The notes: generated by a model from the letters alone, not told the origin. A stretch of DNA of 64,000 nucleotides from Chiloscyllium plagiosum (GCF_004010195.1 NC_057717.1:106455127-106519126), one strand, 5' to 3'. Positions 1 to 64,000 are shown, counted from the stretch's first letter. Numbers and translations are program-made.

Positions 1-990
1 GACGAGTGAGATCCAGTAGATGTAGTGTACCTGGACTTTCAGAAAGCTTTTGATAAAGTCCCACATAGGAGGTTATGAGTAAAATTAGGGTGCATGGTAT
101 TGGGCGCAAAGTACCAGATTGGATTGAAAATTGGTTGGCTAATAGGAAACAAAGGGTAGTGATAAACGGCTCCATTTCGGAATGGCAGGCAGTGACCAGT
201 GGGGTACCGCAGGGATCCGTGCTGGGACCACAGCTTTTTACAATATATGTTAATGATATAGAAGATGGTATCAGCAATAACATTAGCAAATTTGCTGATG
301 ATACTAAGCTGGGTGGCAGGGTGAAAAGTGATGAGGATGTTAAGAGATTACAGGGTGACCTGGACAAGTTAAGTGAGTGGGCAGATGCATGGCAGATGCA
401 GTTTAATATGGATAAATGTATGGTTATCCACTTTGGTAGCAAGAACAGAAAGGCAGACTACTACCTCAATGGAATCAATTTATGTAAAGGGGCAGTACAG
501 AGAGATCTGGGTGTTCTTGTACACCAGTCAATGAAGGCAAGCATGCAGGTACAGCAGATAGTGAAGAAGGCTAATATGATTTACCCTTGAGTTTCGAAGA
601 TTGAGAGAGGATCTGATTGAGACATATTAGATTATTAAAGGATTGGACACTCTGGAGGCAGGAAACATGTTTCCGCTGATGGGTGAGTGCCGAACCAGAG
701 GACACAGCTTAAAAATACGGGGTAGACCACTTAGGACAGAGCTTAGGAGAAACTTCTTCACCCAGAGAGTGGTGGCTGTGTGGAATGCTCTGCCCCAGAG
801 GGCAGTGGAGGCCCACTCTCTGGATTCATTTAAGAAAGAGTTGGATAGAGCTCTCAAAGATAGTGGAATCAAAGGTTATGGAGATAAGGCAGGAACAGGA
901 TACTGATTAAGAATGATCAGCCATGATTATATTGAATGGCGGTGCAGGCTCGAAGGGCTGAATGGTCTACTCCTGCACCTATTGTCTATT
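1..990 (+). mobile_element. CR1 LINE 3' fragment (RT, internal deletion)
   Basis: YLDFQKAFDKV, GVPQGSVLGP and FADD motifs; CR1 C-terminus and ctattgt tail. Confidence 0.92.
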
Positions 991-1204
991 GGAACCTTGA
1001 CCACGCCCATTCAGGCTGTTTCTATTGTTCCAGCTTTAAAGAAAAAACACCCAAGGCTAGTTATCTTCTCATGGGCTGCTTGTCACCTGTCCCTAAATCT
1101 CTCTCTCCAAAAAAAACCCAGGACAGAATAACCTCTGAAAGTGACAGCATCGTCACAGCTGGTCTCAGGCTTCCAGTCCAAAACAATGCCCTCCATCATT
1201 GCTC

Positions 1205-2400
1205 TCTGTTTCATACCATTGAGGCAATTTTACATCCATTTGGCAAGCTCACCCTGAATCCCATGTGATATAACTCTATTAAACAATCTACCCTGTGAAA
1301 CTTTTCAAGGACTTTACAAAAGTCCAAGTAAACAATGTCTACCACTCTGCCCTTATCTAAAAGTGGCCTAATCAATGTCCTGTACAGCCGCCACATGACC
1401 TCCCAACTCATGTACTCAATACTCTGACCAATAAAGGCAAGTACACCAAATGACTCCTTCACTATCCTATGTACCTGCGGTTTCACTTTCAAGGAACTAT
1501 GAACCTGCACTCCAAGGTCTCTTTGTTCAGCAACACTCCCCAGGACCTAATCATTAAGTGTATAAGTCCTGCCCTGATTTACCTTTCCAAAATGCAGGAC
1601 CTCACATTTATCTAAATTGAACTCTATCTGCCACTCCTCAACCAATTAGCCCTTCTGATCAAGATCCCTTTGTACTGTGAGGTAACCCTCTTCACTGTCC
1701 AATACACCTCCAATTTTGGTGCCATCTGCAAACTTACTAACCATACCTCTTACGTTCACATCCAAATCATTTATATAAATGAGGAAAAGCAGTCAACCTA
1801 GCACTGATCCTTGTGGCACTCCACTGGTCACTGGCCTCCAGTCTGAATGCAACCCTCCACCAACACTCTCTGTCATCTACCTTCGAGCCAGATCTGTGTC
1901 CAAATGGCTAGTTCTCCCTCTATTCCATGTGATCTAACCTTGCTTACCAGTCTACCATGAGGAACCTTGTCAAACACCTTACTGAAATCCATACAGATCA
2001 TGTTCACCGCTCTGCCCTCATCCATCCTCTTTGTTACTTCTTCAGTAAACTCAATCAAGTTCATGAGACATGATTTCCCACGTATAGAGCCATGTTGACT
2101 ATCCCTCATCAGTCCTTGTCTTTCCAAATACATGTACATCCTGTCTTTCGGGAATCCTTCCAACAACTTGCCCACCCACTGATGTCAGGCTCACCGGTCT
2201 ATAGTTCCCTGGCTTGTCCTCACCACCTTTCTTAAATAGTGACACCACATTAGCCAACCTCCAGTCTTCTGGTACCTCACCTGTGGCTATTGATGATACA
2301 AATATCTCAGCAAGGAACCCAGCAATCACTTCCCTCACTTCCCACAGAGTTCTAGAGTATACCTGATCAGGTCCTGGAGATTTATCCACCTTTATGGAAA
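1205..2400 (-). mobile_element. CR1 LINE fragment(s)
   Basis: PGPD, NYRPVSLTS and MDFSKVFDKVPH motifs with frameshifts. Confidence 0.88.
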
Positions 2401-2554
2401 TCAACTTCTGTTATTCTCTTTTTTTTTGCTATTCTGATAAAACATTTTTAAAATGATTTACATGGTATAAAGGAAAAGGATCAGTCCCATGCAAAACATA
2501 GATCTCTATTCTGCTCTCCGGGCAGAAAAATCCTAAACTATTCTTTTATAAGCA

Positions 2555-2982
2555 AGTTTCCTTTATTGGTCAGTGCATGGATTATAGGAATTGGGAGGTC
2601 ATGTTCCAGCTGTACAGGACATTGGCTAGGCCCCTGGTTTGAAATATTGCATGCAATTCTGGTATCCCTGCTATAGAAATAATGTTGTGAAACTTGAAAG
2701 GGTTCAGAAAAAATTTACAGAAAAAGTTGCCAGTGTTGAAGGGTTTTAACTATAGGGAGAGGTTGAATAGGCTGGGGCTGTTTTCCCTGGAGTGTCGGAG
2801 GCTGAAGGGATGACCTTATAGAGGTTTATAAAATCATGAGGGGCATCGATAGGGTAAGTAGACAAGATCTTTTCCCTGGGGTGGGGGAGTCCAGAACTAG
2901 GCATAGGTTTAGGGTGAGAAGGGAAGGACGAGTTGGACTGAAGGGTCTGTTTCCATGCTGTACATCTCTATGACTCTATGAC
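2555..2982 (+). mobile_element. CR1 3' fragment
   Basis: CR1 C-terminal sequence ending in a tatgactc microsatellite tail. Confidence 0.85.
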
Positions 2983-3469
2983 TTTATGAATTTTGGAAAA
3001 CAAATTGATTCAAAATACGTGGGATATGGACAGTCAAACATTTTAGGTTTTTCACTGCGAGACTTTTTAACTGTTCTTTATACAGTGAAGCTGAATAAAA
3101 CACATTCTCATCCTGCAGGCAAATAATTATTTTTGATTTGGCCATTCCTAAGGTAACCATACAATCTTCAATGAATGTCTCCCTGATGGTGTCCAAGGAA
3201 ACAGAATAAGTAATATAAGGATGTTACATTAGTATTTTAAGAAATGGTAACATGCCTTTTGAAAGTAAAGTTTTGCAACATTACTTCATCCAGCACGTTC
3301 AATTGATATTTATTATTAAGTTACAGTATTTAACATAATCAGAGACTTTTAAACAAAAATTCAAGGGATTGTAACAATGGCATGTTCACTATTTATAATC
3401 CTGTCATAATTCTAGATCAATTCTGTCACATCAAGTGGCACTTACCTACTCAATAATGTGGTAATCCCT

Positions 3470-4425
3470 GTATGGAGGGATTGTCTTATGAGCAAAGAAT
3501 AAACGGATTGGGACTCCATTCATTTAAGTTTGGCAGAATGAGAGGTATCTCATTGAAACATACACGATTCTTAAAGGGCTTGACAGCTAAAATGCCAAGA
3601 GGATGTTACCACTCATGGGACAGTCTTGGACCATGGGGCGTGGTATTAGAATAAAGGGGCGCTAATTTAAGATTGAGATGTGGAGGAATTTCCTCTGTCA
3701 GAGGTTATGAGTCTTTGCAACTTCATGCTGTAGAGGGTTGTGGGTACAGAATCTTTATATATGTTCAAGGCTGAGATAGATAGATTCTTGGTCAGTAGGG
3801 AAATCAAGAATTAAGGGGAAAGCACAGGAAAATGGATGTGAGGATTGCTGGATCAGCTGTGATTCCATTGAATGGCAGAGCAGGCTCGAGGGAGTGAATG
3901 GCTTAGAACATAGAACAGTACAGCACAGTACAGGCCCTTCAGCCCTCAATGTTGTGCCAACCTTTTATCCTACTGTAAGGTCAAACTAACCTACATTCCT
4001 TTCATTCCACTATTATCCATGTGCCTATCCAAGAGTCGCTTAGATGTGCCTAATGTATCTGAATCTACTACCACTGCTGGCAGTGCATTCCACACACTCA
4101 CCACTCTCTGTGGAAAGAACCTACCTCTGACATCTCCCCTAAACCTTCCTCCAATAACCATAAAATTATGCCACTCGTGATAGTCATTTCCAGTCTCGGA
4201 AAAGTTCTTGGTCTATTCACTCTATCTATACCTCTCATCATCTTGTACACCTCTATCAATTCATCTCTCATCCTTCTTTGCTCCAATGAGAAAAGTCCTA
4301 GCTCCCTCAACCTTTCTTCATAAGACATGCTCTCCAGTCCAGGCAGCATCCTGGTAAAACTCCTCTGCACCCTTTATAAAGCTTCCACATCTTTCCTATA
4401 CTGAGGCAACCAGAACTGAAACAAT
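3470..4425. mobile_element. Two CR1 3' fragments, tail to tail (+ 3470-3905; - 3905-4425)
   Basis: GLSYEE/RL-type CR1 C-terminal remnants on both strands. Confidence 0.8.
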
Positions 4426-4426
4426 A

Positions 4427-4532
4427 TTTTTTTTTTTTTTTTTTTTTTAGATTACTTGGAAACAGGCCCTTCGGACCCGGGTCTCTGACGCTGCGAGGCA
4501 GCAGTGCTAACCACTGTACCACCGTGCCGCCC
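4427..4532 (-). mobile_element. Short, internally deleted tRNA-derived SINE with poly(A)
   Basis: gggcggcacggtggtacagtggttagcactgctgcc tRNA head joined to a ccgaagggcctgtttcc tail, then a run of about 22 A. Confidence 0.75.
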
Positions 4533-4895
4533 ACAAATGGAATTTAATCATCATAATTTCTTGTAGTCTTACAAATTGCACCATAAACGAATGCCAATAA
4601 ATCAATATTTACTTCAGGAATTTACATTTTTTCTCTCAAGTATTAGAAATACAAAAATGAGCTCATAAGGTATGACTTTCAAAATAAAGGTTTCATAATG
4701 TGTTCTCCAGTATCTAGAATATCTTCCAAAATAAATGTGAAAATGTTATAATTATATTAATGAGCATTGCAAGTAGCACATTACACAAAACACAGTCAAA
4801 ATCCTTGGTAAGGAAAAGATGGTTTTAGTGATTTTGACTTGAACAACCACCAGATCAATTTATACCTCAATTTAGTGATCCTCATTGTTTTTCAT

Positions 4896-5050
4896 TCAAT
4901 TATCACTGGTATTTCCCAGAGCGATATCAGGTTGATTTCCTTTGCAAAGCTGCCCATGGGCAGTGCAGAAATGAGAGCTGAGTATTATTAGCACCACCAA
5001 CACGATGACTATGGAAATTATGATGATTAAATTCCATTTCCGTGTTTCAT
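4896..5050 (-). CDS. Second transmembrane/cytoplasmic terminal exon (alternative last exon of gene A, or paralog relic)
   Basis: Acceptor ttttcattaatgtcttcacag resembles that of the 12986 exon, phase 1. DETRKWNLIIIISIVIVLVVLIILSSHFCTAHGQLCKGNQPDIALGNTSDN*. Confidence 0.6.
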
Positions 5051-5539
5051 CTGTGAAGACATTAATGAAAAACCAAATCATTAGTTTGTTGCAAAGCAAC
5101 ATGTTGATAATGAAACTCCTGATAATTTCCAAAATCCATTGTTTATTCACATTATTATCATATTTATCAGATAGGCTGCATTGGTTCAAGGCTGCATTTC
5201 CATGGGTAATCCTCAAAGGATGGGCAGCAAATGCAGGCCCGGCCACAAATGATATCATCCTATGAAAGAATAAATAAATAGTGTTCATGGACTCTCCACT
5301 AACTGTACTTCAGACTGTATTCTTTCCCTTCCTTCATTCTCCCAACATCACATACCTTCATTGAGTACCCCTCATACAGCATTAGATCATTGATTCCTTT
5401 CTCCTCTTGTTCTCCACTGCCTCCGATTTATCATATTAATTGTCTGATATTCAGTATGGGATGAGCAGGAATGTCCTGCAACTAATCATGTGAAAATGTT
5501 GTTGTAAGCCCCTGCCACGATCTTCATTCTGTCCATCTT

Positions 5540-5805
5540 TCTTCCCACCTCCATCGTCCCCCCTGACCCATCACTATTACCCTCCATCTGCACCCACCTA
5601 TCATCAACACAGCTACTTTCCCCCCAGCCCTGCCCCCACTCCCTTATTTATTTCTCAGCCTGCTACCCCCTCCACTTTCCTGATGAAGGGCTGACACCTG
5701 AAACATCGACTCTCCTGCCCCTCAGTTGCTGCCTGACCTGCTGTGCTTTTCCAGCACCATATTTTTCGACGCTGAGTCTCCATCATCTGCAGTCCTCACT
5801 CACTC
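5540..5805. mobile_element. Penelope-derived non-autonomous repeat
   Basis: Contains ctgatgaaggg...gaaacatcga and the tgctgcctgacctgctgtgcttttccagca block shared with many copies in the window. Confidence 0.7.
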
Positions 5806-8419
5806 CCTCCACCAACTCTATTCCCCTTGCAGTCCACACTTGGAGCTGAACAAATCTGTCTTTGACATTGACCTCCTCTATGAGCCTGTGTTGAATTTCG
5901 GACCCCAATTATGTTTCCAACGCTCAGTCCAGCCACTTGCACCACCATAACATTGCATGTCGCAGCCCTGCTTCAACCCATCTGCTGGTGCAACCCATAT
6001 CCCTGTATTTGTAACCTTGAAACTCACCTTTCCCCTGAAAATCCACCCATTTCAACCAGGTTCATTGCCAGTTTCATAAACTGCACCCTCTGTGAAGTTA
6101 ATTTCATCCAACGTTTTTTCTCCATACCCTAACACACACTAATTCATCCAAACTCTGTTCCCTGTACTCTAACACGCAACAATTCAACCTGTGATCCCTG
6201 GCAAATATCTCTCTCTCGGGATTACTGCAGTGCTCCAGCGAGGACCAGCACCTTATTTTCTGCACGGGCTCCCTGCAGCCTCCAGGACTCAATATTAAGT
6301 TCAATAATTTTAGAACCTGGACACGTCGTTCCATTTCCTTTACTCACCCCCACACCTCAGACCCTGTCATGACAGCACATTTTCACCTACTTATGGACCC
6401 ATTATCAGTTTTTCTCCTTCCCAAGCTTACTAACATCCATCAGTTTGTCTGCCGAATTATCTTTCTCTCTGTCTGAACTCTGTTTCCACTTATCTGCTCA
6501 TTGCTTTTCCTTTATCCCCTGTCTTCAACATATATATGACAGCTATGAAGAAGTGTCACTGGACTCACAGATACTGCCAGGTCTGATGAGTTTCTCCAGT
6601 AAATTCTGCTTTTGCTTAGTGATGCTAGTTTGGATGGGCAAAAGCTTTGTCAGAGAAGTCATTTAAAAAAAAGAATCTTAAAGAAGGACAGGACGTTGGA
6701 GAGGTTCAGGAAGAGAAATCCAGAATTTAGGCCCTAGCAACTGATCACATGGGCATAAATGGTGCAACAATTAATGTTGGAGATGTTCATGAGGCTAGAA
6801 TTAGAGGAGTATAAATATCTCAGAGGGTTATAGGACTGCAGGAGATTACAGAGATCTGAACGAGTGAGCTCATGAACAGATTGGAGAACCTGAATGATAA
6901 TTTTAAAAGTGAAGACATTGCCTAACCAGGAACAAATGTCGGTTAGTGAACACAGGGATGATCAGCGAGCAGGACTTGCCAAGAGTAATGCAGAGACTGG
7001 CATCAGGTTGTTAACAGATGAGTATGGGAGGCCAGCCATAAGTGCAGTGGAGTAGTAAAGTGTCGAAGTAAAGAAGGCATTGATGAAGGTTTCAGCAACA
7101 CGTGAGCTTAGGCAGGTTCAGAGTCTGACAATATTATAAAGGAGAAAAAATCAGCTTTGTGATGTCAGTACGTGGATGGAAGTGCAGCTTGGGTTATACA
7201 GTGTATGGCACTCGGATCCATATACTTCGGTACCAAAGCAGTAACTCAGGTCGGGAAATTTCGCAACCAGCCTCAGTAGAAAGGCCCAAGATCAGTGGCA
7301 CTTTCACCCTGGGGATGGGTAATAATTGTGGCATAGGGCAACAAGCAGCTCACTGCTTCCAGAAGCTGATCAGAGGCAGCCACATGGATGGCAAAGTGCC
7401 AAGTTGGCCCAGTGTTGTTTTGTATTCAGTCACAGGATCAGGGTATCGCTGGCCTCCTCAAAAGACCTGCCTTAGTTTTCTGGCACTTTGTCCCTGTTAT
7501 ATTAAAGGCTGTTGGGCCCTCTCGCCCTTCATTTTCACACTACTTCACCGTTTATAATGCGTAACACCCCTACTCCCCTTATACATCCACATTAACACAC
7601 ACCCTAACTCAACACGAGGACCACATCCATGCCAACTCACCAACTCCTGTCCATCATCAATCCCAATGATCTCTTCCAGCCAACTGATGGCCCTTCCATG
7701 TACATTCACATAGAATACACCATATTGAAAACTAATGACCCTATAGTAACAGTGGCATGCGTGGTAAAGTAGTGCTCAGAAATAAAACATACATTCACAA
7801 ATTCTCTTTTGAAATTGAAATATATTCCGACAAATCCTATACATGCATCAAATCAATCTAAAGGTCCATGGAAGTATTGATAATACAAGCTTCTTAATCT
7901 TGTGCAAATAAACATTGAGATATTGATGACAAAGATCCAGAAAGAAAAATTTGTTGTAATCACTTGACAATGTCAATCAAACAAAGTCAACCATTCTCTC
8001 CGAATTGTCAAAACTGAATCCCCACTGAGAATATCCTTAAATCAGTCTGGGATTTTAGGTAAGCATGAAATATCAGGACAATTTTAAGAATATTTTATAA
8101 AGTACTGGATGTCTTCATACTGGATGTCTGCTTGGCTGAAAGCTCAGTCTCATCAATGAATTAGTAAGCAGTTGGTATATGGGGATGGCAGAGTTTTGCT
8201 TTGGTATGATAGGTACGGGTAGTGTGGATGAGTTGGCATTGCATTGACATAGGAGCTATAAGTGACCATGGGGGTGGATGTGACAATGGGCTGGCATCGA
8301 CTGTTTCTGTGTTGTTTGACTTTATCACTGTATGGCTCTATGACTCTATCTGTCTGAACTTGTCATGGAGCTATAAAGGACCATGGAGTTGAATGGAGGC
8401 ATGACTTGCCTCAATGCAT

Positions 8420-9105
8420 AGAGTCAGAGAGATGTACAGCACGGAAACAGACACTTCAGTCCAACTCATCCATGCTGACCATATGCACTTGGCCCATATT
8501 CCTCTAAACTCTTCCTATTCATATACCCATCCAGATGCCTTTTAAATACTGTAATTGTAGCAACCTCCACCACTTCCTCTGACAGCTCATTTCAAACCCG
8601 CACCACACTGTGCATGAAAAAGTTGCCCCTTAGGTCCTTTTAATTTTTTCCCCTCTTGCCCTAAAACTATGCTCTCTAGTTTTGGACTCCCCCACCCCAG
8701 GGAAAAGACCTAATTTTATAAACCTCTATAAGGTCACCCCTCAGCCTCTGATGCTCCAGGGATAATAGCCATAGCCTATTCAGCCTCTCCTTATAGCTCA
8801 AACCCATAAACTTGGCAACATCCTTGTAAGTTTTTTCTGAACCCTTTCAAGTTTCACAACATCCTTCCTACAGGAGAGAGAGCAGAATTGCACACAATAT
8901 TCCAAGGGTGGCTGAACCAATGTCCTATACAGCAGCAATGTGACCTCCCAACTGCCATACTTAATGCGCTGACCAATAAAGGAAAGCATACAAAACACTT
9001 TCTTCACTATGCTATTTGTCTGTGACTCCACTTTCAAAGAACTAGGAACCTGCACTCCGAGGTCTCTTTGTTCAGCAACACTCCCTCAGACCTTTCCATT
9101 AAGTG
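8420..9105 (-). mobile_element. CR1 3' fragment
   Basis: LLYRTLVQPPLEYCVQF motif. Confidence 0.85.
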
Positions 9106-9949
9106 GGAAAGAACTTTTGAACAGAAGGTTCTCTGGTACATGAGTCTTCTGAGCACCATGAACAATGAGTCATAGTGAAGCTGGCTAATTCCCCACAAAT
9201 TGCAAGGGGTTTAGGAAATGGCAAGCCCTTCGCAGAGTCAACCAAGTTGGGAGGCAAAGTTCAGACTTGCTACCTGCATCTTACTCCATGACCACAAAAA
9301 TTGGGATGCTGGGAATAGGGGGCAGAAATCCTAGAAGTGGCTCTTGCCCCAACATTTTTAGATGGTTTGGAGCATTTGGACTCAGTGAACATTCAGGCTC
9401 AAAGCTGCAGTTTCCAGTAAAACAAATGGAAATGGTTTGTGGTCATAGTTTGTAGCAGGGACTAAAGATAATGCCTTTGGCCTTCCCAATATTCCGAATA
9501 ATTGTATCTTTTAAGCGTTTCCTAAAACCTACTTCTTGAATAAGCATTGATCAGCTTTCCTAATATCTCATTCTAAGGCTCAGTAGCAAATTATTTTTCA
9601 TAATTTTGTGAAGATCCCTGCTGATGGAATTATAGGATAAGTCATAATATAGAATGAAACCTGTCTTCATAGATCAAATGTTTAATTTTCTAGCTATTCA
9701 ACATGAAGGTTAGTCTCTGAAACATATTTACATGAGGCTCCAGATGTTCTTTAATAAGAGCATAAATTTATTGCAGAAAAGAAGAAAAGAACAAATATAA
9801 CTGACTCAGTTCCAGAAAAATATCATAACTATCTCAGTTCTTGAAGTCTTACTTAACTGACTTTCCAATTTATTCTCCTTAGACTGTTGAGAATATTTGT
9901 TTCCAATTCCATTCCGAATCTGCTGCTGTGAACCTCTCACAATTCTGAT

Positions 9950-11200
9950 GTCATAGAGATGTACAGCACGGAAACAGACCCTTCAGTCCAACCCGTCCAT
10001 GCCAACCAGATGTCCCAACCCAATCTAGTCCCACCTGCCAGCACCCGGCCCATATCCCTCCAAACCCTTCCTGTTCATATACCCATCCAAATGCCTCTTA
10101 AATGTTGCAATTGTACCAGTCTCCATCACTTCCTCTGGCAGCTCATTCCATACATGTACCACCCTCTGCGTGAAAACGTTGCCCCTTAAGTCTCTTTTAT
10201 ATCTTTCCCCTCACCTGAAACCTATGCTCTTGAGTTTTAGACTCCCCCACCCCAGGGAAAAGACCTTGTCTATTTATCCTATCCATGCACCTCATATTTT
10301 ATCAACCTCTATAAAGTCACCCCTCAGCCTCTGACACTCCAGGAAAACAGCCCCAGCCTATTCAGCCTCTCCCTATAGCTCAAATCCTCCAACCCTGGCA
10401 ACATCCTTGTAAATCTTTTCTGAACCCTTTCAAGATTCACAACACCTTTCTGATAGTAAGGAGACCAGAATTACACACAATATTACAACAGTGGCCTAAC
10501 CAATGTCCTGTACAGCTGCAACATGACCTCCCAACTCCTGTACTCAATACTCTGACCAATAAAGGAAAGCATATCAAATGCCTTCTTCACTATCCTGTCT
10601 ACCTGCGACTCCACTTTCAAGGAGCTATGAACCTGCACTCCAAGGTCTCTTTGTTCAGCAACACTCCCTAGGACCCTACCATTAAGTGTGTAAGACCTGC
10701 TAAGATTTGCTTTCCCAAAATGCAGCACCAAATGTTCTTTAATAAGAGAATAAATGCCTTTTAAATGTTGTAATTGTACCAGCCTCCACCACTTCCTCTG
10801 GCAGCTCATTCCATACACGTACCACCCTCTGCATAAAAAAGTTGCCCCATAGGTCTCTTTTATATCTTTCCCCTCTCATCCTAAACCTATGCCCTCTAGT
10901 TCTGGACTCCTCGACCCCAGGGAAAAGACTTTGTCTATTTATCCTATCCATGCCCCTCATAATTTTCTGCAACATGACCTCCCAACTCCTGTACTCAATA
11001 CTCTGACCAATAAAGGAAAACATACCAAACGCCGCCTTCACTATCCTATCTACCTGCGACTCCACTTTCAAGGAGCTATGAACCTGCACTCCAAGGTCTC
11101 TTTGTTCAGCAACACTCCCTAGGACCCTACCATTAAGTGTATAAGTACTGCTAAGATTTGCTTTCCCAAAATGCAGCACCTTGCATTTATCTAAATTAAA
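9950..11200 (-). mobile_element. CR1 3' fragment, partially tandem-duplicated
   Basis: Two overlapping copies of LHFGKANL...QRDLGVQVH...YRSWEVMLQ. Confidence 0.88.
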
Positions 11201-11689
11201 TTGCCAAAACATTTTCAGTTCCAACTTGAAGAATTGTATGCAAAGTCTCCTGGTTTGAAAGCTCTACATAGCACAGTGGCAGAGGTGGCTGGTTCTTCTG
11301 AACTAAACCTTAAAACTTTCTGTTCTGAGATTAAAACTATACTATTTTCCTTCATGTATTTGAAGTGCTTTTCATAAATACAAGACTCTAGATTGGGTTG
11401 GGATAGCTGGTCAGCATGGACGAGTTGGACCAAAGGGTCTGTTTCCGTGCTGTATATCTCTATGACTCTATGACTATGAGTATTTTACCTATTAATATAA
11501 CAGGGGTTCTTGCAGACATTCTACAGTGATCAGATGTTACTGTAAAACTGAGATCTTTACATTACTGTTCCACATTGACTTTCTGACCTTAAAACAATAT
11601 CACAGAATTAACCAAGGTTCATCTGTCTCTAGTTTGAAATCCAACTCCCTAATAGTGTTTACATGTTGTTCATCATTGCTTCCTAGGTG

Positions 11690-12560
11690 AAGGTACAGGT
11701 TGTGCTGAGGATGCAGGGAGGCTGCAGAAGGACTTGGACAGGCTTGGAGAGTGGGTAATAAAATGACAGATGGAATACAGTGTGGGAAAGTGTGAAGTTA
11801 TGCAGTTCAGTAGAGAGGAGAGGGGTTGAGTATTTTCCAAATTGGTAAAGGCTTCTGAAATCCGAAGCACAAAGGAACTTGGGAATCCTAATTCATGATT
11901 CCCCTAAGTTTAGCATGCAGGTTCAGTTGGCAATTTGGATGCAAATGCAATGTTAACATTCATTTCAAGAGAGTGAGGATACAAGAGCAGGGATGTCCTG
12001 CTAATGATCTATATGGCTCTGGTCAGACCACATTTGGAATATAGTGAACAGTTTTGGGCCCCATATTTAAGGAATTGGAGGAGTCCATAAGAGTCTTACA
12101 AGTATGATCCCAGAAGAAGGGATTGTCATATGAGGAGCAGTTGAGTACCCTTGATCTGTACTGGACAGTGTTCAGAAAGATGGGGGGGAGGGAGGTGGAA
12201 TCTGATTGAAACTTACAGAATACTGAGGGGGCTGGATAGAGTGGACATTGAGGCGATGTTTCCACTAGTAGGAGAGACTAGGACCAGAGATCAAGCCTCA
12301 GAGTGAAGGGATGACCTTTTCAAACTGAGATGGGAAGGAATTCCTTCACCCAGAGGGTAATTAATCTGTGGAACTCATTGCCACAGATGGCTGTGGAGAC
12401 CAAGTCATTGAGCATATTTAAGACAGATTAGTAAGGGAATCAAAGATTATGGGGAGAAGGCAGGAGAATGGGGTTGAGAAACATCAGCCATGATCGACTG
12501 GTGCAGCAGACTTAATGGCCAAGTGGCCTAATTCTGATCCTCTATCTTGTGGTCTTATGG
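11690..12560 (+). mobile_element. Older CR1 3' fragment
   Basis: Degenerate LQKDLDRL...LVRPHLEY sequence and CR1 3' UTR. Confidence 0.8.
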
Positions 12561-12792
12561 TTTCTGCAAAGCACCTTGGGATATCTATTACATTAAAGGT
12601 TCGAGAAAATGCATGTTCTTGTTGTTGACAGAAGGATTCCTCATCATATGATGATTTTCTTTCATCTTTTAAATAGGTTCCAGCATTTTCCCTGAGACAC
12701 TGATCAAGCTGCTGTGTTTGCAGAACATACATCATATATATCAGAACATATAATATATCTATCAGAACATGTATCATATTAGTTTGTAATTG

Positions 12793-12986
12793 TTATGGAT
12801 CAAGTTCCTCCAAAGGAACATCTTCCTGATGATCATTCCCACTGGGCTTCTGTGAATTGGGTTTTCTTTTGTTTAATTTATACTGTCTTCTTTTCTGGGA
12901 TCTCCACTTGCAGTACAAGGTCAACACTGGAACTATTATCAATAGTATTGCTGCTCCTGCAATCACTAGTATTATCCATATGAAAT
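12793..12986 (-). CDS. Gene A terminal exon, transmembrane plus cytoplasmic tail
   Basis: ttttcatag acceptor, phase 1. DFIWIILVIAGAAILLIIVPVLTLYCKWRSQKRRQYKLNKRKPNSQKPSGNDHQEDVPLEELDP* has a basic juxtamembrane segment and YKL like the ICAM-1 tail. Not in the ORF track. Confidence 0.88.
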
Positions 12987-13384
12987 CTATGAAAACATTG
13001 AAAAAACAGAAATCAAATAATCAACAGTGTGGGAAATAATTAATTGCAAAATGCCTGAATATTTCTGAAATCTGTGGATTATAAACAAAGGGTATTTTCC
13101 AATGGAATGTCCCGTGTGCTTTATTCAGCTCTTTCATGGCTGTTTTCCTGCTTGTATTCTTCACCTTCTTTCATTCTTCCCACATCACACCCCACTCCTT
13201 GGCAGTCTGCCCTCAACTCACTGTCTATACCTGTTTACATTCTGCAGGAATTGCACACGGATAAGTAGATTTAATGTAATGTTCCATACATTTGATATCA
13301 AGATTTCTTTTTAAGATGGTTCAGAATTTCCAGCAATCATAATTATTTCCTGTCTCTTACATTGCTATTAGCATGATTATCATG

Positions 13385-14610
13385 TTTTTTTTGTAAATAT
13401 ATTTATTAACAATTTTTTTTAATTTTACAAACATATAAAATTATTGAAAAAAAAATCACAAATATCAGTATAATAAAGAAAAAAAAAATACAAATTACAA
13501 TACAACTACTATCTACTAACTACTAACCTACTCTATAATACAAAGCAAACCCTAACACTGTGCAAAGCAACACCAAAAAAAGAAAGAAAACTAAAAAAAA
13601 TACAAAACAAACACAAAATACAGAACAGCTATGCTCAGCGCAAGGCTCCCAAACAGGAACGGGAGCATTGTATATATACCCATATTAACTCGGGAGACCT
13701 CCTCCAGGGCCCAGGGCTTGACAAATCTAATCATCCTGGTTAAACAAACACCCTAGTTAAGATAACTGACAAATCTATATCCAGATAACTCAAGTAGGCT
13801 GCCATGCCTTATAAAAATGGTCTGTTGTGTAGTGCACCATGTTTGTGAAAAGGTCCAAGGGAATGTGCTCCATAATTAATTTCTGCCGTCCCACCAAGCC
13901 CTGCGGGTTCTCTGACACCCAATTCATCAGAATATTCTTCCATGCACAGTATGTAAGAATATTAAATAGTTTCTTCCCATGCCCGTCTAAAGATGGTAAA
14001 TTCGGTAGACCTAAGAGGAGAGATTTCGGGTCTACTTTGACTTCAGTCCTCAATACCCTCCCTATCTCTCCCGCCACAGCGCTCCAATAAACACAGAGCC
14101 TGTGGCATGTCCAGAAGCAGTGGGTAAGAGTACTTATTTTACATTTGGGGCACACTGAAGATGCCCCTTTTTTAAACTTTGCCAGGTGGTCTGGTGCCAG
14201 ATGAGCCCTGTGCAGAACTTTTAACTGCATAGCGCATGTCTATTACAGACTGAGATCTTTCGAGTATTCTCCCGTCTGTTCTCCCATGTTTCAGAAGAGA
14301 TCTCCACTCCCAGCTCTTGCTCCCAGACCTCACATATCCTGCCAGGCCCTGCCACCCAACAGGCGATAGAGAGCACTAACTGAAAGGGTGCTTGTGAAAC
14401 GTAGCAACAACCTCTCTGTATTGGGCTTATAGGGCTTAGTGAGAAGTGTAGTCTTCTTCTGGATGAAATCCATAACCGGAAAAAAACGGAAAAGGTTTCT
14501 GCTGGGCAACCCGTGTTTGCGGCTCAGTTGCTCAAAAGACATTATAACCTCCCCCTCAAACAAGTCTCCCAAACTAGAAACTCCTCTCGCTGTCCATAGT
14601 TTGAACCAAC
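13385..14610 (-). mobile_element. 5'-truncated L1-clade LINE (ORF2 C-terminus, 3' UTR, poly(A))
   Basis: QLKVLHRAHL...CPKC...LTHCFWTC zinc-knuckle region; AATAAA near 13400 followed by an A run. Confidence 0.85.
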
Positions 14611-15184
14611 ATGGATTGTTAACATGAATAATACTCCTGACTGCAGGAATAGCCCCAGCATTGATAATAGTTACAGGGATGGCCTTTTACTGGAATCCTG
14701 TCTTTCTTTTTAAGTTTCCAACCCTAATATTCATTTGTATTTTCCCCAAGACACTGATTTGAGCTGCTGTGTTTGCAGTACCTCCAGCTTGTACTTTTTC
14801 ACTGCTTTTCCCTGTTGCTCCCATCACAATGAGAAGTGAAGCCCAGAGACATGTGCTGCACTCACTGATCTGCCAAAACTCTGCTCCATGGAGTCACAAT
14901 GTGTGGATTCACAGCCATGAAGTGTCCCACTCCTCCTACCTTGGAGTTATTCCCCAGGCAGGTGGGGCAAACACAGAGCAGGAGGATGGCGCTTCTACAC
15001 ACAAAGAGGAACACATGCAAGAGAGTCTCACTCTGAACCACCCATACCCAATGTACCAAAGGCCAGTTACAGAGCAGCATTGTTAGAGGCAGGCAACAGT
15101 TTATCCATTTGTCCCATTGTCAGGAAGGGTGCAGTAAAACAGGAGCCCAAACTAGTAATGACAATAGAAATATTAGATTCTGAC

Positions 15185-15493
15185 CTTTGACCCTGAGGTC
15201 CACTTCCTTCTCATCAATTCCATATTGATTGGTAGCTCTACATTTATAAATTCCTTGATGCTCTGAGGTTACGTACGGAATGTGCAGAAACCCAGAGGGA
15301 CCAATCACAATGTTGCTGCCATTACTGGGGTTTACCCACTCTAATGTAGGTGAGGGTCTTCCATTGGACTTACAGCTTATTGTAATTTCATCACCTTTAG
15401 TAACTTCTACTGGAATGCTTGACATGGGTGTGTTATTTCCTGATATGGTTTTGTCATTTACCGATATGGTCATGATTGTGTCTCGTGGTTTAT
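15185..15493 (-). CDS. Gene A membrane-proximal I-set Ig domain (D6) exon
   Basis: ttctctcttccag acceptor, gtcaga donor, 309 nt. ITISCKSNGRPSPTLEW...GIYKCRATNQYG...VDLRVKG. Confidence 0.9.
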
Positions 15494-15845
15494 CTGGAAG
15501 AGAGAAGAAAAAGATGAAAATAGGCAGGCAGACAGGATCACTGATACAGCTCTCCAACACGGCTTCAATTAACAGGATGTCCAAACCTCCCACATACCGT
15601 GCTGTCATCTATCTTCCAACAGTCATTTCAGAACAGGTGAATCTCTGCAGTTGTGTTATAGCCTGGGACATACTTACAGTCATCTGTTATTATGAGGTAT
15701 GTTCACAGTGAAATGCAGTCATTGTGTAAATATTAATTCAGCATTACAACTACTGGAACTCATGGTCTAAGAATATCACACAATGTTCACGGTGCTCGGA
15801 ATATAGGGAGATTCAAAGATTCAATTTCCTAGAATCTGACATCAC

Positions 15846-16091
15846 ACAAAATAGTTACATTTAGAGATGAGGTTTTCGATCAGTGCTCATTTTTGACCAT
15901 GCACACGTACAGTCCCCCATGCTGCATTTGAACAGATGGGATGTAGAGTATTTCTCTGCTTTCCATTTTCCCATCTTTGATCCAGAACCTCTGGGGATCT
16001 GGGTTCCCTTGCCCATGACATGTTAAATTCTGTGATTCCCCTTCAATCCAGTTTTCTTGAGCTTTAAAGATCTCTGCTTTTACTGGTGCAT
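15846..16091 (-). pseudogene. Gene A Ig D5 exon with in-frame TGA (pseudo-exon or truncating exon)
   Basis: ttacag acceptor, 246 nt. YAPVKAEIFKAQENWIEGESQNLTCHGQGNP...GGLYVCMVKNEH*SKTSSLNVTIL; TGA at 15880-15882 occupies the Gly of the NxxG motif. Weak gtgatg donor. Confidence 0.75.
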
Positions 16092-17139
16092 CTGTAAAGT
16101 TCATTCCAATCAAAAATTAAATTATGATACTGAACAACTCAAAGTTCAAATATTCTTCCAATTCTTCTGCTCATTCTTTCTGGTGCTCTCCAGATTTTAA
16201 TATTTAGAATAAAATTGGTTTCTATTTTAAAACCCAGTGTCTGTATCAAACAGAACCAGGCAAAGTAAAACACAGGATAAAAGGAGGAATAACCTGCCCT
16301 GAATTCTGTGAAAAATGTAACATTCTGAGTGCTGCTTTTGAGAAATTTCCAATTTATTTTAGGTTTCTGTTTGGATCCTGATTAATTGAGGGAAAAAAAG
16401 GCAAATAAATTTTACTGAGGGGTTCCCCTCATAGGATAATTATAATAGGCTTTTTAAATACTGGGACATTGCCTGAGATAGTGGTAATATAAAAAGGGAA
16501 AGCATTCCTAGGCTGTGTTCAGGAGAATTTTCTCCAGCCGTAAGTGTCCAGACCGATAAGAAAGGAAGCACCGCTCAACCTGGTCATGGGAATGGGCCAA
16601 ATGGAGCAAGTGTCAGTGGGAGAACATTGAGGGCTCAGTGATCATCGTATCATCAGTACAATGGCAGAAAATGACATTGGTCAATCCAGAGTATGAATAT
16701 TCAACTGGGGGAGAGTGGCCTTCAGTAGGGCAAGAACACAGCAGGATCAAGTGAACGACAACCAAAGGCTCACGGGAAAATCAATGGCTGAACAATGAGC
16801 TGTCTTCAGAGAAGAAATGGTCTGGTCTGAAGAAATGGCCTTCTTCAGGCAGGGCTTATGCCCAAAACATCGATTCTCCTGCTCCTTGGATGCTGCCTGA
16901 CCTGCTGCGCTTTCTTTTCCAGCAACACATTTTCAGCTCTGATCTCCAGCATCTGCAGTCCTCACTTTCTCCCTGTTTATGACATGTGTCAGGTAGTAAT
17001 TACAGTTGAGAACCAAGTACAATACAGAAGGTTCAGAAGTGATGTTAAAAAGCAAAATGAGAAACAGATTATGTGGACTGACAGTTAACATAAAGAAAAT
17101 CTGGATATCACTGACAGACACATCTACAATAAAAACACA

Positions 17140-18820
17140 GAACATTATAGCGCAGAACAGGCCCTTCGACCCTTGATGTTGTGCCGACCTGTGAAACCAA
17201 TCTGAAGCCAATCTAGCCTACATTATTCCATTTTCATCCATATGTTTATCCACTGACCATTTAAATGCCCTAAAGGTTGGCAGGGTGTTCCACATCCTTA
17301 CTACTCTCTGCGTACCTCTGACATTTGTCCTATATCTATCACCCCTCAATTTAAAGTTATGTCCCCTCGTGCTAGCCATCACCATCCTAGGAAAAAGGCC
17401 TTCCCTCCATACCAGGTAACATCTCAGTAAATCTCCTCTGGATCCTTTACAAGGCTTCCACATTTTTCCGACAATGCAGTGACCAGAACTGTACATAATA
17501 CTCTAAATGCGCCATACCAGAGTTTTGTACAGCTGCAACATGACCTCATGGCTCTGAAACTCTCTCCCTCTACCAATAAAAGCTAACACACTGTATGCCT
17601 TTCTTAACAACCCTATCAACCTGGGTGGCAACTTTCAGGGATCTATGTACATGAACACCGAGATATCTCTGCTCATCTCCACTACCAAGAATCTTACCAT
17701 TAGCCCAGCACTCTGCATTCCAGTTACTCCTTCCAAAGTGACTCACCTCACAATTTTCTGCATTAAACTCCATTTGCCACCTCTCAGCCCAGCTCTGTAG
17801 TTTATCTATGTTCCTCTGTAACCTGCAACATCCTTCCGCACTATCCACAACACCACCAACCTTAGGTCATCTGCAAATTTATTAATCCATCCTTCTGTGC
17901 CCTCATCCATGTCTTTTATAAAAATGACAAAACAGCAGTGGCCCCGAAACAGATCCTTGCGATGTACCAGTAGTAACTGAACTCCAGGATGAATATTTCC
18001 CATCAACTACCACCCTCTGTCTTCTTTCAGCTCACCAATCTCTCATCCATGCCCCTAAATCGCCCTCAATCCCTATACCTCCATATTTTCTGCAAAGTCT
18101 ACTGTGGGGAATCTTATCAAATGCCTTATTGAAATCCATGTACACACATCAATCATTTTACCCTCATCCATCTGTTTGGTTACCTTCTCAAAGTACTCAA
18201 TAAGGTTTGTTAGGCACGACCTACCCTTCACAAAACTATATCGACTATTGCTAATCAGCTTATTCCCTTCTAGATAATTATAAATCCTATCTGTTTGAGC
18301 CCTTTCCAACACAAGCAAAGTAAAGTTCACTGGTCTATAATTATGTGAGTTGTCTCTACTCCCCTTCTTGAACAAGGGGACAACATTTGCTATCTTCCAG
18401 TCTCTGGCACTATTCCTGTAGACAATGCCAACATAAAGATCAATGCCAAAGGGTCTGCAATCTCCTGCTTGGCTTCCCAGAGAATCCTAGGATAAACCCC
18501 ATCTGGCCCAGGATAATTATGTGAGTTGTCTCTTCTCCCCTTCTTGAACAAGGGGACATTTGCTATCCTCCAGACTTCTGGCACTATTCCTGTAGACAAT
18601 GCCAACATAAAGATCAATGCCAAAGGGTCTGCAGTATCCTGCTTGGCTTCCCAGAGAATCCTAGGATAAACCCCATCTGGCCCAGGGGTCTTATCTATTT
18701 TCACACTTTCCAGAATTGCTAGCACCTCCTCCTTGTGAACCTCAATCCCATCTGGTCTCGTAGCCTGTATCTCAGTATTCTCCTTGACCACATTGTCTTT
18801 TTCCAGTGTGAATACTGATG
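17140..18820 (-). mobile_element. CR1 LINE fragment with an internal ~176-bp tandem duplication (18337-18685)
   Basis: KTPGPDG, FKKGSRD..NYRP and KFADD motifs; the duplicated block is also visible in ORF 18390..18863. Confidence 0.9.
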
Positions 18821-21800
18821 AAGAGGGTGGTGTAAGGGGGATTCGGGACAATGAAAGGGGCAAGTGGCATGGCTGAGGTGGTAAACTATTTTTCTATTTC
18901 TGTCTTTACCAAAGAGGTAGATGCTGCCCAGGCCATGGTGACAGAGGAGGAAATTTCATCACTTTGAATGGTTTAGATTTGATAAAGAGGAGCTTTTGGA
19001 TAAGCTGTCAATATCTAAAGGTGAAAAGGTGAAGTGATGGGAAACAGAGAGTAACAGCTAATGAATACTTTATGGGCTGGAAGTAAACTTGTAGTAGAGA
19101 TCCCCAGGGTTGTAATGACTATACCCTGAATGTTTGAATATAAACAGTCTTGATCATGTTGTGTAAGGGACAATTCCAAAATGTGTTCATGTCACAAAAT
19201 GTGGAAGCATTGTAAACTGTGAGGAGGACAATGTCAAGGTAATCTATAAGGGCTGAAGTAGGCAGATGGGTGACAGAGGCAGTGGCACAGTGGTATACAG
19301 TTAGCAACAAGTTGTCCTGGGATGCTTCAACATTGAATCTGGACCCCAGAAAGTGACATGACATTTGGTCAAACATGGACAAGGAAACCTCCTGCTGATG
19401 ACCATAATCCCCTCCTATTCTGAATTTGTACTCCTCCATCTTGAACATCATTTAGAGGAAACACTGAGGGTAGCCGGGTGCAGAATGTACTCTGGGTGGG
19501 ACACTTCAATGTCCATTGCCTAGAGTGACTCGGCAGCATCACCACTGACTGAGCTGTTCACTAGACTGGATCTGTGGCAGGTCAAGAGGAAACCAATGAG
19601 AGGAACAAGCAAACTTGACCTCATCTCTACCAATTTACTAGCTGCAGATTAGTCTATCCAAGACAGTAGGAGTGATCACCACACAGTCCTCGTGGAGACA
19701 AAATGCTGTTTCCACATTGAGCCCTCATCATGTTGTGGGCTCTATCACTGTGCTAAATGGGATACACTTTGAACAGATTTGGTAACTCAACACAGAGTAT
19801 TCAGGAGGTACTGTGGGCAATCAGCTGCAGCAGAATTGTACTCAGCCCCAAAATCAGAAATTGCTGGAGAAATTCAGGAGGTCTGGCAGCATGTGTAGAG
19901 AGAAAGCAGGGTTAATGTTTCAGGTTCAGTGACCCTTGTTCAATAATGATTGTTGGCAGGAAAAGGTTTGTGTATATGCTGAAGGAAGGGTGGGAGGGAG
20001 GGGAATGGAGTAACCAATAGATGGAGATGGAGCTCGCAGAGACAAAAACAGTTGGGCAGACAAACAGAATGATCAAGGTCAGCCTGGGAGAGTGAATAGC
20101 TGCTGATGGGGACCATGCATTGTTCAAGGTAGCAGCCCATGTGGTGACAAGGCCTTGTCTTAATAGTTTTTTTTTGCTTCTTTCACGTTTTCACAAGGGA
20201 CACAAAGTGAGTGTTTCATTAAATTATAGTCTGTTAATACATCATGCATACCATTTCTATGCTGATTTAACATATGTGTTCACCTTTGTAATGCTTCTGA
20301 GGCATTGCTTTTTCAAATAACTAGCGATCACTCCAATCCATGTATCAATATATTTATCTGCTATAATCTAAATTCACTTTGTGAATCAGAACAATCCATT
20401 TCTCTCCATCAAAAGGCCAGAAGTGGGTATGTTTGCAGATGATCGCACAATGTTCAGCATCATTCACAACTTCTCAGATATTAATTTAAAATCGCAGTGA
20501 TTCATAACATTGCATTTAAAATCATTGAATACGTCTGTGTTAGCTTCTGACAATGAGAGGTCCCACAGGAAAACTGTTCACACTTACCTGCAGTTTTTCT
20601 TTCATTCATGTGGGTTGGAACTTTGTTTATAACTGGGAATGTTCTGTCATGGAGTGTTAGTGCCTGCCAATTGGTGATAATATAGTTTTGGAGCAGTGAA
20701 TTACAGGAACGTGAACTCAAGCTCTGAATCTGTGAGATGGTGGCAAGAAGATGAACCTGGCTTACAGAAGGAGAGAATTGGAAATGTAGGATTTCTGGCT
20801 ACAAGATAGTTTGGAGAGACAAGTTAAAGGACATGTTGATGGCTGGACTAATATTGATTTAAGAAATGTTCATAACACTGGAGAGGGGTGATGGTCAGAA
20901 TTTTATACTTGCTTTCATGTGTGGACTGACAAGTGGGGATGTGGTGGGAGGCTGGTGAGTAAAAATCAGACAGAATTCCAAAGGGCACGATGCCCGTGAC
21001 CTGGAACTGGACTGCTGTCTTTAAAGTCAACATTTTGGGAGCACTGAGCTGCATTACGCTTTCATCAGGTGGTAACCTACAGTGAATATTTTACAAAGCC
21101 TCTTGCTGCATTCATAACGCAGCTTTTTAAAACCTTGCTCACTGAGGCCATTTCCACAAATTGGCTCTGCTCCCCCTCTCCCTCCACGACCACATGAAAT
21201 GGTGAACCCCTCTGACAATGAATCTGATGCAATCTCTTCAATTGGAAGGAAATGGAAAGCCTCCTTCATGGAGATGCTGCATGGAAAATAGGAATTGAGC
21301 ATCCACATGGCACAGATTGCATACTTGCCACAAACTATATCCTCATGGATGAAATCAGGGATGAGGCTCAGTCCCAGGAAGATCACATTCTCTGCCATCG
21401 GTTGTGAGAATACAATATCCTTCAATTGGCCACTGTCAGCAAACAGTGACAAACTTTTACAATGTCTGCCTTCTTATGGCAACATCTTAGGTACAAGTGC
21501 CATGGGACAGTTCTTGGACACAGCAGAGAAACAAAAGGAATTGCATTACTGACAAGTTGAAAAATAAGATAAAAATACAGTAACACAATAACACGAAAGG
21601 GTTGACATTACAGCAAGTTGGAGATTTCAAATAGGCATTACAGTACAGCAGCTCAGCACAGGGCTCCACACATGATCTGCATGCCCACACCAGACCCTAG
21701 TCCAACAGCCGTCCTCTCTCAGCTGCTCCAAGTTAAGTGGCTAAACTATCTCCCCCGTGGAGGTCTCTGCCTGGGACTCCTGCCTGCGCACTGCTCTGGG

Positions 21801-21834
21801 GCTGTTTCCCTGCACTGTACAGGTGCTAACAGCC

Positions 21835-21980
21835 CACCCTCTGTACCAGGGCTCACAGCCCACCCACTGTACCAGGACTTTTACCCACCCACTGTACCAA
21901 GGCTATCACACACCCACTGTACCACGGCTATCACTCACCCACTGTACCAGGGCTATCACCCACCCCCTTTACCAGGGCTC
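21835..21980. repeat. Minisatellite, about 6 x 25 bp (cacccactgtaccagggctatcacc-like)
   Basis: Directly visible imperfect tandem units. Confidence 0.85.
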
Positions 21981-22836
21981 GTTGCACTCAGTGTTCCAGA
22001 GTTCAGTGTTCCGTGTTCCAGGAAGTGCACACTGCACTGCCAGGAGCCCTCATTTCTCTACTGCTGTCCCTTCATTAACTCACTTTACCCACTTTCAAAT
22101 TCAGCTCATGTCAACACATTTTGCATCTACTGAACAGCCGAGCTACACAAGAATATTGGAGGGAAAGACATCCGTCATTACAGCTGGAGGGTGTGCTAGA
22201 TTAACCTCTAGGAGTTTTTCAGTTTGTGACTTCTTTTGTTTTTACATTTTATTTATTTTACCCTCAGCAAATTATACCAGAAAAAAGAGAACCATTTCTT
22301 CACAGAGTATTTCTGTTTAAGTGTTGGACAATATATCACTCTTTTTGCAATCTTCATGGGCTGAATGTTAACTATTCATTTTTCACAACTGTGTCCAATT
22401 ATCTCCATTGAAGATGCTATTCCAGGATAATTCAGGTCCTATTATTATCCCACACATTACAATAGCTCACTGTGACTCAACTTTAAATTTCCCCTCTGCT
22501 GTCCATGTGGAATTGCCCATTCTTCCTTCAGTATCATTCCAGTGATCTGGTTAATATGTAGACCTTGCTTCATGGGAAGTGAACACACACTCCCATGATT
22601 GCACTCTGTGGCACAATGCACCGGGGTAATAATGGACAGTGTCCTCACATGTCCTGACCCCAGGATCTGTATCCCTTTGGTCTCAGTGACAAAGGAGCTG
22701 CTGCAGGGCAGTCCCTGTGTGAGGAGACCAATTCAAATTGGTTCGGACTAAGAGGAAAGTTGAGATGAGGATTTCATTGTCTCCATTTGAAAAAAAAATC
22801 CCACTGACTTTTTGTGGGGAAAGTAATGCTACTTAC

Positions 22837-23124
22837 ACAGGACATGGAGGGTTTCAATCTGTTGTTTAATAACAGGGCTTGTCATTGACTGATCTTGAAG
22901 TTTCAGTTCAGCTTCACAGATATACTGCTGTCCATCCAGCTTAGCTTGAGCTTCTACTGTATGAGAGATAGTGAGCCCAGTACTGCTTGATCCACTCACT
23001 AATATGTCATTTCCTTTCTTCAGACTGAGTTCAAGATCCCCTGAGACATTTAACACAAGGCATGTAATATTAACCAGATTTCCTTCCTGGCTGGTTGGTA
23101 CTTGGATTTCAGGGGAAGAGAAAG
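22837..23124 (-). CDS. Gene A Ig domain D4 exon
   Basis: tatttttag acceptor, gtaagt donor, 288 nt. AFSSPEIQVPTSQEGNLVNITCLV...LDGQQYICEAEL...LHVL resembles ICAM D4. Confidence 0.88.
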
Positions 23125-24653
23125 CTAAAAATAATAGAAAGATACTGTTAGAAACATTGTTGTATCTAGTAGTCCCTCAGTGTGAGGTTAATAACAATGA
23201 AACAAAGGCAGGCGGCACTCAGTGCTAATTACTCACTATCCACTTCACTGCTGTATCAGGGAGATGTACACAGCCCCACAGTATCTTTCTGTATTCCCTC
23301 AGTATTCCTGGTGTTCTGGTCAGCATACATCCCTGATCCAAATCCCCTGGAACTATTGAACTGTTGATTCTGCTCATTTCTTTTTGTAGAATCCTACAAT
23401 CTCATTTATTTTCATTGTTCTCAAGACTTTGGAAGCACTGAAGGAGCCACATTTAACACCTATCCTCAGTGAGTTTACTGTAAGTGGTTCACTCCAGAGG
23501 ATATGTGCAATCGAAACAATGGAACTGCTCATCAGTAATAATTCTCTGGCTCTGAAGCAATCTGAGATCTCCTGAGGGTGAGTATGTGATTACATGAATG
23601 CAAAATTCTTCTTTAATTTGGTGCTCTGATCATTTGTGTTTGCAACTTTTGAAACTATATTCATCATTATTGTAAAATATACACTGGCCAATCTCTTTAC
23701 GGGTAACTGCTTCTCAGGAGGTTTCATTCTGCATGAAGGTTCTGTTTTGTCAGCAGCTGCTTTAATATTCCATGTCGTACAAATACCTTCAACGATTCCA
23801 TTGTCTAAAGGTGGATAGCAATATTTCCTCTGATATTTGTTGTTATGTGTGACCCACGTTTCACTGACTACTCCTTGAAAATGTCTACAAAACCCCCAAT
23901 CTTGAAGAGGGCCACGACCTGTTTCTTCCCACAAGCTGCCAATGCTGGAGATACTCAGCAGTTCTAGGAGCAAGTATGCAGGGAAAGCAGACTTAACATT
24001 TCAAGTCCATTGACTGTTCACCACAACTCAAGAGTTTCTCCAGCATCTTCTGTTTATCATTTCAGCTTGTCGGGAACTTTGGTTGTTAGGGAACTTCAGT
24101 TACGTGTAATTAATGACTTAGTGATCAATGATTTATTCATGGAAGAGGATGAAAACACCTTAACAGTTAGAGATTCTCTCTTTTCTTTTCATACACCATT
24201 TTCTTTTGTCAATCTGAAACCTCAGGTTTATAATCCAAATGATAAGATCACTTGTTTAAACATTTAAACATTCTGTTGTGATCCTGGAATACTAAGTGTG
24301 AGTAACATTCACCTATGAGCAGCACCTATGATTGACAATGTCAATCACATTATCTCAGGATCTCGGAATACCTCGAGTCATTAAGACTTTCTCAGAATGC
24401 TTTTCATTGACAGAGGGTCATATAGAATATATGGCACAGAAACAGACCATTCCAACGAATTAGCCAATGTTTATGCTTTACTCAACCAAGTGTCTGAGTA
24501 TACAAACATTTCCACAAGCTTCCCAATTTGTTACTCAATGAAAAGGATTTTATTACTGAAAGTGGTGGAAATGTTGACATGTTGTATTGTTGACAGTGAT
24601 GAACTATCAGAATGTTGTCTGATTTTGAACTCCCCCACAACCAGCATTCTTAC

Positions 24654-24855
24654 CATACACCTCAATGAAAGCACTATTATTCTTTGGGGGAATTGATGGA
24701 TATTTCTCAAAATCGGCCATACAGACGACTTCCATCAGACCAGATTCCTGTGGTGTCCATGCTGCTGTTATTCGGACAGTGTTGGAATTTGGCCTTGTGG
24801 TATCTGAGTTCAGTTCCACACCATCCTGAAACCATCTTACTCTCATCTTCTCAGC
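24654..24855 (-). pseudogene. Gene A Ig D3 exon remnant, 5'-truncated (probable pseudo-exon)
   Basis: AEKMRVRWFQDG...VVCMADF...IEVY with an intact gtaaga donor. The first Cys and the acceptor are missing; a Penelope-derived repeat fragment sits in their place (about 24855-24970). Confidence 0.7.
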
Positions 24856-25615
24856 TTATGCCTGAAATGTCAGCTCTACTGCTACTCGGATGCTGCCTTG
24901 CCTACTGTGTTTTTCCAGTGCCACACCTTTTGACTCTGACTCTCCAGCGTCTGCAGTTCTCAGTGTCTCTCTATCTATGACATCCTGGCTAAGGCTGGGA
25001 TTTCAGTGTTCATAACCCAGGTGTAGATTTTTGTAGTTGTCTTTGCCCTCTCTTTATAATGAGGTTTTCTGAACTATTTATCACCCCCCTCTCCTCATTA
25101 CTGAGTGATGTTTAAGGCAGCGTGGTGAAATTCCTTCAGAAATTCCTGTCACTGTCAGGAATCTGCTGGCTGCCATGTGGCAAAGCAAGAGGTGACTGCC
25201 TCAGCCACCCAGTGTTCCTGAAAGTGGAAGGAGCGCCCATCAGTACACTTTAACCAATGGAATGTCTGGCAAGTCAGAACATACTCCAACTTGAGCTCTC
25301 CACCTTGAAGAAGGAAAATCAAGAGATGTGGGAACGGGTAAGGACATGGGGCTACAGTCAAAGATTAGTTATTGAACAGCAGAGTAGGCTCAAGGAGCTA
25401 AATGGCATATTCCCACACCTGTTCCTTATGTTCATCTGCCTCGCAAAGACTTTATTGACTTTTTTGGACTAGATTTTGCACACCCTCTGGCAGGCTTAAA
25501 GACTTGTGGAACATTTACATATTGCTTCCCATTGCTTATTCTCAATAAGTTATGGATATTTAATCTTTGATATTCTCTCAACAAAGAAAGCATTTTTTGT
25601 GCAATTGGAACTTAC

Positions 25616-25930
25616 CGTAAGTTTGCAGAGTGACAGAAGAGTTTGTGATTGACTTTGTGGTATTAGAGCCCAAGTCCACTTCAGCCAAGCAGGTGTATTC
25701 CTGTCCATCATCTGATCGACTTGCAACGAAATTGAAGACATTTCTCAACCTTTTATCTTCATCCGGAAGACCTGGTTCACCTGTGGAATCTCTCTGGACA
25801 ATCTCACTCCCTCTCAGCCATGTGAGAATGAGTTTGTTGTTTGGATAGACTCTTGGGCCAATGCACTCCAGACTATATGTTCTGTTAATCTCCAGTACTT
25901 CAGGGAGTAATGTAATGCTTATCTCTCGAT
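25616..25930 (-). CDS. Gene A exon 3, Ig domain D2
   Basis: ttttcatag acceptor, gtaagt donor, 315 nt open frame NREISITLLPEVLEINRTYSLECIGPRVYPNNKLILTWLRG...DDGQEYTCLAEVDL...LQTY, resembling ICAM/VCAM D2. Absent from the ORF track because it has no internal start in frame. Confidence 0.92.
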
Positions 25931-26678
25931 CTATGAAAAATAGTTAACAGAATTCTTTGAAATAATAGGTCTCTGAAAACTCCAGTTCTACTCTTGTTTA
26001 CTTTCAACATATCTATCTTTCATTCCATATATAAATAGTCCTTGTGTGCAGTAAAGTTTATCCCAGCCTGTGCCTGGCCCATCAAGCAGTGATCAAATTC
26101 TTTTTCATGCATCATGCTCTACACTATGGCAAGAACATGGAGTTGGGATTCTGATTTAATAGCACTAAAATGCGCACTGTTTTCAATAACAACATATAAA
26201 ATTGTTGCTGAATCAAACCATAAAATGATACGACAAAGGAGGCAATTCTGTTGAGCAATCTTCTCCATTCCCTCCAATCGATTCTACTAACCAGTTCAAA
26301 CCCCACACAGCTGTCAATTCTCCTTCTTCAACATGGTTCCAGTTCTCCTGCATATTTTTAGTTCAAGTGTTTATCATTCATCTTAATGTAACCTTAGGCC
26401 AGGAAATACATGAACTCCTGCAGCAACTCACCAAGCTCCTTCATGAGCTCCCCCCCCCCCCACATCTGTGGCCACTACCATCAGGAAGGGCAAGGGCAGC
26501 AGAAACATGGGAGCACCACAACCTACAGGTTCCTCTCCAAGCCATTCACTATCCCCCCAACGCCTCATCTTCATCAGACTGGTGAGTTTTGGCATTCATA
26601 GTTGGTTGCAATTGTATAATCAGCCAAATCTCACTTTACCCTGTGCTTTGGTGCTGTGTTTGACTAAAGTTAAACACT

Positions 26679-26819
26679 AGGAGAAAGTGAGGACTGCAGA
26701 TGCTGGAGATCAGAGCTGGAAAATGTGTTGCTGGAAAAGCGCAGCAGGTCAGGCAGCATCAAAGGAGCAGGAGAATCAACGTTTCGGGCGTAAGCCCTTC
26801 TTCAGGAATCCTTCAGGAG
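26679..26819. mobile_element. Penelope-derived short element with 15-bp target-site duplication (TSD)
   Basis: ctaaagttaaacact at 26664-26678 and 26820-26834; hammerhead-like motif on the minus strand. Confidence 0.8.
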
Positions 26820-26884
26820 CTAAAGTTAAACACTGCACACAATAAAACAGCAAATTACTGCAGATACTCGAATCTGAACTGAAA

Positions 26885-28700
26885 ACAATAGACAATAGGT
26901 GCAGGAGTAGGCCATTCGGTCCTTCGAGCCAGCATCACCATTTATTATGACCATGGATGATCATCCACAATCAATATCCTGTTCCTGCCTTATCCCCATA
27001 ACCCTTGACTCCACTACCTTTAAGAGCTCTATCCATCTCTTTCTTGAAAGTATCCAGAGACTTGGCCTCCACTGCCTTCTGGGGCAGAGCATTCCATACA
27101 CCCACCACTCGCTGGGTGAAGAAGTTTCTCCTCAACTCTGTTCTAAGTGGCATGCCCCTCATTTTTAAACTGTGTCCTCTGGTTCGGGACTCACCCATCA
27201 GCGGAAACATGCTTCCTACCTCCAGAGTGTCCAATCCTTTAATAATCCTATACGTCTCAATCAGATCATCTCTCAGCCTTCCACACTCAAGGGTATACAA
27301 GCCCAGTCGCTCCAATCTTTCAGCGTAAGACCTCGTGAACCTACGCTGCACTCCCTCAATAGCCAGAATGTCTTTCCTCAAATTTGGAGACCAAAACTGC
27401 ACACAACATTCCAGGTGCGGTCTCACCAGGGCCCTGTACAGCTGCAGAAGAACCTCTTTGCTTCTATACTCAATCCCTCTTGTTATTAAGGCCAGCATGC
27501 TATTGGCTTTCTTCACTGCCTGCTGTACCTGCATGCTTGCTTTCATTGACTGATGTATAAGAACACCTAGATCTCATTGTACTGCCCCTTTACCTAACTT
27601 GACTCCATTTAGGTAGTAATCTGCCTCCCTGTTCTTGCCACCAAAGTGGATAACCACAAATTTATCCACATTAAACTGCATCTGCCATGCGTCTGTCCAT
27701 TCACCTAGCCTGTCCAAGTCACCCTGTATTCTCCTAACGTCCTCCTCACATTTCACCCTGCCACCCAGCTTTGCATCATCAGCAAATTTGCTAATATTAC
27801 TTTTAATATCTTCATCTATATTGTTAATGTATACTGTAAATAGCTGTGGTCCCAGCACCGAACCTTGTGGTACCTCACTGGTCACCGCCTGCCATCCCGA
27901 AAGGCAGCCGTTTATCACTACTCTTTGCTTCCTGTCAGTTAGCCAATCTTCAATCCAAGTCAGTATTTTTCCCCCTATATTATGTGTCCTAATTTTGCTC
28001 ACTAACTTCCTATGTGGGACTTTAACAAAGGCTTTCTGAAAGTCCAGGTACATTGCATCCACTGGCTCTCCCTTGTCCAGCTTCATAGTTGCATCCTCAA
28101 AAAATTCCAGAAGATTAGTCAAGCATGATTTCCCCTCCGTAAATCCATGCTGACTCTGATCTGTCCTGTCACTGCTATCCAAGAGAGTCGTAATTTCATC
28201 TTTTATAACTGACTCCAGCATCTTTCCACCACTGACGTCAGGCTAACTGGTCTATAATTCCCTACTTTCTCTCTCCCTCCCTTCTGGAAAAGTGGGACAA
28301 CATTAGCCACCCTCCAATCCACAGGAACTGATCCTTAATCTATAGAACATTGGAAAATAATTACCAATGCATCCACGATTTCTGGAGCCACCTCCTTACG
28401 TACCCTGGGATGCAGACTATCAGGTCCCGGGGACTTATCAGCCTTCATACTTAACAGTTTAACCAACACTATTTCCTGCCTAATATAAATTCCCTACAGT
28501 TCATCCATTACCCTAGGTCCTTAGCCACTATTACATCTGGGAGATTGCTTATGTCTTCCCCAGTGAAGACAGATCCAAAGTACCTATTCAACTCTTCTGC
28601 CATTTCCTAGTTCCCCATAATAAATTCACCCATTCCTGTCTTCAAGGGCCCAATTTTAGTCTTAACCATTTTTTTTTCTTTTCTCATACCTAAAAAAGCT
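26885..28700 (-). mobile_element. CR1 LINE 3' portion (same family as 1-990)
   Basis: ORFs 27574..28221 and 26971..27546 carry RT motifs and the GYGDKAGTGY C-terminus. Confidence 0.93.
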
Positions 28701-28990
28701 CACTATTCCTCATTTCCCCTTCCCCCACCTCACCCCAGCTCCAACCTTCCAGTTCAGCACTGCCCTCATGACCTGTCCTACCAGCCTATCTTTTTTTCCA
28801 CCTATCCACTCCACCCTCCTCTCTGACCTATCACCTCCATCCCCACCCCATTCACCTATTGTACTCTCTGCTCCTTGGATGCTGCCTGACCTGCTGTGCT
28901 TTTCCAGCACCACTCTGATCCAGACCCATGGAGAGAAAAACAAGCTAACTTTTTGAGACGAGATGACTCTTCATCAAAACTGAAGTGAAG

Positions 28991-29072
28991 TGTGGAGAGG
29001 GCAGCATTTATGTGCAGGGGGTGGGTTGGAGTGTGGAGAGGGCAGCATTTATGTGCAGGGGGTGGGTTGGAG
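28991..29072. repeat. Exact 41-bp tandem duplication
   Basis: tgtggagagggcagcatttatgtgcagggggtgggttggag twice. Confidence 0.9.
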
Positions 29073-31305
29073 TGCTGGGGGAGAAAGGGTGTTGATCGTT
29101 CAGATTAGGTGATTGGAATATGAGAAAGGCAGAAGGATGGGGTGCTTAACTGCCAGGCTGGAAAGAACAGACAGGCCCACTGCGGGGGAGGGGAGGAGAG
29201 GGGAGAGAGTGACAGAGAATGTAATCAGCAAAACTAAAAGAAAGGAAAAGAATGGGTTCACAATTTGAAGGTGCTGAATTCAATACTGAATCTGAAAGAA
29301 CTGCAGATGCTGTAAATCTGGAACAAAAACAGAAGATGCTGGAAAAGCGAGGCAAGATCAAAGGAAGAAGACCAATGGCATTCTCTGCTCCTCCAGGGCA
29401 AGTGCCACACTCTTCTCTCTGCTACTTCACACTCACTCTAACTCTGCTATAGCACACACCTTCCTCCCAGGCTCATGCTCTGCCACTCTCTCGAATGCTT
29501 GCAACAACCTCCCTCACTCTCTCTCAGTTCCAATCTTCCAGACTATGCATTGTGGCTTCTGTCATGCTACTCACTTCATCGGGACACCGCACCTCCTTTT
29601 GACACCTCACCCCCTCCACAATACCCCACAATACCAGCACAAATAGTCGTGCGATCTGATTTCACCTGTCACATGGTGCTGAAATGGGACTGACATAGCG
29701 CATTGCCAAACAGCAAGATGTGTGTCCCTTGGCTGAGGGCTGCTGACCAGCAAGTCAAACTGCCTGCTTGTGTGACTGCTGTAATTGCCACTGAAAGGCA
29801 GGCCAAGTCATAGATGCTGTGACCATGTAGACAGACATGAAGTGAGTGAGCACTAAATGAGCAAGTGAGCAGCCCTGAGACACAACCTGGTCCAGTCTAT
29901 CAGCTGGGTGCCTCAGAGTGTCCCTGCTACAGCTTTTCAATGTCAGTACGTTCTGCTATGCAAATCTGAACTTCATGGGCTGCCTGAAAGTGTATCAGAG
30001 AGGTGCCTGTCTCCTGTCTCCATCCTGTATCTGCTGGTTACCTGTTCCTTCTTCAAGCTGTGGGGTGACCACATCTAAAAAGTGCCTTTCACATTATTCC
30101 AAACTTGTGGAAGCACTATTGTGCTTCTAGCTGACTCTCAAACTCTCAAACTCAATGTTTAAACTGCTCCTTGCGGATGTGGACAGTGGTGTCTCATACT
30201 TCCTACCTACTGCAAGGTGTACAACACATGGGACAGAGCTCCCCTGCTACACCTTTGGTTAACAATCAGAGAGAACAGGGTGGCACTTACACTGACAGTG
30301 TGAAGAAGGTTATCGACCTTCTCACTACATTGCTGTGTACCCCTGCAGGTGGCAGAGAGCTACTTTAACCTGGGTGACAGTCTTGCTCCAGGCTGGTATG
30401 GTCCGGTGCCACAGTCTCCACTACTGGTCAGGGGGTAAAGGAAATCCTCCCTTTGTACCACCCCTCCCAACAGCACCTCCAGGTCCTTGCCTCCAAAGTG
30501 CATGCCAATGTCTGCCTGTCTGCTAAGGCCAGGACAAATATCAGGAACCAGGCAAGGCAGCTTCAGACTTACTGAGTTTGTCCAGGTGCACAAAGGGCTT
30601 TTAAAGATGGCAAAGAGAAAGTGTGGACTGCAGATGCTGGAGATCAGAGTTGAAAAGTGTAGCACTGGAAAAGCAAAGCAGGTTAGGCAGCATCCGAGGA
30701 GCAGGAGAGTCAAAGTTTTGAGCATAAGCCCTTCATCAGAAAAATTCACCAGGTCTCATGGCAAATAAAAACTTCAAAAAGCACAACACAACTTGCACAG
30801 AGCTAAAAGTATGTACAGTTCACTCCCATATGTTTCTACAGGTTACCGGTTATAGGAAATAAAATTTGTCACAGTAAGAGTAGCAAGAACCTTCCATTCA
30901 ATGTCTCACAAACCATTCTGGTTCACTTACTAATGTCCTTCATGAAGAAAATCTGCCATTTTACCTGATCTGGCCTGCATGTGACTCCACACCCACAGTT
31001 TTGTGGTTCACTTATATTTTACCTCTGAAGTGGCCTCTCAAGGAACTCAGTTCAAGGGCAACAAATACTGGCTGAGCCAGTAATGCCCTCATCCAATGAA
31101 GGAATATTAAAACCACGTGACTGTCAACCTGTGCAGGTGCTGAGTATGAACCCATTTCGTACTAATGCAGTCCAGTATCTCAGCTCACATGCTGCAGCAT
31201 CTGGTTGCAAATCATGGAAACTTCTTACAGTCTAAACTATTCCACACCACCTTTTACCTACTTTATGTTTCCTATACAAATATGGAAATGAGAGTTTTCA
31301 CTTAC

Positions 31306-31572
31306 TGTATACTGGGACATTCGCTGTCTTCTCCTTCAGCTCAGAGATACACATCACAGAACATGCTGGTGTTAAATCCCACTGCTGGACAATTGGGAAA
31401 TAGTCATTGTACCAAGTAATGCCCTTTTTTCTGTGAAAGTTTACCCCTGATTTATATTCCACATTTATTGTTGGTTTTGGACATGTTGTGCTGCAGTTCA
31501 TCGCGATGGAACCTCCAAATTCCACGGCTGGGGGGTTTACATCGATTGAAACTTCAAATCCAGTTACAGTGG
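31306..31572 (-). CDS. Gene A exon 2, ICAM-type N-terminal Ig domain D1
   Basis: ttcttggcag acceptor, gtaagt donor, 267 nt phase 1-1. FEVSIDVNPPAVEFGGSIAMNCSTTC...INVE...CSVMC...VY has the four-Cys CxxxC/CxxxC pattern of ICAM/VCAM/MAdCAM D1. Confidence 0.9.
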
Positions 31573-31829
31573 CTGCCAAGAAAACAAACCACAGTAAATA
31601 CTGAGACATACAACCCATTTGAGTCAAGATCATTGGAGCTGATGTGAAACCAGCCCAGTAAGTAGGCTTCTTTTAAAACAAGACACCTCTTTTACGCAAA
31701 TAACAGGAGCTTAGAAATTTACTGTATAGAAGGAAAACACTTGACCCATCAAATCCCTACCAGCTATAAAGTGCTACCTGACCTAATCTGTAGCCTCAAA
31801 GATTACAGTGAATATCCAAATATTGAGAA

Positions 31830-32110
31830 TTTCTTTTCATGGGATACGGGCATCACCGGCAAGACCAGCGTTTGTTGCCCATCCCTAACTGTCCTTGAAC
31901 AAGTGGCTTGCTCAGCCACCACCCAGGGCAGTTGCGAGTCATCCACATTGTTGCAGGGCACGAGTGGCTTGTAGTTTAGAATGATGTGTCAATCCGCTAA
32001 AGGACAATAATGAATCAGATGAGATTTTGTAACAGTTAATGATAGTCTGATTGTCGTCATCATTAAAGCTGTACTTCCAATTTGGGATTTTGCTGAATTT
32101 AAATTCCATT
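31830..32110 (-). mobile_element. Deu/SacSINE-like SINE fragment (related copies near 30900-31105, 41410-41735, 58410-58880)
   Basis: Shared aaccacattgctg...gacattagtgaaccagatg core and a tail shared with the LINE 3' ends at 47290 and 51770. Confidence 0.6.
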
Positions 32111-32139
32111 GGTTTCCACAGGAATCCACATCCAATCAA

Positions 32140-32460
32140 GGGTGGCACGGTGGCTCAGTGGTTAGCACTGTTGCCTCACAGCACAGGGATCCAGGTTTGA
32201 TTCCCACCTCAGGTGACTATGTGGAGTTTGCACATTCTCCCCATGTCTGCATGGATTTCCTCCGGGTGCTCCGGTTTCCTCCCACAATCCAAAGATGTGC
32301 AGGTCAGGTGAGTTTGCCATGCTAAATTGCCCATGGTCTTAGATGCATTAGTCAGGGGTAAATATAGGGTAAGCGTCTGAGTGGGTTACTCTTCGGAGGT
32401 TCAGTGTGGACTTGTTGGGCCAAAGGGCCTGGTTCCACACTGTCGGGAATCTAATCTAAT
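32140..32460 (+). mobile_element. HE1-like V-SINE
   Basis: tRNA head, gtggagtttgcacattctcccc V-domain and aatct tail. Confidence 0.85.
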
Positions 32461-33089
32461 CCCAAGAACAGTGGCTGTCTGGATTACTCAGCTGATGACA
32501 CCACTTCACCAACATTTCCCCTTCTGCCTCTAGCCAGTAAATTCCAGACCCCACCAGCCCCACCTGGTGAAAATCTTTCTATACAACTCCCCTTTAATCC
32601 TTTCACAAATTATATATCTATTCCCCACATTACTAACTTCTGTTAAGTGAAATAGATCCTTCCTATTCAATCTAAATGGCCCCTCATAATAAGGGGCACC
32701 TCAAATACATTTCCTTTCAGCCTCTCTGCTCCAAAGAAAATCATCCCAGCTTATCCAATATCTCTTCACATTTATAATTCTCCGCCTTGACAACTCCCTG
32801 TAAAACCTCTCTGAACACTCTTGAGTGCTATCACATCTTTCTCAAAGTGGCAGATGTGGGTACTGCAGATGCTGGAGATCAGAGTCAAAATTAGAGTGCT
32901 GCTGGACTCCTGATGAAGGGCTTTTGCCCAAAACGTCGATTTTCCTTCTCCTCACGATGCTGCCTGACTGTTGTGCTTTTCCAGCACCACTCTAATCTTG
33001 ACTCACTGAATTAATGGTTTAGTGTTAATACCACTAGACCATCATCTCCTCTAAAGGTCTCACTGTTCCTCTAGAATTCTCTGTATCCT

Positions 33090-34625
33090 ATCTACAGGAA
33101 TAGTGCCAGAAGACTGGAGGATAGCAAATGTTGTTCCCTTGTTCAAGAAGGGGAGTAGAGACAACCCTGGTAATTGTAGACCAAGTAAAAATCACACAAC
33201 ACCAGGTTATAGTCCAACAGGTTTATTTGGAAGCACTAGCATTTGGAGCGCTGCTCCTTCATCAGGTAGGTGCAGTGCTATGAAATCTAGTGCTTACAAA
33301 TAAACCTATTGGAGTATAACCTGGTGTTGTGTGATTTTTAGATTGAACACCCCAGTTCAACACCAGCACTCCAAATCAATTATAGACCAGTGAGCCTTAC
33401 TTCAGTTGTGAGTAAAGTGTTGGAAAGGGTTATAAGAGATAGGATTTATTATCATCTAGAAAGGAATAAGTTGATTAGGGATAGTCAACATGATTTTGTG
33501 AAGGGTAGATTGTGCCTCATAAACCTTATTGAGTTCTTTGAGAAGGTGACCAAACAGGTGGATGAGGATAAAGCAGTTGATGTGGTGTATATGGATTCAG
33601 TAAAGTCTTTGGTAAGGTTCCTCACGGTAGGCTATTGCACAAAATACAGAGGCACGGGATTGAGGGTGATTTAGCGATATTGAACAGAAATTGGCCACCT
33701 GAAAGAAGACAGAAGATGGTGGTTGATGGGAAATGTTCATCCTGGAGTTCAGTTACTAGTGGTGTACCACAAGGGTCCACTGTGTTGGGTCCACTGCTGT
33801 TTGTCATTTTTATGAACGATCTGGATGAGGGTTTAGAGGATGGTTTAGTAAATTTACGGATAACACTAAAGTCGGTAGAATTGTGGATAGTGCCGAAGGA
33901 TGTTGTAGGTTACAGAGGGACACAGATAAGCTGCAGAGCTGGGCTGAGAGGGGGCAAATGGAGTTTAATGCGGAAAAGTGTGAGGTGAATCACTTTGGAA
34001 GGAGTAACAGGAATGCAGAGTACTGGGTTAATGGTGAGATTCTTTGTCATGTAGATGAGCAAAGGGATCTTGGTGTCCATATACATAGATCCCTGAAAGT
34101 TACCCCCCAGGTTGATAGGGTTGTTAAGAAGGCATACAGTGTGTTAGCTTTTATTGGTAAAGGGATTGAGTTTTGGATCAATGAGGTCATGTTGCAGCTG
34201 TACCAAAGTCTGGTGCAGCTGCATTTGGAGTAATGTGTACAGTTCTGGTCACTGCATTATAGGAAGGGTGTGGAAGCATTGGAAAGGGTTCAGAGGAGAT
34301 TTGTGGAGGGAAGGTCTTATGAGGAAAGGCTGAGGAACTTGAGGCTGTTTTTGTTGGAGAGACATAGTTTTAAACTAAAGGGTGATAGATATAGGGCAGA
34401 TGTCAGAAGAGTGTTTCTTTACTCAGAGAGTAGTAGGGGTGTGGAACACACTGCCTGCAACAGTAATAGACTCACTAACTTCAAGGACATTTAAATGGTG
34501 GATTGGATAAACATATGGATGAAAATGGAATACTATAGGTTAGATGGGCTTCAGGTTGGTTTCACAGATTGGTGGAACATGGAGGGCCGAAGGGCCTGTA
34601 CTGCGCTGTAATGTTCTACGTTCTG
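33090..34625 (+). mobile_element. CR1 fragment with a nested Penelope-derived insertion (about 33185-33378)
   Basis: RT motifs; the insertion is flanked by duplicated aatt(g/a)tagacca and has inverted termini. Confidence 0.88.
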
Positions 34626-34944
34626 TTATCATTTACTCCATTGCCTTATTTGTCTTCCCAAATGAAAATGTTTCTCTTTGAAAAGCCTTCTCAGAACCCA
34701 CTCTGTGCTAAGGTTTCGATTTTCTCCCTTCAAGGATGCCAGGTTGCAGAGGATCAGAGATGCAAGCACCAGAATCTGAATATCCACCCATCTCCTTCCA
34801 CTTCAGAAAAACCAGCACAGTTGAACAAAAAGGACCTATCACCTCCATCCCCATCCCCATTCACCTACTGTACACTATGCTACCTTCTCCCCAGCCCCCA
34901 CCCCCCTCCCATTTATCTCTACACCCTGGAGGCTCCCTGTCTCT

Positions 34945-34980
34945 ATTCCTGATGAAGGGCTTTTGCCCGAAACGTCGATT
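34945..34980 (+). ncRNA. Minimal hammerhead ribozyme motif (Penelope type, second family)
   Basis: attc-CTGATGA-a-gggc-tttt-gccc-GAA-ACGT-C-gatt; GUC cleavage triplet; short stem I. Confidence 0.55.
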
Positions 34981-35707
34981 TTCCTGCTCCTCGGATGCTG
35001 CCTGAACCGCTGTGCTTTTCCAGCACCACTCTGATCTAAACCCTGAACAACAAGGACAGCAGAGTCACAGGAGGGAGTTGGATGGCATGGGTACATTTTA
35101 TACAGGATTATACTTGAAGACAATCAACATGTTATGTCGTGGTGAATTATGTTCAGCTGATACTGACCCACAGGAAACGTTATTTCTTGAATAGGAAAGA
35201 AAACTTTTCTTCATAAATGGCCAACTTGTAATTAGTTATTTTAGTTCCAGACAAATTGAAAATGAAAGATCCAGTGTTGAACCGCTCTTCCTTTCCGAGC
35301 GGTCTAGCAACGCACATGATGAAAGATAATGGTGACTGTTAAATATAGGGGTAGACCGAAGCATTAGATCAGATTGCAGCAAACTGATACCATTAACTTA
35401 CCAATTTACAAGGATTGATTTGAGTTATGTGAATGATGCAGATCTCTGTATACGACTATATTTATTTAATCTGTACTTTCCTTAACATTAGTTAGAAGAA
35501 AGTGTGAAACAAAGCCTTTTTTTTATTTCCGGTTGTTAAACTGAAACCAACTAATACACGAGGAAATCGGTAACGGCAAATGTCTTGTTGGAAAAGCCAA
35601 CAGATATCGTTTTTACTGCACCGATGTAGTAAACCTATCACAATACAATACTACTTCAGTCTATGTAAATGTTAAACATTACTCATATTTTAAAATGCTT
35701 TACTTGC

Positions 35708-35774
35708 CTGTTACAATGAACAGCAACTTGAAATGCCAAATACATTCAGCCAGTGAAGTTAGTCTCGAATCCAT
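35708..35774 (-). CDS. Gene A (ICAM/VCAM-like) exon 1, signal peptide MDSRLTSLAECIWHFKLLFIVT
   Basis: ATG at 35774-35772, 22 codons plus 1 nt (phase 1), donor CAG|GCAAGT. Joins exon 2 in frame to give ...LLFIVTATVTG|FEV, a plausible cleavage site. Lies in non-repeat sequence next to promoter-like motifs. Confidence 0.7.
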
Positions 35775-35939
35775 AATTATTAACTTAAAGATGTTTTTAA
35801 AATAATCTGGAATCACACTAATCTTAAAAGTTTCGGAATTTTGAGACTGTAACTAGATCGAGAGGAACTTGCTGACAATTTAACAACTTATTTCCAGACT
35901 AACTCAGAGCACGCTTGAGCCATCTGAGTCCATGTTCCA

Positions 35940-36000
35940 TTGACCAACCCTTCCGGTTAACTGTCAAATGTCAGAATATGGGGGATGTTCCACGCCCAGT
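35940..36000 (-). promoter_or_regulatory. Putative proximal promoter of gene A (NF-kB, ETS and Sp/KLF-like motifs)
   Basis: GGGATGTTCC (35982-35991) matches GGGRNNYYCC; CTTCCGGT ETS core near 35950; CCACGCCC at 35990-35997. About 200 nt upstream of the ATG. Confidence 0.45.
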
Positions 36001-36139
36001 CTCTTTTTATTTCAATCCTTCAAAAACCCCTGCACATCTTTCGTTTATTTTCTTATAATTTTTAAAGGTTTCATTCATTCTGCTGTCTGAGTCTCTCAGG
36101 ATTCAGGGTGCACATGCCGCCACTCCGGTGTAATGTAGA

Positions 36140-36340
36140 AGTGTCGGTGTTGGACTGGGGTGGACAGGGTTAAAAATCACACAACACCAGGTTATAGTCC
36201 AACAGGTTTATTGGGAAGCACTAGCTTTCGGAGCGCCTCTCCTTCACAACCACCTGATGAAGGAGCAGCGCTCCAAAAGCCAGTGCTTCCCAATAAACCT
36301 GTTGGACTATAACTTGGTGTTGTGTGATTTTTAACTTTAT
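36140..36340. mobile_element. Penelope-derived element with inverted termini
   Basis: taaaaatcacacaacaccaggttatagtccaacaggtttatt and its reverse complement flank a hammerhead-like core. Confidence 0.8.
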
Positions 36341-36774
36341 CCTCCAGTTTGAGAGTTTCTGAGATGCTGATCATTCCATGATCTGAAGACTCAACCATAT
36401 TCGAGGCAGGCTGTGTTTGCAGGGCAACCATAGGAACCACACCAACCAGTATGTGTTCAGCCAACTCCAAGAAACTGTGATGTGATCATGTCAGAGCATC
36501 TGGTTTTGTAGATATTGATTGATTGAGAACCTTTGACCAGGACACTGAGTAGAACCCCTGCTCAATTTGAAAACATTATCATGCCTGGCATTGAGCTTTT
36601 CCATCCATTTGAGACAGGAGATAGGACTTCAGTTTAACAACGTACCTGGAGTACAATGTTCCCTCAATACTATACTGGCTTTTAGATTTTTATGGTTGTG
36701 CCTCAGTGTTGAAGTGGGAGGTGAACTGAGAACCTTGTTACTCTAAGTAAGGTGTTATAATCTATAGTTACTGT

Positions 36775-37075
36775 GAGAAACAGAGACACGCACGAGAATT
36801 CCTAGAGACATGGCATTCCAGCCAAAACTCTATCAACAAACACATTGACTTGGATCCCATTTACCACTCCCTGAGAAAAGAAACAGGAAATGACATCACT
36901 GTAGGAAATGATGTTATGACAAGAATTGACATCACCACCTCAAGGAAACCCAAACATATAAATAGAAAGTGGGCTATACCATCAATGCTTCTTTCGGAGG
37001 CTCACTGAAAATATTACCTAGTATGGTGATGAAATGTCTGAAAATGAACTTTCCATCTCAGTGAGCAAACCTACA
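36775..37075 (+). mobile_element. Penelope-like element 3' fragment (GIY-YIG endonuclease C-terminus)
   Basis: KQRHAREFLETWHSSQNSINKHIDLDPIY, followed by a degenerate hammerhead-like motif at about 37003-37041. Confidence 0.75.
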
Positions 37076-40030
37076 GAGTTTCGGGATTGAAGATGATGTA
37101 GCGGTTTGGATCAGAAATTGACTAGCTGAAAGAAGAAAGGTGGTGGTTGATGGGAAATGTTCATCCTGGAGTTCAGTTACCAGTGGTGTACTGCAAGGAT
37201 CAGTGTTGGATCCACTGCTGTTTGTCATTTTTATAAATGATCTGGAGGTGGGCATAAAAGAATGGGTGAGTAAATTTGCAGATGACACTAAGGTGAGTAG
37301 AGTTTTGGATAGTGCCGAAGGATGTTGTGGGTTACAGAGAGACATAGATAAGATGCAGAGCTGGGCTGAGAAGTGGCAAATAGAGTTTAATATGGAAAAG
37401 TGTGAGGTAGTTCAATTAGGAAGCAGTAACCAGAATGCAGAGTACTTGGCTAATGGTAAAATTCTTGGCAGTGTAGATGAGCAGAGAGATCTCGGTGTCC
37501 ATGTGCATAAATCCCTGAAAGGTGCCATCCAGGTTGATAGGGTTGTTAAGAAGGCATAAGGTGTGTAGGCATTTATTGGTAGAGGGATTGAGTTTTAGAG
37601 CCACAAGGTCATGCTTCAGCTGTACAAGACACTGTTAAGGCCGCACCTGGAGTATGGCGTGCAGTTCTGGTCACTGCATTATAGGAAGGATATGGAAGCT
37701 TTGGAACGGGATCAGAAGAGATTTACTAGGATGTTGCCTGGTATGGAAGGAAGGTCTTACGAGGAAAGACTGAGGTACTAAAGGATGTTTTCGTTGGAGA
37801 GAAGATGGTTGAGAGGTGACTTAATCAAGATGTATAAGATAATCAGAGGCTTAGATAGTGTGGACAGTGAGAGCCTTTTTCCTTGGATGGTGAAGGTTAA
37901 CACAAGGGGACATAGCTTTAAATTGAGGGTTAATAGATTTAGGACAGATGTTAGGGATAGTTTCTACACTCAGAGAGTAGTAGGGGCGTGGAATGGCTTG
38001 TCTGCAACAGGAGTAGACTCGCTGACGTTAAGGGCGTTTAAGTGGGCATTGGACATACATTTGGATTATAATGGAATGGTGTAGGTTAGATGGGCATCAG
38101 ATTAATTTCACAGGTTGGTGCAACATCGAGCTATACTGTGCTGTAATGTTCTATGTTCTATGTTCAATTTAATCACTGTCAGACTTTTCTACAGTTTGCA
38201 GTACACTCCCATAACCAATGATCCTAACTTTTCCATTAACTTGTCCATTCAGTTAAACTTTAAAATACTTCATTGTGACTCAACACATAGTTATTTACAT
38301 TGTGAGCAATTTAGGCCCCATATCTCAGGATGGATGTGCTGGCCCTGGGCTGGGTCCAGAGGAGGTTCACAAGAATGATCCCTGGAATGAAAGGCTTAAT
38401 ATGTGAAGAACGTTTGAGGAGTCTGGGTCGATACTCGATGGAGTTTAGAAGGTTGAGGGGGAATCTCATTGAAACTTACAGAATACTGAATGGTCTGGAC
38501 AGTATGGATTTTGGAAAGATGTTTTCATTGAGCAGGAGAGACTGGGACCCAAGTGCACAGCCTTAGAGTAATGACCCTTTCGAAGCAAGATAAGGAAAAA
38601 CTTCTTCAGCCAGAGAGTGGTGCATCTATGGAATTCATTGCCACAGAAGGCTGTAGTGGCCAGGTCTTTGAGTATATTGAAGACAGAGATATATGGGCTC
38701 TTGATTGTCAAAAGGATCTAAGGTTACAGGGAGAAGACATGAGAATAGGGTTGAGAAACCTATCAGCGATGACCGAATGTCAGAGCAGACTCAATGGGCC
38801 AAATGGCCTAATTTCTGCTCCTATGTCATAGAGTCATAGAGATGTACAGCACGGAAAAAGACACTTCGGTCCAACACAGCCAGGCCAACCAGATATCCGA
38901 TATTAATCTAATCCCATTTGCCAGCACCTGTTCTATATCCCTCTAAACCTTTCCTTTTCAAATGCCCATCCAGATACCTTTTAAATGCTGTAATTGTACT
39001 AGCCTCCACCACCTCCTCTGACAGCTCATTCCATACACGTACCATGCTCTGCATGAAAAGTTTGCCCTTAGGTCCCTTTTATATCTTTCCTCTCTCACCC
39101 TAAACCTATGCCCTCTAGTTAAGGACTCCCAGCCCAGGGAAAATACCTTGTCTATTTACCCTATCCATGCCTCTCATGATTTTATAAACATCTATAAGGG
39201 CACCCCTCAGCCTCTAATGCTCCAGGGAAAACAGCCCCAGCCTATTCAGCCTTTCCCTATAGCTTAAAACCTCCAACCCTGGCGACTTCCTTGTAAATCT
39301 TTTCTGCGCTCTTTCAATTTTCACAATATCCTTCCAATAGGAAGGAGACCAGAATTGCACACAATATTCCAAAAGTGGCCGAACCAATGTCCTGTACAGC
39401 CGCAACATGGCCTCCCAACTCATGTACTCAATACTCTGACAAACGTCTTCTTCACTAGGAGAAAGTGAGGACTGTAGATGCTGGAGATCAGAGCTGAAAA
39501 ATGTGTTGCTGGAAAAGCGCAGCAGGTCAGGCAGCATCAAAGGAGCAGGAGAATCAATGTTTCAGGATAAGCCCTTCTTCAGGAAGGGCTTCTTCACTAT
39601 CCTATCTACCTGCAATTCTACTTTCAAGGAACTATGGTCTCTTTGTTCAGCAACACTTCCCAGGACCTTACCATTAAGTGTGTGAGTCCTGCTGTGATTT
39701 GCCTTTCCAAAATGCAGCACCTCACATTTATCTGAATTAATCTCCAACTGCCACTCCTCAGCCCATTGGCCCATCTGATCAAGATCCCGTTGTACTCCGA
39801 GGTAAACTTTTTCGCTGTCCACTACACCTCAAGTTTTGGTGTCATCTGCAAACTTACTAACTGTACCTCTGTGTTCACATCCAAATCATTTATATAAATG
39901 ATGAAAAGTAGTGGACCCCGCACCAATCCTTATAGCACTCACTGACCACAGGCCTCCAGTCTGAAAAGCATCCCTCCACCACCACCCTGTCCTCTACCAG
40001 AATTTGGATGCCAGTTCTGTATGCAAATGT
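37076..40030. mobile_element. Cluster of CR1 fragments (+ 37076-38165, + 38300-38825, - 38830-40030 with a nested short element)
   Basis: RT and C-terminal motifs; the nested element is flanked by cttcttcacta. Confidence 0.87.
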
Positions 40031-42169
40031 CGCATTGTCTGCAATCTAAAACTGGTGCTGTAAAGCACCAAGTTCTGTGATTATTTTTTACTGAACCGGT
40101 CCTGATACAGTATGATATACACATGTCACAGGGAGGCCTTCTGGCTCCGAGCTAGAAAACACTATCCCTGTGCTTTAAGAACTCATCAATATCTGCAATA
40201 TCCATTCCCAGAACCATTGTTGCTTTTGGGGTTTGAATGTAGCTTTAATCAGGCAGATTACAAAGAATTGAAGATCTCTGTGCCTCTGCTGCTGGTTTAT
40301 GTTCTAAAGCTAAAGATGGGTGTTGTTACTTTGGACAGGGTGTTGATCTGCTAAATGGATGTTCATACTACTCACTGGCCTGTCACAGATTCTCCTTCAG
40401 CTGTCCGATAACAGATAACAGATTGACCACAGGTTAGTGCTCAATTGGTTTGCTTCAATGACATCAGGTGAACAGCTTGAGATCTTCAAGTAGTGGTCCA
40501 CAGCTTTTGAGAAATGATGCAAACTCACTCAGGGAACCTCAAAGGACCGGTGGTGCTGGTAACCTCCCTGGTTGAAATAAAGCCTCATTCCTGATGAAGG
40601 GCTTTTGCCTGAAACTTCGATTCTCCTGCACCTCGGATGCAGTCTGTCCTGCTATGCTTTTCCAGCACCACACTATTGACTCTAATCTCCAGCATCAGCA
40701 GTCCTCACTTTTGCCTGGGAGTAATGATGCCTGAATCCTATGTACCTGCAAACTGCTGCTCTTCCCCTGCCTCCATAATAATGGCGGAGTGGGTCACCAA
40801 GGGGTTAAGTCTTACATGGTCTGTGGAGATGTAGGAGATGGGGAGGGCGTTTCTGTAAATCAGTGGGTGGCCTGAACAAGGAAGAAACAGCGAAAACTGT
40901 TAATGCAGGTCTTAGGAGGAATCCAAGCAAAACAAAAATGGGCTTGGAAAAATATTTCCAAAATACAAAAATTGACAAGCAAAGTTTGCATACACGTATT
41001 TGTAAACTTGCAAATTCATTGATCCTGTTTTGATCTAATGATAAAGCCAGCTGTTGCGAAGTGGTGAAGAACAGAACTCACAGCCAAGCCTTTATAAGCT
41101 GCCAAGCTTCAATTCACACATAAAAAGATCCTTCATTAATATAGCACCAAAGTTTCTCAATGTCGTACTTCTATTCAACGTTATAACTTTGGAATTTACA
41201 GAGGCATGCCATATAGCTACAAAAGAAAAGACTCAGTCCTGAATCTGTGTTTACCAATATAATTTATTACCCACTTAATGTTCATGAAATACATCAAATT
41301 CATTATACAATTAAAATACTGCATCTTACAAAATTGAATCAAAACGATCCCGAGAGGTGGTGTGTACGCAGCAATCTTGTGACAAAACAGATGTTAATTT
41401 CATTTTTTTAATCATTCACTCACAGGATGTAGGCATCACTGGCTAGGCCAGCATTTAATGTAGTTCAGAGTCAACCACATTGCTGTGGGTCTGGGGTTAA
41501 ATGTAGGCTAGACTGGGTAAGGATAGCACGTTCCTTTCTTATAGGACATTAGTGAACCAGATGGACTTTTCCAACATTCAACAATGGATTCATGGTCATC
41601 ACTAGAATCTTTATTTCAGATTTTATTTAATTGAATTCAGTCAGATCCACAGCAGGATTTGAACACAGGTTCCCAGAACATTACCTTAGTCTCTGGATTA
41701 ACAGCCCAGTGATAACACCATCAAGCCATTGCCTCCACGTATTGTGTTAATTTGGGTTCAGGTGAGTGAGAATGAGACAAAATACAACCAAAGTAATCTC
41801 TCCCGAAGCAGTTGATATGAGCAGCATCATTGTTAACATCTCATTAATGTAGGCAGCTAGTTGCCTTCTGTTTTCACCATGTTTGTGGTATTGGACTGAT
41901 GTAGGAATTAGCTTTAGCAAGGATATCGAAAATACACAATTTTCACAACTTCTCTGCCTTTCTATCATTTGCCCCATGTTCTCACAATCATTCTGGTCCC
42001 TCCTGTGATCTGGCCAATGTGATCCACTCTCTTATTGCTGTTTCAGTTTCAGCCAGCTCTTCACTCATCCTGAAACAGACCCACAATTCAGGAAGAAGGA
42101 TATCATTTCTGCATAGGGTCAACTTCCTGAAACCACTAAGGCAATTTCTACCCAGTCTTTTCTCACATG

Positions 42170-42625
42170 GTTCAGAAATAATTTACAAGGATGTTGCCAG
42201 GGTTGATGGGTTTGAGTTATAGGGAGAGACCGAATAGGCTGTAGCTGTTTTCCCTGCAGCATTGGAGGCTGAGGGGTGACCTTATAGAAGTTTATAAAAT
42301 CATGAGAGGCATGGATGAGAGACAAGGTCTTTTCCATGGGGTGGAGGAGTCCAGAACTAGAGGGCATCGGTTTAACTTGAAACTGGAAAAATTTAAAATG
42401 AACCTAAGGGGCAACTTTTTCATACGGAGGGTGGTGCGTGTATGGAATGAGCTGCCAGAGGAAGTGGTGGAGGCTGGTACAATTACAATATTGAAAAGGC
42501 ATTTGGATGGGTATATGAATGGGAAGGGTTTAGAGGGACATGGGTCAAATGCTGGCAAATGGGGCTACATTACTTTAGGATATCTGGTTGGCATGGACGA
42601 GTTGGACTGAAGGGTCTGTTTCTAT
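42170..42625 (+). mobile_element. CR1 3' fragment
   Basis: RTRGH...WNELPEEVVEA motif. Confidence 0.88.
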
Positions 42626-44934
42626 GTGAGAGAAAAAGGTTTCTAATTAAATCTATCAACATTAGATACTTGAATATAACCTTTTAAAGAGTCTGTTGTT
42701 AATGTACCTCAACAATGAACTGTTTAATTTTTTCAAAGAAATTGGAAAGACTTCCTGCAAAATGAATCATTTTGATAAGGTAGTGAAGTTTCATTAACCA
42801 AACAAAGATCATGAAAATAACTAAAGTCTCAATGTAGCAAGAAGAAAGATGTAATGAGGCACATGGATGAAAGAAATGCAGAGAGGCTGGATTTCTGCAA
42901 TCCCAGAACCAGAGACCACTGATTCAATGTGATTATCAAAGTAACTAACACTGATTTGAGAAAGCCTAAATGAGTCAGTGTGTGGTGAGGTTGTGAAATG
43001 TGCTGCCTGAGAATGTGATGGAGGTAGATACAGTCATGGATTTATAAAGAGAACTAAAGAAAGGTCATTTTCAGGACAACAGGGAAAGGTAATGGAGTGG
43101 GATGAGCTCAGCTGCTCTTACAGGCAGTGGGCACAGACAAGATGCATCCATTAGCTTCCTTCAGTGCTGCATCTATTCCTCACTTCTATTCAATAAATGT
43201 GAAAAAGGTTCCAACACCTGACCTAAATTTGCCTTTGAGTGTTTCTCTCTGTCCATTTCATGGCAAAGCTTGACATCCTGGTTTGTAGAAGCAGTCACTG
43301 CCTTTCAAACCTGAAAAGCTCAAGTTTCTTAATTCTTTCTTCACACCTCTGTCTGACATGTGAAATGTTTCTTACAGATGAACTCAAGGATCTGCAGGGA
43401 GGATTTGTGACCTGGTCCTGTATCTCACTTGACCATGTCTTGCCAACATCCCAACCAGTTCATATTTCATGTCTTCCTGGACAATTCAGCTCCCCTTCAT
43501 TGGTAGCACAATGCTGTGGATATTGGAAATCTAAAACAAACACAGAGAATGTTGGTGAAACTCAGCAGGTTTGTCAGCATCAGTGGAACGGGTAGCAGAG
43601 TTAGTCTTTCGAATATGGTATGGCTCTTCTTCAAAACAGATCCTGTTGTGTTTCTCTAGCATTCTCTGCATTTGTTACAGCTATTCTTCAGATTGAGATT
43701 CAGGGTACAATGTCAACTTAGATTTGGAGACCAATTGGCTTTTAACATTCCTTAAGATTGGAGTGGGGGAGGGTTTAAGACTAGGGGGCACATTTTTAAA
43801 TTGAGAGGAAAAACATGAGAAGCAACGTTTTTTACGCAGAGGGTGGTTTGTGTGTGGAATGAACTTTCTGAGAAAGTGGTGGATGAGGGTACATTTCCAA
43901 TGTTTAAAAGATATTTGGATAAGTACTCAAATAGGAAAGGTTTGGAAGGATGTGGACCAGAAACTGTGGGATGAGTTTAGTTTCGAATTATGTTTGGCAT
44001 AGACTGGTTGGACCGAAGGTCTGTTTCCGTGCTGTTTGACCCAATGACTTTGTTAAGTTGGAAGATGTGGAGAGCATGCCCAACACTAGAAGGCCAAAGG
44101 GTTGGTCAATGTTGAGGCTGACAGCTCTGGAATTCAGCAAGGTGGTTCTGTTAGAGTCCCAGGGAGCAAGGATATCAAAATAAGTTTACAGTAGAACAGG
44201 CTGAAGGGATTACATTGGCTCCTGGTCTCCTGTTCCTTAGCGATGTGACATAGAAGGCAGGAAGTCCAGATTAGAGTGGTGCTGGAAAAGCACAGCAGGT
44301 CAGGCAGCATCCGAGCAGCAGGAAAATCAACATTTGAGGCAAAAGATTTGCTCTCATGTCTTTCCTCTCAACTTAAAAATGTGCCCCCCCCCCCCATCCT
44401 AGGGAGTGTTAAAAGCCAATTGGTCTCCAAATCTAAGTTGATATTGTGCCCTGAATCTCAATCTGAAGAATGGCTGTAACATCGGGAATCGTCCTGAAGA
44501 AGGGCTTTTGCCCAAAACGTCGATTTTTCCTGCTCCTCGGATACTGCCTGACTGCTGTGCTGTTCCAGTGCCACTCTAACCCTGACTCTAATCTCCAGCA
44601 TCTGCAGTACCCACTTTTGCATAGAAGAAGATTCTGCTAGTGATATAAGTAATAAAGATGCAGATGTGCAAGAGCCAGTCTTAAAAACAAAGGAAGTTCT
44701 TGGAGAGTCACAGCTGGAGAAGGTTACAGAGGTAGAGAAGGAAGACACCATTCAGAAAGAATTAGAGGTGAATATTTGCATAGTTCTCCTGTATCATCTG
44801 CAGAAAGCACAAGACATAGGACAAGAGACCTGCAAACAAACTCAAACCCAGGATATTTTCCAGAGTAGTTAGAAATGCTGTTTTTAAATTGTAAAATCTC
44901 GTTTCATATTCTAGTCCATTGCAGGTTGTTGTGA

Positions 44935-45113
44935 TCATTCCTGATACTGGTTTTCATTGGGAACTTGTGGATTGTTGTTGGGCTTTGCATTTTGTAGTTT
45001 GTATACTCCTGTTTTCTTGACATTCTTGTTCAAGTAATAAATGATGACTCCTGTTGCAAAGATCAATGTAGCCACCACTGATACACTTGCTGCAGCTATG
45101 ATCGTAGCTTTAC
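44935..45113 (-). CDS. Gene B terminal exon, transmembrane plus cytoplasmic tail
   Basis: ttcctcacag acceptor. GKATIIAAASVSVVATLIFATGVIIYYLNKNVKKTGVYKLQNAKPNNNPQVPNENQYQE*. Confidence 0.9.
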
Positions 45114-45454
45114 CTGTGAGGAAGATAGGTGAATGAAATGATTCGTAAAACTGAATTTGCATAATTTTTAAAAAATGAATGAGATTTTTAATGTCCTAAA
45201 GTCATATAGATACTTTGTTCTCTGTGCGTCATGAATATAAATGGAGAAAAACAGTGTGTCAATCTGTCAGATTAGTCAGCTGGGTAGAATGAGAATCACA
45301 GGAGATGCTCAACAGCATGGCCCATCCATAACTGCAGTGTCAGGTGAAATGGAATTAGTCTAATGAAAATGTTCAAAATTGATTGCTGCTCCTGTTTCAG
45401 TGCTTTCTCAGTTACTAATCTCATGATCTGTTTCCACTGATTAGGGATCTGTAG

Positions 45455-45950
45455 TTGCAGATACATTCAATTTTGTTCAAATAGCACACAATCTGTAAGC
45501 AGTCAGTCCATGTAATATTTTATAAATTCCTACTTTGGAAATAGAACCAATCTGCCTCAAGATTGGGATATAGATAGATTCTAAACTCACAGCTTTAATG
45601 CATTGTCTGAGCTGAGATGTCACAATTTTTTATAAAATCTTATGTTATCTTGGAACTATGATTTGAAAGAAGTTCTGGGATTTACATATTAATGAATTGA
45701 AACCTGCATCCCCATTTTAAGTGATTAAAGACTGAACAGCAATCTAAGTTTGTTCAATACATCGCATCAATTGTATGACACTTTGATCTTTTACTCTGAA
45801 CTCTGTGTCCTATGATCCTGCCCGACTAGCTACCAGATGAAAGAGCAGCGCTCCGAAAGCTTGTACTTCCAAATAAACCTGTTGGACTATAACCTGGTGT
45901 TGTGTGATTTTTAACTTTGTCCACCCCAATCCAACACCAGAACCTCCACA
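45455..45950 (+). mobile_element. Penelope-derived element (same family as 63177-63815)
   Basis: Ends in gcgctccgaaagct...ggactataacctggtgttgtgtgatttttaac. Confidence 0.7.
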
Positions 45951-46343
45951 TCATGTCTACTGGTTTAAGAATTCTTTCACTTTCTCTCTGACTTCCTGAA
46001 GTCTCTCTGTCTGTTTACAAAAGTCCACTCTATGATCAAGTTTCTGGACACTTGCACAAACTTTCCCATAAAGGCCTACAACCGTTCATTTCTTCCAGTA
46101 AGTACATGGAGATTGTTTTCCCCCACTGTGTAAGTGAAGTTGTGAGAGGATGAACTTTTAAATCTGTTGGAGGTTGGAATGAAACAGAAGAGACCTTGGA
46201 AAAGGTTTTGTCTGATCTTTCGACTTTGGTGTTAGACAGGCCAAAACTTTCACTTTTTTTTCTGTTTGAAGTAGAGATTTACACCACGGGTTTTTAGTGA
46301 AGTTAAATAATTTAATCAATCAGCTTTGATATTTTTGATTCAC

Positions 46344-46622
46344 CTTCGATGCTGATGTCCACGATCTTCTCTTCAGCTCCAAGTTGGTTCATAACTGAAC
46401 ATTTATATGTTCCACTATTTTTAGTTGTAGCATCAGAAATACAGAGAACTCCTGAAGGATTAATCACAACATTGCTTTGTTTGGGCCATTCCCATTTCAG
46501 TGTTGGGCGTGGATTTCCTTGGTAGTCACATTGTAATATAATAGATTCACCTTTACTGAAATATACTGGAGACTTGGAGACACTTTTGTTATTTGCTAAT
46601 AGAGCTGTAATGATTGGTTTAT
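46344..46622 (-). CDS. Gene B membrane-proximal I-set Ig domain exon
   Basis: ttttacag acceptor, gtgaat donor, 279 nt. YKP...IILQCDYQGNPRPTLKW...SGTYKCSVMNQLG...VDISIEG is homologous to gene A D6. Confidence 0.9.
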
Positions 46623-47289
46623 CTGTAAAACAAAATGATTTGAAATTAGGAGCAATGCAACTTCCAGCTGATCTTGTTAAAAAGCAATGATATCTCAATT
46701 TAATTTAAATGGTTTAATTGTATGTGATGTGCGAAACAATTCTGTGACCAGATTTCTGCCCTTGTGCAAATTGCCCAGAACGGACTCACTGCTTATTCCT
46801 AATGGTGGTGGTGGGGGGGGCTTTGCTGCAGAGCTTTGGGCCACCTGCAATATGGGAATGCAATCTGAATCCTGGTAAACTGGAAAACTCCACAATGATG
46901 CCACCAATATACCACACTGTTATTATGCTTGTTTCTAATTCTCCCCAAAGAAGGCTTGAATTTATTTAACATGGAGTATCTTTAATAAACAACTCAAATG
47001 TCCAATATACAAAAAGTCACTCTGAAGGACATTGACAATAATATAATTAAGTTGAATTGCCTGGGCATTATTTATGGTGAGATGATTATAGGAGGATTTG
47101 TTGTGTAAGGAAGTATGGCCGTGGCTGTATAATTGGAACAGTCTGTAAAAGATGGATTTAGGAAATTTATCAGAGATATTTCAAATATACATCATATCAT
47201 GACTATGATTTTGAATGGTTTACTGAGACTGATTTTCTCGTGTTCGGGGGGTTGAGAAATGAACATGGTGACAGAGAGGGCTTTTTAGA

Positions 47290-47525
47290 AAGCAGATACA
47301 TGGGAACACCACCACCTTCAGGTTCCCCTCCAAGCCATTCACCATCCTGACTTGGAAATATATCCGCCTTCCTTCATTGTCACTGGGTCAAAATACTGGA
47401 ATTACCTTCCTCAGGGCATTGTGGGTCAACCTACAACACATGGACTATAGCGGTTCAAGAATGCAGCTCACCATCACCTTCTCAAAGGGCAACTAGAAAC
47501 GGGGAATAAATGCTGGCCCAGATCC
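47290..47525 (+). mobile_element. LINE (CR1/L2 superfamily) 3' end; related copy at 51770-52015
   Basis: gggaacaccaccacc...ttcaagaa.gcagctcacca...aataaatgctggcc. Confidence 0.65.
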
Positions 47526-48878
47526 CACAAATGAATTTAACTAAAGTATTTTGATGGATTTTATTTAGTTGAGTTTATGCTGCTAACTACTTGCAATTAT
47601 TTTTGTGTGCTTAATGAATAGTTTGGAGTGTTGTAATTACCAATCTTTGTCGTTGCTTATGACATATTCATTGTTATGTTGAGAACATTCTTAGATGTCA
47701 TTTGTTGCTTTATAAATGAGATTTGAGTCAACTATATGGCAGATTAATGTGGAACTTTCCTGTAATGTATTTGTAACAATAAAATGTTGATTAAACGGTG
47801 GCACAATTTTATACACAATGAGTTGTCCAAATTTTCATGAGGTTTTGCTCCCTATTGACTAGACAAATGCTATATTTAAATCAAAATTTCCAAGGTCAGA
47901 ATTTTAAAAAAATTATTGAGGGAATAGCAATCATAAACTTGATGTAAACTGGAAATTTGTACAGTTAGAGAGCAGTCTTTCAATCTCCAATCTGTTCAAG
48001 GCTGCTATGGCAACCTTGTGGAGTGGAGATGGGATGGAATCACTGCATGAGTTGATAATTAACTCACTTGGCTAAGGTTTCTATGAATAATTTTGTGCCA
48101 ACTTACAAGCACGTGTACAACCAAGGAATAAGAGTAATTTGTCAGGCTCTTTGAGCCTGTTCTGCCATTATTAAAATCATCAATGATCTGATTTTAACCT
48201 CAATTCTACCCACTTCTTCATAGGCATAATCATCTTTAATTTTCTTAATAATCAAGAATCTATTTATCTCCACCTTAAAAATAGTGGCAATCCAAAGATG
48301 TTCAGGACAGGTGACTTGGCCATGCTAAATTGCCCATAGTGTTAGATGCATTAGTCAGGGGTAAATATAGGGTAGGGGAATGGGTCTGGGTAAATTACTC
48401 TTCGGAGGGTCAGTGCGGACATGTTGGGCCGAAGGGCCTGTTTCCATATTGTAGAGAATCTAATCACTGTATCTTTCTGGGTGATCAGTGCATTTCAATA
48501 AATACCAGCTCTGTTACCATATCAACCTGGTGAAGTTACTCTATCTCCTGAGTTGAAAGGGATTAATTTTTTGCTTAATAAAAAATTAAAATACTGCAGA
48601 TCCCACAAGTCAAAAATTTAAAAAAAGAAAATATTGAAATACTCAGCAATTGAAGAAGCATTTCAGGAGAGTAAAACTGAGTTAACATTTCAGGTCTGTG
48701 GGTTTTCTGAACTGCTTTGCAGACCTGTATTCCCAGTGATTTTAGGTTTAAAATATCAGCAAAGTCCTTTCAACACAGGAGATTTCAATGTGATCCAAAA
48801 CTTTACTGATAAAGGCCCCTTATTGCTGCAACCAGAACATAGAGATGAATCAACAAAACCTGTTACAATTTAACTTAC

Positions 48879-49193
48879 AGTACGTTTGCAGAGTGACAGA
48901 AGAGTTTGTGATTGACTTTGTGGTATTAGAGCCCAAGTCCACTTCAGCCAAGCAGGTGTACTCCTGTCCATCATCTGATCGACTTGCAACGAAATTGAAG
49001 ACATTTCTCAACCTTTTATCTTCATCCACAGAACCTGGTTCGCCTGTGGAATTTCTCTGAATAATCTCACTGCCTCTTAGCCATGTGAGAATGAGTTTGT
49101 TGTTTGGATAAACTCTTGGGCCAATGCACTCCAGATGATATGTTCTGTTAATCTCCAGCACTTCAGGGAGTACTGTAATGTTTATCTCTCGAT
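48879..49193 (-). CDS. Gene B Ig D2 exon
   Basis: ctttaacag acceptor, gtaagt donor, 315 nt; near-identical to gene A D2. Confidence 0.92.
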
Positions 49194-50464
49194 CTGTTAA
49201 AGGAGAATTACAGTTGACAGGATTCGCTGAGATAGTAAAGTCCACAAGGACCATTAGAGAGATGACTGATGCTGGTTTAACCAGATGGTCACCATACCTC
49301 AGATGAGGGCAGCAGCTGAAAAGGAGAGTCCTTCATGGTAACTTCAACTGGTATGGGAAATAACATTTCTGAGGACCATGGAGCCCTGTCCTTCCCAATG
49401 ATTCACTGTCACACAATGTTATACATGTACCAGACTAGATATTTCAGCCAATCACATTTATACCTTGCCATTCATTATTCGTCATTGCTCAGCACATTGA
49501 CTTGGGGACTTCTCAATCTGCACACAGCTCAAACTGTTAAAAGGGCTTATGCCCGAAACGTCGATTCTCCTGCTCCTTGGATGCTGCCTGACCGGCTGCG
49601 CTTTTCCAGCAACACATTTTCAGCTCAAACTGATACTCTGATTAGAAAACTGAAATTACTACTGACATCAGTAGCATTGTTAAAAGTAACTTTCAATTAA
49701 AAGATTTCTAACTGAAGTTCATTGAAACAACCAACAATAAAAATTGTCATTTTACAGAGGACCTGGACATTAATGTGTGTTGTTCTGTGGTGAGTGTTTG
49801 AACTAAAATTTGAAGAATATGGTTTATTCATCTTAATAGGAGGGAAAGAAACCTCACAATGTTTATAAAGTATGTGGATGAACCTCTGAAGTGTCATAAC
49901 ATTCAAGGCTACGGACCAAGTGCTGAAAAGTGAGATTAGTGTAGATAGGTATATGTGCAAACCCGTGCTCAAGGACTGTATGACTCTCTGACTCGCTAAA
50001 CTATTTCACCACTGAAATAATATCTCAGCTAAAGAATGTGCTCAGTTAAGGAAAACATTCACTTTATTTAAGGACCATCTTACTGTGTCTGCATCCTGCC
50101 ACAACTCTGTTTGAATGCTCGATCTTGTCAGATTGTACAACTTCCTGTGATGATACATGCTGTCTCTCATAAACGTATCATACAGTCACAGCTTCTTTAC
50201 ACTATAATGATGAGTTAGTGACTGTTGACACAAGCTATACAGAACACAAATGAACTACAAAATCTCATTGATTCTGTTCACCTTAAGATCTCTTTTGAGG
50301 TTACTTAGAATAAAATTAAGACATCCAGTATAATATCCAGTCACATCCTTGCCTTTGAGTGCTGCAGTGATTCTGGACAGTGAGGATATCCTAACCTTTG
50401 CTCCATCTGTATAGGGAACACTGCTCTTAAAGCAATATTACAACATTCCTGTTTCTTTTCCCCA

Positions 50465-50544
50465 GACGTTAAATCAAATACACTAAAGGTGAAAACATAG
50501 AAGTGACGTTAAATCAAATACACTAAAGGTGAAAACATAGAAGT
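50465..50544. repeat. Exact 40-bp tandem duplication
   Basis: gacgttaaatcaaatacactaaaggtgaaaacatagaagt twice. Confidence 0.9.
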
Positions 50545-51219
50545 GTTTATAGATCCACTGGAATGTCTGCATCTTTATTGAGTTTGCCAACAAGCCCAGC
50601 ATTTCCAAAGCGTCTATGAGGTGATCCACATGATGGACAATCCTAATGCATTCCAGGCCATCAAGCTGACACTTAAGCTTCTTTGTATGTGAATACTGCA
50701 CTTCTCTAACACGCAACACAACACCACCTTTAAAACTTCCTGCAGAATCAAACCTATCTGGTTACATTGTTGTATATCCTGGAATGACCCAATGTGAGTC
50801 TTGGTCTCTTCTGCTGCCCTCGCAGATTTCAGAGATAGGCATAAAGTCAAGGTCCATATAGGTTGGTGGTTCTGCCACTATCAGTTCACTTGGCTCTATC
50901 AGCTAAAATACTTGTGATCTCCATGCCAAATTGCCAGAGCTGCATTGTGATCAGAATGTGCCAATGCACGGCTTGGATAAACCATTGTATGCAGTTAATG
51001 TAGCAGTTATCAGTGTACTACTGAATTCCAATGATATCCTTCAAAATTCAGACTGATGGGATATCGCATTCTCTCCTGTGTTAGTCTTGGCTTGGAGTGG
51101 TGTTTGCCAGCTCTGTCTGAGAAAACAACATTGTTTCTGGCAAAAACTTCTCGTGAGTTGATTTTGTCCCACAGTGTGCTCCATTTACAAAGTGGGACTG
51201 GACAAGACACTGGAATACT

Positions 51220-51750
51220 GTGGGCAGTTATGGTCTCTCTCCTAAAACAAGAATGTTATGAAATTTGAAAGGTTCAGAAAATATTGCCAGGATTAGAGGG
51301 TTTGAGCAATAGGGAGAGGCTAAATAGGCTGGAGCTATTTTTCTGGAGCGTTGGAGGCTGAGGGGTGACTTTATAGAGGTTTATAAAATCATGAGGGGCA
51401 TGGATAGGGTGAATAGACAAGGTATTTTCCCTGGGGTGGGGGAGTCCAGAACTAGAGGGACATAGGTTTAGGGTGAGAGGGGAAAGATTTAAAAGGGACC
51501 TAAGGGGCAACTTTTTCACAGAGAGTGTACGTGTATGGAATGAGCTGCCAGAGGAAGTGGTGGAGGCTGGTACAATTACAGCATTTAATAGGCATCTGGA
51601 TGGATATATGAATAGGAAGGGTTTAGAGGGATATGAGCCAAATCTGGCAAATGGGACTAGATTAGGTTGGGATATCTTTTCGACATGGACAAGTTGGACC
51701 AAATGGTCTGTTACTGTGCTGTACATCTCTACGACTCTATGACTTTATGA
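51220..51750 (+). mobile_element. CR1 3' fragment
   Basis: WNELPEEVVEAG motif and tatgact tail. Confidence 0.88.
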
Positions 51751-52808
51751 TTGAAAGCTGTTCTATTCTGACAACACACCTGCAAGTTGCCCTCCAAGCC
51801 ACACACCAACCAGACTTGAAAATATGTTGTGATTCCTCAATGTCACTGGTTCATCATCCTGGAATTCCCTCCCTAAGGACATTGTGAGTCTACCTACAGC
51901 ATGTGGACTACAGTGGTTCAAGAAGGCTGCTCACTACACCTCGTCAAGGGCAACTAGGGACAGGCAATAGATGCTGGGCCCACCCAGCTATGTTCATGTC
52001 CCACAAGTGAATATAAAAATAATTCTGGCTCTTGACTTGTGTCTGCATTGCCATGAACTTTGTGTATTAGCTTACGTGGACTCAGTCTCCTTGTGTACTT
52101 CTTGCTGTCACTGCTGTCTTTATTGTGCTTGTTTTCTGGTTTTCTTTTCCTAGTGCAGCCTGCATGCTTGGAGATACATTTCTTGGATATAAGGGACCAG
52201 TCTTCTTTAGAACCACATACATCTTGTCAGGCAGGACAGCTTTGTGGTAACACTGGAGCACACAGTTTGCTTGCTTTTTCTGTCCTGGTTACAGTGCTGA
52301 TACTGCACCTAGTACCGAATGTTGTCCAGCCACAATGGCCTCATATTTTCTGCCATCTGCTCATAGTGAATCAATGATTTGACCTTGCCTTTTGCCAAGA
52401 GGTCATTTTGGAATGCTTTGATATGTGCTGAGACAATTACCAATTTTATTATCTGCTCCAATAGAGTGATCACTTGACGCATCCTTGTCTATGATGCTAC
52501 AATACTGAAGCGACTGTGACTGCTGGTTATGTGATGACATCTTGCCCTTTGCCCAGCCTCAATAACCTGTGAGTTACTTCATTCTAAATGTGGCTGTCAT
52601 TTTGTCCTTACGGTGTCTCTATGTTTGTCTGTACTCCATAATTTTGACTGAGCTTATCTCCTCAGTTTGTATGTAAAACAGTTTTGGGTGACACTGCAGC
52701 TTTTCAACACATTAAGATTCCTTTAGCCAAACATTTGCTGTACAGGCTAAAACATGTAAATTCTATCACCATTTTATTTTATTTGTTAATATAAAATTTT
52801 CCACTTAC

Positions 52809-53072
52809 TATATACAGTTATGTCTTCTCTTTTAATGTCAGTCGTATTCTCACATTGTACGAAACATATTATCGAGAAAGACCACCTGTGGATACTTGTG
52901 ATATTAACTGAGACCCATTGATCACTTTCCAGTTTGGGATAATTTCTTAGTCCTTCGATTGCTATGTAAGATCCTGCACATGACGTACTGCAGTTCACCA
53001 CCAAAGGGTCACCAAATGCCACAGCCAGGGGGTTTGCATTGACCTGTAGCTCCAATCCAGTCACTTTTCCCA
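52809..53072 (-). CDS. Gene B (ICAM/VCAM-like) Ig D1 exon
   Basis: gtatccacag acceptor, gtaagt donor, 264 nt. GKVTGLELQVNANPLAVAFGDPLVVNCSTSC...IAIE...CFVQC...ITVY with four Cys. Confidence 0.9.
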
Positions 53073-53159
53073 CTGTGGATACAAATCACAGTAAATATCG
53101 GGATTTGGAATTCATTGAGAACATGAACAATTCTGAACAAATCTCTGGATCAGTTTACA

Positions 53160-53780
53160 GATGAACAGATGAACATGGAGCAGGAATAGGCCATTGGTCC
53201 TTCAAGCCTGCTCTGCCATTTAATAAATTTATGGCTGACCTCATCACTCCACATTCCTGCCCAGTCACATTAACCTTTCACTCCCTTCCTTACCAAGAAT
53301 CAATCCAGCTCTGTCTTAAACACATCCAAACACTCCACTGCCTTTTCAGGAACAGAAGTGCAAAGATTCATGACAGTCCAAAAGGAAAACATGTCCCTCA
53401 TCCCTCCCTTTAAAATGGTGATGCCTGATTTCTAAGCAGTCACTGCTAGTTCTGGATTCTCCAACAACAGGGAAGATCTTCCTCACATTCACACTATGAA
53501 GACCCCTCAAGAATTTATATGCTTCAATCAAAGTACCTCTTACTCTTCCAATTCCCAGCAGTTATAAGCCCTACCTTTTCTCATTCCTGGTATTAGTCTC
53601 GTTAAGGTTTTCTGAACTGCTTCCAACACATTGACATCCTTCTTTAAATAAGGGGACCAATCCTGCACTCCAGATGTGTTTCACCCGAAACATAAGCTCC
53701 CTACTTTTGTATTCAAGTCCCCTCGCAATTCCCAACTACTGCACCCTCATACAAATCTTTTATGATTCATGCTCTAGGCT
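53160..53780 (-). mobile_element. Older CR1 3' fragment
   Basis: Degenerate IEAYKFLRGL...GESRT and CR1 3' UTR. Confidence 0.7.
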
Positions 53781-54574
53781 GCATCTCTCTCACTGTTTAG
53801 GTATTTTACTTTTTTAATCTCCTCCGGGGCAATATGGTGGAAATCAAGCCCCGGTGTTCGGGGCATGGCTACAGAAGTTAAAGTTTTTTTTTAAAAGTGT
53901 GCAAAATTCAAGTAAGCAAAAGTCTTTCATTCCCGCTTTACAGTTGGTCAACCCAATAGGCAAATGTGGAAGAGAAGCTACTTGTAGTTGCAGAATCTGT
54001 TGCTTCTTTTCAGCTGTATTTTAATGACGTTGGTTTTAGGATCAGATGGAAACCCTTAATGGATTGCACTCTGGCCGTCATGAAAGATAACCCTATCGAC
54101 ACTGAGCATTCAAAACTCTCTTGGATAGAAGATTTCATAAATTCGCAATCCCTTTAGTAAAGAAATATTTCTTAATCCCAGTAACAGATGGCCAACTTTG
54201 TAATCTAGGACTGAGTCTGTGTCTTTGATTCTACAGCCAGAGGAAACACTTGCTCAGCATCTGCTCCAGAAAGCCTTTCCAAATGTTTTATTTCAATTCA
54301 ATTAGCTCTACTGTAGATTTGGTCTCATCAGTGCTCAATATAACTAGCAATTATGTACCCCCTACTTAGACTAGTTGATAAGAGCCCATGGTAATGTGGA
54401 TAGAGGAATGGCTAACTAATAGAAGTCAGAGAATTACCATTAGGGGAGCCTTTTTGGGATGAAAACCTGTAACGAGTGAAATGTCACAGGGGTTATTGCT
54501 GGGCCACAATTATTTACAATATTTATTAATGACTTGGATGACAAAAGTGAATGTACTAGTATGATAATGCTGAA

Positions 54575-54878
54575 CGGGCGATACAGTGGCTCAGTGGTTA
54601 GTACTGTGTCTCCAAACACCAGAAACTCGGGTTCGATCCCAGCCTTGGGCGACTGTCTGTGTGGAGTTTGCACATTCCCCCCGTGTCTACGTAGGTCTAC
54701 TCCGGGTGCTCCGGTTTCCTCTCACAATCCAAAGATGTGCAGGTTAGGTAAATTACCCATTGTATTCAGGGTAGTGTAGGTTAGAGGTAAATGTAGAGGT
54801 CTGGGTAGGTTACTCTTCAGAGGGTCGGTGTGGACCTGTTGGGCCAAAATGGCCTGTTTCCACACTGTAGGGATTCTT
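54575..54878 (+). mobile_element. HE1-like V-SINE
   Basis: A/B boxes (tggctcagtgg, ggttcgatccc) and V-domain. Confidence 0.85.
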
Positions 54879-55309
54879 TGAAAATTCCCTGCTTTACCTG
54901 TCTTTTAGTCCCAAATTGACAGAGCACAGGCTGCATTTCTGTACCTAGCAAGATACTCTTTATTCCATATAAATATTCTAACGACTGATACACATACAAT
55001 TAATAATTGTTGATACATAAATCTATCAGCTACACCTTTAACCCCTTTATAAAGTGCCCATTCAGACAGAAAGGGAGAAAAACATGTGTGTTATGGGTGA
55101 AGGAAATGATGGGAAGGTTCTTGTTCACAGGTTTGGCTGAAGTGCAGCTTGTCTGTACCTGCTGTTCTATAAGCCCTTTTTCTCATACTACTGAAGGCGG
55201 GTCTCTGCACTCCAAATGTTAACTCTGCTTTCTTTCCATAGATGCTGCCAGACCTGAGTTTCTGCAGTAATTCCTGAATCTGTTCCTAATTTGCAAAATC
55301 TCTCTTCAT

Positions 55310-56670
55310 CCTGGTAACCAAAGAAAACACATGCAACGTGCCTCAATGACTACTGCCTGGTGGCTCTGACCTCCATCACTATGAAATGCTTTGAGAGATT
55401 AGTCTTAGCTCATATTAATTCTAGCCTCCCAACCTGCCTCAATCCCTTGTAATTTGCCCAATGGTGCAACTGGTCCACAGCAGATGCCATCTCCCTAGCC
55501 CTATATCCATCCATAGAACATCTGAATAATAAGAATACCTCTGTCAGGTTTCTACTTATTGACTACAACTCCACCTTCAACACTATCATTACAACCAAAC
55601 TAATCTCAAAACTCCGAAACCCAGGTCTCAGTTCCGCCCTCTGCAATTGGATCCTCAGCTTTCTGACCCACAGACCATAATCAGTGAAGATAGACAATAG
55701 CATCTCCTCCAAGATAATCCTCAACACTGGCACCCTGCAAGAATGCATTCTCAGCCCCTTACTGTCCTCCCTGTACACTCACACTGTGTGGCCAACTCCC
55801 ATCTGAACTCTATCCACAAGTTTGCTGACAACATCACCAATGCAAGCCACATACCAAACAATGACAAGACAGAACACAGCAAAGAGACAAAGTGCTTGGT
55901 GTCATGATGCAATGATACAAATCTCTTCCTCAATGTCACCAAACCCAAAGAGCTGATCATTGACTTCAGGAAACAAGGGGGAGGACATGCGCCTATCTAC
56001 ATCAACAGAGCTGAGGTAGAGATGGTCCGAGATTTTAAGTTCCTAGGAATGATGATCACCAATAATCTGTCCTGGTCAGATATGATGGTTAAGAAGCCAC
56101 AACAACACCTTTTCTCCCTCATGGAGCCTCAGGGGATTTGGTGTGCCCATTAGGACCCTCACCAACCATTATAGTTACACCATAGAAAGTATTCTATTTG
56201 GATGCATAATGGCTTAGTTTGGCAACTGCCCTCCCCAGAACTGTAAGACACTACAGAGAGTTATGTACACATCCCAGTTAATCACACAAACCAACTTTCC
56301 ATCCATTGACTCCATCTACACCTCTCGCTGCCACAGAAAGGCAGATATTATCAAAGACCCTTCCCGCACGACTATAATCTTTTCCAAACTCTTCCTTAAG
56401 GCAGAAAATACAGAAGCGTAAAGACACGTACCAACAGGTTCAAGAACAGCTTCTTCCCTGCTGCTATTAGACTGACGAATGGATCTTTCAAATTTTAAAT
56501 CTAAAGTTGATCTTGCTTTTTGTGCACCCTCTTTACAGCTGGAACCTTGTATTCCTTGCTCTGTTCTATCACTTTGTGATCTTTGTATGGTATGATCCAC
56601 CTGTACTGCACACAAAACAAAACTTTTCACTGTACCTAGTTACACGTGACAATAATAAATCAAATCAAAA
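55310..56670 (+). mobile_element. Rex1/Babar-like LINE, decayed RT
   Basis: [33 protein letters not shown] and KELIIDFRK motifs; aataaatcaaatcaaa tail. Confidence 0.8.
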
Positions 56671-56689
56671 AAATTCATTACTTATTCCT

Positions 56690-58250
56690 GAAGTCCAGAG
56701 ATCATTCTGGAACCTATGTTGTACTCTCTCCAAGGCCAATATACCCTTTCAGGGTGTGGTGCTCAGACTGCTCACAGTTCTATGTTCCTAAACCATGTTG
56801 ACTAATAATCTTGAAATCATGTAATATAGCCATGTCATAATTTCTTTAATAATAGCTTCCAGAATTTTCCCGGTGACAGATGTTAAGCTAACTACCTTGT
56901 TGTTCCCTGCTTTCCATTTTCCTCCCTTTTTGACATTTGCTACATTCAAATCTAATGAGATTTTGCCTGAATCAAGGGAGTTTTCAAATATTAAAAGCAA
57001 AAAATCAACTATCTCACTTGCTACGTTTTTTAAGATGTAGGGATGAAGTCCATCAGAATCTGGGTAGCTGTCGAGAGTGTGGTGCTGGAAAAGCATAGTA
57101 AGTCAGGCAGCACCCAAGGAGCAGGAGAACCAACGTTTCAGGCAAGAGCCAAAAGGCTGATTTGGTTCGGCTGCCTATCTCCATGTCATAACATCTGTAT
57201 AACCTTTTCAATATTTTCTAAGTTTCAATAGGATCACCTCTCAATTTTTGCAACTCTAGAGATCACACACCCAGTTTGTCCAAACTCTCTTCAGCGGACA
57301 GTCCCACTATCCCAGGAACACGTCTGGTGGAATGTAGTTGCACCCTGTCTATAGTAATGATATAGGGAAGGAAACCAAAACTACAGTCTAACCAAGCTCC
57401 GATACAATTAAAGCAAGACTTCACTACTCATGTACACAAATCTCCTTGCAATAAAGACTACCATTCCATTAGCCTTTCTAACAGCTTGCTACTCCTGTAG
57501 GTTGGCCTTCAGTGACTTATTGATAAGGACACCTAGGTGCCTTTATCTATCTACACTTTCCAATCTCTTAGCTTTCTCAAAATACTCTGCACATCTGTTT
57601 CTCCCGCCAAAGTGGATAACCTTATATTTTCCAATTACATTCCATCTGCCATGTTCTTGACCAATCAGGACACCTGTCCAAATCTTCCAGAAGCTGCTTT
57701 ACACCTTCATCCCAACACACATTCCCGCTTTGTTTTGGATCAATATTACATTTCCTCTCCCCCTTGAAATCATTGGTCAAGATTGTGAGCAGCTGGGGCC
57801 AAGTTCTGGTCCTTGTGGTTACCCATCCATCCCAGCTGCCAACATGAGAATGACCCATTTATACCGACTCTCTGTTTCCTGTCTGTTTGCCAATCGGTAA
57901 TCCTTCCCTCCTATCCCATGCATTTTAATCTTTCTAACCAGACTCTTGTAGGGAACCTCATCATAAGTCTTCTGAAAATCTAAATGTATTATGTCTTTTA
58001 ACTCTCCATTATCAATTGTGTTCATAATATCTTTAAAGTTTCCCATTCGCAAATCCATGTTGATCATATCCAAACAAATTATTATCATCCAGGTGTCTAT
58101 TTATCCCATTGCTCATAACAGACTGTGGCATTTTCCTGATTATTGATGTAAGACTAACAGCTGTATGAGTTCCCTGTTTCCTTTCTCTTTAATAGTGGGG
58201 TAACGTATTCTAGCTTTCCATATGCAGGAATCCTTCCTAAACCTATATAA
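56690..58250 (-). mobile_element. Old CR1 fragments
   Basis: DGLHPYILKNVA and LDFQKTYDEVP degenerate motifs. Confidence 0.7.
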
Positions 58251-59099
58251 TCTAAGAATATATAACCATCGTACCCGCTACACCTTGTGGACAATTAAAC
58301 ATCCCTCCACTAATATGGTCGATGTTAATAATGGGAGAACCCAGCACAGCATTCCAAAGACAAAGGCAATTACAAACATATTTTTGGTTGAAAAGCCAGA
58401 ACTTTGTTTTTATTCATTCACAGGATGAGGGCATTACTGGCTAGACCAGCATTTACTGCCGAGCCCAAATTGCCTAGAGAGCAGCTTAGTGTCAACCACA
58501 TTGCTGTGCATCTGGAGTCACATGTTGGCCAAACCAGGTAAGGATTACCTTCCTTGAAGGACATGAATGAACCAGGTGGGATTTTCTGACAATCGGCAAT
58601 GGATTCATGGTCGTCAGTGCACTCTTAAACCCAGATCTTTTTATTGAATTCAAATTGCACCATCTGCCATGGCAGGATTCATACCCAGGTCCCCAGGACA
58701 TTAGGGACATTTAAGTGACTCTTGGATAGGCACATAGATGATAGTACAATGAAGGGTATGGAGGTTACTTTGATCTTAGAATAGGATAAAAGGTCGGCAC
58801 AACATCGAGGGCCCAAGGACTGTGCTGTACTGTTCTATGTTCTATTTCCTGTGTCTCTGAATGAACAGTCCAGCAATACTAGCACTGAACCATTGCCTCC
58901 CGTGCTGAGTGGATGATCCATCTCAGTTGAAACTTTATTGCTGGAACAGCACAGCAGGTCAGGCAGCATCCAGGGAACAGGAGATTCGACGTTTCGGGCA
59001 CAGGCCCTTCTTCAGGAAGATGATCCATCTCAGCCTCCTCCTGAGGTCCCCAGCAACACAAATGGAGTGTTCATTAGATTCACTCCACATAATAACAAG

Positions 59100-60330
59100 A
59101 AATGGTTGGAGCACTACAAAGGTTAAGGCCCTGATAAGGTTGCAGCAATGGTATTGAAGATGTGTGCACCAAAACTTCCTGCACACCTTGCCAAATTGTT
59201 GCTGGATAGCTACGGCACTGACATCACCCAGCAATGAGGAAAATTGCCCAGGTAGGTCCTGTATATAAAAAAGCAGGACAAATCCAACCCGGCCCATGAC
59301 CCTCCTTCAGATCGTCAGAAAATTGATGAAGGGGTTTTCAAAAGTGTGATCAAGTAGCAGCTGTTCAACAATAACCTGTTCAGTGATGCCCAGTTTGGGT
59401 TCCACCAGGGCCACTCAGCTCCTGACCTCATTAAAGCTTTGGTTTCAACATGGACAAAAAAGCTGAATTCCAGAGGGGAGGGGAGAGTGACAGCCCTCGA
59501 CATCAAGGCTGCCTTCAACCGAGTGTGGCATCAAGGAGCCCTAACAAAACTGGAATCAATGGGAGTCAAGGGGCAAACTCTCCACTGATTGTGGTCACAC
59601 CTGACACACAGGAAGAAAGTTGTGGTTGTTGGAGATCAGTCATCTCAGCTCCAGGAGTTCCTCAGAGTAGTATCCTTGGCCCAACCATCTTCAACTGCTT
59701 CATCAATAACTTTCCCTCCATCATAAGGTCAGAAGTGGGGATGTTTACAGACGATTGTGCAATATTCAGCATCATTTGTGACTCATCAGACATTGAAGCA
59801 GTCCATGTTAAAATACAGGGAGAAAGTGAGGACTGCAGATGCTGGAGATCAGAGCTGAAAATGTGTTGCTGGAAAAGCGCAGCAGGTCAGGCAGCATCCA
59901 AGGAGCAGGAGAATCGACGTTTCGGGCATGAGCCCTTCCTAACCTGCAATCTTCTTCCTGACCTCTCCGCCCCCACCCCCACTCCGGCCTATCACCCCCA
60001 CCTTAACCTCCTTCCACCTATCGCATTTCCAATGCCCGTCCCCCAAGTCCCTCCTCCCTACCTTTTATCTCATTCCTGAAGAAGGGCTCATGCCCGAAAC
60101 GTCGATTCTCCATGTTAAAATACAGCAAGCTTTGGACAATATCTAGGTTTGGGCTGACAAGTAATAAGCTTCATTTACACCATACAAGTGCCAGATATTG
60201 ACCATCTCCAACAAGAGAAAATTCAACCATAAACCTTTGACATGCAATGGGTATTACGATGACTGATTCCCCCACTTTCAACATCCTGTGGTTAACATTG
60301 ACCAAAAAGTGAACAAGTCACATCAATACT
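59100..60330 (+). mobile_element. CR1/L2-superfamily LINE RT fragment with a nested Penelope-derived element (59819-60108, 17-bp TSD)
   Basis: LKMCAP, QFGFHQGHS, LDIKAAF and GVPQSSILGP motifs; tccatgttaaaatacag duplicated at 59802-59818 and 60109-60125. Confidence 0.82.
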
Positions 60331-60439
60331 ATTCAAAGAACAAACAGCTGCTGGAAATCTGAAACAAAAAAAACACATTTTTGGAGAAACTCAGTAGGTC
60401 TCCATCTAGGGAGAGAAAGCAGAGTCAATGTTTCCATAA

Positions 60440-62050
60440 GACCATAGGAGCAAATTTGGCCATTTGGCTGATCGAGTCAGCTCCATCATTTGATCATGGC
60501 TGAAATGTTTCTCAACCCCGTTCTCCTGCCTTCTACTCGTAACCCTTGATCCACTTACTAATCACAAAACTATCTACTTTTGTCTTAAATGCAGTGAATG
60601 GCTTAGCCTCCACAGCTTTCTGTGGCAATGAGCTCCACAGATTCACAACCCTCTGGTTACAGAAATTCCTCCTTATCTCAGTTCTAAAGCATCATTCCTT
60701 CACTCTGAGGCCGGTGCCCTCAGGTCCCATTCTCTCCTACTGGTGGAAACATCTTCTCCACGTTCACTCTATCCAGGCCTCTCAGTATTATGTACACTTC
60801 AATGAGATCCCCCTCACCTTTCTAAACTCCATCAGGTACAGATCCATAGTCCTCTTTACTAAAATGCATATCCTCACACTTTCCCACACTATTCCATCTG
60901 CCACTTCTTTGCCCATTCTCCTAGCCTGTCCAAGTACTTCTGCAGCCTCCCTGCTTCCTTAATATTACCTCCCCGCCAAGTGAAAGTGAGGACTGCAGAT
61001 GCTGGAGATTAGAGTCAAGAGTGTAGTGCTGGAAAGGCACAGCAGGTCAGGCAGCATCCAAAGAGCAGAGAATCGACGTTTCGGGCAAAAGCCCTTCAGC
61101 AGGAATGAGCACAGCAGGTCAGGCAGCATCCGAGCTGCAGGAGAGTCAATGTTTCAGGCAAAAGCCCTTCCTGATGAAGGGCTTTTGTCCGAAACATCGA
61201 CTCTTCTGCTCCTTAGATGCTGCCTGACCTGCTGTGTTTTTCCAGCACTATGCTCTCGACTACCTCTCCTGCCACCTATCTTTGTGTCATCTCAAACTTA
61301 GCAACAATGCCCTCAGTTCCATCGTCCAGATCATTAATGTCTAATGTGAATAGCTGTCCCAACACAGAATCTGCGGAACTCCACTGGTCACTGGATGCCA
61401 TCCTGAAAAAGAGCCCTTCCTCCCCTTCTGCCAGTCAGACAATCCTCTGTTCATGCCAGTAACTTGCTGCAACACCATGATTTCTTATCTTGTTTTACAG
61501 ACTCCTGTGCAGCGCCCTGTCAAAGGCCTTTTGGAAATCCAGATAGATCAGGTCCCCTCGCTTGCCTTTGTCTAACTTGCCCGTTACCTCCTCTAAAAAT
61601 TCTAACAAATTTGTCAGGCCTGACCTCTCCTTGACGAAGCTATGCTGACTCAGTCCTACTTGACCATGCACTCTCAAGCACTTTGCAACTCATCCTTAAT
61701 AATGGACTCTAAAACCTTATCAGTCAGGCAACATCTGAGGATCTCTTCGGATGCTGCCTTGACTGGCTGTGCTTTTCCAGCACAACACTCTCCGACTCTA
61801 ATCTCCAGCATCTGTAGTCCTCACTTTCTCCTTCTAAAACCTTACCAATAACTGAGGTCAGGCTATCCAGCTTATAGATTCTGTCTTCTGCCTCCCTCCC
61901 TTATTAAACAGGGGGTGTTACATTTGAACCTTCCAGACTCCAGTGATTCCTGAAAGCTCACCACCAATGCCTCCAGCTATCTCCTTCAGAACTGGTCTGA
62001 GTTATTTATCCACCTTCATACCTTTTGGCTTCCCTAGCACCTTCTCCTTC
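60440..62050 (-). mobile_element. CR1 fragment with nested Penelope-derived elements
   Basis: LTNLLEF..YLDFQKAFD motif; insertions at about 60980-61255 and 61740-61830. Confidence 0.8.
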
Positions 62051-62704
62051 GTGATGGCTATTACACTTCTCTTCCCCCTCACGTCCTTGTTTTGGGTCCA
62101 GTGACCCTTCTTCAGAACTGATTGCAGCATGTCTCTCCTGTTCACTCATCCTAAAAATAAGAAAGGTTTCTGCTTCATGATTTCCACATAGTGATTAGTT
62201 GGCATGATCTCTCTGATTGGCATTACTATGGAGAATGTACCAGGGAACTGCTTTGATTAATTAAAACACCAATGGTGCCTTCTCCTGCAGAGGCCTGGGC
62301 CCTATATATATTTGAATATTGAGTTTCTAGCAAGTATAAGGGAAGCACTTTATGAACCAAACTGATAATAGTGGGTGCAGTCAACTTTCCCAATGTTACA
62401 AGACTCGTAACAGAATGTGTAATGTTCAAGATGGTTCTACAATTGAATAGCACTTGCTGAACAATCCCATGTGCATTGAGAATTCCTATAATAACCAGTT
62501 TAAAATTAACAGTTGAGTTCATAGTGTCATTCACTTAAACCCACTACAAGCTACATCTATTCATCCACAGGGACCTGTATTCTGCAGGAAATAGAAAACT
62601 TCCCTTCAATACTGCACCTTTTTTTATATTAACCTTAATATAACAAATATCAGTAATAACTCCCTTGTGAATTATCCATCACAACACATCAAAGAGTCAA
62701 CTTC

Positions 62705-62995
62705 ATAGAATCACAACAGTGTCCCCATCGAGTCCACAATGACCCTCTGAAGAGCATCCCCCCCCCCCCCCCCCCCCAACCCTATCCCTGCATTTCCCTA
62801 GGCTAATCCACCTAATCTGCACACTATGGTCAATTTTCTGTGCACTGTGGGAGGAAACTGGAGCACCCAGAGGAAACCCACGCAGACACGGGGAGAATGT
62901 ACAAACTCCATGCAGACAAATTACCCGAGGGGGGAATCAAACATGGGTCCCTGGTGCTGTGAGGTAGCAGCACTAACCACTGAGCCACCATGCTT
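62705..62995 (-). mobile_element. HE1-like V-SINE
   Basis: Reverse complement of the tRNA head and V-domain. Confidence 0.8.
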
Positions 62996-63176
62996 CCCTA
63001 CTTGCTAACTAACCCACAACGTTTTCTCACACATCAGAAAACTGCAGACTGAATACATAGTGGGAAACTTTTCAACTCTTTCTTGTGTCTTTAGGCATCC
63101 ATCTCAGAGATAGATGGCTGTGATATTTTTAAGTTCACAGCTTGATTCTGTCAGGAGCACAGCATTCCAAAGGACT

Positions 63177-63815
63177 AAGTTAAAAATCACACAACACCAG
63201 GTTATAGTCCAACAGGTTTATTTGGAAGCACTAGCTTTCGGAGCGACGCTCCTTCATCAGGTGATTGTGGAGAATAAGATTGTAAGACAGAATTTATAGC
63301 AAAAGTTTACAGTGTGATGTAACTGAAATATTATATTGAAAAAGACCTGGATTGTTTGTTCAAAAACTGCATGAATCCGTCTAAGATTCTGTAAATCTGT
63401 TTTTTAGATTAGAATCAGTCTGACCATTGTGGCACAGACAGCCTCACACAGGGAGCTAACACCCTCAATACATTATCTGGGCCGGCATGACACTGTTGTT
63501 AAAATTCACTTGAGAATGTAACTTTTAAAAAAAAAATGTGATTTACGTATGAAAGAACTGGAACCAACATGTTCATTCTAAAAGATGAGAGACTTAACAA
63601 ACAATCCAGGTCTTTTTCAATATAATATTTCAGTTACGTCACACTGTAAACTTTTGCTATAAATTCTGTATCTTACAATCTTATTCTCCACAATCACCTG
63701 ATGAAGGAGCATCGCTCCGAAAGCTAGTGCTTCCAAATAAACCTGTTGTACTATAACCTGGTGTTGGCTGATTTTTAATTTTGTACACCCCAGTCCACCA
63801 CCAGTGTGTCTAAAT
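63177..63815. mobile_element. Penelope-derived element with ~185-bp inverted repeats and a 14-bp TSD
   Basis: 63177-63360 is the reverse complement of about 63596-63781; cattccaaaggact at 63163-63176 and 63816-63829. Confidence 0.85.
63695..63729 (+). ncRNA. Minimal hammerhead ribozyme motif (Penelope type)
   Basis: cac-CTGATGA-a-ggagc-atc-gctcc-GAA-AGCT-A-gtg: intact core, stems I and II, palindromic stem III. Confidence 0.65.
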
Positions 63816-64000
63816 CATTCCAAAGGACTGGCATTCTTTTACCTACACAATGTATTTGTCTGAGTTTAGCTGAACCCGGCCTTCCCAGTTCTCTCTATAG
63901 ATTTCTGTTGTTGATGGCTGTATCTTTTCATCGACATCATAGAGGTCAGCTATGCACTGGCTCCCTTACATTCTCTGTAAATCTTACCTATTATCTGTTG

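Follow-up and report, generated by a model that had tools for sequence, protein, structure and literature searches.

Two neighbouring ICAM-type adhesion genes with different domain numbers in the whitespotted bamboo shark, Chiloscyllium plagiosum

A minus-strand gene pair with phase-1 Ig exons

The window (the whole stretch of DNA that was analysed, 64,000 nt of Chiloscyllium plagiosum NC_057717.1) carries two neighbouring minus-strand genes, A and B, made up of phase-1 Ig exons with AG/GT borders, whose frames are open in the window sequence apart from the nonsense codon described below. An earlier sequence-only reading had described such a pair of genes, and all of its exons were found, with AG/GT borders, at or near the positions where it had placed them. 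Each cluster gene would encode a type I membrane glycoprotein: an ICAM-type D1 with four Cys would come first, then D2, middle Ig domains in numbers from zero to several, and a membrane-proximal I-set domain, after which a transmembrane (TM) helix would lead into a tail that is short and basic.

Four exons of gene B lie in the window, all on the minus strand: D1 (52809..53072; ICAM_N, four Cys, Glu in IAIE), D2 (48879..49193, AG/GT borders), the membrane-proximal I-set domain (46344..46622; Pfam I-set 42.7 bits) and a TM and cytoplasmic exon with the stop codon (44935..45113), which is identical to the C-terminus of P0002. These four exons match this RefSeq protein (XP_043550979.1, P0002, “ICAM3-like isoform X1”) residue for residue, so that the three Ig exons previously assigned to gene B (D1, D2 and membrane-proximal) are confirmed by exact translation. 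Its signal exon lies approximately 1.3 kb past the window end. The RefSeq model of C. punctatum merges B and A by read-through.

Gene A had been read as six Ig exons or remnants, and all six were located on the minus strand, two of them damaged. D1 (31306..31572; ICAM_N, four Cys, Glu in TINVE) is 100% identical to RefSeq model P0011, and an RNA-like contig terminates precisely at its exon border 31306. It is followed by D2 (25616..25930, phase-1 AG/GT borders), by a D3 remnant (24654..24854) in which homology and spliced joints reveal an Ig exon reduced to its 3' half, with a new AG acceptor, and by D4 (22837..23124), which has an open frame and AG/GT borders and is included in RefSeq P0074. 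D5 (15846..16091; Pfam Ig_3 43.4 bits, I-set 30.1 bits) is a pseudo-exon of I-set type with an in-frame TGA at 15882-15880 and intact splice sites. The membrane-proximal I-set domain D6 (15185..15493; Pfam I-set 46.2 bits) and a TM and cytoplasmic exon with the stop codon (12793..12986) complete the gene. A putative alternative TM exon for this tail, to whose frame the C-terminus of RefSeq model P0074 maps, lies at 4896..5053 on the same strand. An addition to the earlier account is the signal exon of gene A at 35774-35708 (35708..35774, minus strand), which supplies the start codon and the signal peptide in 22 codons and one further base (tblastn 100% to P0011 residues 1-22); its donor is GC (a GC-AG intron, context AG|GCAAGT). 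The signal exon, D1 and D2 all match P0011. The 100% identity to RefSeq proteins of C. plagiosum also confirms the shark origin that the sequence-only reading had given as probable.

RefSeq names the matching C. plagiosum proteins ICAM3-like (gene B) and ICAM5-like (gene A; P0011 and P0074), and since public annotation already calls both genes ICAM-like the find is a largely ordinary one, with little that is new in it.

Splicing and domain loss in gene A

The splice joints of gene A were read from contigs of runs X1, X15 and X16, which are putatively RNA. The D2 donor at 25616 is joined to 24854 in X1 and X16, and 24654 is joined to 23124 in X1, X15 and X16, with GT..AG ends; 22837 is joined to 15493, which skips D5, and 15185 is joined to 12986 in X1, X15 and X16. 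The spliced contigs consist of D2, half of D3, D4, D6 and TM, and they connect the exons of gene A. Contigs with GGA at the position of the D5 stop codon carry more differences and fit a paralog.

Similarity of the gene A D3 to an intact paralog D3 ends at 24855, with approximately 1152 bp missing compared to locus L010, and residues 218-247 of P0011 (D3) have no counterpart in the window. The reading frame is preserved across the joints of the D3 remnant, and spliced gene A is a 546-codon open reading frame whose product includes a half Ig domain with one unpaired Cys, and because of these two features the product may not fold or function. Gene A would be a longer form that is shedding domains, its D3 halved by deletion yet spliced in frame and its nonsense exon D5 skipped, which leaves 4.5 domains in use from six exons compared to three in gene B. 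The proposal that ectodomain length is set by exon loss thus stands for gene A (deletion in D3; nonsense codon and skipping of D5) but is not shown for gene B, which is an intact, old, three-domain form also present in rays.

It is possible, at rather less than even chances, that gene A is transcribed but decaying into a pseudogene and that only B and the copies beyond the window yield working adhesion receptors. The deletion of the 5' half of D3, which leaves an unpaired Cys in a half domain, and the TGA in D5 are what such decay would produce; another D1 of the cluster, L019, is also interrupted by a stop codon, and identity to the C. punctatum counterpart is just 86% for the gene A D1 compared to 96% for gene B. 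However, gene A retains one open frame of 546 codons in which D1, D2, D4, D6, TM and tail are intact, its splice joints recur in up to three runs, and D3-less forms occur naturally in relatives such as P0014.

The contigs also bear on the RefSeq annotation, which splits gene A, joining its head to a distal tail (P0011) and making a second gene of the tail that belongs to it (P0074). The contigs connect the head to its own tail, whereas RefSeq has a chimera and a headless tail gene. Were the RefSeq structure true, the signal exon, D1 and D2 of gene A would splice over some 58 kb to a distal D3-TM, and the D3 remnant to TM would be a 5'-truncated gene. P0011 does agree with the window in its first exon, D1 and D2, its D3 to TM fit loci that lie 33-42 kb below the start of the window (D5 and TM at 100%), and P0074 begins at a Met within the D3 remnant. 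We nevertheless regard this structure as unlikely: in X1 and X16, contigs identical to the D3 remnant at every base join 24854 to the D2 donor, C. punctatum P0005 keeps an A-type D1-D2 with an A-type tail (the orthologue of the exon at 12793..12986), and a plus-strand inverted pair may be the distal copy's own D1-D2.

An ICAM-type first domain

Four Cys, forming two disulfides, are typical of D1 of ICAM, VCAM and MAdCAM proteins, and both genes have them, as NCSTxC and CxxxC, in agreement with the sequence-only reading; across 44 family members the four columns are invariant or nearly so. Of 11 exon translations, only the two D1s matched Pfam ICAM_N (PF03921; gathering cut-off 21 bits), with 30.7 bits for A and 34.9 bits for B. 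As controls, camel ICAM-1 scored 119 bits and D1 of the true VCAM-1 of C. plagiosum gave no match. Searches of PDB sequences with phmmer returned two sequences at E<=10 for the gene B D1, ICAM-3 (1.1e-4) and ICAM-2, and for the gene A D1 the best four of ten were ICAM-5 (twice), ICAM-2 and ICAM-3; neither VCAM-1 nor MAdCAM-1 was found in these searches with either D1.

Both genes have, as had been noted, a Glu where strand C ends (INVE in A, IAIE in B), and this Glu is conserved in 29 of 30 chondrichthyan rows of the alignment; all 14 tetrapod rows have G-x-E two columns further on. HMMER (phmmer) pairs the gene B IAIE with IALE in ICAM-3 chain 1t0p_B. On the other side, ungapped alignments put the gene A Glu one residue before the ICAM-2/ICAM-5 Glu, and the shark loop from the second Cys to the Glu has one residue fewer than that of mammals. 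In the AF2 model of the gene A D1 (pLDDT 93) Glu38 is the final residue of strand 34-38, and in the gene B model Glu62 follows strand 58-61. A Foldseek search with the D1 model gave D1 of ICAM-1, -2, -3 or -5 at ranks 1-6 and 8-10 (TM 0.68-0.76, rmsd 2.5-3.3), that is, nine of the best ten fold matches, with no VCAM-1 or MAdCAM-1 among the 50 rows listed, and the whole gene B model placed ICAM-5 D1-D4 and ICAM-1 at the top. Structure prediction thus bears out the ICAM-like D1 that had been proposed. The mammalian ICAM-1, -2, -3 and -5 (PDB 1iam, 1zxq, 1t0p, 3bn3, 4oi9) share with the shark genes the four-Cys ICAM_N D1 and the Glu at the strand C end, and likewise have one Ig domain per phase-1 exon. 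The cluster genes have a membrane-proximal GNP-x-P motif in common with camel ICAM-1 and a lizard ICAM5-like protein, and a short basic tail with Y-x-L-Q in common with mammalian ICAM (Y-K-L-Q-N-A in gene B, similar to Y-E-L-Q-K-A in camel ICAM-1).

VCAM-1 and MAdCAM-1 have an Asp motif (IDS/LDT) in D1 in place of the ICAM Glu. It is very improbable that the shark genes are ligands of alpha4 integrins of the VCAM-1 or MAdCAM-1 type, although some likeness exists: those proteins (1vca, 1vsc; 1gsm, 1bqs) belong to the same superfamily and have a four-Cys integrin-binding D1, the middle domain D3 resembles VCAM-1 D2, Pfam ICAM1_3_5_D2 also matches true VCAM-1 D2, the tail motif is shared with teleost VCAM-1b, and many relatives in other elasmobranchs and elephant shark are named VCAM1-like by NCBI. 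Against this, the cluster genes have Glu and an ICAM-type D1 where VCAM-1 and MAdCAM-1 have Asp in the C-D loop, and Pfam Adhes-Ig_like (PF09085) is matched by no exon of gene A or B at E<=1. Moreover a true VCAM-1 lies elsewhere in the genome, on C11, whose D1 exon has VCAM-1 as its best structure match (4.4e-21 to human VCAM-1) and has the Asp C-D loop motif, its IDKP being aligned to IDSP. The Glu and the lack of a VCAM-1 match in the PDB sequence searches and among the 50 fold rows listed speak against a VCAM-1 identity for the cluster D1s; MAdCAM-1 is disfavoured in that neither a PF09085 nor a PDB match was found and the Ig exons of genes A and B have no visible mucin exon between them.

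The chance that the two genes merely resemble ICAMs and come from an IgSF family unrelated to them (hemicentin-, Siglec- or nectin-like) is smaller still. Some relatives have been auto-named hemicentin-like or Siglec-16, and Necl-4, IgLONs and titin come close behind ICAMs in the search with the whole three-domain model, but the D1-specific tests all indicate ICAM, and a profile search of the family recovers bona fide mammalian ICAM-1 at E<1e-47. The ICAM_N, PDB and fold matches, the Glu and the tree described below therefore support the earlier assignment of genes A and B of the whitespotted bamboo shark as ICAM-type cell-adhesion genes rather than VCAM/MAdCAM.

By analogy with ICAM-1, -3 and -5, the Glu that closes strand C in D1 is predicted to ligate the MIDAS metal of a leukocyte integrin with an I-domain (beta2-type), and the gene A and B products may thus bind I-domain integrins. 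PMC4237329 describes Glu34 or Glu37 of ICAM-1, -3 and -5 as contacting the alphaL I-domain MIDAS, and PMC10529500 has nurse shark myeloid cells expressing a gene labelled Icam3 together with integrin alphaM/alphaX genes. A point against this reading is that PMC4237329, as of 2014, gives alphaE alone as a leukocyte I-domain integrin identified in elephant shark.

Phylogeny, neighbourhood and history of the cluster

All five ICAM_N exons of the genome lie on C8 at 106.34-106.51 Mb and constitute one cluster, which with its five D1 exons reaches approximately 150 kb past the window start. A tree of 42 D1-D2 rows picked from 186 (IQ-TREE; the outgroup was two rows of VCAM-1, with none of MAdCAM-1) separated VCAM-1 from all of the ICAM-like rows at 100/99 and placed the shark rows with tetrapod and teleost ICAMs. 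Chondrichthyes (98/99), teleosts (99/94) and tetrapods (89/79, with camel and opossum ICAM-1) each form a clade, so the cluster is lineage-specific, as the sequence-only reading had it, and, the chondrichthyan sequences being a clade of their own, the shark genes are co-orthologous to the ICAM family as a whole, with no one-to-one counterpart among the numbered ICAM1-5. Identity between shark and tetrapod D1-D2 is approximately 22-26%. RefSeq relatives in sister species are XP_072420551.1 (C. punctatum) and XP_060711200.1 (H. ocellatum).

The neighbours of the mammalian ICAM1/4/5/3 locus are DNMT1, TYK2, MRPL4, CDC37, KRI1 and QTRT1. Matches to DNMT1-RFD in the shark genome occur on C8 only, 0.85 Mb from the cluster, and one of four JAK loci lies 0.6 Mb from it. 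KRI1 is on C8 too, but 6.3 Mb distant; the Ribosomal_L4 marker maps to C9 and the TGT marker to C12 and C34, away from C8, and CDC37_N had no match anywhere in the genome. Synteny is at best partial: the DNMT1 signal and one JAK gene lie within 1 Mb of the shark cluster.

The chondrichthyan cluster would share an ancestral locus with the ICAMs of tetrapods and teleosts and would have expanded independently. Taken as a whole, the two genes are very probably members of a five-copy ICAM cluster, B intact and A losing domains, that descends from this locus. 

D2 of A and B is identical at 97 of 104 residues (DNA 90.7% over 366 bp, limited to the exon and its edges), and their D1s share 30% of residues, with the Glu kept in both. 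On balance we favour a mosaic cluster, with gene conversion limited to the D2 exon that keeps it almost the same in the paralogs of a species, integrin-facing D1s distinct since before the shark/ray split, and middle domains gained and lost; such a cluster would offer a common D2 platform bearing several old D1 specificities. On this reading the jawed-vertebrate ancestor would already have had a single ICAM locus beside DNMT1 and a JAK gene, which would predate the origin of ICAM in “bony fish” given in PMC7916592.

Teleost ICAM-like proteins (rainbow trout ICAM-1, PMC8417878; “ICAM5” of eel and bream) have the same D1-D2 module by the same profile and, as in sharks, form a lineage-specific clade, but in teleosts the proteins frequently consist of very extended tandem arrays (to 2505 aa, with 18 matched stretches) whereas the shark genes are short. 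As a separate observation, paralogs of one species have homogenised D2 exons, while D1 retains its ancient paralog identity.

Architecture and family membership of genes A and B

The window, eukaryotic DNA with a GC content of about 42% and many retroelement-like frames, carries on its minus strand Ig-domain exons, inside stop-to-stop frames, with phase 1 and AG/GT borders. The two genes that the sequence-only reading had described from such exons, with four-Cys D1 domains and Glu motifs INVE and IAIE, are both present as described. Gene B consists of D1 (53072-52809; motif IAIE, four Cys), D2 (49193-48879), an I-set domain (46622-46344) and a transmembrane (TM)/tail exon (45113-44935), all minus strand, with a signal exon ~1.3 kb past the window end. 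Gene A, on the same strand, has a signal exon (35774-35708), D1 (31572-31306; motif TINVE, four Cys), D2 (25930-25616), a D3 remnant (24854-24654), D4 (23124-22837), D5 (16091-15846), D6 (15493-15185) and a TM/tail exon (12986-12793). Its first intron has a GC donor, giving a GC-AG border (AG/GCAAGT, 35706-35708) instead of GT-AG. An in-frame Met and hydrophobic stretch just upstream of gene A D1 was considered as a fused signal peptide and rejected, as the stretch is a translated polypyrimidine tract, also conserved upstream of paralog D1s, and the real signal exon is that at 35774. Long frames with reverse-transcriptase-like motifs (e.g. F-A-D-D) in introns and flanks (26971-28242, 17218-18893, 33055-34494, 37122-38084 and 1-590) are probably LINE fragments, and a short interspersed repeat, whose summed contig depth is extremely high in the sequencing runs compared, occurs as ~80-130 bp copies at ~16850-16970, 26680-26810, 28870-28920, 30620-30750, 32900-33000, 34950-35030, 44260-44620 and 49540-49630.

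Genes A and B are ICAM family members with this architecture. Two of 11 exon translations, namely both D1s, matched Pfam ICAM_N, each above cut-off; D5 and D6 of gene A and the third domain of gene B exceeded the cut-offs of I-set and Ig_3, D2 and D4 gave generic, sub-threshold Ig matches only, and the D3 remnant had no Pfam match. (A genome search with Pfam C2-set found no match anywhere, controls included, and is hence uninformative.) A phmmer search of the PDB returned only ICAMs at meaningful E-values. AlphaFold modelled gene B with a mean pLDDT of 82 (Ig domains >90) and gene A D1 with 93, placing the Glu at the end of strand C in both. Foldseek ranked ICAM-3, -5, -1, -5, -2 and -5 first to sixth for gene A D1, with ICAMs making up nine of the top ten, and for the whole gene B model ICAM-5 D1-D4 and ICAM-1 led, with generic multi-Ig proteins close behind. 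The structure prediction agrees with the proposed ICAM-like D1, in that a confident model has ICAM D1 as its top folds and a predicted strand C ending in Glu. Searching 1.84 billion representatives with a profile of four relatives gave 988 matching proteins at E<=0.001. Names were taken for 20 of the best 150, and among them are ICAM-1 of camel and opossum, ICAM5 of bird, frog and salamander, reptile proteins, nine proteins from teleosts and one from elephant shark.

From 186 available D1-D2 segments, a tree of 42 rows was built (40 covering all clades and two VCAM-1 rows, the 144 others being left out for a careful search). The expectation that the shark proteins would group with ICAMs was borne out, as IQ-TREE separated VCAM-1 from all ICAM-like rows (100/99), within which there were a chondrichthyan clade (98/99) and a bony-vertebrate clade (94/83; teleosts 99/94, tetrapods 89/79). 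Genes A and B belong to separate elasmobranch subclades, and that of gene B (98/95) also holds proteins of about the same length from skate and sawfish, which makes the three-domain form an old one. A FastTree of all 186 rows with midpoint rooting had placed VCAM-1b beside the shark clade, but this was rejected as a real grouping, since the second VCAM-1 and the careful search showed it to be an outgroup position. A teleost VCAM-1b query against the genome picked out a D1-like exon of contig C11 (G000:C11:67795567-67795839, minus strand; 4490-4864 of locus L017), with further Ig exons downstream. This exon matched human VCAM-1 at 4.4e-21, with IDKP aligned to IDSP, and did not match ICAM_N, so this shark also possesses a true VCAM-1 bearing the Asp motif, on a different chromosome, whereas the D1s of the ICAM cluster have Glu.

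With gene B D1 as query, one protein was found among 35 candidates, a Hemiscyllium ocellatum “ICAM3-like” protein whose 90% cluster includes C. plagiosum XP_043550979.1, which is identical to gene B across all four in-window exons. Gene A D1 is 100% identical to P0011, a C. plagiosum RefSeq “ICAM5-like” model. Both genes are therefore already in RefSeq under ICAM-like names and the gain here is refinement, not discovery. A word-indexed search gave 78 proteins, of which 74 are assigned by name to sharks, rays, skates or sawfish, with labels that we flag as inconsistent (ICAM1-5-like, “VCAM1-like”, “hemicentin-like” and one Siglec-16); as a separate true VCAM-1 exists, the VCAM1-like labels look like misnomers.

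Damage, splicing and database models of gene A

Two of the six Ig exons of gene A (D3 and D5) are damaged. D5 has intact splice sites and an in-frame TGA. The first 30 residues of D3 in P0011 have no counterpart in the window, and in a DNA comparison paralog homology ends at 24855, with ~1152 bp of the paralog locus with intact D3 (L010), spanning the 5' half of the D3 exon and part of the intron, missing from gene A. A SINE insertion upstream of the D3 remnant was rejected, as this comparison indicates a deletion.

Contigs of three runs under the same species label (X1, X15 and X16, only guessed to be RNA) were compared over 12700-32000, with joints that the mapping tool labelled “between: not known”. 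Joints with GT..AG ends were found at 25616->24854 (X1, X16), 24654->23124 (X1, X15, X16), 22837->15493 (X1, X15) and 15185->12986 (X1, X15, X16), so that in these presumed RNA runs D2, half-D3, D4, D6 and TM are joined, as the idea of a spliced gene had predicted; the joints seen run from D2 to TM, D1->D2 being absent from the rows listed. A single-cell raw-read run (X19) had too few reads on the exons to inform. The new acceptor (24856-24855) preserves frame, and the exons as joined form a single open frame of 546 codons with one unpaired Cys, in the D3 half domain.

RefSeq has a different structure, in which the gene A head is spliced to a distal tail (P0011) and gene A's own tail is a separate model (P0074). 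P0011 does continue from the head into D3-TM of a copy that lies 33-42 kb below the start of the window, where the D5 and TM exons are 100% identical to it, and P0074, which begins within the D3 remnant, runs to a different TM exon (5053-4896); the X16 contigs carrying the D2->24854 joint, however, match the D3 remnant of the window with zero differences (again from a run guessed to be RNA). The X15 D3 contig has four differences and lacks this joint, and so fits a paralog. Both RefSeq models are flagged as doubtful, and we favour the joining of gene A to its own tail. A read-through model from Chiloscyllium punctatum (P0005) has an intact D3, then D4, D6 and an A-type tail, and is also without D5. 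The exon at 4896-5053 (minus strand), which the P0074 isoform uses for the gene A tail, is a second TM-like exon in the window.

The ICAM cluster and its neighbourhood

The window corresponds to C8:106455127-106519126. Across the 3.56 Gb assembly there are five ICAM_N exons, all on C8 at 106.34-106.51 Mb, so that in C. plagiosum the entire ICAM family is one cluster: B, A, an intact inverted plus-strand copy, one with a premature stop and one further intact copy. All five D1s keep the Glu. The D1 that stops after ...SAQQ (G000:C8:106397369-106397626, L019) is a further decaying copy. The inverted D1 (G000:C8:106433363-106433611, L018), intact but divergent with motif IVLEY, lies with a D2 (106441270-106441635, L004), both plus strand, on the stretch separating gene A from the distal D3-TM tail; the pair reflects either a true inversion or an error of assembly, and may account for the chimera in RefSeq. 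P0011 has 34 matches on C8, within 106301723-106508223, and four weaker ones elsewhere. Just upstream of gene B (G000:C8:106519127-106559126, L021-L024), N runs of 326, 2445 and 500 bases mark a gapped assembly beside the cluster.

The proposed synteny check had a mixed outcome. DNMT1-RFD matched only C8, at 105.45 Mb, and one of four JAK loci in the genome is on C8 at 105.70 Mb, near the cluster; KRI1 is also on C8 (100.06 Mb), while Ribosomal_L4 and TGT map to other contigs. A CDC37_N genome search found no match anywhere, controls included, and is hence uninformative. Against the gene order of human 19p13.2, we call the synteny partial.

Proposed integrin contact and probable separate histories of D1 and D2

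In ICAM-1, -3 and -5 the corresponding Glu binds the alphaL I-domain MIDAS metal (PMC4237329), and by analogy shark proteins A and B would bind I-domain integrins in the ICAM manner. Nurse shark myeloid clusters are reported to include “Icam3” together with the genes for integrins alphaM and alphaX (PMC10529500), and genes A and B offer comparative immunologists defined candidate counter-receptors for shark leukocyte integrins. Literature searches on ICAM in shark, cartilaginous fish, Chiloscyllium and elasmobranch yielded no account of ICAM genes in sharks, the sole mention being of Icam3 as a marker (PMC10529500). Trout ICAM-1 was cloned in 2021 (PMC8417878), one paper dates the origin of ICAM1 to bony fish (PMC7916592), and one from 2014 reports alphaE as the only leukocyte I-domain integrin identified in elephant shark (PMC4237329). 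Our data place the ICAM family in cartilaginous fishes, a holocephalan included, separate from VCAM-1 and already equipped with the Glu of the integrin contact.

Genes A and B share 97/104 identical residues in D2, against 27/90 aligned columns in D1, 41/102 in the last Ig domain and 18/67 in the TM/tail. Their DNA is alignable only over the D2 exon plus a few dozen bases of its flanks (48872-49237 and 25609-25967; 90.7% over 366 bp). In quick trees of 36 chondrichthyan rows, D1 alone gave a B-type clade across sharks and rays (support 97), while D2 alone clustered paralogs by species or genus, irrespective of paralog type (Stegostoma, five rows, 98; Mustelus, three, 95; Scyliorhinus, two, 96; Pristiophorus, two, 99). 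Monophyly of the B-type group, as defined from the D1 tree, was rejected on D2 (lnL difference 231, p-AU 5e-5), a pattern that fits exon-limited gene conversion of D2.

Follow-up and report, generated by a model that had tools for sequence, protein, structure and literature searches.

In the CEACAM family, paired receptors exchange their ligand-binding N domain. CEACAM paralogs are described as undergoing gene conversion and domain shuffling (PMC2832619, PMC8860441, and PMC7042247). MHC class I genes are reported to be composed of parts that differ in history and to be homogenized within species by gene conversion (PMC1403747). Gene conversion lasting more than 100 million years has been described for mammalian gene pairs (PMC2720389).

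The shark ICAM-like genes analyzed here share features with each of these systems. Like MHC class I, they form an immunoglobulin (Ig)-superfamily immune family in which one part evolves in concert by species and another keeps old lineages. Like the CEACAMs, they are tandem Ig-superfamily adhesion genes with exon-wise exchange between paralogs, one Ig domain being encoded per exon in phase 1-1, and like the converted mammalian pairs they display long-lasting concerted evolution, with paralogs closer than orthologs. They differ from MHC class I in family and domains, in a ligand-facing head that keeps lineages from before the shark-ray split, and in the homogenized unit, which in the window (the 64,000-nucleotide stretch of the Chiloscyllium plagiosum genome that was analyzed) is a single 315-nt exon between unalike introns. 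Unlike in the CEACAMs, it is the N-terminal domain that is spared and the second domain that is homogenized. Unlike in the mammalian pairs, homogenization is found in 10 of 10 sharks sampled and 0 of 3 rays, and affects internal exons only. Part-wise histories of this kind, in MHC class I as in the shark genes, mean that only some segments of a gene still reveal its orthology. In searches of the openly available literature, no paper on gene conversion or concerted evolution of shark ICAM-like genes was found. The mode of evolution is known, and the ICAM-like family as its setting is apparently undescribed before.

Gene Structure in the Window

Genes A and B are tandem ICAM-like genes on the same strand, gene B corresponding to XP_043550979.1. 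Their features are collected in Table 1.

Table 1. Exons and associated features of genes A and B, in window coordinates
Feature	Position	Strand	Evidence
Gene A exon 1 coding part (signal peptide), GC donor (gcaagt)	35708..35774	-	22/22 residues = P0014 residues 1-22
Gene A D1 exon, 267 nt, ICAM_N, A-type lineage	31306..31572	-	Pfam ICAM_N 30.8 bits, cut-off 21; exon borders
Gene A D2 exon, 315 nt, phase 1-1, ICAM D2-like Ig	25616..25930	-	100% match to P0014 residues 113-216
Intron end upstream of gene A D2, ~45 nt, sole intronic residual similarity to gene B (49194-49237)	25931..25975	-	Alignments
Gene A D3 exon remnant, first ~31 codons missing; dispersed repeat directly upstream	24654..24855	-	P0014 comparison
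Gene A D4 exon, 288 nt	22837..23124	-	X15 contig on 22837-23124
Gene A D5 exon, in-frame TGA at 15880-15882	15846..16091	-	P0014 comparison and translation
Gene A membrane-proximal Ig exon, 309 nt	15185..15493	-	Pfam Ig_3/I-set; exon borders
Gene A TM + cytoplasmic tail exon, stop codon	12793..12986	-	Tail like second half of C. punctatum model P0057
Gene B D1 exon, 264 nt, ICAM_N, B-type lineage	52809..53072	-	Pfam ICAM_N 36.4 bits; exon borders
Gene B D2 exon, 315 nt, phase 1-1	48879..49193	-	P0054 sequence = window D2 translation
Gene B last Ig exon, 279 nt	46344..46622	-	Pfam Ig_3/I-set; borders; P0054 match
Gene B TM + cytoplasmic tail exon, stop codon	44935..45113	-	P0054 comparison and translation

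The in-frame TGA makes the D5 exon of gene A either a pseudo-exon or a skipped exon. The first 31-34 residues of D3 in P0014 were unmatched anywhere in the window; the repeat at 24854-24972 has 13 further matches elsewhere in the window, at 75-82%, and the joint 23124->24654 is present in contigs of runs X5 and X15. P0054 matches gene B D2 at 98% by tblastn, with an overhang into the intron. A search of the window for a signal-peptide exon of gene B gave no match of at least 90%, and the stretch at 62843-62911 resembles one only weakly (48%, E 0.006). P0014 itself joins exon 1, D1, and D2 of the window to 3' exons absent from the window.

Relationship to Mammalian ICAMs

In D1 of mammalian ICAMs, an acidic residue (Glu) binds the metal site of the integrin. 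Gene B D1 matches ICAM-3 D1 (1t0p; E 1e-4), with the Glu of its IAIEG motif aligned with IALET. The same Glu also aligns with GLET of ICAM-2, and the Glu of INVEY in gene A aligns with it in turn. Besides the D1 exons of both genes, Pfam ICAM_N (PF03921) recognized P0023 (37.0 bits) and P0014 (27.0 bits), the cut-off being 21. Gene A D2 matches residues 89-175 of ICAM-2 (1zxq; E 2.2e-8) and D2 of ICAM-5 (4oi9 and 3bn3; E 2e-6 to 5e-6); searched against Pfam as a single exon, D2 gave Ig_3 below threshold only. Translations of both genes, read by eye, run from a hydrophobic segment into basic residues and then a short tail. The likeness to mammalian ICAM-1 to -5 (structures 1zxq, 4oi9, and 1t0p) comprises ICAM_N, an ICAM-2/-5-like D2, the aligned Glu, and one Ig domain per exon, and may extend to the layout of a type I membrane protein. 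Unlike the mammalian genes, the shark family has many tandem copies per species and two or more deep D1 types. We know of no report of D2 homogenization among mammalian ICAMs.

D2 Is the Least Diverged Part of the Gene Pair

Read on the minus strand, the D2 exons of genes A and B differ at 19 of 315 nt (94.0% identity), and their products differ at 7 of 104 complete codons (93% identity). This exact recount bears out the hand count of a previous reading made from the sequence alone (the sequence-only reading), which had given two 315-nt exons about 19 nt and 7 amino acids apart. Both exons are bordered by AG and GT. The mismatches fall at offsets 0, 4, 82, 149, 150, 152, 153, 163, 174, 181, 183, 193, 199, 232, 257, 258, 280, 294, and 302 on the plus strand, counted from 25616. 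A tract of about 140 nt with one mismatch had also been proposed. There is indeed a single mismatch in the 144 nt from offset 5 to 148, but the tract cannot be separated statistically from the remaining exon: in permutations on the window pair, neither the clustering of the 19 differences (maximum chi-square, p = 0.09) nor the longest identical run of 77 nt (p = 0.085) was significant, and we therefore do not claim it as a separate recent event.

Elsewhere the two genes are far apart. Identical residues number 26 of 86 aligned in D1 (30%), 40 of 92 in the last Ig domain (43%), and 18 of 52 in the transmembrane segment and tail (35%), in keeping with the earlier claim of about 28% identity in D1 and highly diverged last Ig domain and tails. 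The NG86 dS between A and B is 0.119 in D2, from 8 synonymous differences at 72.7 sites, versus 1.07 in D1, 0.82 in the last Ig domain, and 1.25 in the transmembrane/tail exon, so D2 is about 7-10 times below the other exons of the same gene pair; its dN/dS is 0.36. The argument that synonymous sites speak against purifying selection alone, made previously from the conserved sites themselves, is supported by these per-exon values, although constraint on such sites through splicing signals or RNA structure may contribute.

The contention that similarity stops at the splice sites was nearly right. A blastn self-comparison matched 25609-25967 with 48872-49237, and global alignment left a weak remnant (roughly 31 of 44 nt by hand count) where the upstream intron ends, over its final ~45 nt, and ~13 nt of likeness downstream of the D2 donor before falling to noise level; otherwise the introns are unalignable. 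Because the flanking introns cannot be aligned, the D2 identity does not stem from a recent whole-gene duplication. GC3 is 0.42-0.43 in D2 and 0.28-0.42 in the other exons. It is not raised in D2, and so there is no sign of biased gene conversion there.

D1 and D2 Have Discordant Histories across Sharks

Trees were built from 55 D1-D2 units of 15 elasmobranch species and one further source. The cross-species evidence is at the protein level and comes from gene models, some of them fused; nucleotides were compared for the two window sequences. The D1 tree splits with 100/99 support into two types. Sharks and rays occur in both, and these lineages predate the shark-ray split. The D2 tree groups by species or lineage. 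Single starred clades are formed by the sequences of Scyliorhinus (9), Mustelus (8), Stegostoma (5), Heterodontus (4), Heptranchias (3), and Pristiophorus (3), as well as by the Hemiscylliidae and by the Lamniformes. Species labels change 19 times on the D2 tree (minimum 15) versus 29 times on the D1 tree, and the D1-type label changes 11 times on the D2 tree.

Forcing D2 onto the D1 types cost 227.7 lnL (AU p 7e-68), and forcing together the D2 domains of the four orectolobiform gene B orthologs cost 51.9 lnL (AU p 3e-6). D1 forced to follow species was rejected by the AU test too; the p values over all constraint tests were 7e-68, 6e-6, 1e-6, and 3e-6. The prediction set beforehand for conversion was that D2 clusters by species and D1 by paralog; in the 55 units D2 groups by species or lineage and D1 by paralog, as predicted, and the D1 and D2 histories are discordant in at least eight shark lineages. 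The D2 tree has open forks and is compatible with more than one root and with conversion either from A into B or the reverse, and within the Hemiscylliidae D2 partly follows paralog. The same discordance is seen in pairwise identities. Gene B D2 of C. plagiosum is 85-87% identical to that of Stegostoma or Rhincodon, below the 93% of the A/B paralogs, and D1 behaves in the opposite way, with 31% between A and B versus 63-64% between the gene B orthologs of these species. The proposal that D1 diversifies is borne out only in the sense of ancient, fast-evolving lineages, not in that of ongoing positive selection.

Concerted evolution acting domain by domain masks orthology. Gene names are led astray by it, and trees of whole proteins would be wrong. 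NCBI names for this one family are scattered over ICAM-1, -2, -3, -4, and -5-like, VCAM-1-like, and hemicentin-like.

Rays as a Natural Control

Within-species pairs with D1 under 50% identical, i.e. old paralogs, were compared. In sharks, D2 is 84.6-100% identical (44 pairs, 10 species), whereas in rays it is 53.9-68.3% identical (7 pairs, 3 species). Rays are therefore a natural control: without homogenization, the same kind of pair keeps only 54-68% of D2. In Stegostoma a block from D2 to D6 is 82-100% (mostly 93-100%) identical among four paralogs that differ in D1 and tails, and in long-form paralogs the homogenized block extends over D3 to the membrane-proximal Ig domain. One identical D2 pair in Heterodontus could be a single exon common to two gene models.

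The contrast is a clean natural experiment, with old D1 types common to both groups and D2 homogenized in all ten sharks and in none of the three rays. It can be used to separate selection from conversion and to ask what confines tracts to exons.

A Probable Patch Transfer in C. punctatum

Between C. plagiosum and C. punctatum, gene B differs at 3 of 87 residues in D1 and 1 of 93 in the last Ig domain, and at 7 of 104 in D2. Six of these seven D2 differences lie inside 13 codons (permutation p 0.0003, at the protein level only), and six of the seven (R19, V44, D47, S50, L54, and P55) are the states of C. punctatum paralogs, S50 being found only in this species. In H. ocellatum, which is more distant, gene B retains the C. 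plagiosum states. The C. punctatum gene B ortholog thus appears to carry a datable patch transfer from its own paralogs. The Hemiscylliidae show a four-gamete pattern: each state of codon 4 (S/N) is found together with each state of codons 54-55 (LP/SV, three nucleotide changes). In the window pair, the D2 dS of 0.12 exceeds the divergence of the flanks from a related organism (3.0%) about fourfold, which places the last A-B exchange in the not very recent past.

Probable Gene Conversion and Alternative Explanations

The two D2 exons of the window share recent ancestry relative to their genes. Recurrent interlocus gene conversion together with purifying selection very probably keeps D2 alike across the tandem ICAM-like copies; the trees, AU tests, dS values, and ray control support, within the limits given here, the gene conversion already put forward in the sequence-only reading. 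Under this model, D1, the last Ig domain, and the tails would represent paralog lineages older than the shark-ray split, and repeated, short-tract, non-reciprocal conversion, acting atop strong purifying selection on the D2 protein, would keep D2 near-uniform in all copies of a species. The tracts would be exon-sized or smaller. Their limit could arise if D2 were a self-sustaining homology island, slowed by selection, refreshed by earlier conversions, and so similar enough to pair, while the diverged, repeat-filled introns would no longer pair. We infer conversion rather than another form of exchange, and likewise why it is confined to the exon and what advantage, if any, a uniform D2 would bring.

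Purifying selection alone, with D2 (including synonymous sites, e.g. exonic splicing signals) undiverged since an ancient duplication, is very unlikely. D2 is the best-conserved domain between orthologs (for gene B of C. plagiosum and Stegostoma, identity is 85% in D2, compared with 74% in the last Ig domain and 64% in D1), sharks and rays have 64-75% of its residues in common, and its dN/dS is low enough to accord with constraint. Yet same-species paralogs share lineage-specific residues absent from the orthologs, a paralog-wise D2 history is rejected by the AU tests, the old paralogs of rays have diverged in D2, the D2 dS is 0.12 and not about 1, and the C. punctatum patch must be accommodated as well. 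It is somewhat less improbable, though still unlikely, that the ends were swapped rather than the middle, recent backbone duplicates having received D1 and 3' exons from old lineages via unequal crossing-over or exon shuffling. Large tandem arrays, several models that look fused or chimeric (P0001-P0004 and P0057), the linkage in P0014 to 3' exons outside the window, and the Stegostoma block would all suit such swaps. In the window, however, gene B is unlike gene A on either side of D2, and the C. punctatum patch is shorter than an exon. Because both D2-adjacent introns are unalike, a recent backbone duplication could span at most the exon itself and would operationally equal exon-sized conversion.

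It is extremely unlikely that the identity is an assembly or polishing artefact in which reads of one copy corrected the other. Reads and contigs were compared over 22500-32000, the region around gene A D2, and the run contigs collapse the D2 exon, so that gene A copy-specific letters are only partly visible; both points leave room for the artefact. Against it, the copies are still 19 positions apart, the B-specific N4, V7, N47, S54, and V55 are also present in the H. ocellatum gene B, which comes from an independent assembly, the same pattern is present in assemblies of 10 shark species, and X15 has no other letters at five of six listed places in the gene A D2 exon. Among the contig pieces listed, some from three runs, each of a different study, contain the unique flanks of gene A D2 and end at about the exon edges. 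For the gene B copy, the artefact is excluded only indirectly. A 594-nt X15 contig lies on 31306-31575 (gene A D1) with no other letters and is unlike the window beyond both sides. Contig depth over the gene A D2 exon is greater than over its flanks in four of four runs, depth being no measure of copy number.

Beyond the conversion reading itself, we tentatively suggest, as a possibility somewhat against the odds, that sharks and not rays possess a germline "variable head on constant stalk" ICAM-like cluster that has persisted throughout the selachian radiation. D1 lineages predating the shark-ray split would stay separate, D2 (in long forms also D3 through the membrane-proximal Ig domain) would be continuously overwritten among all copies by exon-sized conversion, and uniformity might be selected to fit one common partner, such as a cis-dimer, a co-receptor, or a second integrin site. 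If so, loss or absence of the constant-stalk regime in rays would mark a functional change in the family. Apart from that suggestion, the genes point, for shark immunology, to an expanded integrin-ligand-like set with very different heads on one stalk, candidates for ligand or pathogen specificity.

P0015 and P0017 share D3 onwards, and the 3' part of P0014 lies outside the window; these observations prompted the idea of a clustered variable-cassette locus of the protocadherin or UGT1A type. The idea was rejected for the window, where separate downstream Ig and transmembrane exons belong to each of the two genes and P0054 accounts for gene B fully. Cassettes with shared downstream exons may exist elsewhere in the array, beyond the window genes.

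Tandem ICAM-like genes with a shared D2 exon

Two ICAM-like genes, gene A and gene B, are arranged in tandem on the minus strand. A Pfam scan of 114 minus-strand stop-to-stop open reading frames of at least 60 aa, covering 11.5-56 kb of the window, detected ICAM_N above threshold in two frames (31301-31672 and 52789-53085) and Ig or I-set domains above threshold in three; the D2 frames gave only sub-threshold Ig_3 matches. As read from the sequence, all exons are bordered by AG and GT with phase 1-1, save for a GC donor behind gene A exon 1, where intron 1 opens with gcaagt (35702-35707, minus strand).

Exons of gene A and gene B (borders from sequence)
Feature	Position	Strand
Gene A exon 1	35708-35774	minus
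Gene A D1	31306-31572	minus
Gene A D2	25616-25930	minus
Gene A D3 remnant	24654-24855	minus
Gene A D4	22837-23124	minus
Gene A D5, in-frame TGA	15846-16091	minus
Gene A membrane-proximal Ig	15185-15493	minus
Gene A TM/tail	12793-12986	minus
Gene B D1	52809-53072	minus
Gene B D2	48879-49193	minus
Gene B last Ig	46344-46622	minus
Gene B TM/tail	44935-45113	minus

The database model P0014 (XP_043550978.1, "ICAM-5-like", Chiloscyllium plagiosum) is identical to exon 1, D1 and D2 of gene A. Gene B matches P0054 (XP_043550979.1, "ICAM-3-like isoform X1", C. plagiosum), the signal-peptide exon of which is absent from the window. These two correspondences place the window in C. plagiosum or an extremely close relative. 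An ORF piece at 62843-62911 (minus strand) is weakly similar to gene B orthologues in their signal peptide (48% over 23 aa, E 0.006); it may represent exon 1 of another paralogue lying upstream, or chance similarity. Gene B D1 matches ICAM-3 D1 (1t0p, E 1e-4), where its Glu lines up with that of IALET, and matches ICAM-2 more weakly. D2 matches ICAM-2 D2 (E 2.2e-8) and also ICAM-5 D2, and P0023, a gene B orthologue, matched ICAM-2 and ICAM-5 across D1-D2.

The D2 exons of the two genes are both 315 nt long and differ at 19 nt and in 7 of 104 complete codons, reproducing by computation the hand counts of the sequence-only reading. That reading had also described D1, the last Ig domain and the tails as highly diverged and had called for per-exon substitution rates; by Nei-Gojobori estimates, dS is 0.119 in D2 as against 0.82-1.25 in the other exons.

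Divergence by domain between gene A and gene B (A-B), and between the gene B orthologues of C. plagiosum (P0054) and C. punctatum (P0061)
Domain	A-B residues identical	A-B dS	A-B dN	P0054-P0061 residues differing
Signal peptide				1/23
D1	26/86	1.07	0.66	3/87
D2		0.119	0.043	7/104
Last Ig	40/92	0.82	0.52	1/93
TM/tail	18/52	1.25	0.70	3/58

Similarity had been thought to stop at the splice sites. It is indeed at noise level farther out, but a weak remnant persists over the final ∼45 nt of the intron upstream of D2 and for ∼13 nt behind the donor. Within the exon, the 5' half has a dS of 0.17 and a dN of 0.08, and the 3' half a dS of 0.06 and a dN of 0. This uneven spread of differences was not significant (maximum chi-square, p 0.09), nor was the longest identical run in D2, of 77 nt (p 0.085).

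Opposite groupings in the D1 and D2 trees

A search with gene A D2 among longer proteins gave 154 candidates, 53 of them at E ≤0.001, and 52 of the 53 are from sharks and rays. Their names are mixed (ICAM-1, -2, -3, -4, -5-like, VCAM-1-like and hemicentin-like). Gene A D2 is 78-95% identical to D2 of other shark species and 66-75% identical to that of rays. Querying with a sawfish D2 gave 64 of 127 candidates at E ≤1e-5 and added further ray proteins.

D1-D2 units were defined with HMMs made from the window D1 and D2, where the D2 had to cover 96 or more of the 104 profile positions and the D1 to end at most 14 residues upstream; partial D2 copies and D2 domains without an adjacent D1 were left out. 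The 53 proteins yielded 63 units, to which the two window units were added; 56 remained without within-species identical units, and 55 after P0014 was dropped as a duplicate of gene A.

On D2, units cluster by species or lineage. Single starred clades unite the units of Scyliorhinus (9), Mustelus (8), Stegostoma (5), Heterodontus (4), Heptranchias (3) and Pristiophorus (3), and likewise those of the Hemiscylliidae (8 units, 3 species) and Lamniformes (7 units, 2 species), with species mixed inside the last two. The species label changes 19 times on this tree (minimum 15, shuffles 41.7) and 29 times on the D1 tree; the D1-type label changes 11 times on the D2 tree. On D1, a 100/99 branch of length 0.83 splits 19 B-type units from the other 36. 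Sharks and rays are found on both sides, and the D1 types therefore predate the shark-ray split.

The opposite groupings were rejected by AU tests, in which the D2 groups were defined from the D1 tree but after the D2 tree had been seen. Forcing the B-type units together on D2 costs 227.7 lnL (p 7e-68), and forcing together the four orectolobiform gene B orthologues, a 100/99 clade on D1, costs 51.9 lnL (p 3e-6). On D1, uniting the Stegostoma units costs 182.6 lnL (p 6e-6) and uniting the Heterodontus units 70.5 lnL (p 1e-6). The trees of 55 units and the AU tests thus agree with the predicted clustering of D2 by species and D1 by paralogue.

Sharks compared with rays

Within-species pairs with D1 less than 50% identical were compared in a set of 85 proteins (72 distinct D1-D2 units), a comparison that takes in only species having such a pair. 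In sharks (10 species, 44 pairs) D2 identity is 84.6-100%, with species means of 87-98%; in rays (Pristis, Hypanus and Mobula birostris; 7 pairs) it is 53.9-68.3%, and one pair from one further source gave 51%. The ray proteins were P0039, P0041, P0047, P0052, P0051, P0070-P0075, P0072, P0081 and P0085. Purifying selection alone leaves ∼55-65% D2 identity. Since the pairs have similar D1 identity in the two groups (31-47% vs 37-41%) but not similar D2 identity, the shark excess needs homogenisation. The D2 of sawfish P0039 is up to 79% identical to shark D2 and 69-78% identical to its own paralogues. With D2 identity low within ray species and the sawfish D2 equally near to sharks, homogenisation appears confined to sharks in the present sample.

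A patch in C. punctatum gene B and the extent of the homogenised block

Of the D2 differences between P0054 and P0061, seven in all, six fall inside a span of 13 codons, from 44 to 56 (permutation p 0.0003). The residues R19, V44, D47, S50, L54 and P55, which make up six of the seven, are the states of other C. punctatum paralogues, and S50 was seen in C. punctatum only. The more distant Hemiscyllium ocellatum gene B retains the C. plagiosum states N47, G50, S54 and V55, so that its D2 is closer to C. plagiosum gene B (95%) than is that of the congener (93%). The pattern looks like a patch acquired from a paralogue once the two Chiloscyllium species had separated. Codon 4 (S/N) and codons 54-55 (LP/SV) are found in each of their four possible combinations across the Hemiscylliidae.

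Gene B has no D3-D5, and the comparison in the window is therefore limited to D2. Four long-form Stegostoma paralogues are 29-63% identical in D1 and 33-45% in TM plus tail; in 30-column windows spanning D2 through the membrane-proximal Ig, their identity is 82-100% and mostly 93-100%. Single-residue differences among the four in D2, D4 and D6 indicate separate exons.

The near-identity of D2 in otherwise diverged genes is real, and its earlier attribution to gene conversion is well supported by the per-domain trees, dS, the shark/ray contrast and the C. punctatum patch, the cross-species evidence being at the protein level. Conversion of D2 would have recurred over the shark radiation and still been active recently in the congener; exchange between these particular A and B copies is not a very recent event. 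Why homogenisation of D2 is confined to the exon is a matter of inference. According to the portions of the literature that our search covered, the process is well known in MHC class I, CEACAM and others; those portions held no description of such D2 evolution for shark ICAM-like genes.

Read contigs over gene A

Logan contigs from four runs were compared with 22500-32000: X1, X5 and X15, which represent organism A in three studies, and X12, from the related organism B. Contigs carrying the unique flanks of gene A D2 cover 24969-25483 and 25903-26514 in X1, 24969-25517 and 25903-26313 in X5, and 24974-25616 and 25903-26554 in X12. They stop at about the D2 exon edges, as expected if the words of the exon are common to other loci and those of the flanks are not. 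In X15, five of the six places listed inside gene A D2 had no other letter (depth 47-64) and the sixth had 13 of 80.3; another X15 contig lies exactly on the D1 exon without any other letter. X12 had 168 other letters in 5608 nt (3.0%) among the eight pieces listed, a value against which the age of the A-B divergence in D2 can be gauged. X5 and X15 each have one contig with the joint 23124 to 24654 (GT..AG, minus strand), which is not seen in X1 or X12.

Repeats of very high copy number (summed contig depths reaching millions) densely fill the introns and the intergenic spacer, with stretches at 26621-29156, 30425-30741, 17139-18342/33378-34617 and 1-991/26886-28077. Several are inverted pairs inside the window, and reverse-transcriptase ORF fragments are among them (RVT_1 at 27577-28242).

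The 3' part of gene A

Gene A D3 is truncated (24654-24972, minus strand): its last 67-68 codons remain and agree fully with P0014. The place of the first ∼31 codons is taken by a short dispersed repeat that has 13 more matches in the window (75-82%, a few overlapping). The missing part had no match anywhere in the window. The D5 exon is intact, with good splice sites, apart from an in-frame TGA (15880-15882, minus strand) where P0014 has Gly. This exon may be a skipped or dying cassette, because D5 is missing from the C. punctatum model P0015 and from the second half of another, P0057.

In P0014, D4 (3 aa differences), D5, D6 and, above all, the tail (41% identity) do not correspond to the window exons (12793-24855 compared), and P0057 has an A-like D1 combined with a tail resembling that in the window. 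The alternatives are a P0014 model fused across adjacent paralogues and transcripts that truly skip to exons farther downstream. Within gene A D4, position 22995 is mainly T in all four runs against C in the window, and 23024 is T in three runs against A. In sense, these changes (Ser to Asn and Ser to Arg) are the states of paralogues, and they may stem from an allele private to the haplotype assembled, a contig derived from a paralogue or a polymorphism left by a small conversion.

Follow-up and report, generated by a model that had tools for sequence, protein, structure and literature searches.

Concerted evolution of a single Ig-domain exon in a cluster of shark ICAM-like genes

The window analysed here, a stretch of 64,000 nucleotides of the Chiloscyllium plagiosum genome, contains genes A and B, two of the five ICAM-like D1-D2 units that make up a tandem cluster. 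All five D1 exons and all five D2 exons are found at C8:106.30-106.52 Mb, in about 215 kb of one contig. The genome has exactly five D2 exons and five D1 exons of the ICAM_N type, and the five ICAM_N (PF03921) matches above the cut-off all fall within the cluster. Exons from D3 to the transmembrane (TM) exon are multi-copy in the cluster, and every one of the D1 exons is followed by a D2 exon of its own, so that the locus lacks the variable-first-exon design with shared constant exons known from protocadherin or UGT1A. The region includes 20 N gaps, among them two of 500 N at C8:106424422-106424921 and 106444922-106445421, and one block of 20 kb that is probably misoriented. Several copies in the cluster are decaying. 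The exons of A and B are listed below in the direction of transcription.

35709..35774, minus strand: signal-peptide exon joined to the D1 of gene A in database protein P0014, with an apparent GC donor
31306..31572, minus strand: D1 exon of gene A (ICAM_N; Pfam PF03921 E 2.5e-7), D1 type 'A' by the D1 tree
25931..25966, minus strand: acceptor-side intron flank of the D2 of gene A, still alignable with the other copies, with a branch-point-like TTAAC, a pyrimidine tract and a 7-nt deletion in A
25616..25930, minus strand: D2 exon of gene A, 315 nt, phase 1-1, AG/GT, with a profile match to the D2 part of solved ICAM-2 and ICAM-5 structures
24654..24855, minus strand: remnant of the D3 exon of gene A, lacking the acceptor and the first 93 nt at its 5' end; the replacing sequence matches an intron of paralog G1
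22837..23124, minus strand: D4 exon of gene A
15846..16091, minus strand: D5 exon of gene A, whose reading frame contains a TGA at 15880-15882; paralog G4 has GGA at this codon, and G2 likewise TGA
15185..15493, minus strand: D6 (I-set) exon of gene A
12793..12986, minus strand: transmembrane and cytoplasmic exon of gene A, stop codon included
52809..53072, minus strand: D1 exon of gene B (ICAM_N; Pfam PF03921 E 4.3e-9), of D1 type 'B', which is common to rays; contig X19 record 23 spans exactly 52809-53072
49194..49236, minus strand: acceptor-side intron flank of the D2 of gene B, of which about 42-43 nt are kept in all five copies
48879..49193, minus strand: D2 exon of gene B, 315 nt, phase 1-1, AG/GT; contigs of two studies enter it from the intron with 0 differences
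46344..46622, minus strand: third and last Ig (I-set) exon of gene B (Pfam; contig X19 record 18)
44935..45113, minus strand: transmembrane and cytoplasmic exon of gene B, stop codon included

Gene B, whose signal exon lies just beyond the window, has the architecture predicted for a type I membrane protein with a signal peptide, Ig domains, one TM helix and a short tail: D1, D2, one I-set Ig domain, a hydrophobic TM exon (the hydrophobic stretch was read by eye) and a tail of 30 residues. Contig X19, which we guess to derive from RNA, joins 46342-46622 directly to 44877-45111 in its record 18, with a GT dinucleotide ambiguous at the junction. Against PF03921 the D1 of A scores 30.8 bits and that of B 36.4 bits (cut-off 21). 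A profile of shark proteins (A1) matches ICAM-2 (1zxq) with an E of 6.6e-22 over residues 3-175 and ICAM-5 (4oi9) with an E of 2.5e-12; by these sequence comparisons the D1-D2 module is homologous to the solved ICAM D1-D2 structures. The Glu of the 'IEG/VEY' motif of D1 (E62 in alignment A1) is invariant in the 12 aligned shark and ray proteins, and presumably occupies the site of the Glu by which human ICAMs such as ICAM-1 bind integrins (beta2 integrins, in this family).

Gene A, as assembled, looks decayed. With its 5'-truncated D3 exon and the TGA in D5, the variable-plus-constant design put forward in the original prediction is doubtful for this gene. We also considered that its D1 and D2 serve as alternative first exons spliced onto the exons of another gene, as P0014 has it. 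This is less likely, as the broken D3 acceptor and the misoriented block explain the join.

Both D2 exons are 315 nt long and, on recounting, differ at 19 positions (94.0% identity) and in 7 of 104 full codons, exactly as predicted, and the tract of about 140 nt with one mismatch measures 144 nt (plus-strand offsets 5-148). Ungapped D2 flanks of 50-400 nt are 25-36% identical between A and B, which is the random level, and the introns around the two exons are unalignable. The statement that similarity ends at the splice sites is nearly correct, but blastn alignments run 7 nt beyond the donor and about 36-43 nt, with gaps, into the acceptor-side intron. The strong divergence described for the other domains is equally present: amino acid identity between A and B is 30.6% in D1 (about 28% had been claimed), 39% in the last Ig domain and 32% in the TM/tail. 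The per-exon comparison of synonymous sites gave the result expected of conversion, with a dS of 0.119 in D2 (dN 0.043), whereas D1 reaches 1.06, the last Ig 1.11 and the tail 1.62. The dS of D2 is thus about one ninth of that of the neighbouring exons.

The original prediction understated the case in one respect, in that there are five near-identical D2 exons and not two. All five are 315 nt long with AG/GT splice sites, and they are 91-98% identical in amino acids, with a pairwise dS of 0-0.16 and an omega of 0.3-0.5. Among the 35 variable sites 16 are third codon positions, a pattern expected of protein-coding sequence, and every copy carries private substitutions. Logan contigs break inside the exon, so that the interior variants of B are without continuous contig cover. 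Cross-species letters there are a mixture of paralogs. In 8 of the 10 D2 pairs the similarity is limited to -43..+339 relative to the exon. The stretch of about 42 nt that all five copies have kept on the acceptor side of the intron bears branch-point-like and pyrimidine signals. The long six-Ig paralogs also have the introns from D6 to D2 in common, at 84-98%; G2 and G5 share a tract of 2477 nt at 97.7%, introns included, over a background of 84-96%.

The D2 exons also show signs of mosaic structure. Seven sites in a 33-nt span place G1 with B and three sites outside it place G1, incompatibly, with A (clustering permutation, p 5e-6). Pairwise longest-identical-run tests, our equivalent of the GENECONV check that had been suggested, were non-significant throughout (p 0.06 to 1.0, with 0.13 for A-B and 0.06 for both G1-B and G2-B). 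No GC3 excess was seen in D2 (0.41-0.43, compared with 0.38-0.43 in D1), and hence no sign of GC-biased conversion, a signature that is common with conversion but not required. The exchange between A and B is old rather than recent, since their D2 dS of 0.12 is about four times the intron divergence from a sister species (about 3%, or ~0.03). The D2 of B groups with the Hemiscyllium B ortholog (90/85), indicating that B behaves as an ortholog within the family.

For the comparison across species, 61 D1-D2 units out of 76 were kept, under 16 species labels. The resulting trees are protein trees only, in which no synonymous sites are compared, and they are built on database gene models, some of them fused or chimeric; the D2 tree was constructed only after type labels had been assigned on the D1 tree. 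The D1 tree contains three ancient types, B, G5 and A (2 type changes against 32 species changes), and type B is present also in rays. The D2 tree is incongruent with it. Of the 12 species represented by three or more rows, 6 were recovered as single-species clades, each mixing D1 types, with support of 98-100 (Stor 100/96, Mast 100/95, Hfra 100/96, Stig 100/92, Pjap 100/93, Hper 98/89), and the three hemiscylliids form one joint clade of 11 rows (99/85). In AU tests a type-B clade is rejected by the D2 data (delta lnL 253.6, p-AU 6e-87), and species clades are rejected by the D1 data (Stor p 0.0011; Stig p 1e-66). The prediction that under conversion D2 would cluster by species and D1 by paralog was thus borne out in the six shark species clades.

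Identity values give the same picture. The median identity of shark D2 is 95.2% within species between types (68 pairs) compared with 82.7% between species within type (129 pairs), and in D1 the order is reversed, with 44.3% and 56.8%, respectively. Within species, D2 is 88-100% identical between gene lineages (78.5% in one pair involving a partial model). D2 is the slowest domain: orthologs of the same type have an identity of 76-95% from one shark species to another, and the identity to rays is 66-75%. D3 is 94-100% identical within species between A and G5 types. Homogenised D2 is seen in eight shark clades, and the short-form (B) gene has a species-specific D2 in at least five shark species. 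Homogenisation is absent from the sole ray in which both types are represented, its D2 exons differing by 32-38% from one type to the other. In the five lamniform type-B rows and in the sawfish rows, D2 clusters partly or wholly by type.

Current diversification of D1, the other half of the original prediction, was not supported, and neither was an adaptive variable-plus-constant design in which D1 would face ligands or pathogens and selection would favour a uniform D2. The D1 types are ancient lineages kept as orthologs across sharks, with an omega of 0.4-0.6 between types. Within-genome ratios among type-A D1 exons are higher (omega 0.93-2.39; G1-G2 differ by 12.5 nonsynonymous and 1.5 synonymous changes), and no claim of positive selection is made from them because two of the copies are decaying.

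The best explanation for this concerted pattern is, in our judgement with high probability, recurrent interlocus gene conversion in a block of retained homology of about 370 bp, combined with strong purifying selection. Conversion as originally proposed is favoured by the trees and by dS; what has to be added is that strong purifying selection on D2 also acts, as the ortholog identities indicate. We infer that non-allelic gene conversion, in which recombinational repair copies the D2 of one paralog onto another, repeatedly homogenises D2 across D1 lineages. Between distant lineages nothing can still be aligned but the 315-nt exon and the intron sequence next to it, about 42 nt at the acceptor and 7-24 nt at the donor, and exchange would therefore be confined to that block. 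One may further propose a self-sustaining loop, in which purifying selection on D2 slows its divergence and thereby leaves enough similarity for continued recombination. D1, the last Ig domain and the tails would have diverged beyond the point that permits exchange. In the long six-Ig paralogs, exchange or duplication spans D2 to D6 together with the introns, which leaves only D1 and the tail distinct.

A process of birth-and-death with exon shuffling is improbable. Under it, unequal crossing-over would recently have duplicated the gene bodies from D2 onward, separately in each lineage, and recombination would have placed ancient D1 exons in front of them, with no conversion of D2 in place. 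In its favour are the similarity of the D6-to-D2 introns among the long-form paralogs, the decaying copies, which suggest turnover, and the within-species identity of D3 between A and G5 types. Gene B, however, shares just the D2 block of about 370 bp, has unalignable introns on both sides of it and a different downstream domain. This calls for two exchange points around one exon, that is, for a conversion-type event, and the short-form gene has a species-specific D2 in no fewer than five sharks.

It is very unlikely that purifying selection alone, acting on D2 exons as old as the D1 exons and evolving very slowly as proteins, has produced the pattern. The slow rate of D2, its identity of 76-95% between shark species and 66-75% to rays, and its omega of 0.3-0.5 do agree with such selection. 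Yet selection at the protein level leaves dS unlowered, and the dS of D2 is 0.12 as opposed to at least 1.06 in the adjoining exons; nor can it give paralogs species-specific residues, whereas D2 clusters by species and the monophyly of type B is rejected. We give equally little credence to a function of the exon at the nucleotide level (an embedded RNA, dense splicing enhancers or a regulatory element) that would conserve its synonymous sites. The acceptor-side intron signals kept in the five copies could be read in this way, but an Rfam scan of the D2 of B with its flanks gave 0 matches at E up to 1, and the RNA fold of the exon and flanks is not significant (z-score -1.11, with 16 of 100 shuffles folding as well). 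The share of third positions among the variable sites (16/35) also speaks against it, and conservation leaves the clustering by species unexplained. Least credible of all is an assembly or polishing artefact in which the sequence of one D2 copy was replaced by that of another, or the two were collapsed: the N gaps, the misoriented block and the contig breaks would allow it, but the five copies carry private substitutions over 35 variable sites, contigs of two studies (Logan; X1 48436-48913, X3 48541-48908) cross the intron-exon border of B with 0 differences, the contig depth is 50-75 in the exon against 11-17 in single-copy sequence, as would be expected if the reads stem from several near-identical copies, and the same D2 pattern is repeated in independent assemblies of eleven other sharks.

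Concerted evolution is already known as a kind of process, and it is newly seen here in the ICAM family. The shark genes resemble mammalian ICAM-1 to -5 in having an ICAM_N-type D1 followed by a C2-type D2, a type I membrane architecture and 3 or 6 Ig domains; the likeness is at the family level. D2-specific concerted evolution is not known from mammalian ICAMs, and a literature search for it found none in print. The closest analogue is exon 4 of MHC class I, a membrane-proximal Ig-like domain exon that is homogenised across loci within species. There, locus-specific or ancient sequence persists in the distal, ligand-binding part, as it does in the diverged part of the shark ICAM-like genes, and co-evolution with shared partner proteins was proposed by the authors. 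Unlike in MHC class I, the genes described here are adhesion genes, and introns that cannot be aligned flank their homogenised block. For CEACAM N-domains gene conversion and domain shuffling are reported, and for paired leukocyte receptors the homogenisation of ligand-binding domains (PMC8860441, PMC3210942). Those systems are likewise tandem clusters of IgSF genes whose paralogs exchange one Ig-domain exon and keep other parts, such as the tails, distinct. They differ in that the N-terminal ligand-binding domain is the homogenised one, while in the shark genes the N-terminal domain is diverged and the second domain homogenised.

One might tentatively speculate, although we consider this rather doubtful, that D2 is a species-specific 'constant' docking domain, and that the ICAM-like paralogs of sharks, whether short or long, would all have to offer an identical D2 to a single partner. 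According to this speculation the shared partner could be an integrin subunit or a cis-acting protein, and selection would fix those conversions that spread new D2 variants through the cluster. The process would have been ongoing through the whole shark radiation and would have lapsed in at least one ray lineage, the one in which D2 differs by 32-38% between types.

The cluster offers a clean natural case of exon-precise concerted evolution, in which one exon of 315 nt is homogenised and everything around it is saturated with change, among gene lineages that split before the divergence of sharks and rays. It is also a system in which one can ask what keeps conversion going: a homology threshold, which would act passively, or the demand of a shared binding partner for a uniform domain. 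Gene models in such clusters turn chimeric, and domain-by-domain orthology calls, as well as database names, will mislead for shark ICAM/VCAM-like genes. The names now given to relatives of this cluster vary from ICAM1/2/3/4/5-like to VCAM1-like and hemicentin-like.

The 315-nt exon encoding the second Ig domain (D2) is nearly the same in two minus-strand ICAM-like genes of the window, A and B, whose other parts are highly diverged. The exons concerned are:

25616-25930, minus strand: D2 exon of gene A, 315 nt, AG acceptor, GT donor, phase 1-1
48879-49193, minus strand: D2 exon of gene B, 315 nt, AG acceptor, GT donor, phase 1-1
31306-31572, minus strand: D1 exon of gene A, Pfam ICAM_N above cut-off
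52809-53072, minus strand: D1 exon of gene B, Pfam ICAM_N above cut-off
65282-65347, past the right end of the window (L024:1282-1347): signal-peptide exon of gene B, 22 codons, 100% identical to that of P0023, a B-type protein of Hemiscyllium

A profile of related shark proteins over D1-D2 matched the solved structures of ICAM-2 (1zxq, E 6.6e-22) and ICAM-5 (4oi9, E 2.5e-12). Gene A, a long form, comprises six Ig domains (D1 to D6) followed by a TM/tail exon. In gene B, a short form, D1 and D2 are followed by a single I-set Ig domain before the TM/tail exon, and the signal exon lies ~12 kb upstream of D1. In sequencing run X19, one contig runs straight from B's Ig exon into its TM exon, and another comprises exactly B's D1 exon plus 82 letters placed elsewhere. 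Gene B therefore appears to be spliced in that sample, which we only guess to be RNA.

The two D2 exons differ at 19 of 315 nt and 7 of 104 codons, with a single mismatch in a 144-nt tract, against A-B identities of 30.6% in D1 (53% at the nucleotide level), 39% in the last Ig domain and 32% in the tail; the original prediction had described this contrast, with D1 at about 28%. Its statement that similarity ends at the splice sites holds for the ungapped flanks, which are at random level (25-36% identity), but not entirely for gapped alignment, which runs 7 nt beyond the donor and ~36-43 nt into the acceptor-side intron, about 42 nt of which are still similar. Synonymous divergence follows the same division, with an A-B dS of 0.119 in D2, 1.06 in D1, and 1.11 and 1.62 in the last Ig domain and tail, the last two being from ORF stretches with some intron codons included. 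Selection on the protein cannot account for a dS that is nine-fold lower in a single exon. As for a function of D2 at the nucleotide level, third codon positions make up 16 of the 35 variable sites among five copies, an Rfam scan of B's D2 with flanks gave no hit, and the RNA fold of that exon with flanks is unremarkable (z -1.11); such a function is therefore unsupported.

The original observation is confirmed, and is larger than first stated. The whole 3.56-Gb genome contains exactly five D2 and five ICAM_N matches, all within C8:106.30-106.52 Mb. Exon mapping over the window (C8:106455127-106519126), 180 kb to its left and 20 kb to its right gave five D1-D2 units, namely A and B within the window and the paralogs G1, G2 and G5 to its left. 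All five D2 exons are 315 nt long and intact, those of the decaying copies A, G1 and G2 included, and differ pairwise by 2-27 nt (dS 0-0.16, dN 0.008-0.072). Relative to the exon, 8 of the 10 pairs align over one and the same block, from -42/-43 to +322/+339. The exceptions are G2-G5, only 2 nt apart in D2, which have 2477 nt in common at 97.7% with introns included, and G1-A, in which the downstream intron is also common.

According to the original prediction, gene conversion should make D2 cluster by species and D1 by paralog. With A's D2 as query, 53 of 154 candidate proteins matched at E <=1e-5, all from elasmobranchs and named ICAM-, VCAM- or hemicentin-like; the 100% match bears the name of a bamboo shark. 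Tandem genes are fused in many of the models, so that the 53 proteins contain 72 D2 units; together with the five from C. plagiosum, and less one partial D2, these give 76 D1-D2 units. Removal of 8 within-species duplicates, 1 unit identical to A and 6 whose D1 was incomplete left 61 units. The D1 tree resolves three ancient types: B (20 rows, including sawfish, stingray and skate), G5 (6 rows, support 98) and A (35 rows); a branch of length 0.72 (support 99) sets type B apart. With type labels set from the D1 tree before the D2 tree was built, D1 requires 2 type changes and 32 species changes, and D2 requires 18-19 and 19, the minimum for species being 15. Twelve species have three or more rows; for 6 of them, all rows fall into one clade per species in the careful D2 tree, with D1 types mixed.

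Species clades in the D2 tree, with rows and paired support values
Scyliorhinus, 11 rows, 100/96
Mustelus, 8 rows, 100/95
Heterodontus, 5 rows, 100/96
Stegostoma, 5 rows, 100/92
Pristiophorus, 3 rows, 100/93
Heptranchias, 3 rows, 98/89

Of the six other species, the three hemiscylliids form one joint D2 clade (11 rows, 99/85) and the two lamniforms share another (7 rows, 96/92); sawfish D2 divides by type. In AU tests, a type-B clade was rejected by the D2 data (delta lnL 253.6, p 6e-87) and species clades by the D1 data (p 0.0011 and 1e-66). Among sharks, D2 copies of different type in one species have a median identity of 95.2% (68 pairs), against 82.7% for copies of one type in different species (129 pairs); for D1 the corresponding medians are 44.3% and 56.8%. 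Trees, tests and medians all agree with the prediction and support homogenisation of D2 by gene conversion.

Contigs of a close relative (run X14) are 96.2-98.7% identical over the B locus, introns included, which puts the neutral divergence of the two species at ~0.03. The D2 dS of B against the other copies (0.12-0.15) is about four to five times this value; that of A against G2 or G5 is 0.057, and that of G2 against G5 is 0. B's D2 groups with Hemiscyllium B-type D2 (90/85), and A-type and G5-type D2 pair within each of three hemiscylliid species, with support of 97/86 and 90/81 in the two others and only 73/0 for G2-G5 of C. plagiosum. Long forms have therefore exchanged sequence recently and repeatedly; B has taken part less often, and before Chiloscyllium and Hemiscyllium split. 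In a 33-nt stretch of D2 (positions 134-166), seven sites place G1 with B and are incompatible with sites 21, 57 and 233, which group G1 with A; the clustering of the former (permutation p 5e-6) fits a short tract. Pairwise identical-run tests among the D2 copies gave nothing significant, and their GC3 shows no rise.

These data demonstrate concerted evolution of one exon-sized block. Its most likely mechanism is non-allelic gene conversion between tandem copies 23-200 kb apart, with exchange confined to the ~370 bp still alignable. According to this model, slow evolution of the D2 protein would keep D2 within the reach of recombination in a feedback loop, from which D1 and the other exons would have escaped; sawfish, in which D2 of different types match at only 61.8-68.3% (3 pairs), may be a lineage where the loop broke. 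Selection for a uniform D2 may add to this, though we consider it less likely than not. Among long forms the shared part is the whole gene body: identity is 84-98% across the introns between D6 and D2, and D3 of different types within a species matches at 94-100%. Here either conversion or unequal crossing-over would fit the data.

The adaptive side of the original prediction, a variable-plus-constant design with a diversifying D1, is not demonstrated by the cluster data. Several copies are decaying as assembled. D3 of gene A lacks its first 93 nt and acceptor (remnant 24654-24855), and its D5 has an in-frame TGA (15880-15882) also found in G2, either inherited by duplication or itself copied between paralogs. 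G2 (C8:106361772-106397659) has AC instead of AG as D3 acceptor and a TGA in D1, and its D6 combines a 21-nt deletion with a Cys-to-Gly change; G1 has lost the 5' part of D4. Only B and the G5-type long form look intact. The decay of A weakens the design reading for that gene, leaving the cross-species pattern unaffected. The type-A D1 exons of A (31306-31572), G1 and G2 hardly differ in their first halves (dN 0.05); in the second half, A has diverged strongly from G1 or G2 (dN 0.23, dS 0.22-0.24). G1 and G2 differ by 12.5 nonsynonymous and 1.5 synonymous changes in D1. This could reflect a mosaic, or relaxed or positive selection.

Full-text searches of open-access papers and preprints turned up no account of ICAM-like genes evolving in concert, whether in sharks or in other organisms. 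The closest described case is MHC class I exon 4 (alpha3 domain), which is homogenised within species (PMC1403747). In the related CEACAM N-domain shuffling and paired-receptor homogenisation (PMC8860441, PMC3210942), the N-terminal domain is concerned, whereas in the shark cluster it is the second. In PMC7916592 the origin of ICAM1 and VCAM1 in fishes is mentioned, and the cluster is not. The process is of a known kind, and the shark cluster is a new instance.

Four copies are assembled in direct orientation; G5 lies opposite, within a 20-kb block (C8:106424922-106444921) between 500-N gaps (C8:106424422-106424921 and C8:106444922-106445421). The block carries G5-type D1 and D2 on the plus strand; the matching D3-to-TM exons (G4) are immediately to its left but on the minus strand. 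If flipped, the block is again collinear with G2, and the sister-species protein P0017 joins the same D1 type to the same tail. The block is probably misoriented, a real inversion being possible. Database protein P0014 (673 aa) combines A's signal (35709-35774), D1 (31306-31572) and D2 (25616-25930) with the D5 and TM exons of G4 ~65 kb away (C8:106413148-106413381 and 106414933-106415175, 100% match), and looks like a chimeric gene model arising from A's broken D3 and the misoriented block. A signal-peptide-like exon (reg 118396-118461, C8:106393523-106393588, minus strand), 91% identical to the start of G5-type P0017, lies between D1 and D2 of G2 on the same strand.

LINE-like fragments occupy much of the intron and intergenic space and account for most self-matches of the window. 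Its repeats include:

16851-16972, 26680-26808, 30615-30742, 39458-39585, 49541-49626, 59811-59938, 60982-61106: copies of a ~125-nt interspersed repeat (at least seven, 83-96% identity)
69-587 (plus), 26974-28242 (minus), 17139-18342 versus 33378-34617, 37122-37556 (plus): reverse-transcriptase-like open frames, 75-85% repeat copies

The reverse-transcriptase-like frames and the 75-85% copies look like LINE fragments. The ~125-nt repeat has one copy 350 nt upstream of B's D2 exon, where contig depth reaches millions. There are also local direct duplications ~95-96% identical (10516-10729/10967-11180 and 18337-18512/18513-18686, the second a perfect tandem) and an inverted pair at 95% (63174-63360 versus 63596-63784).
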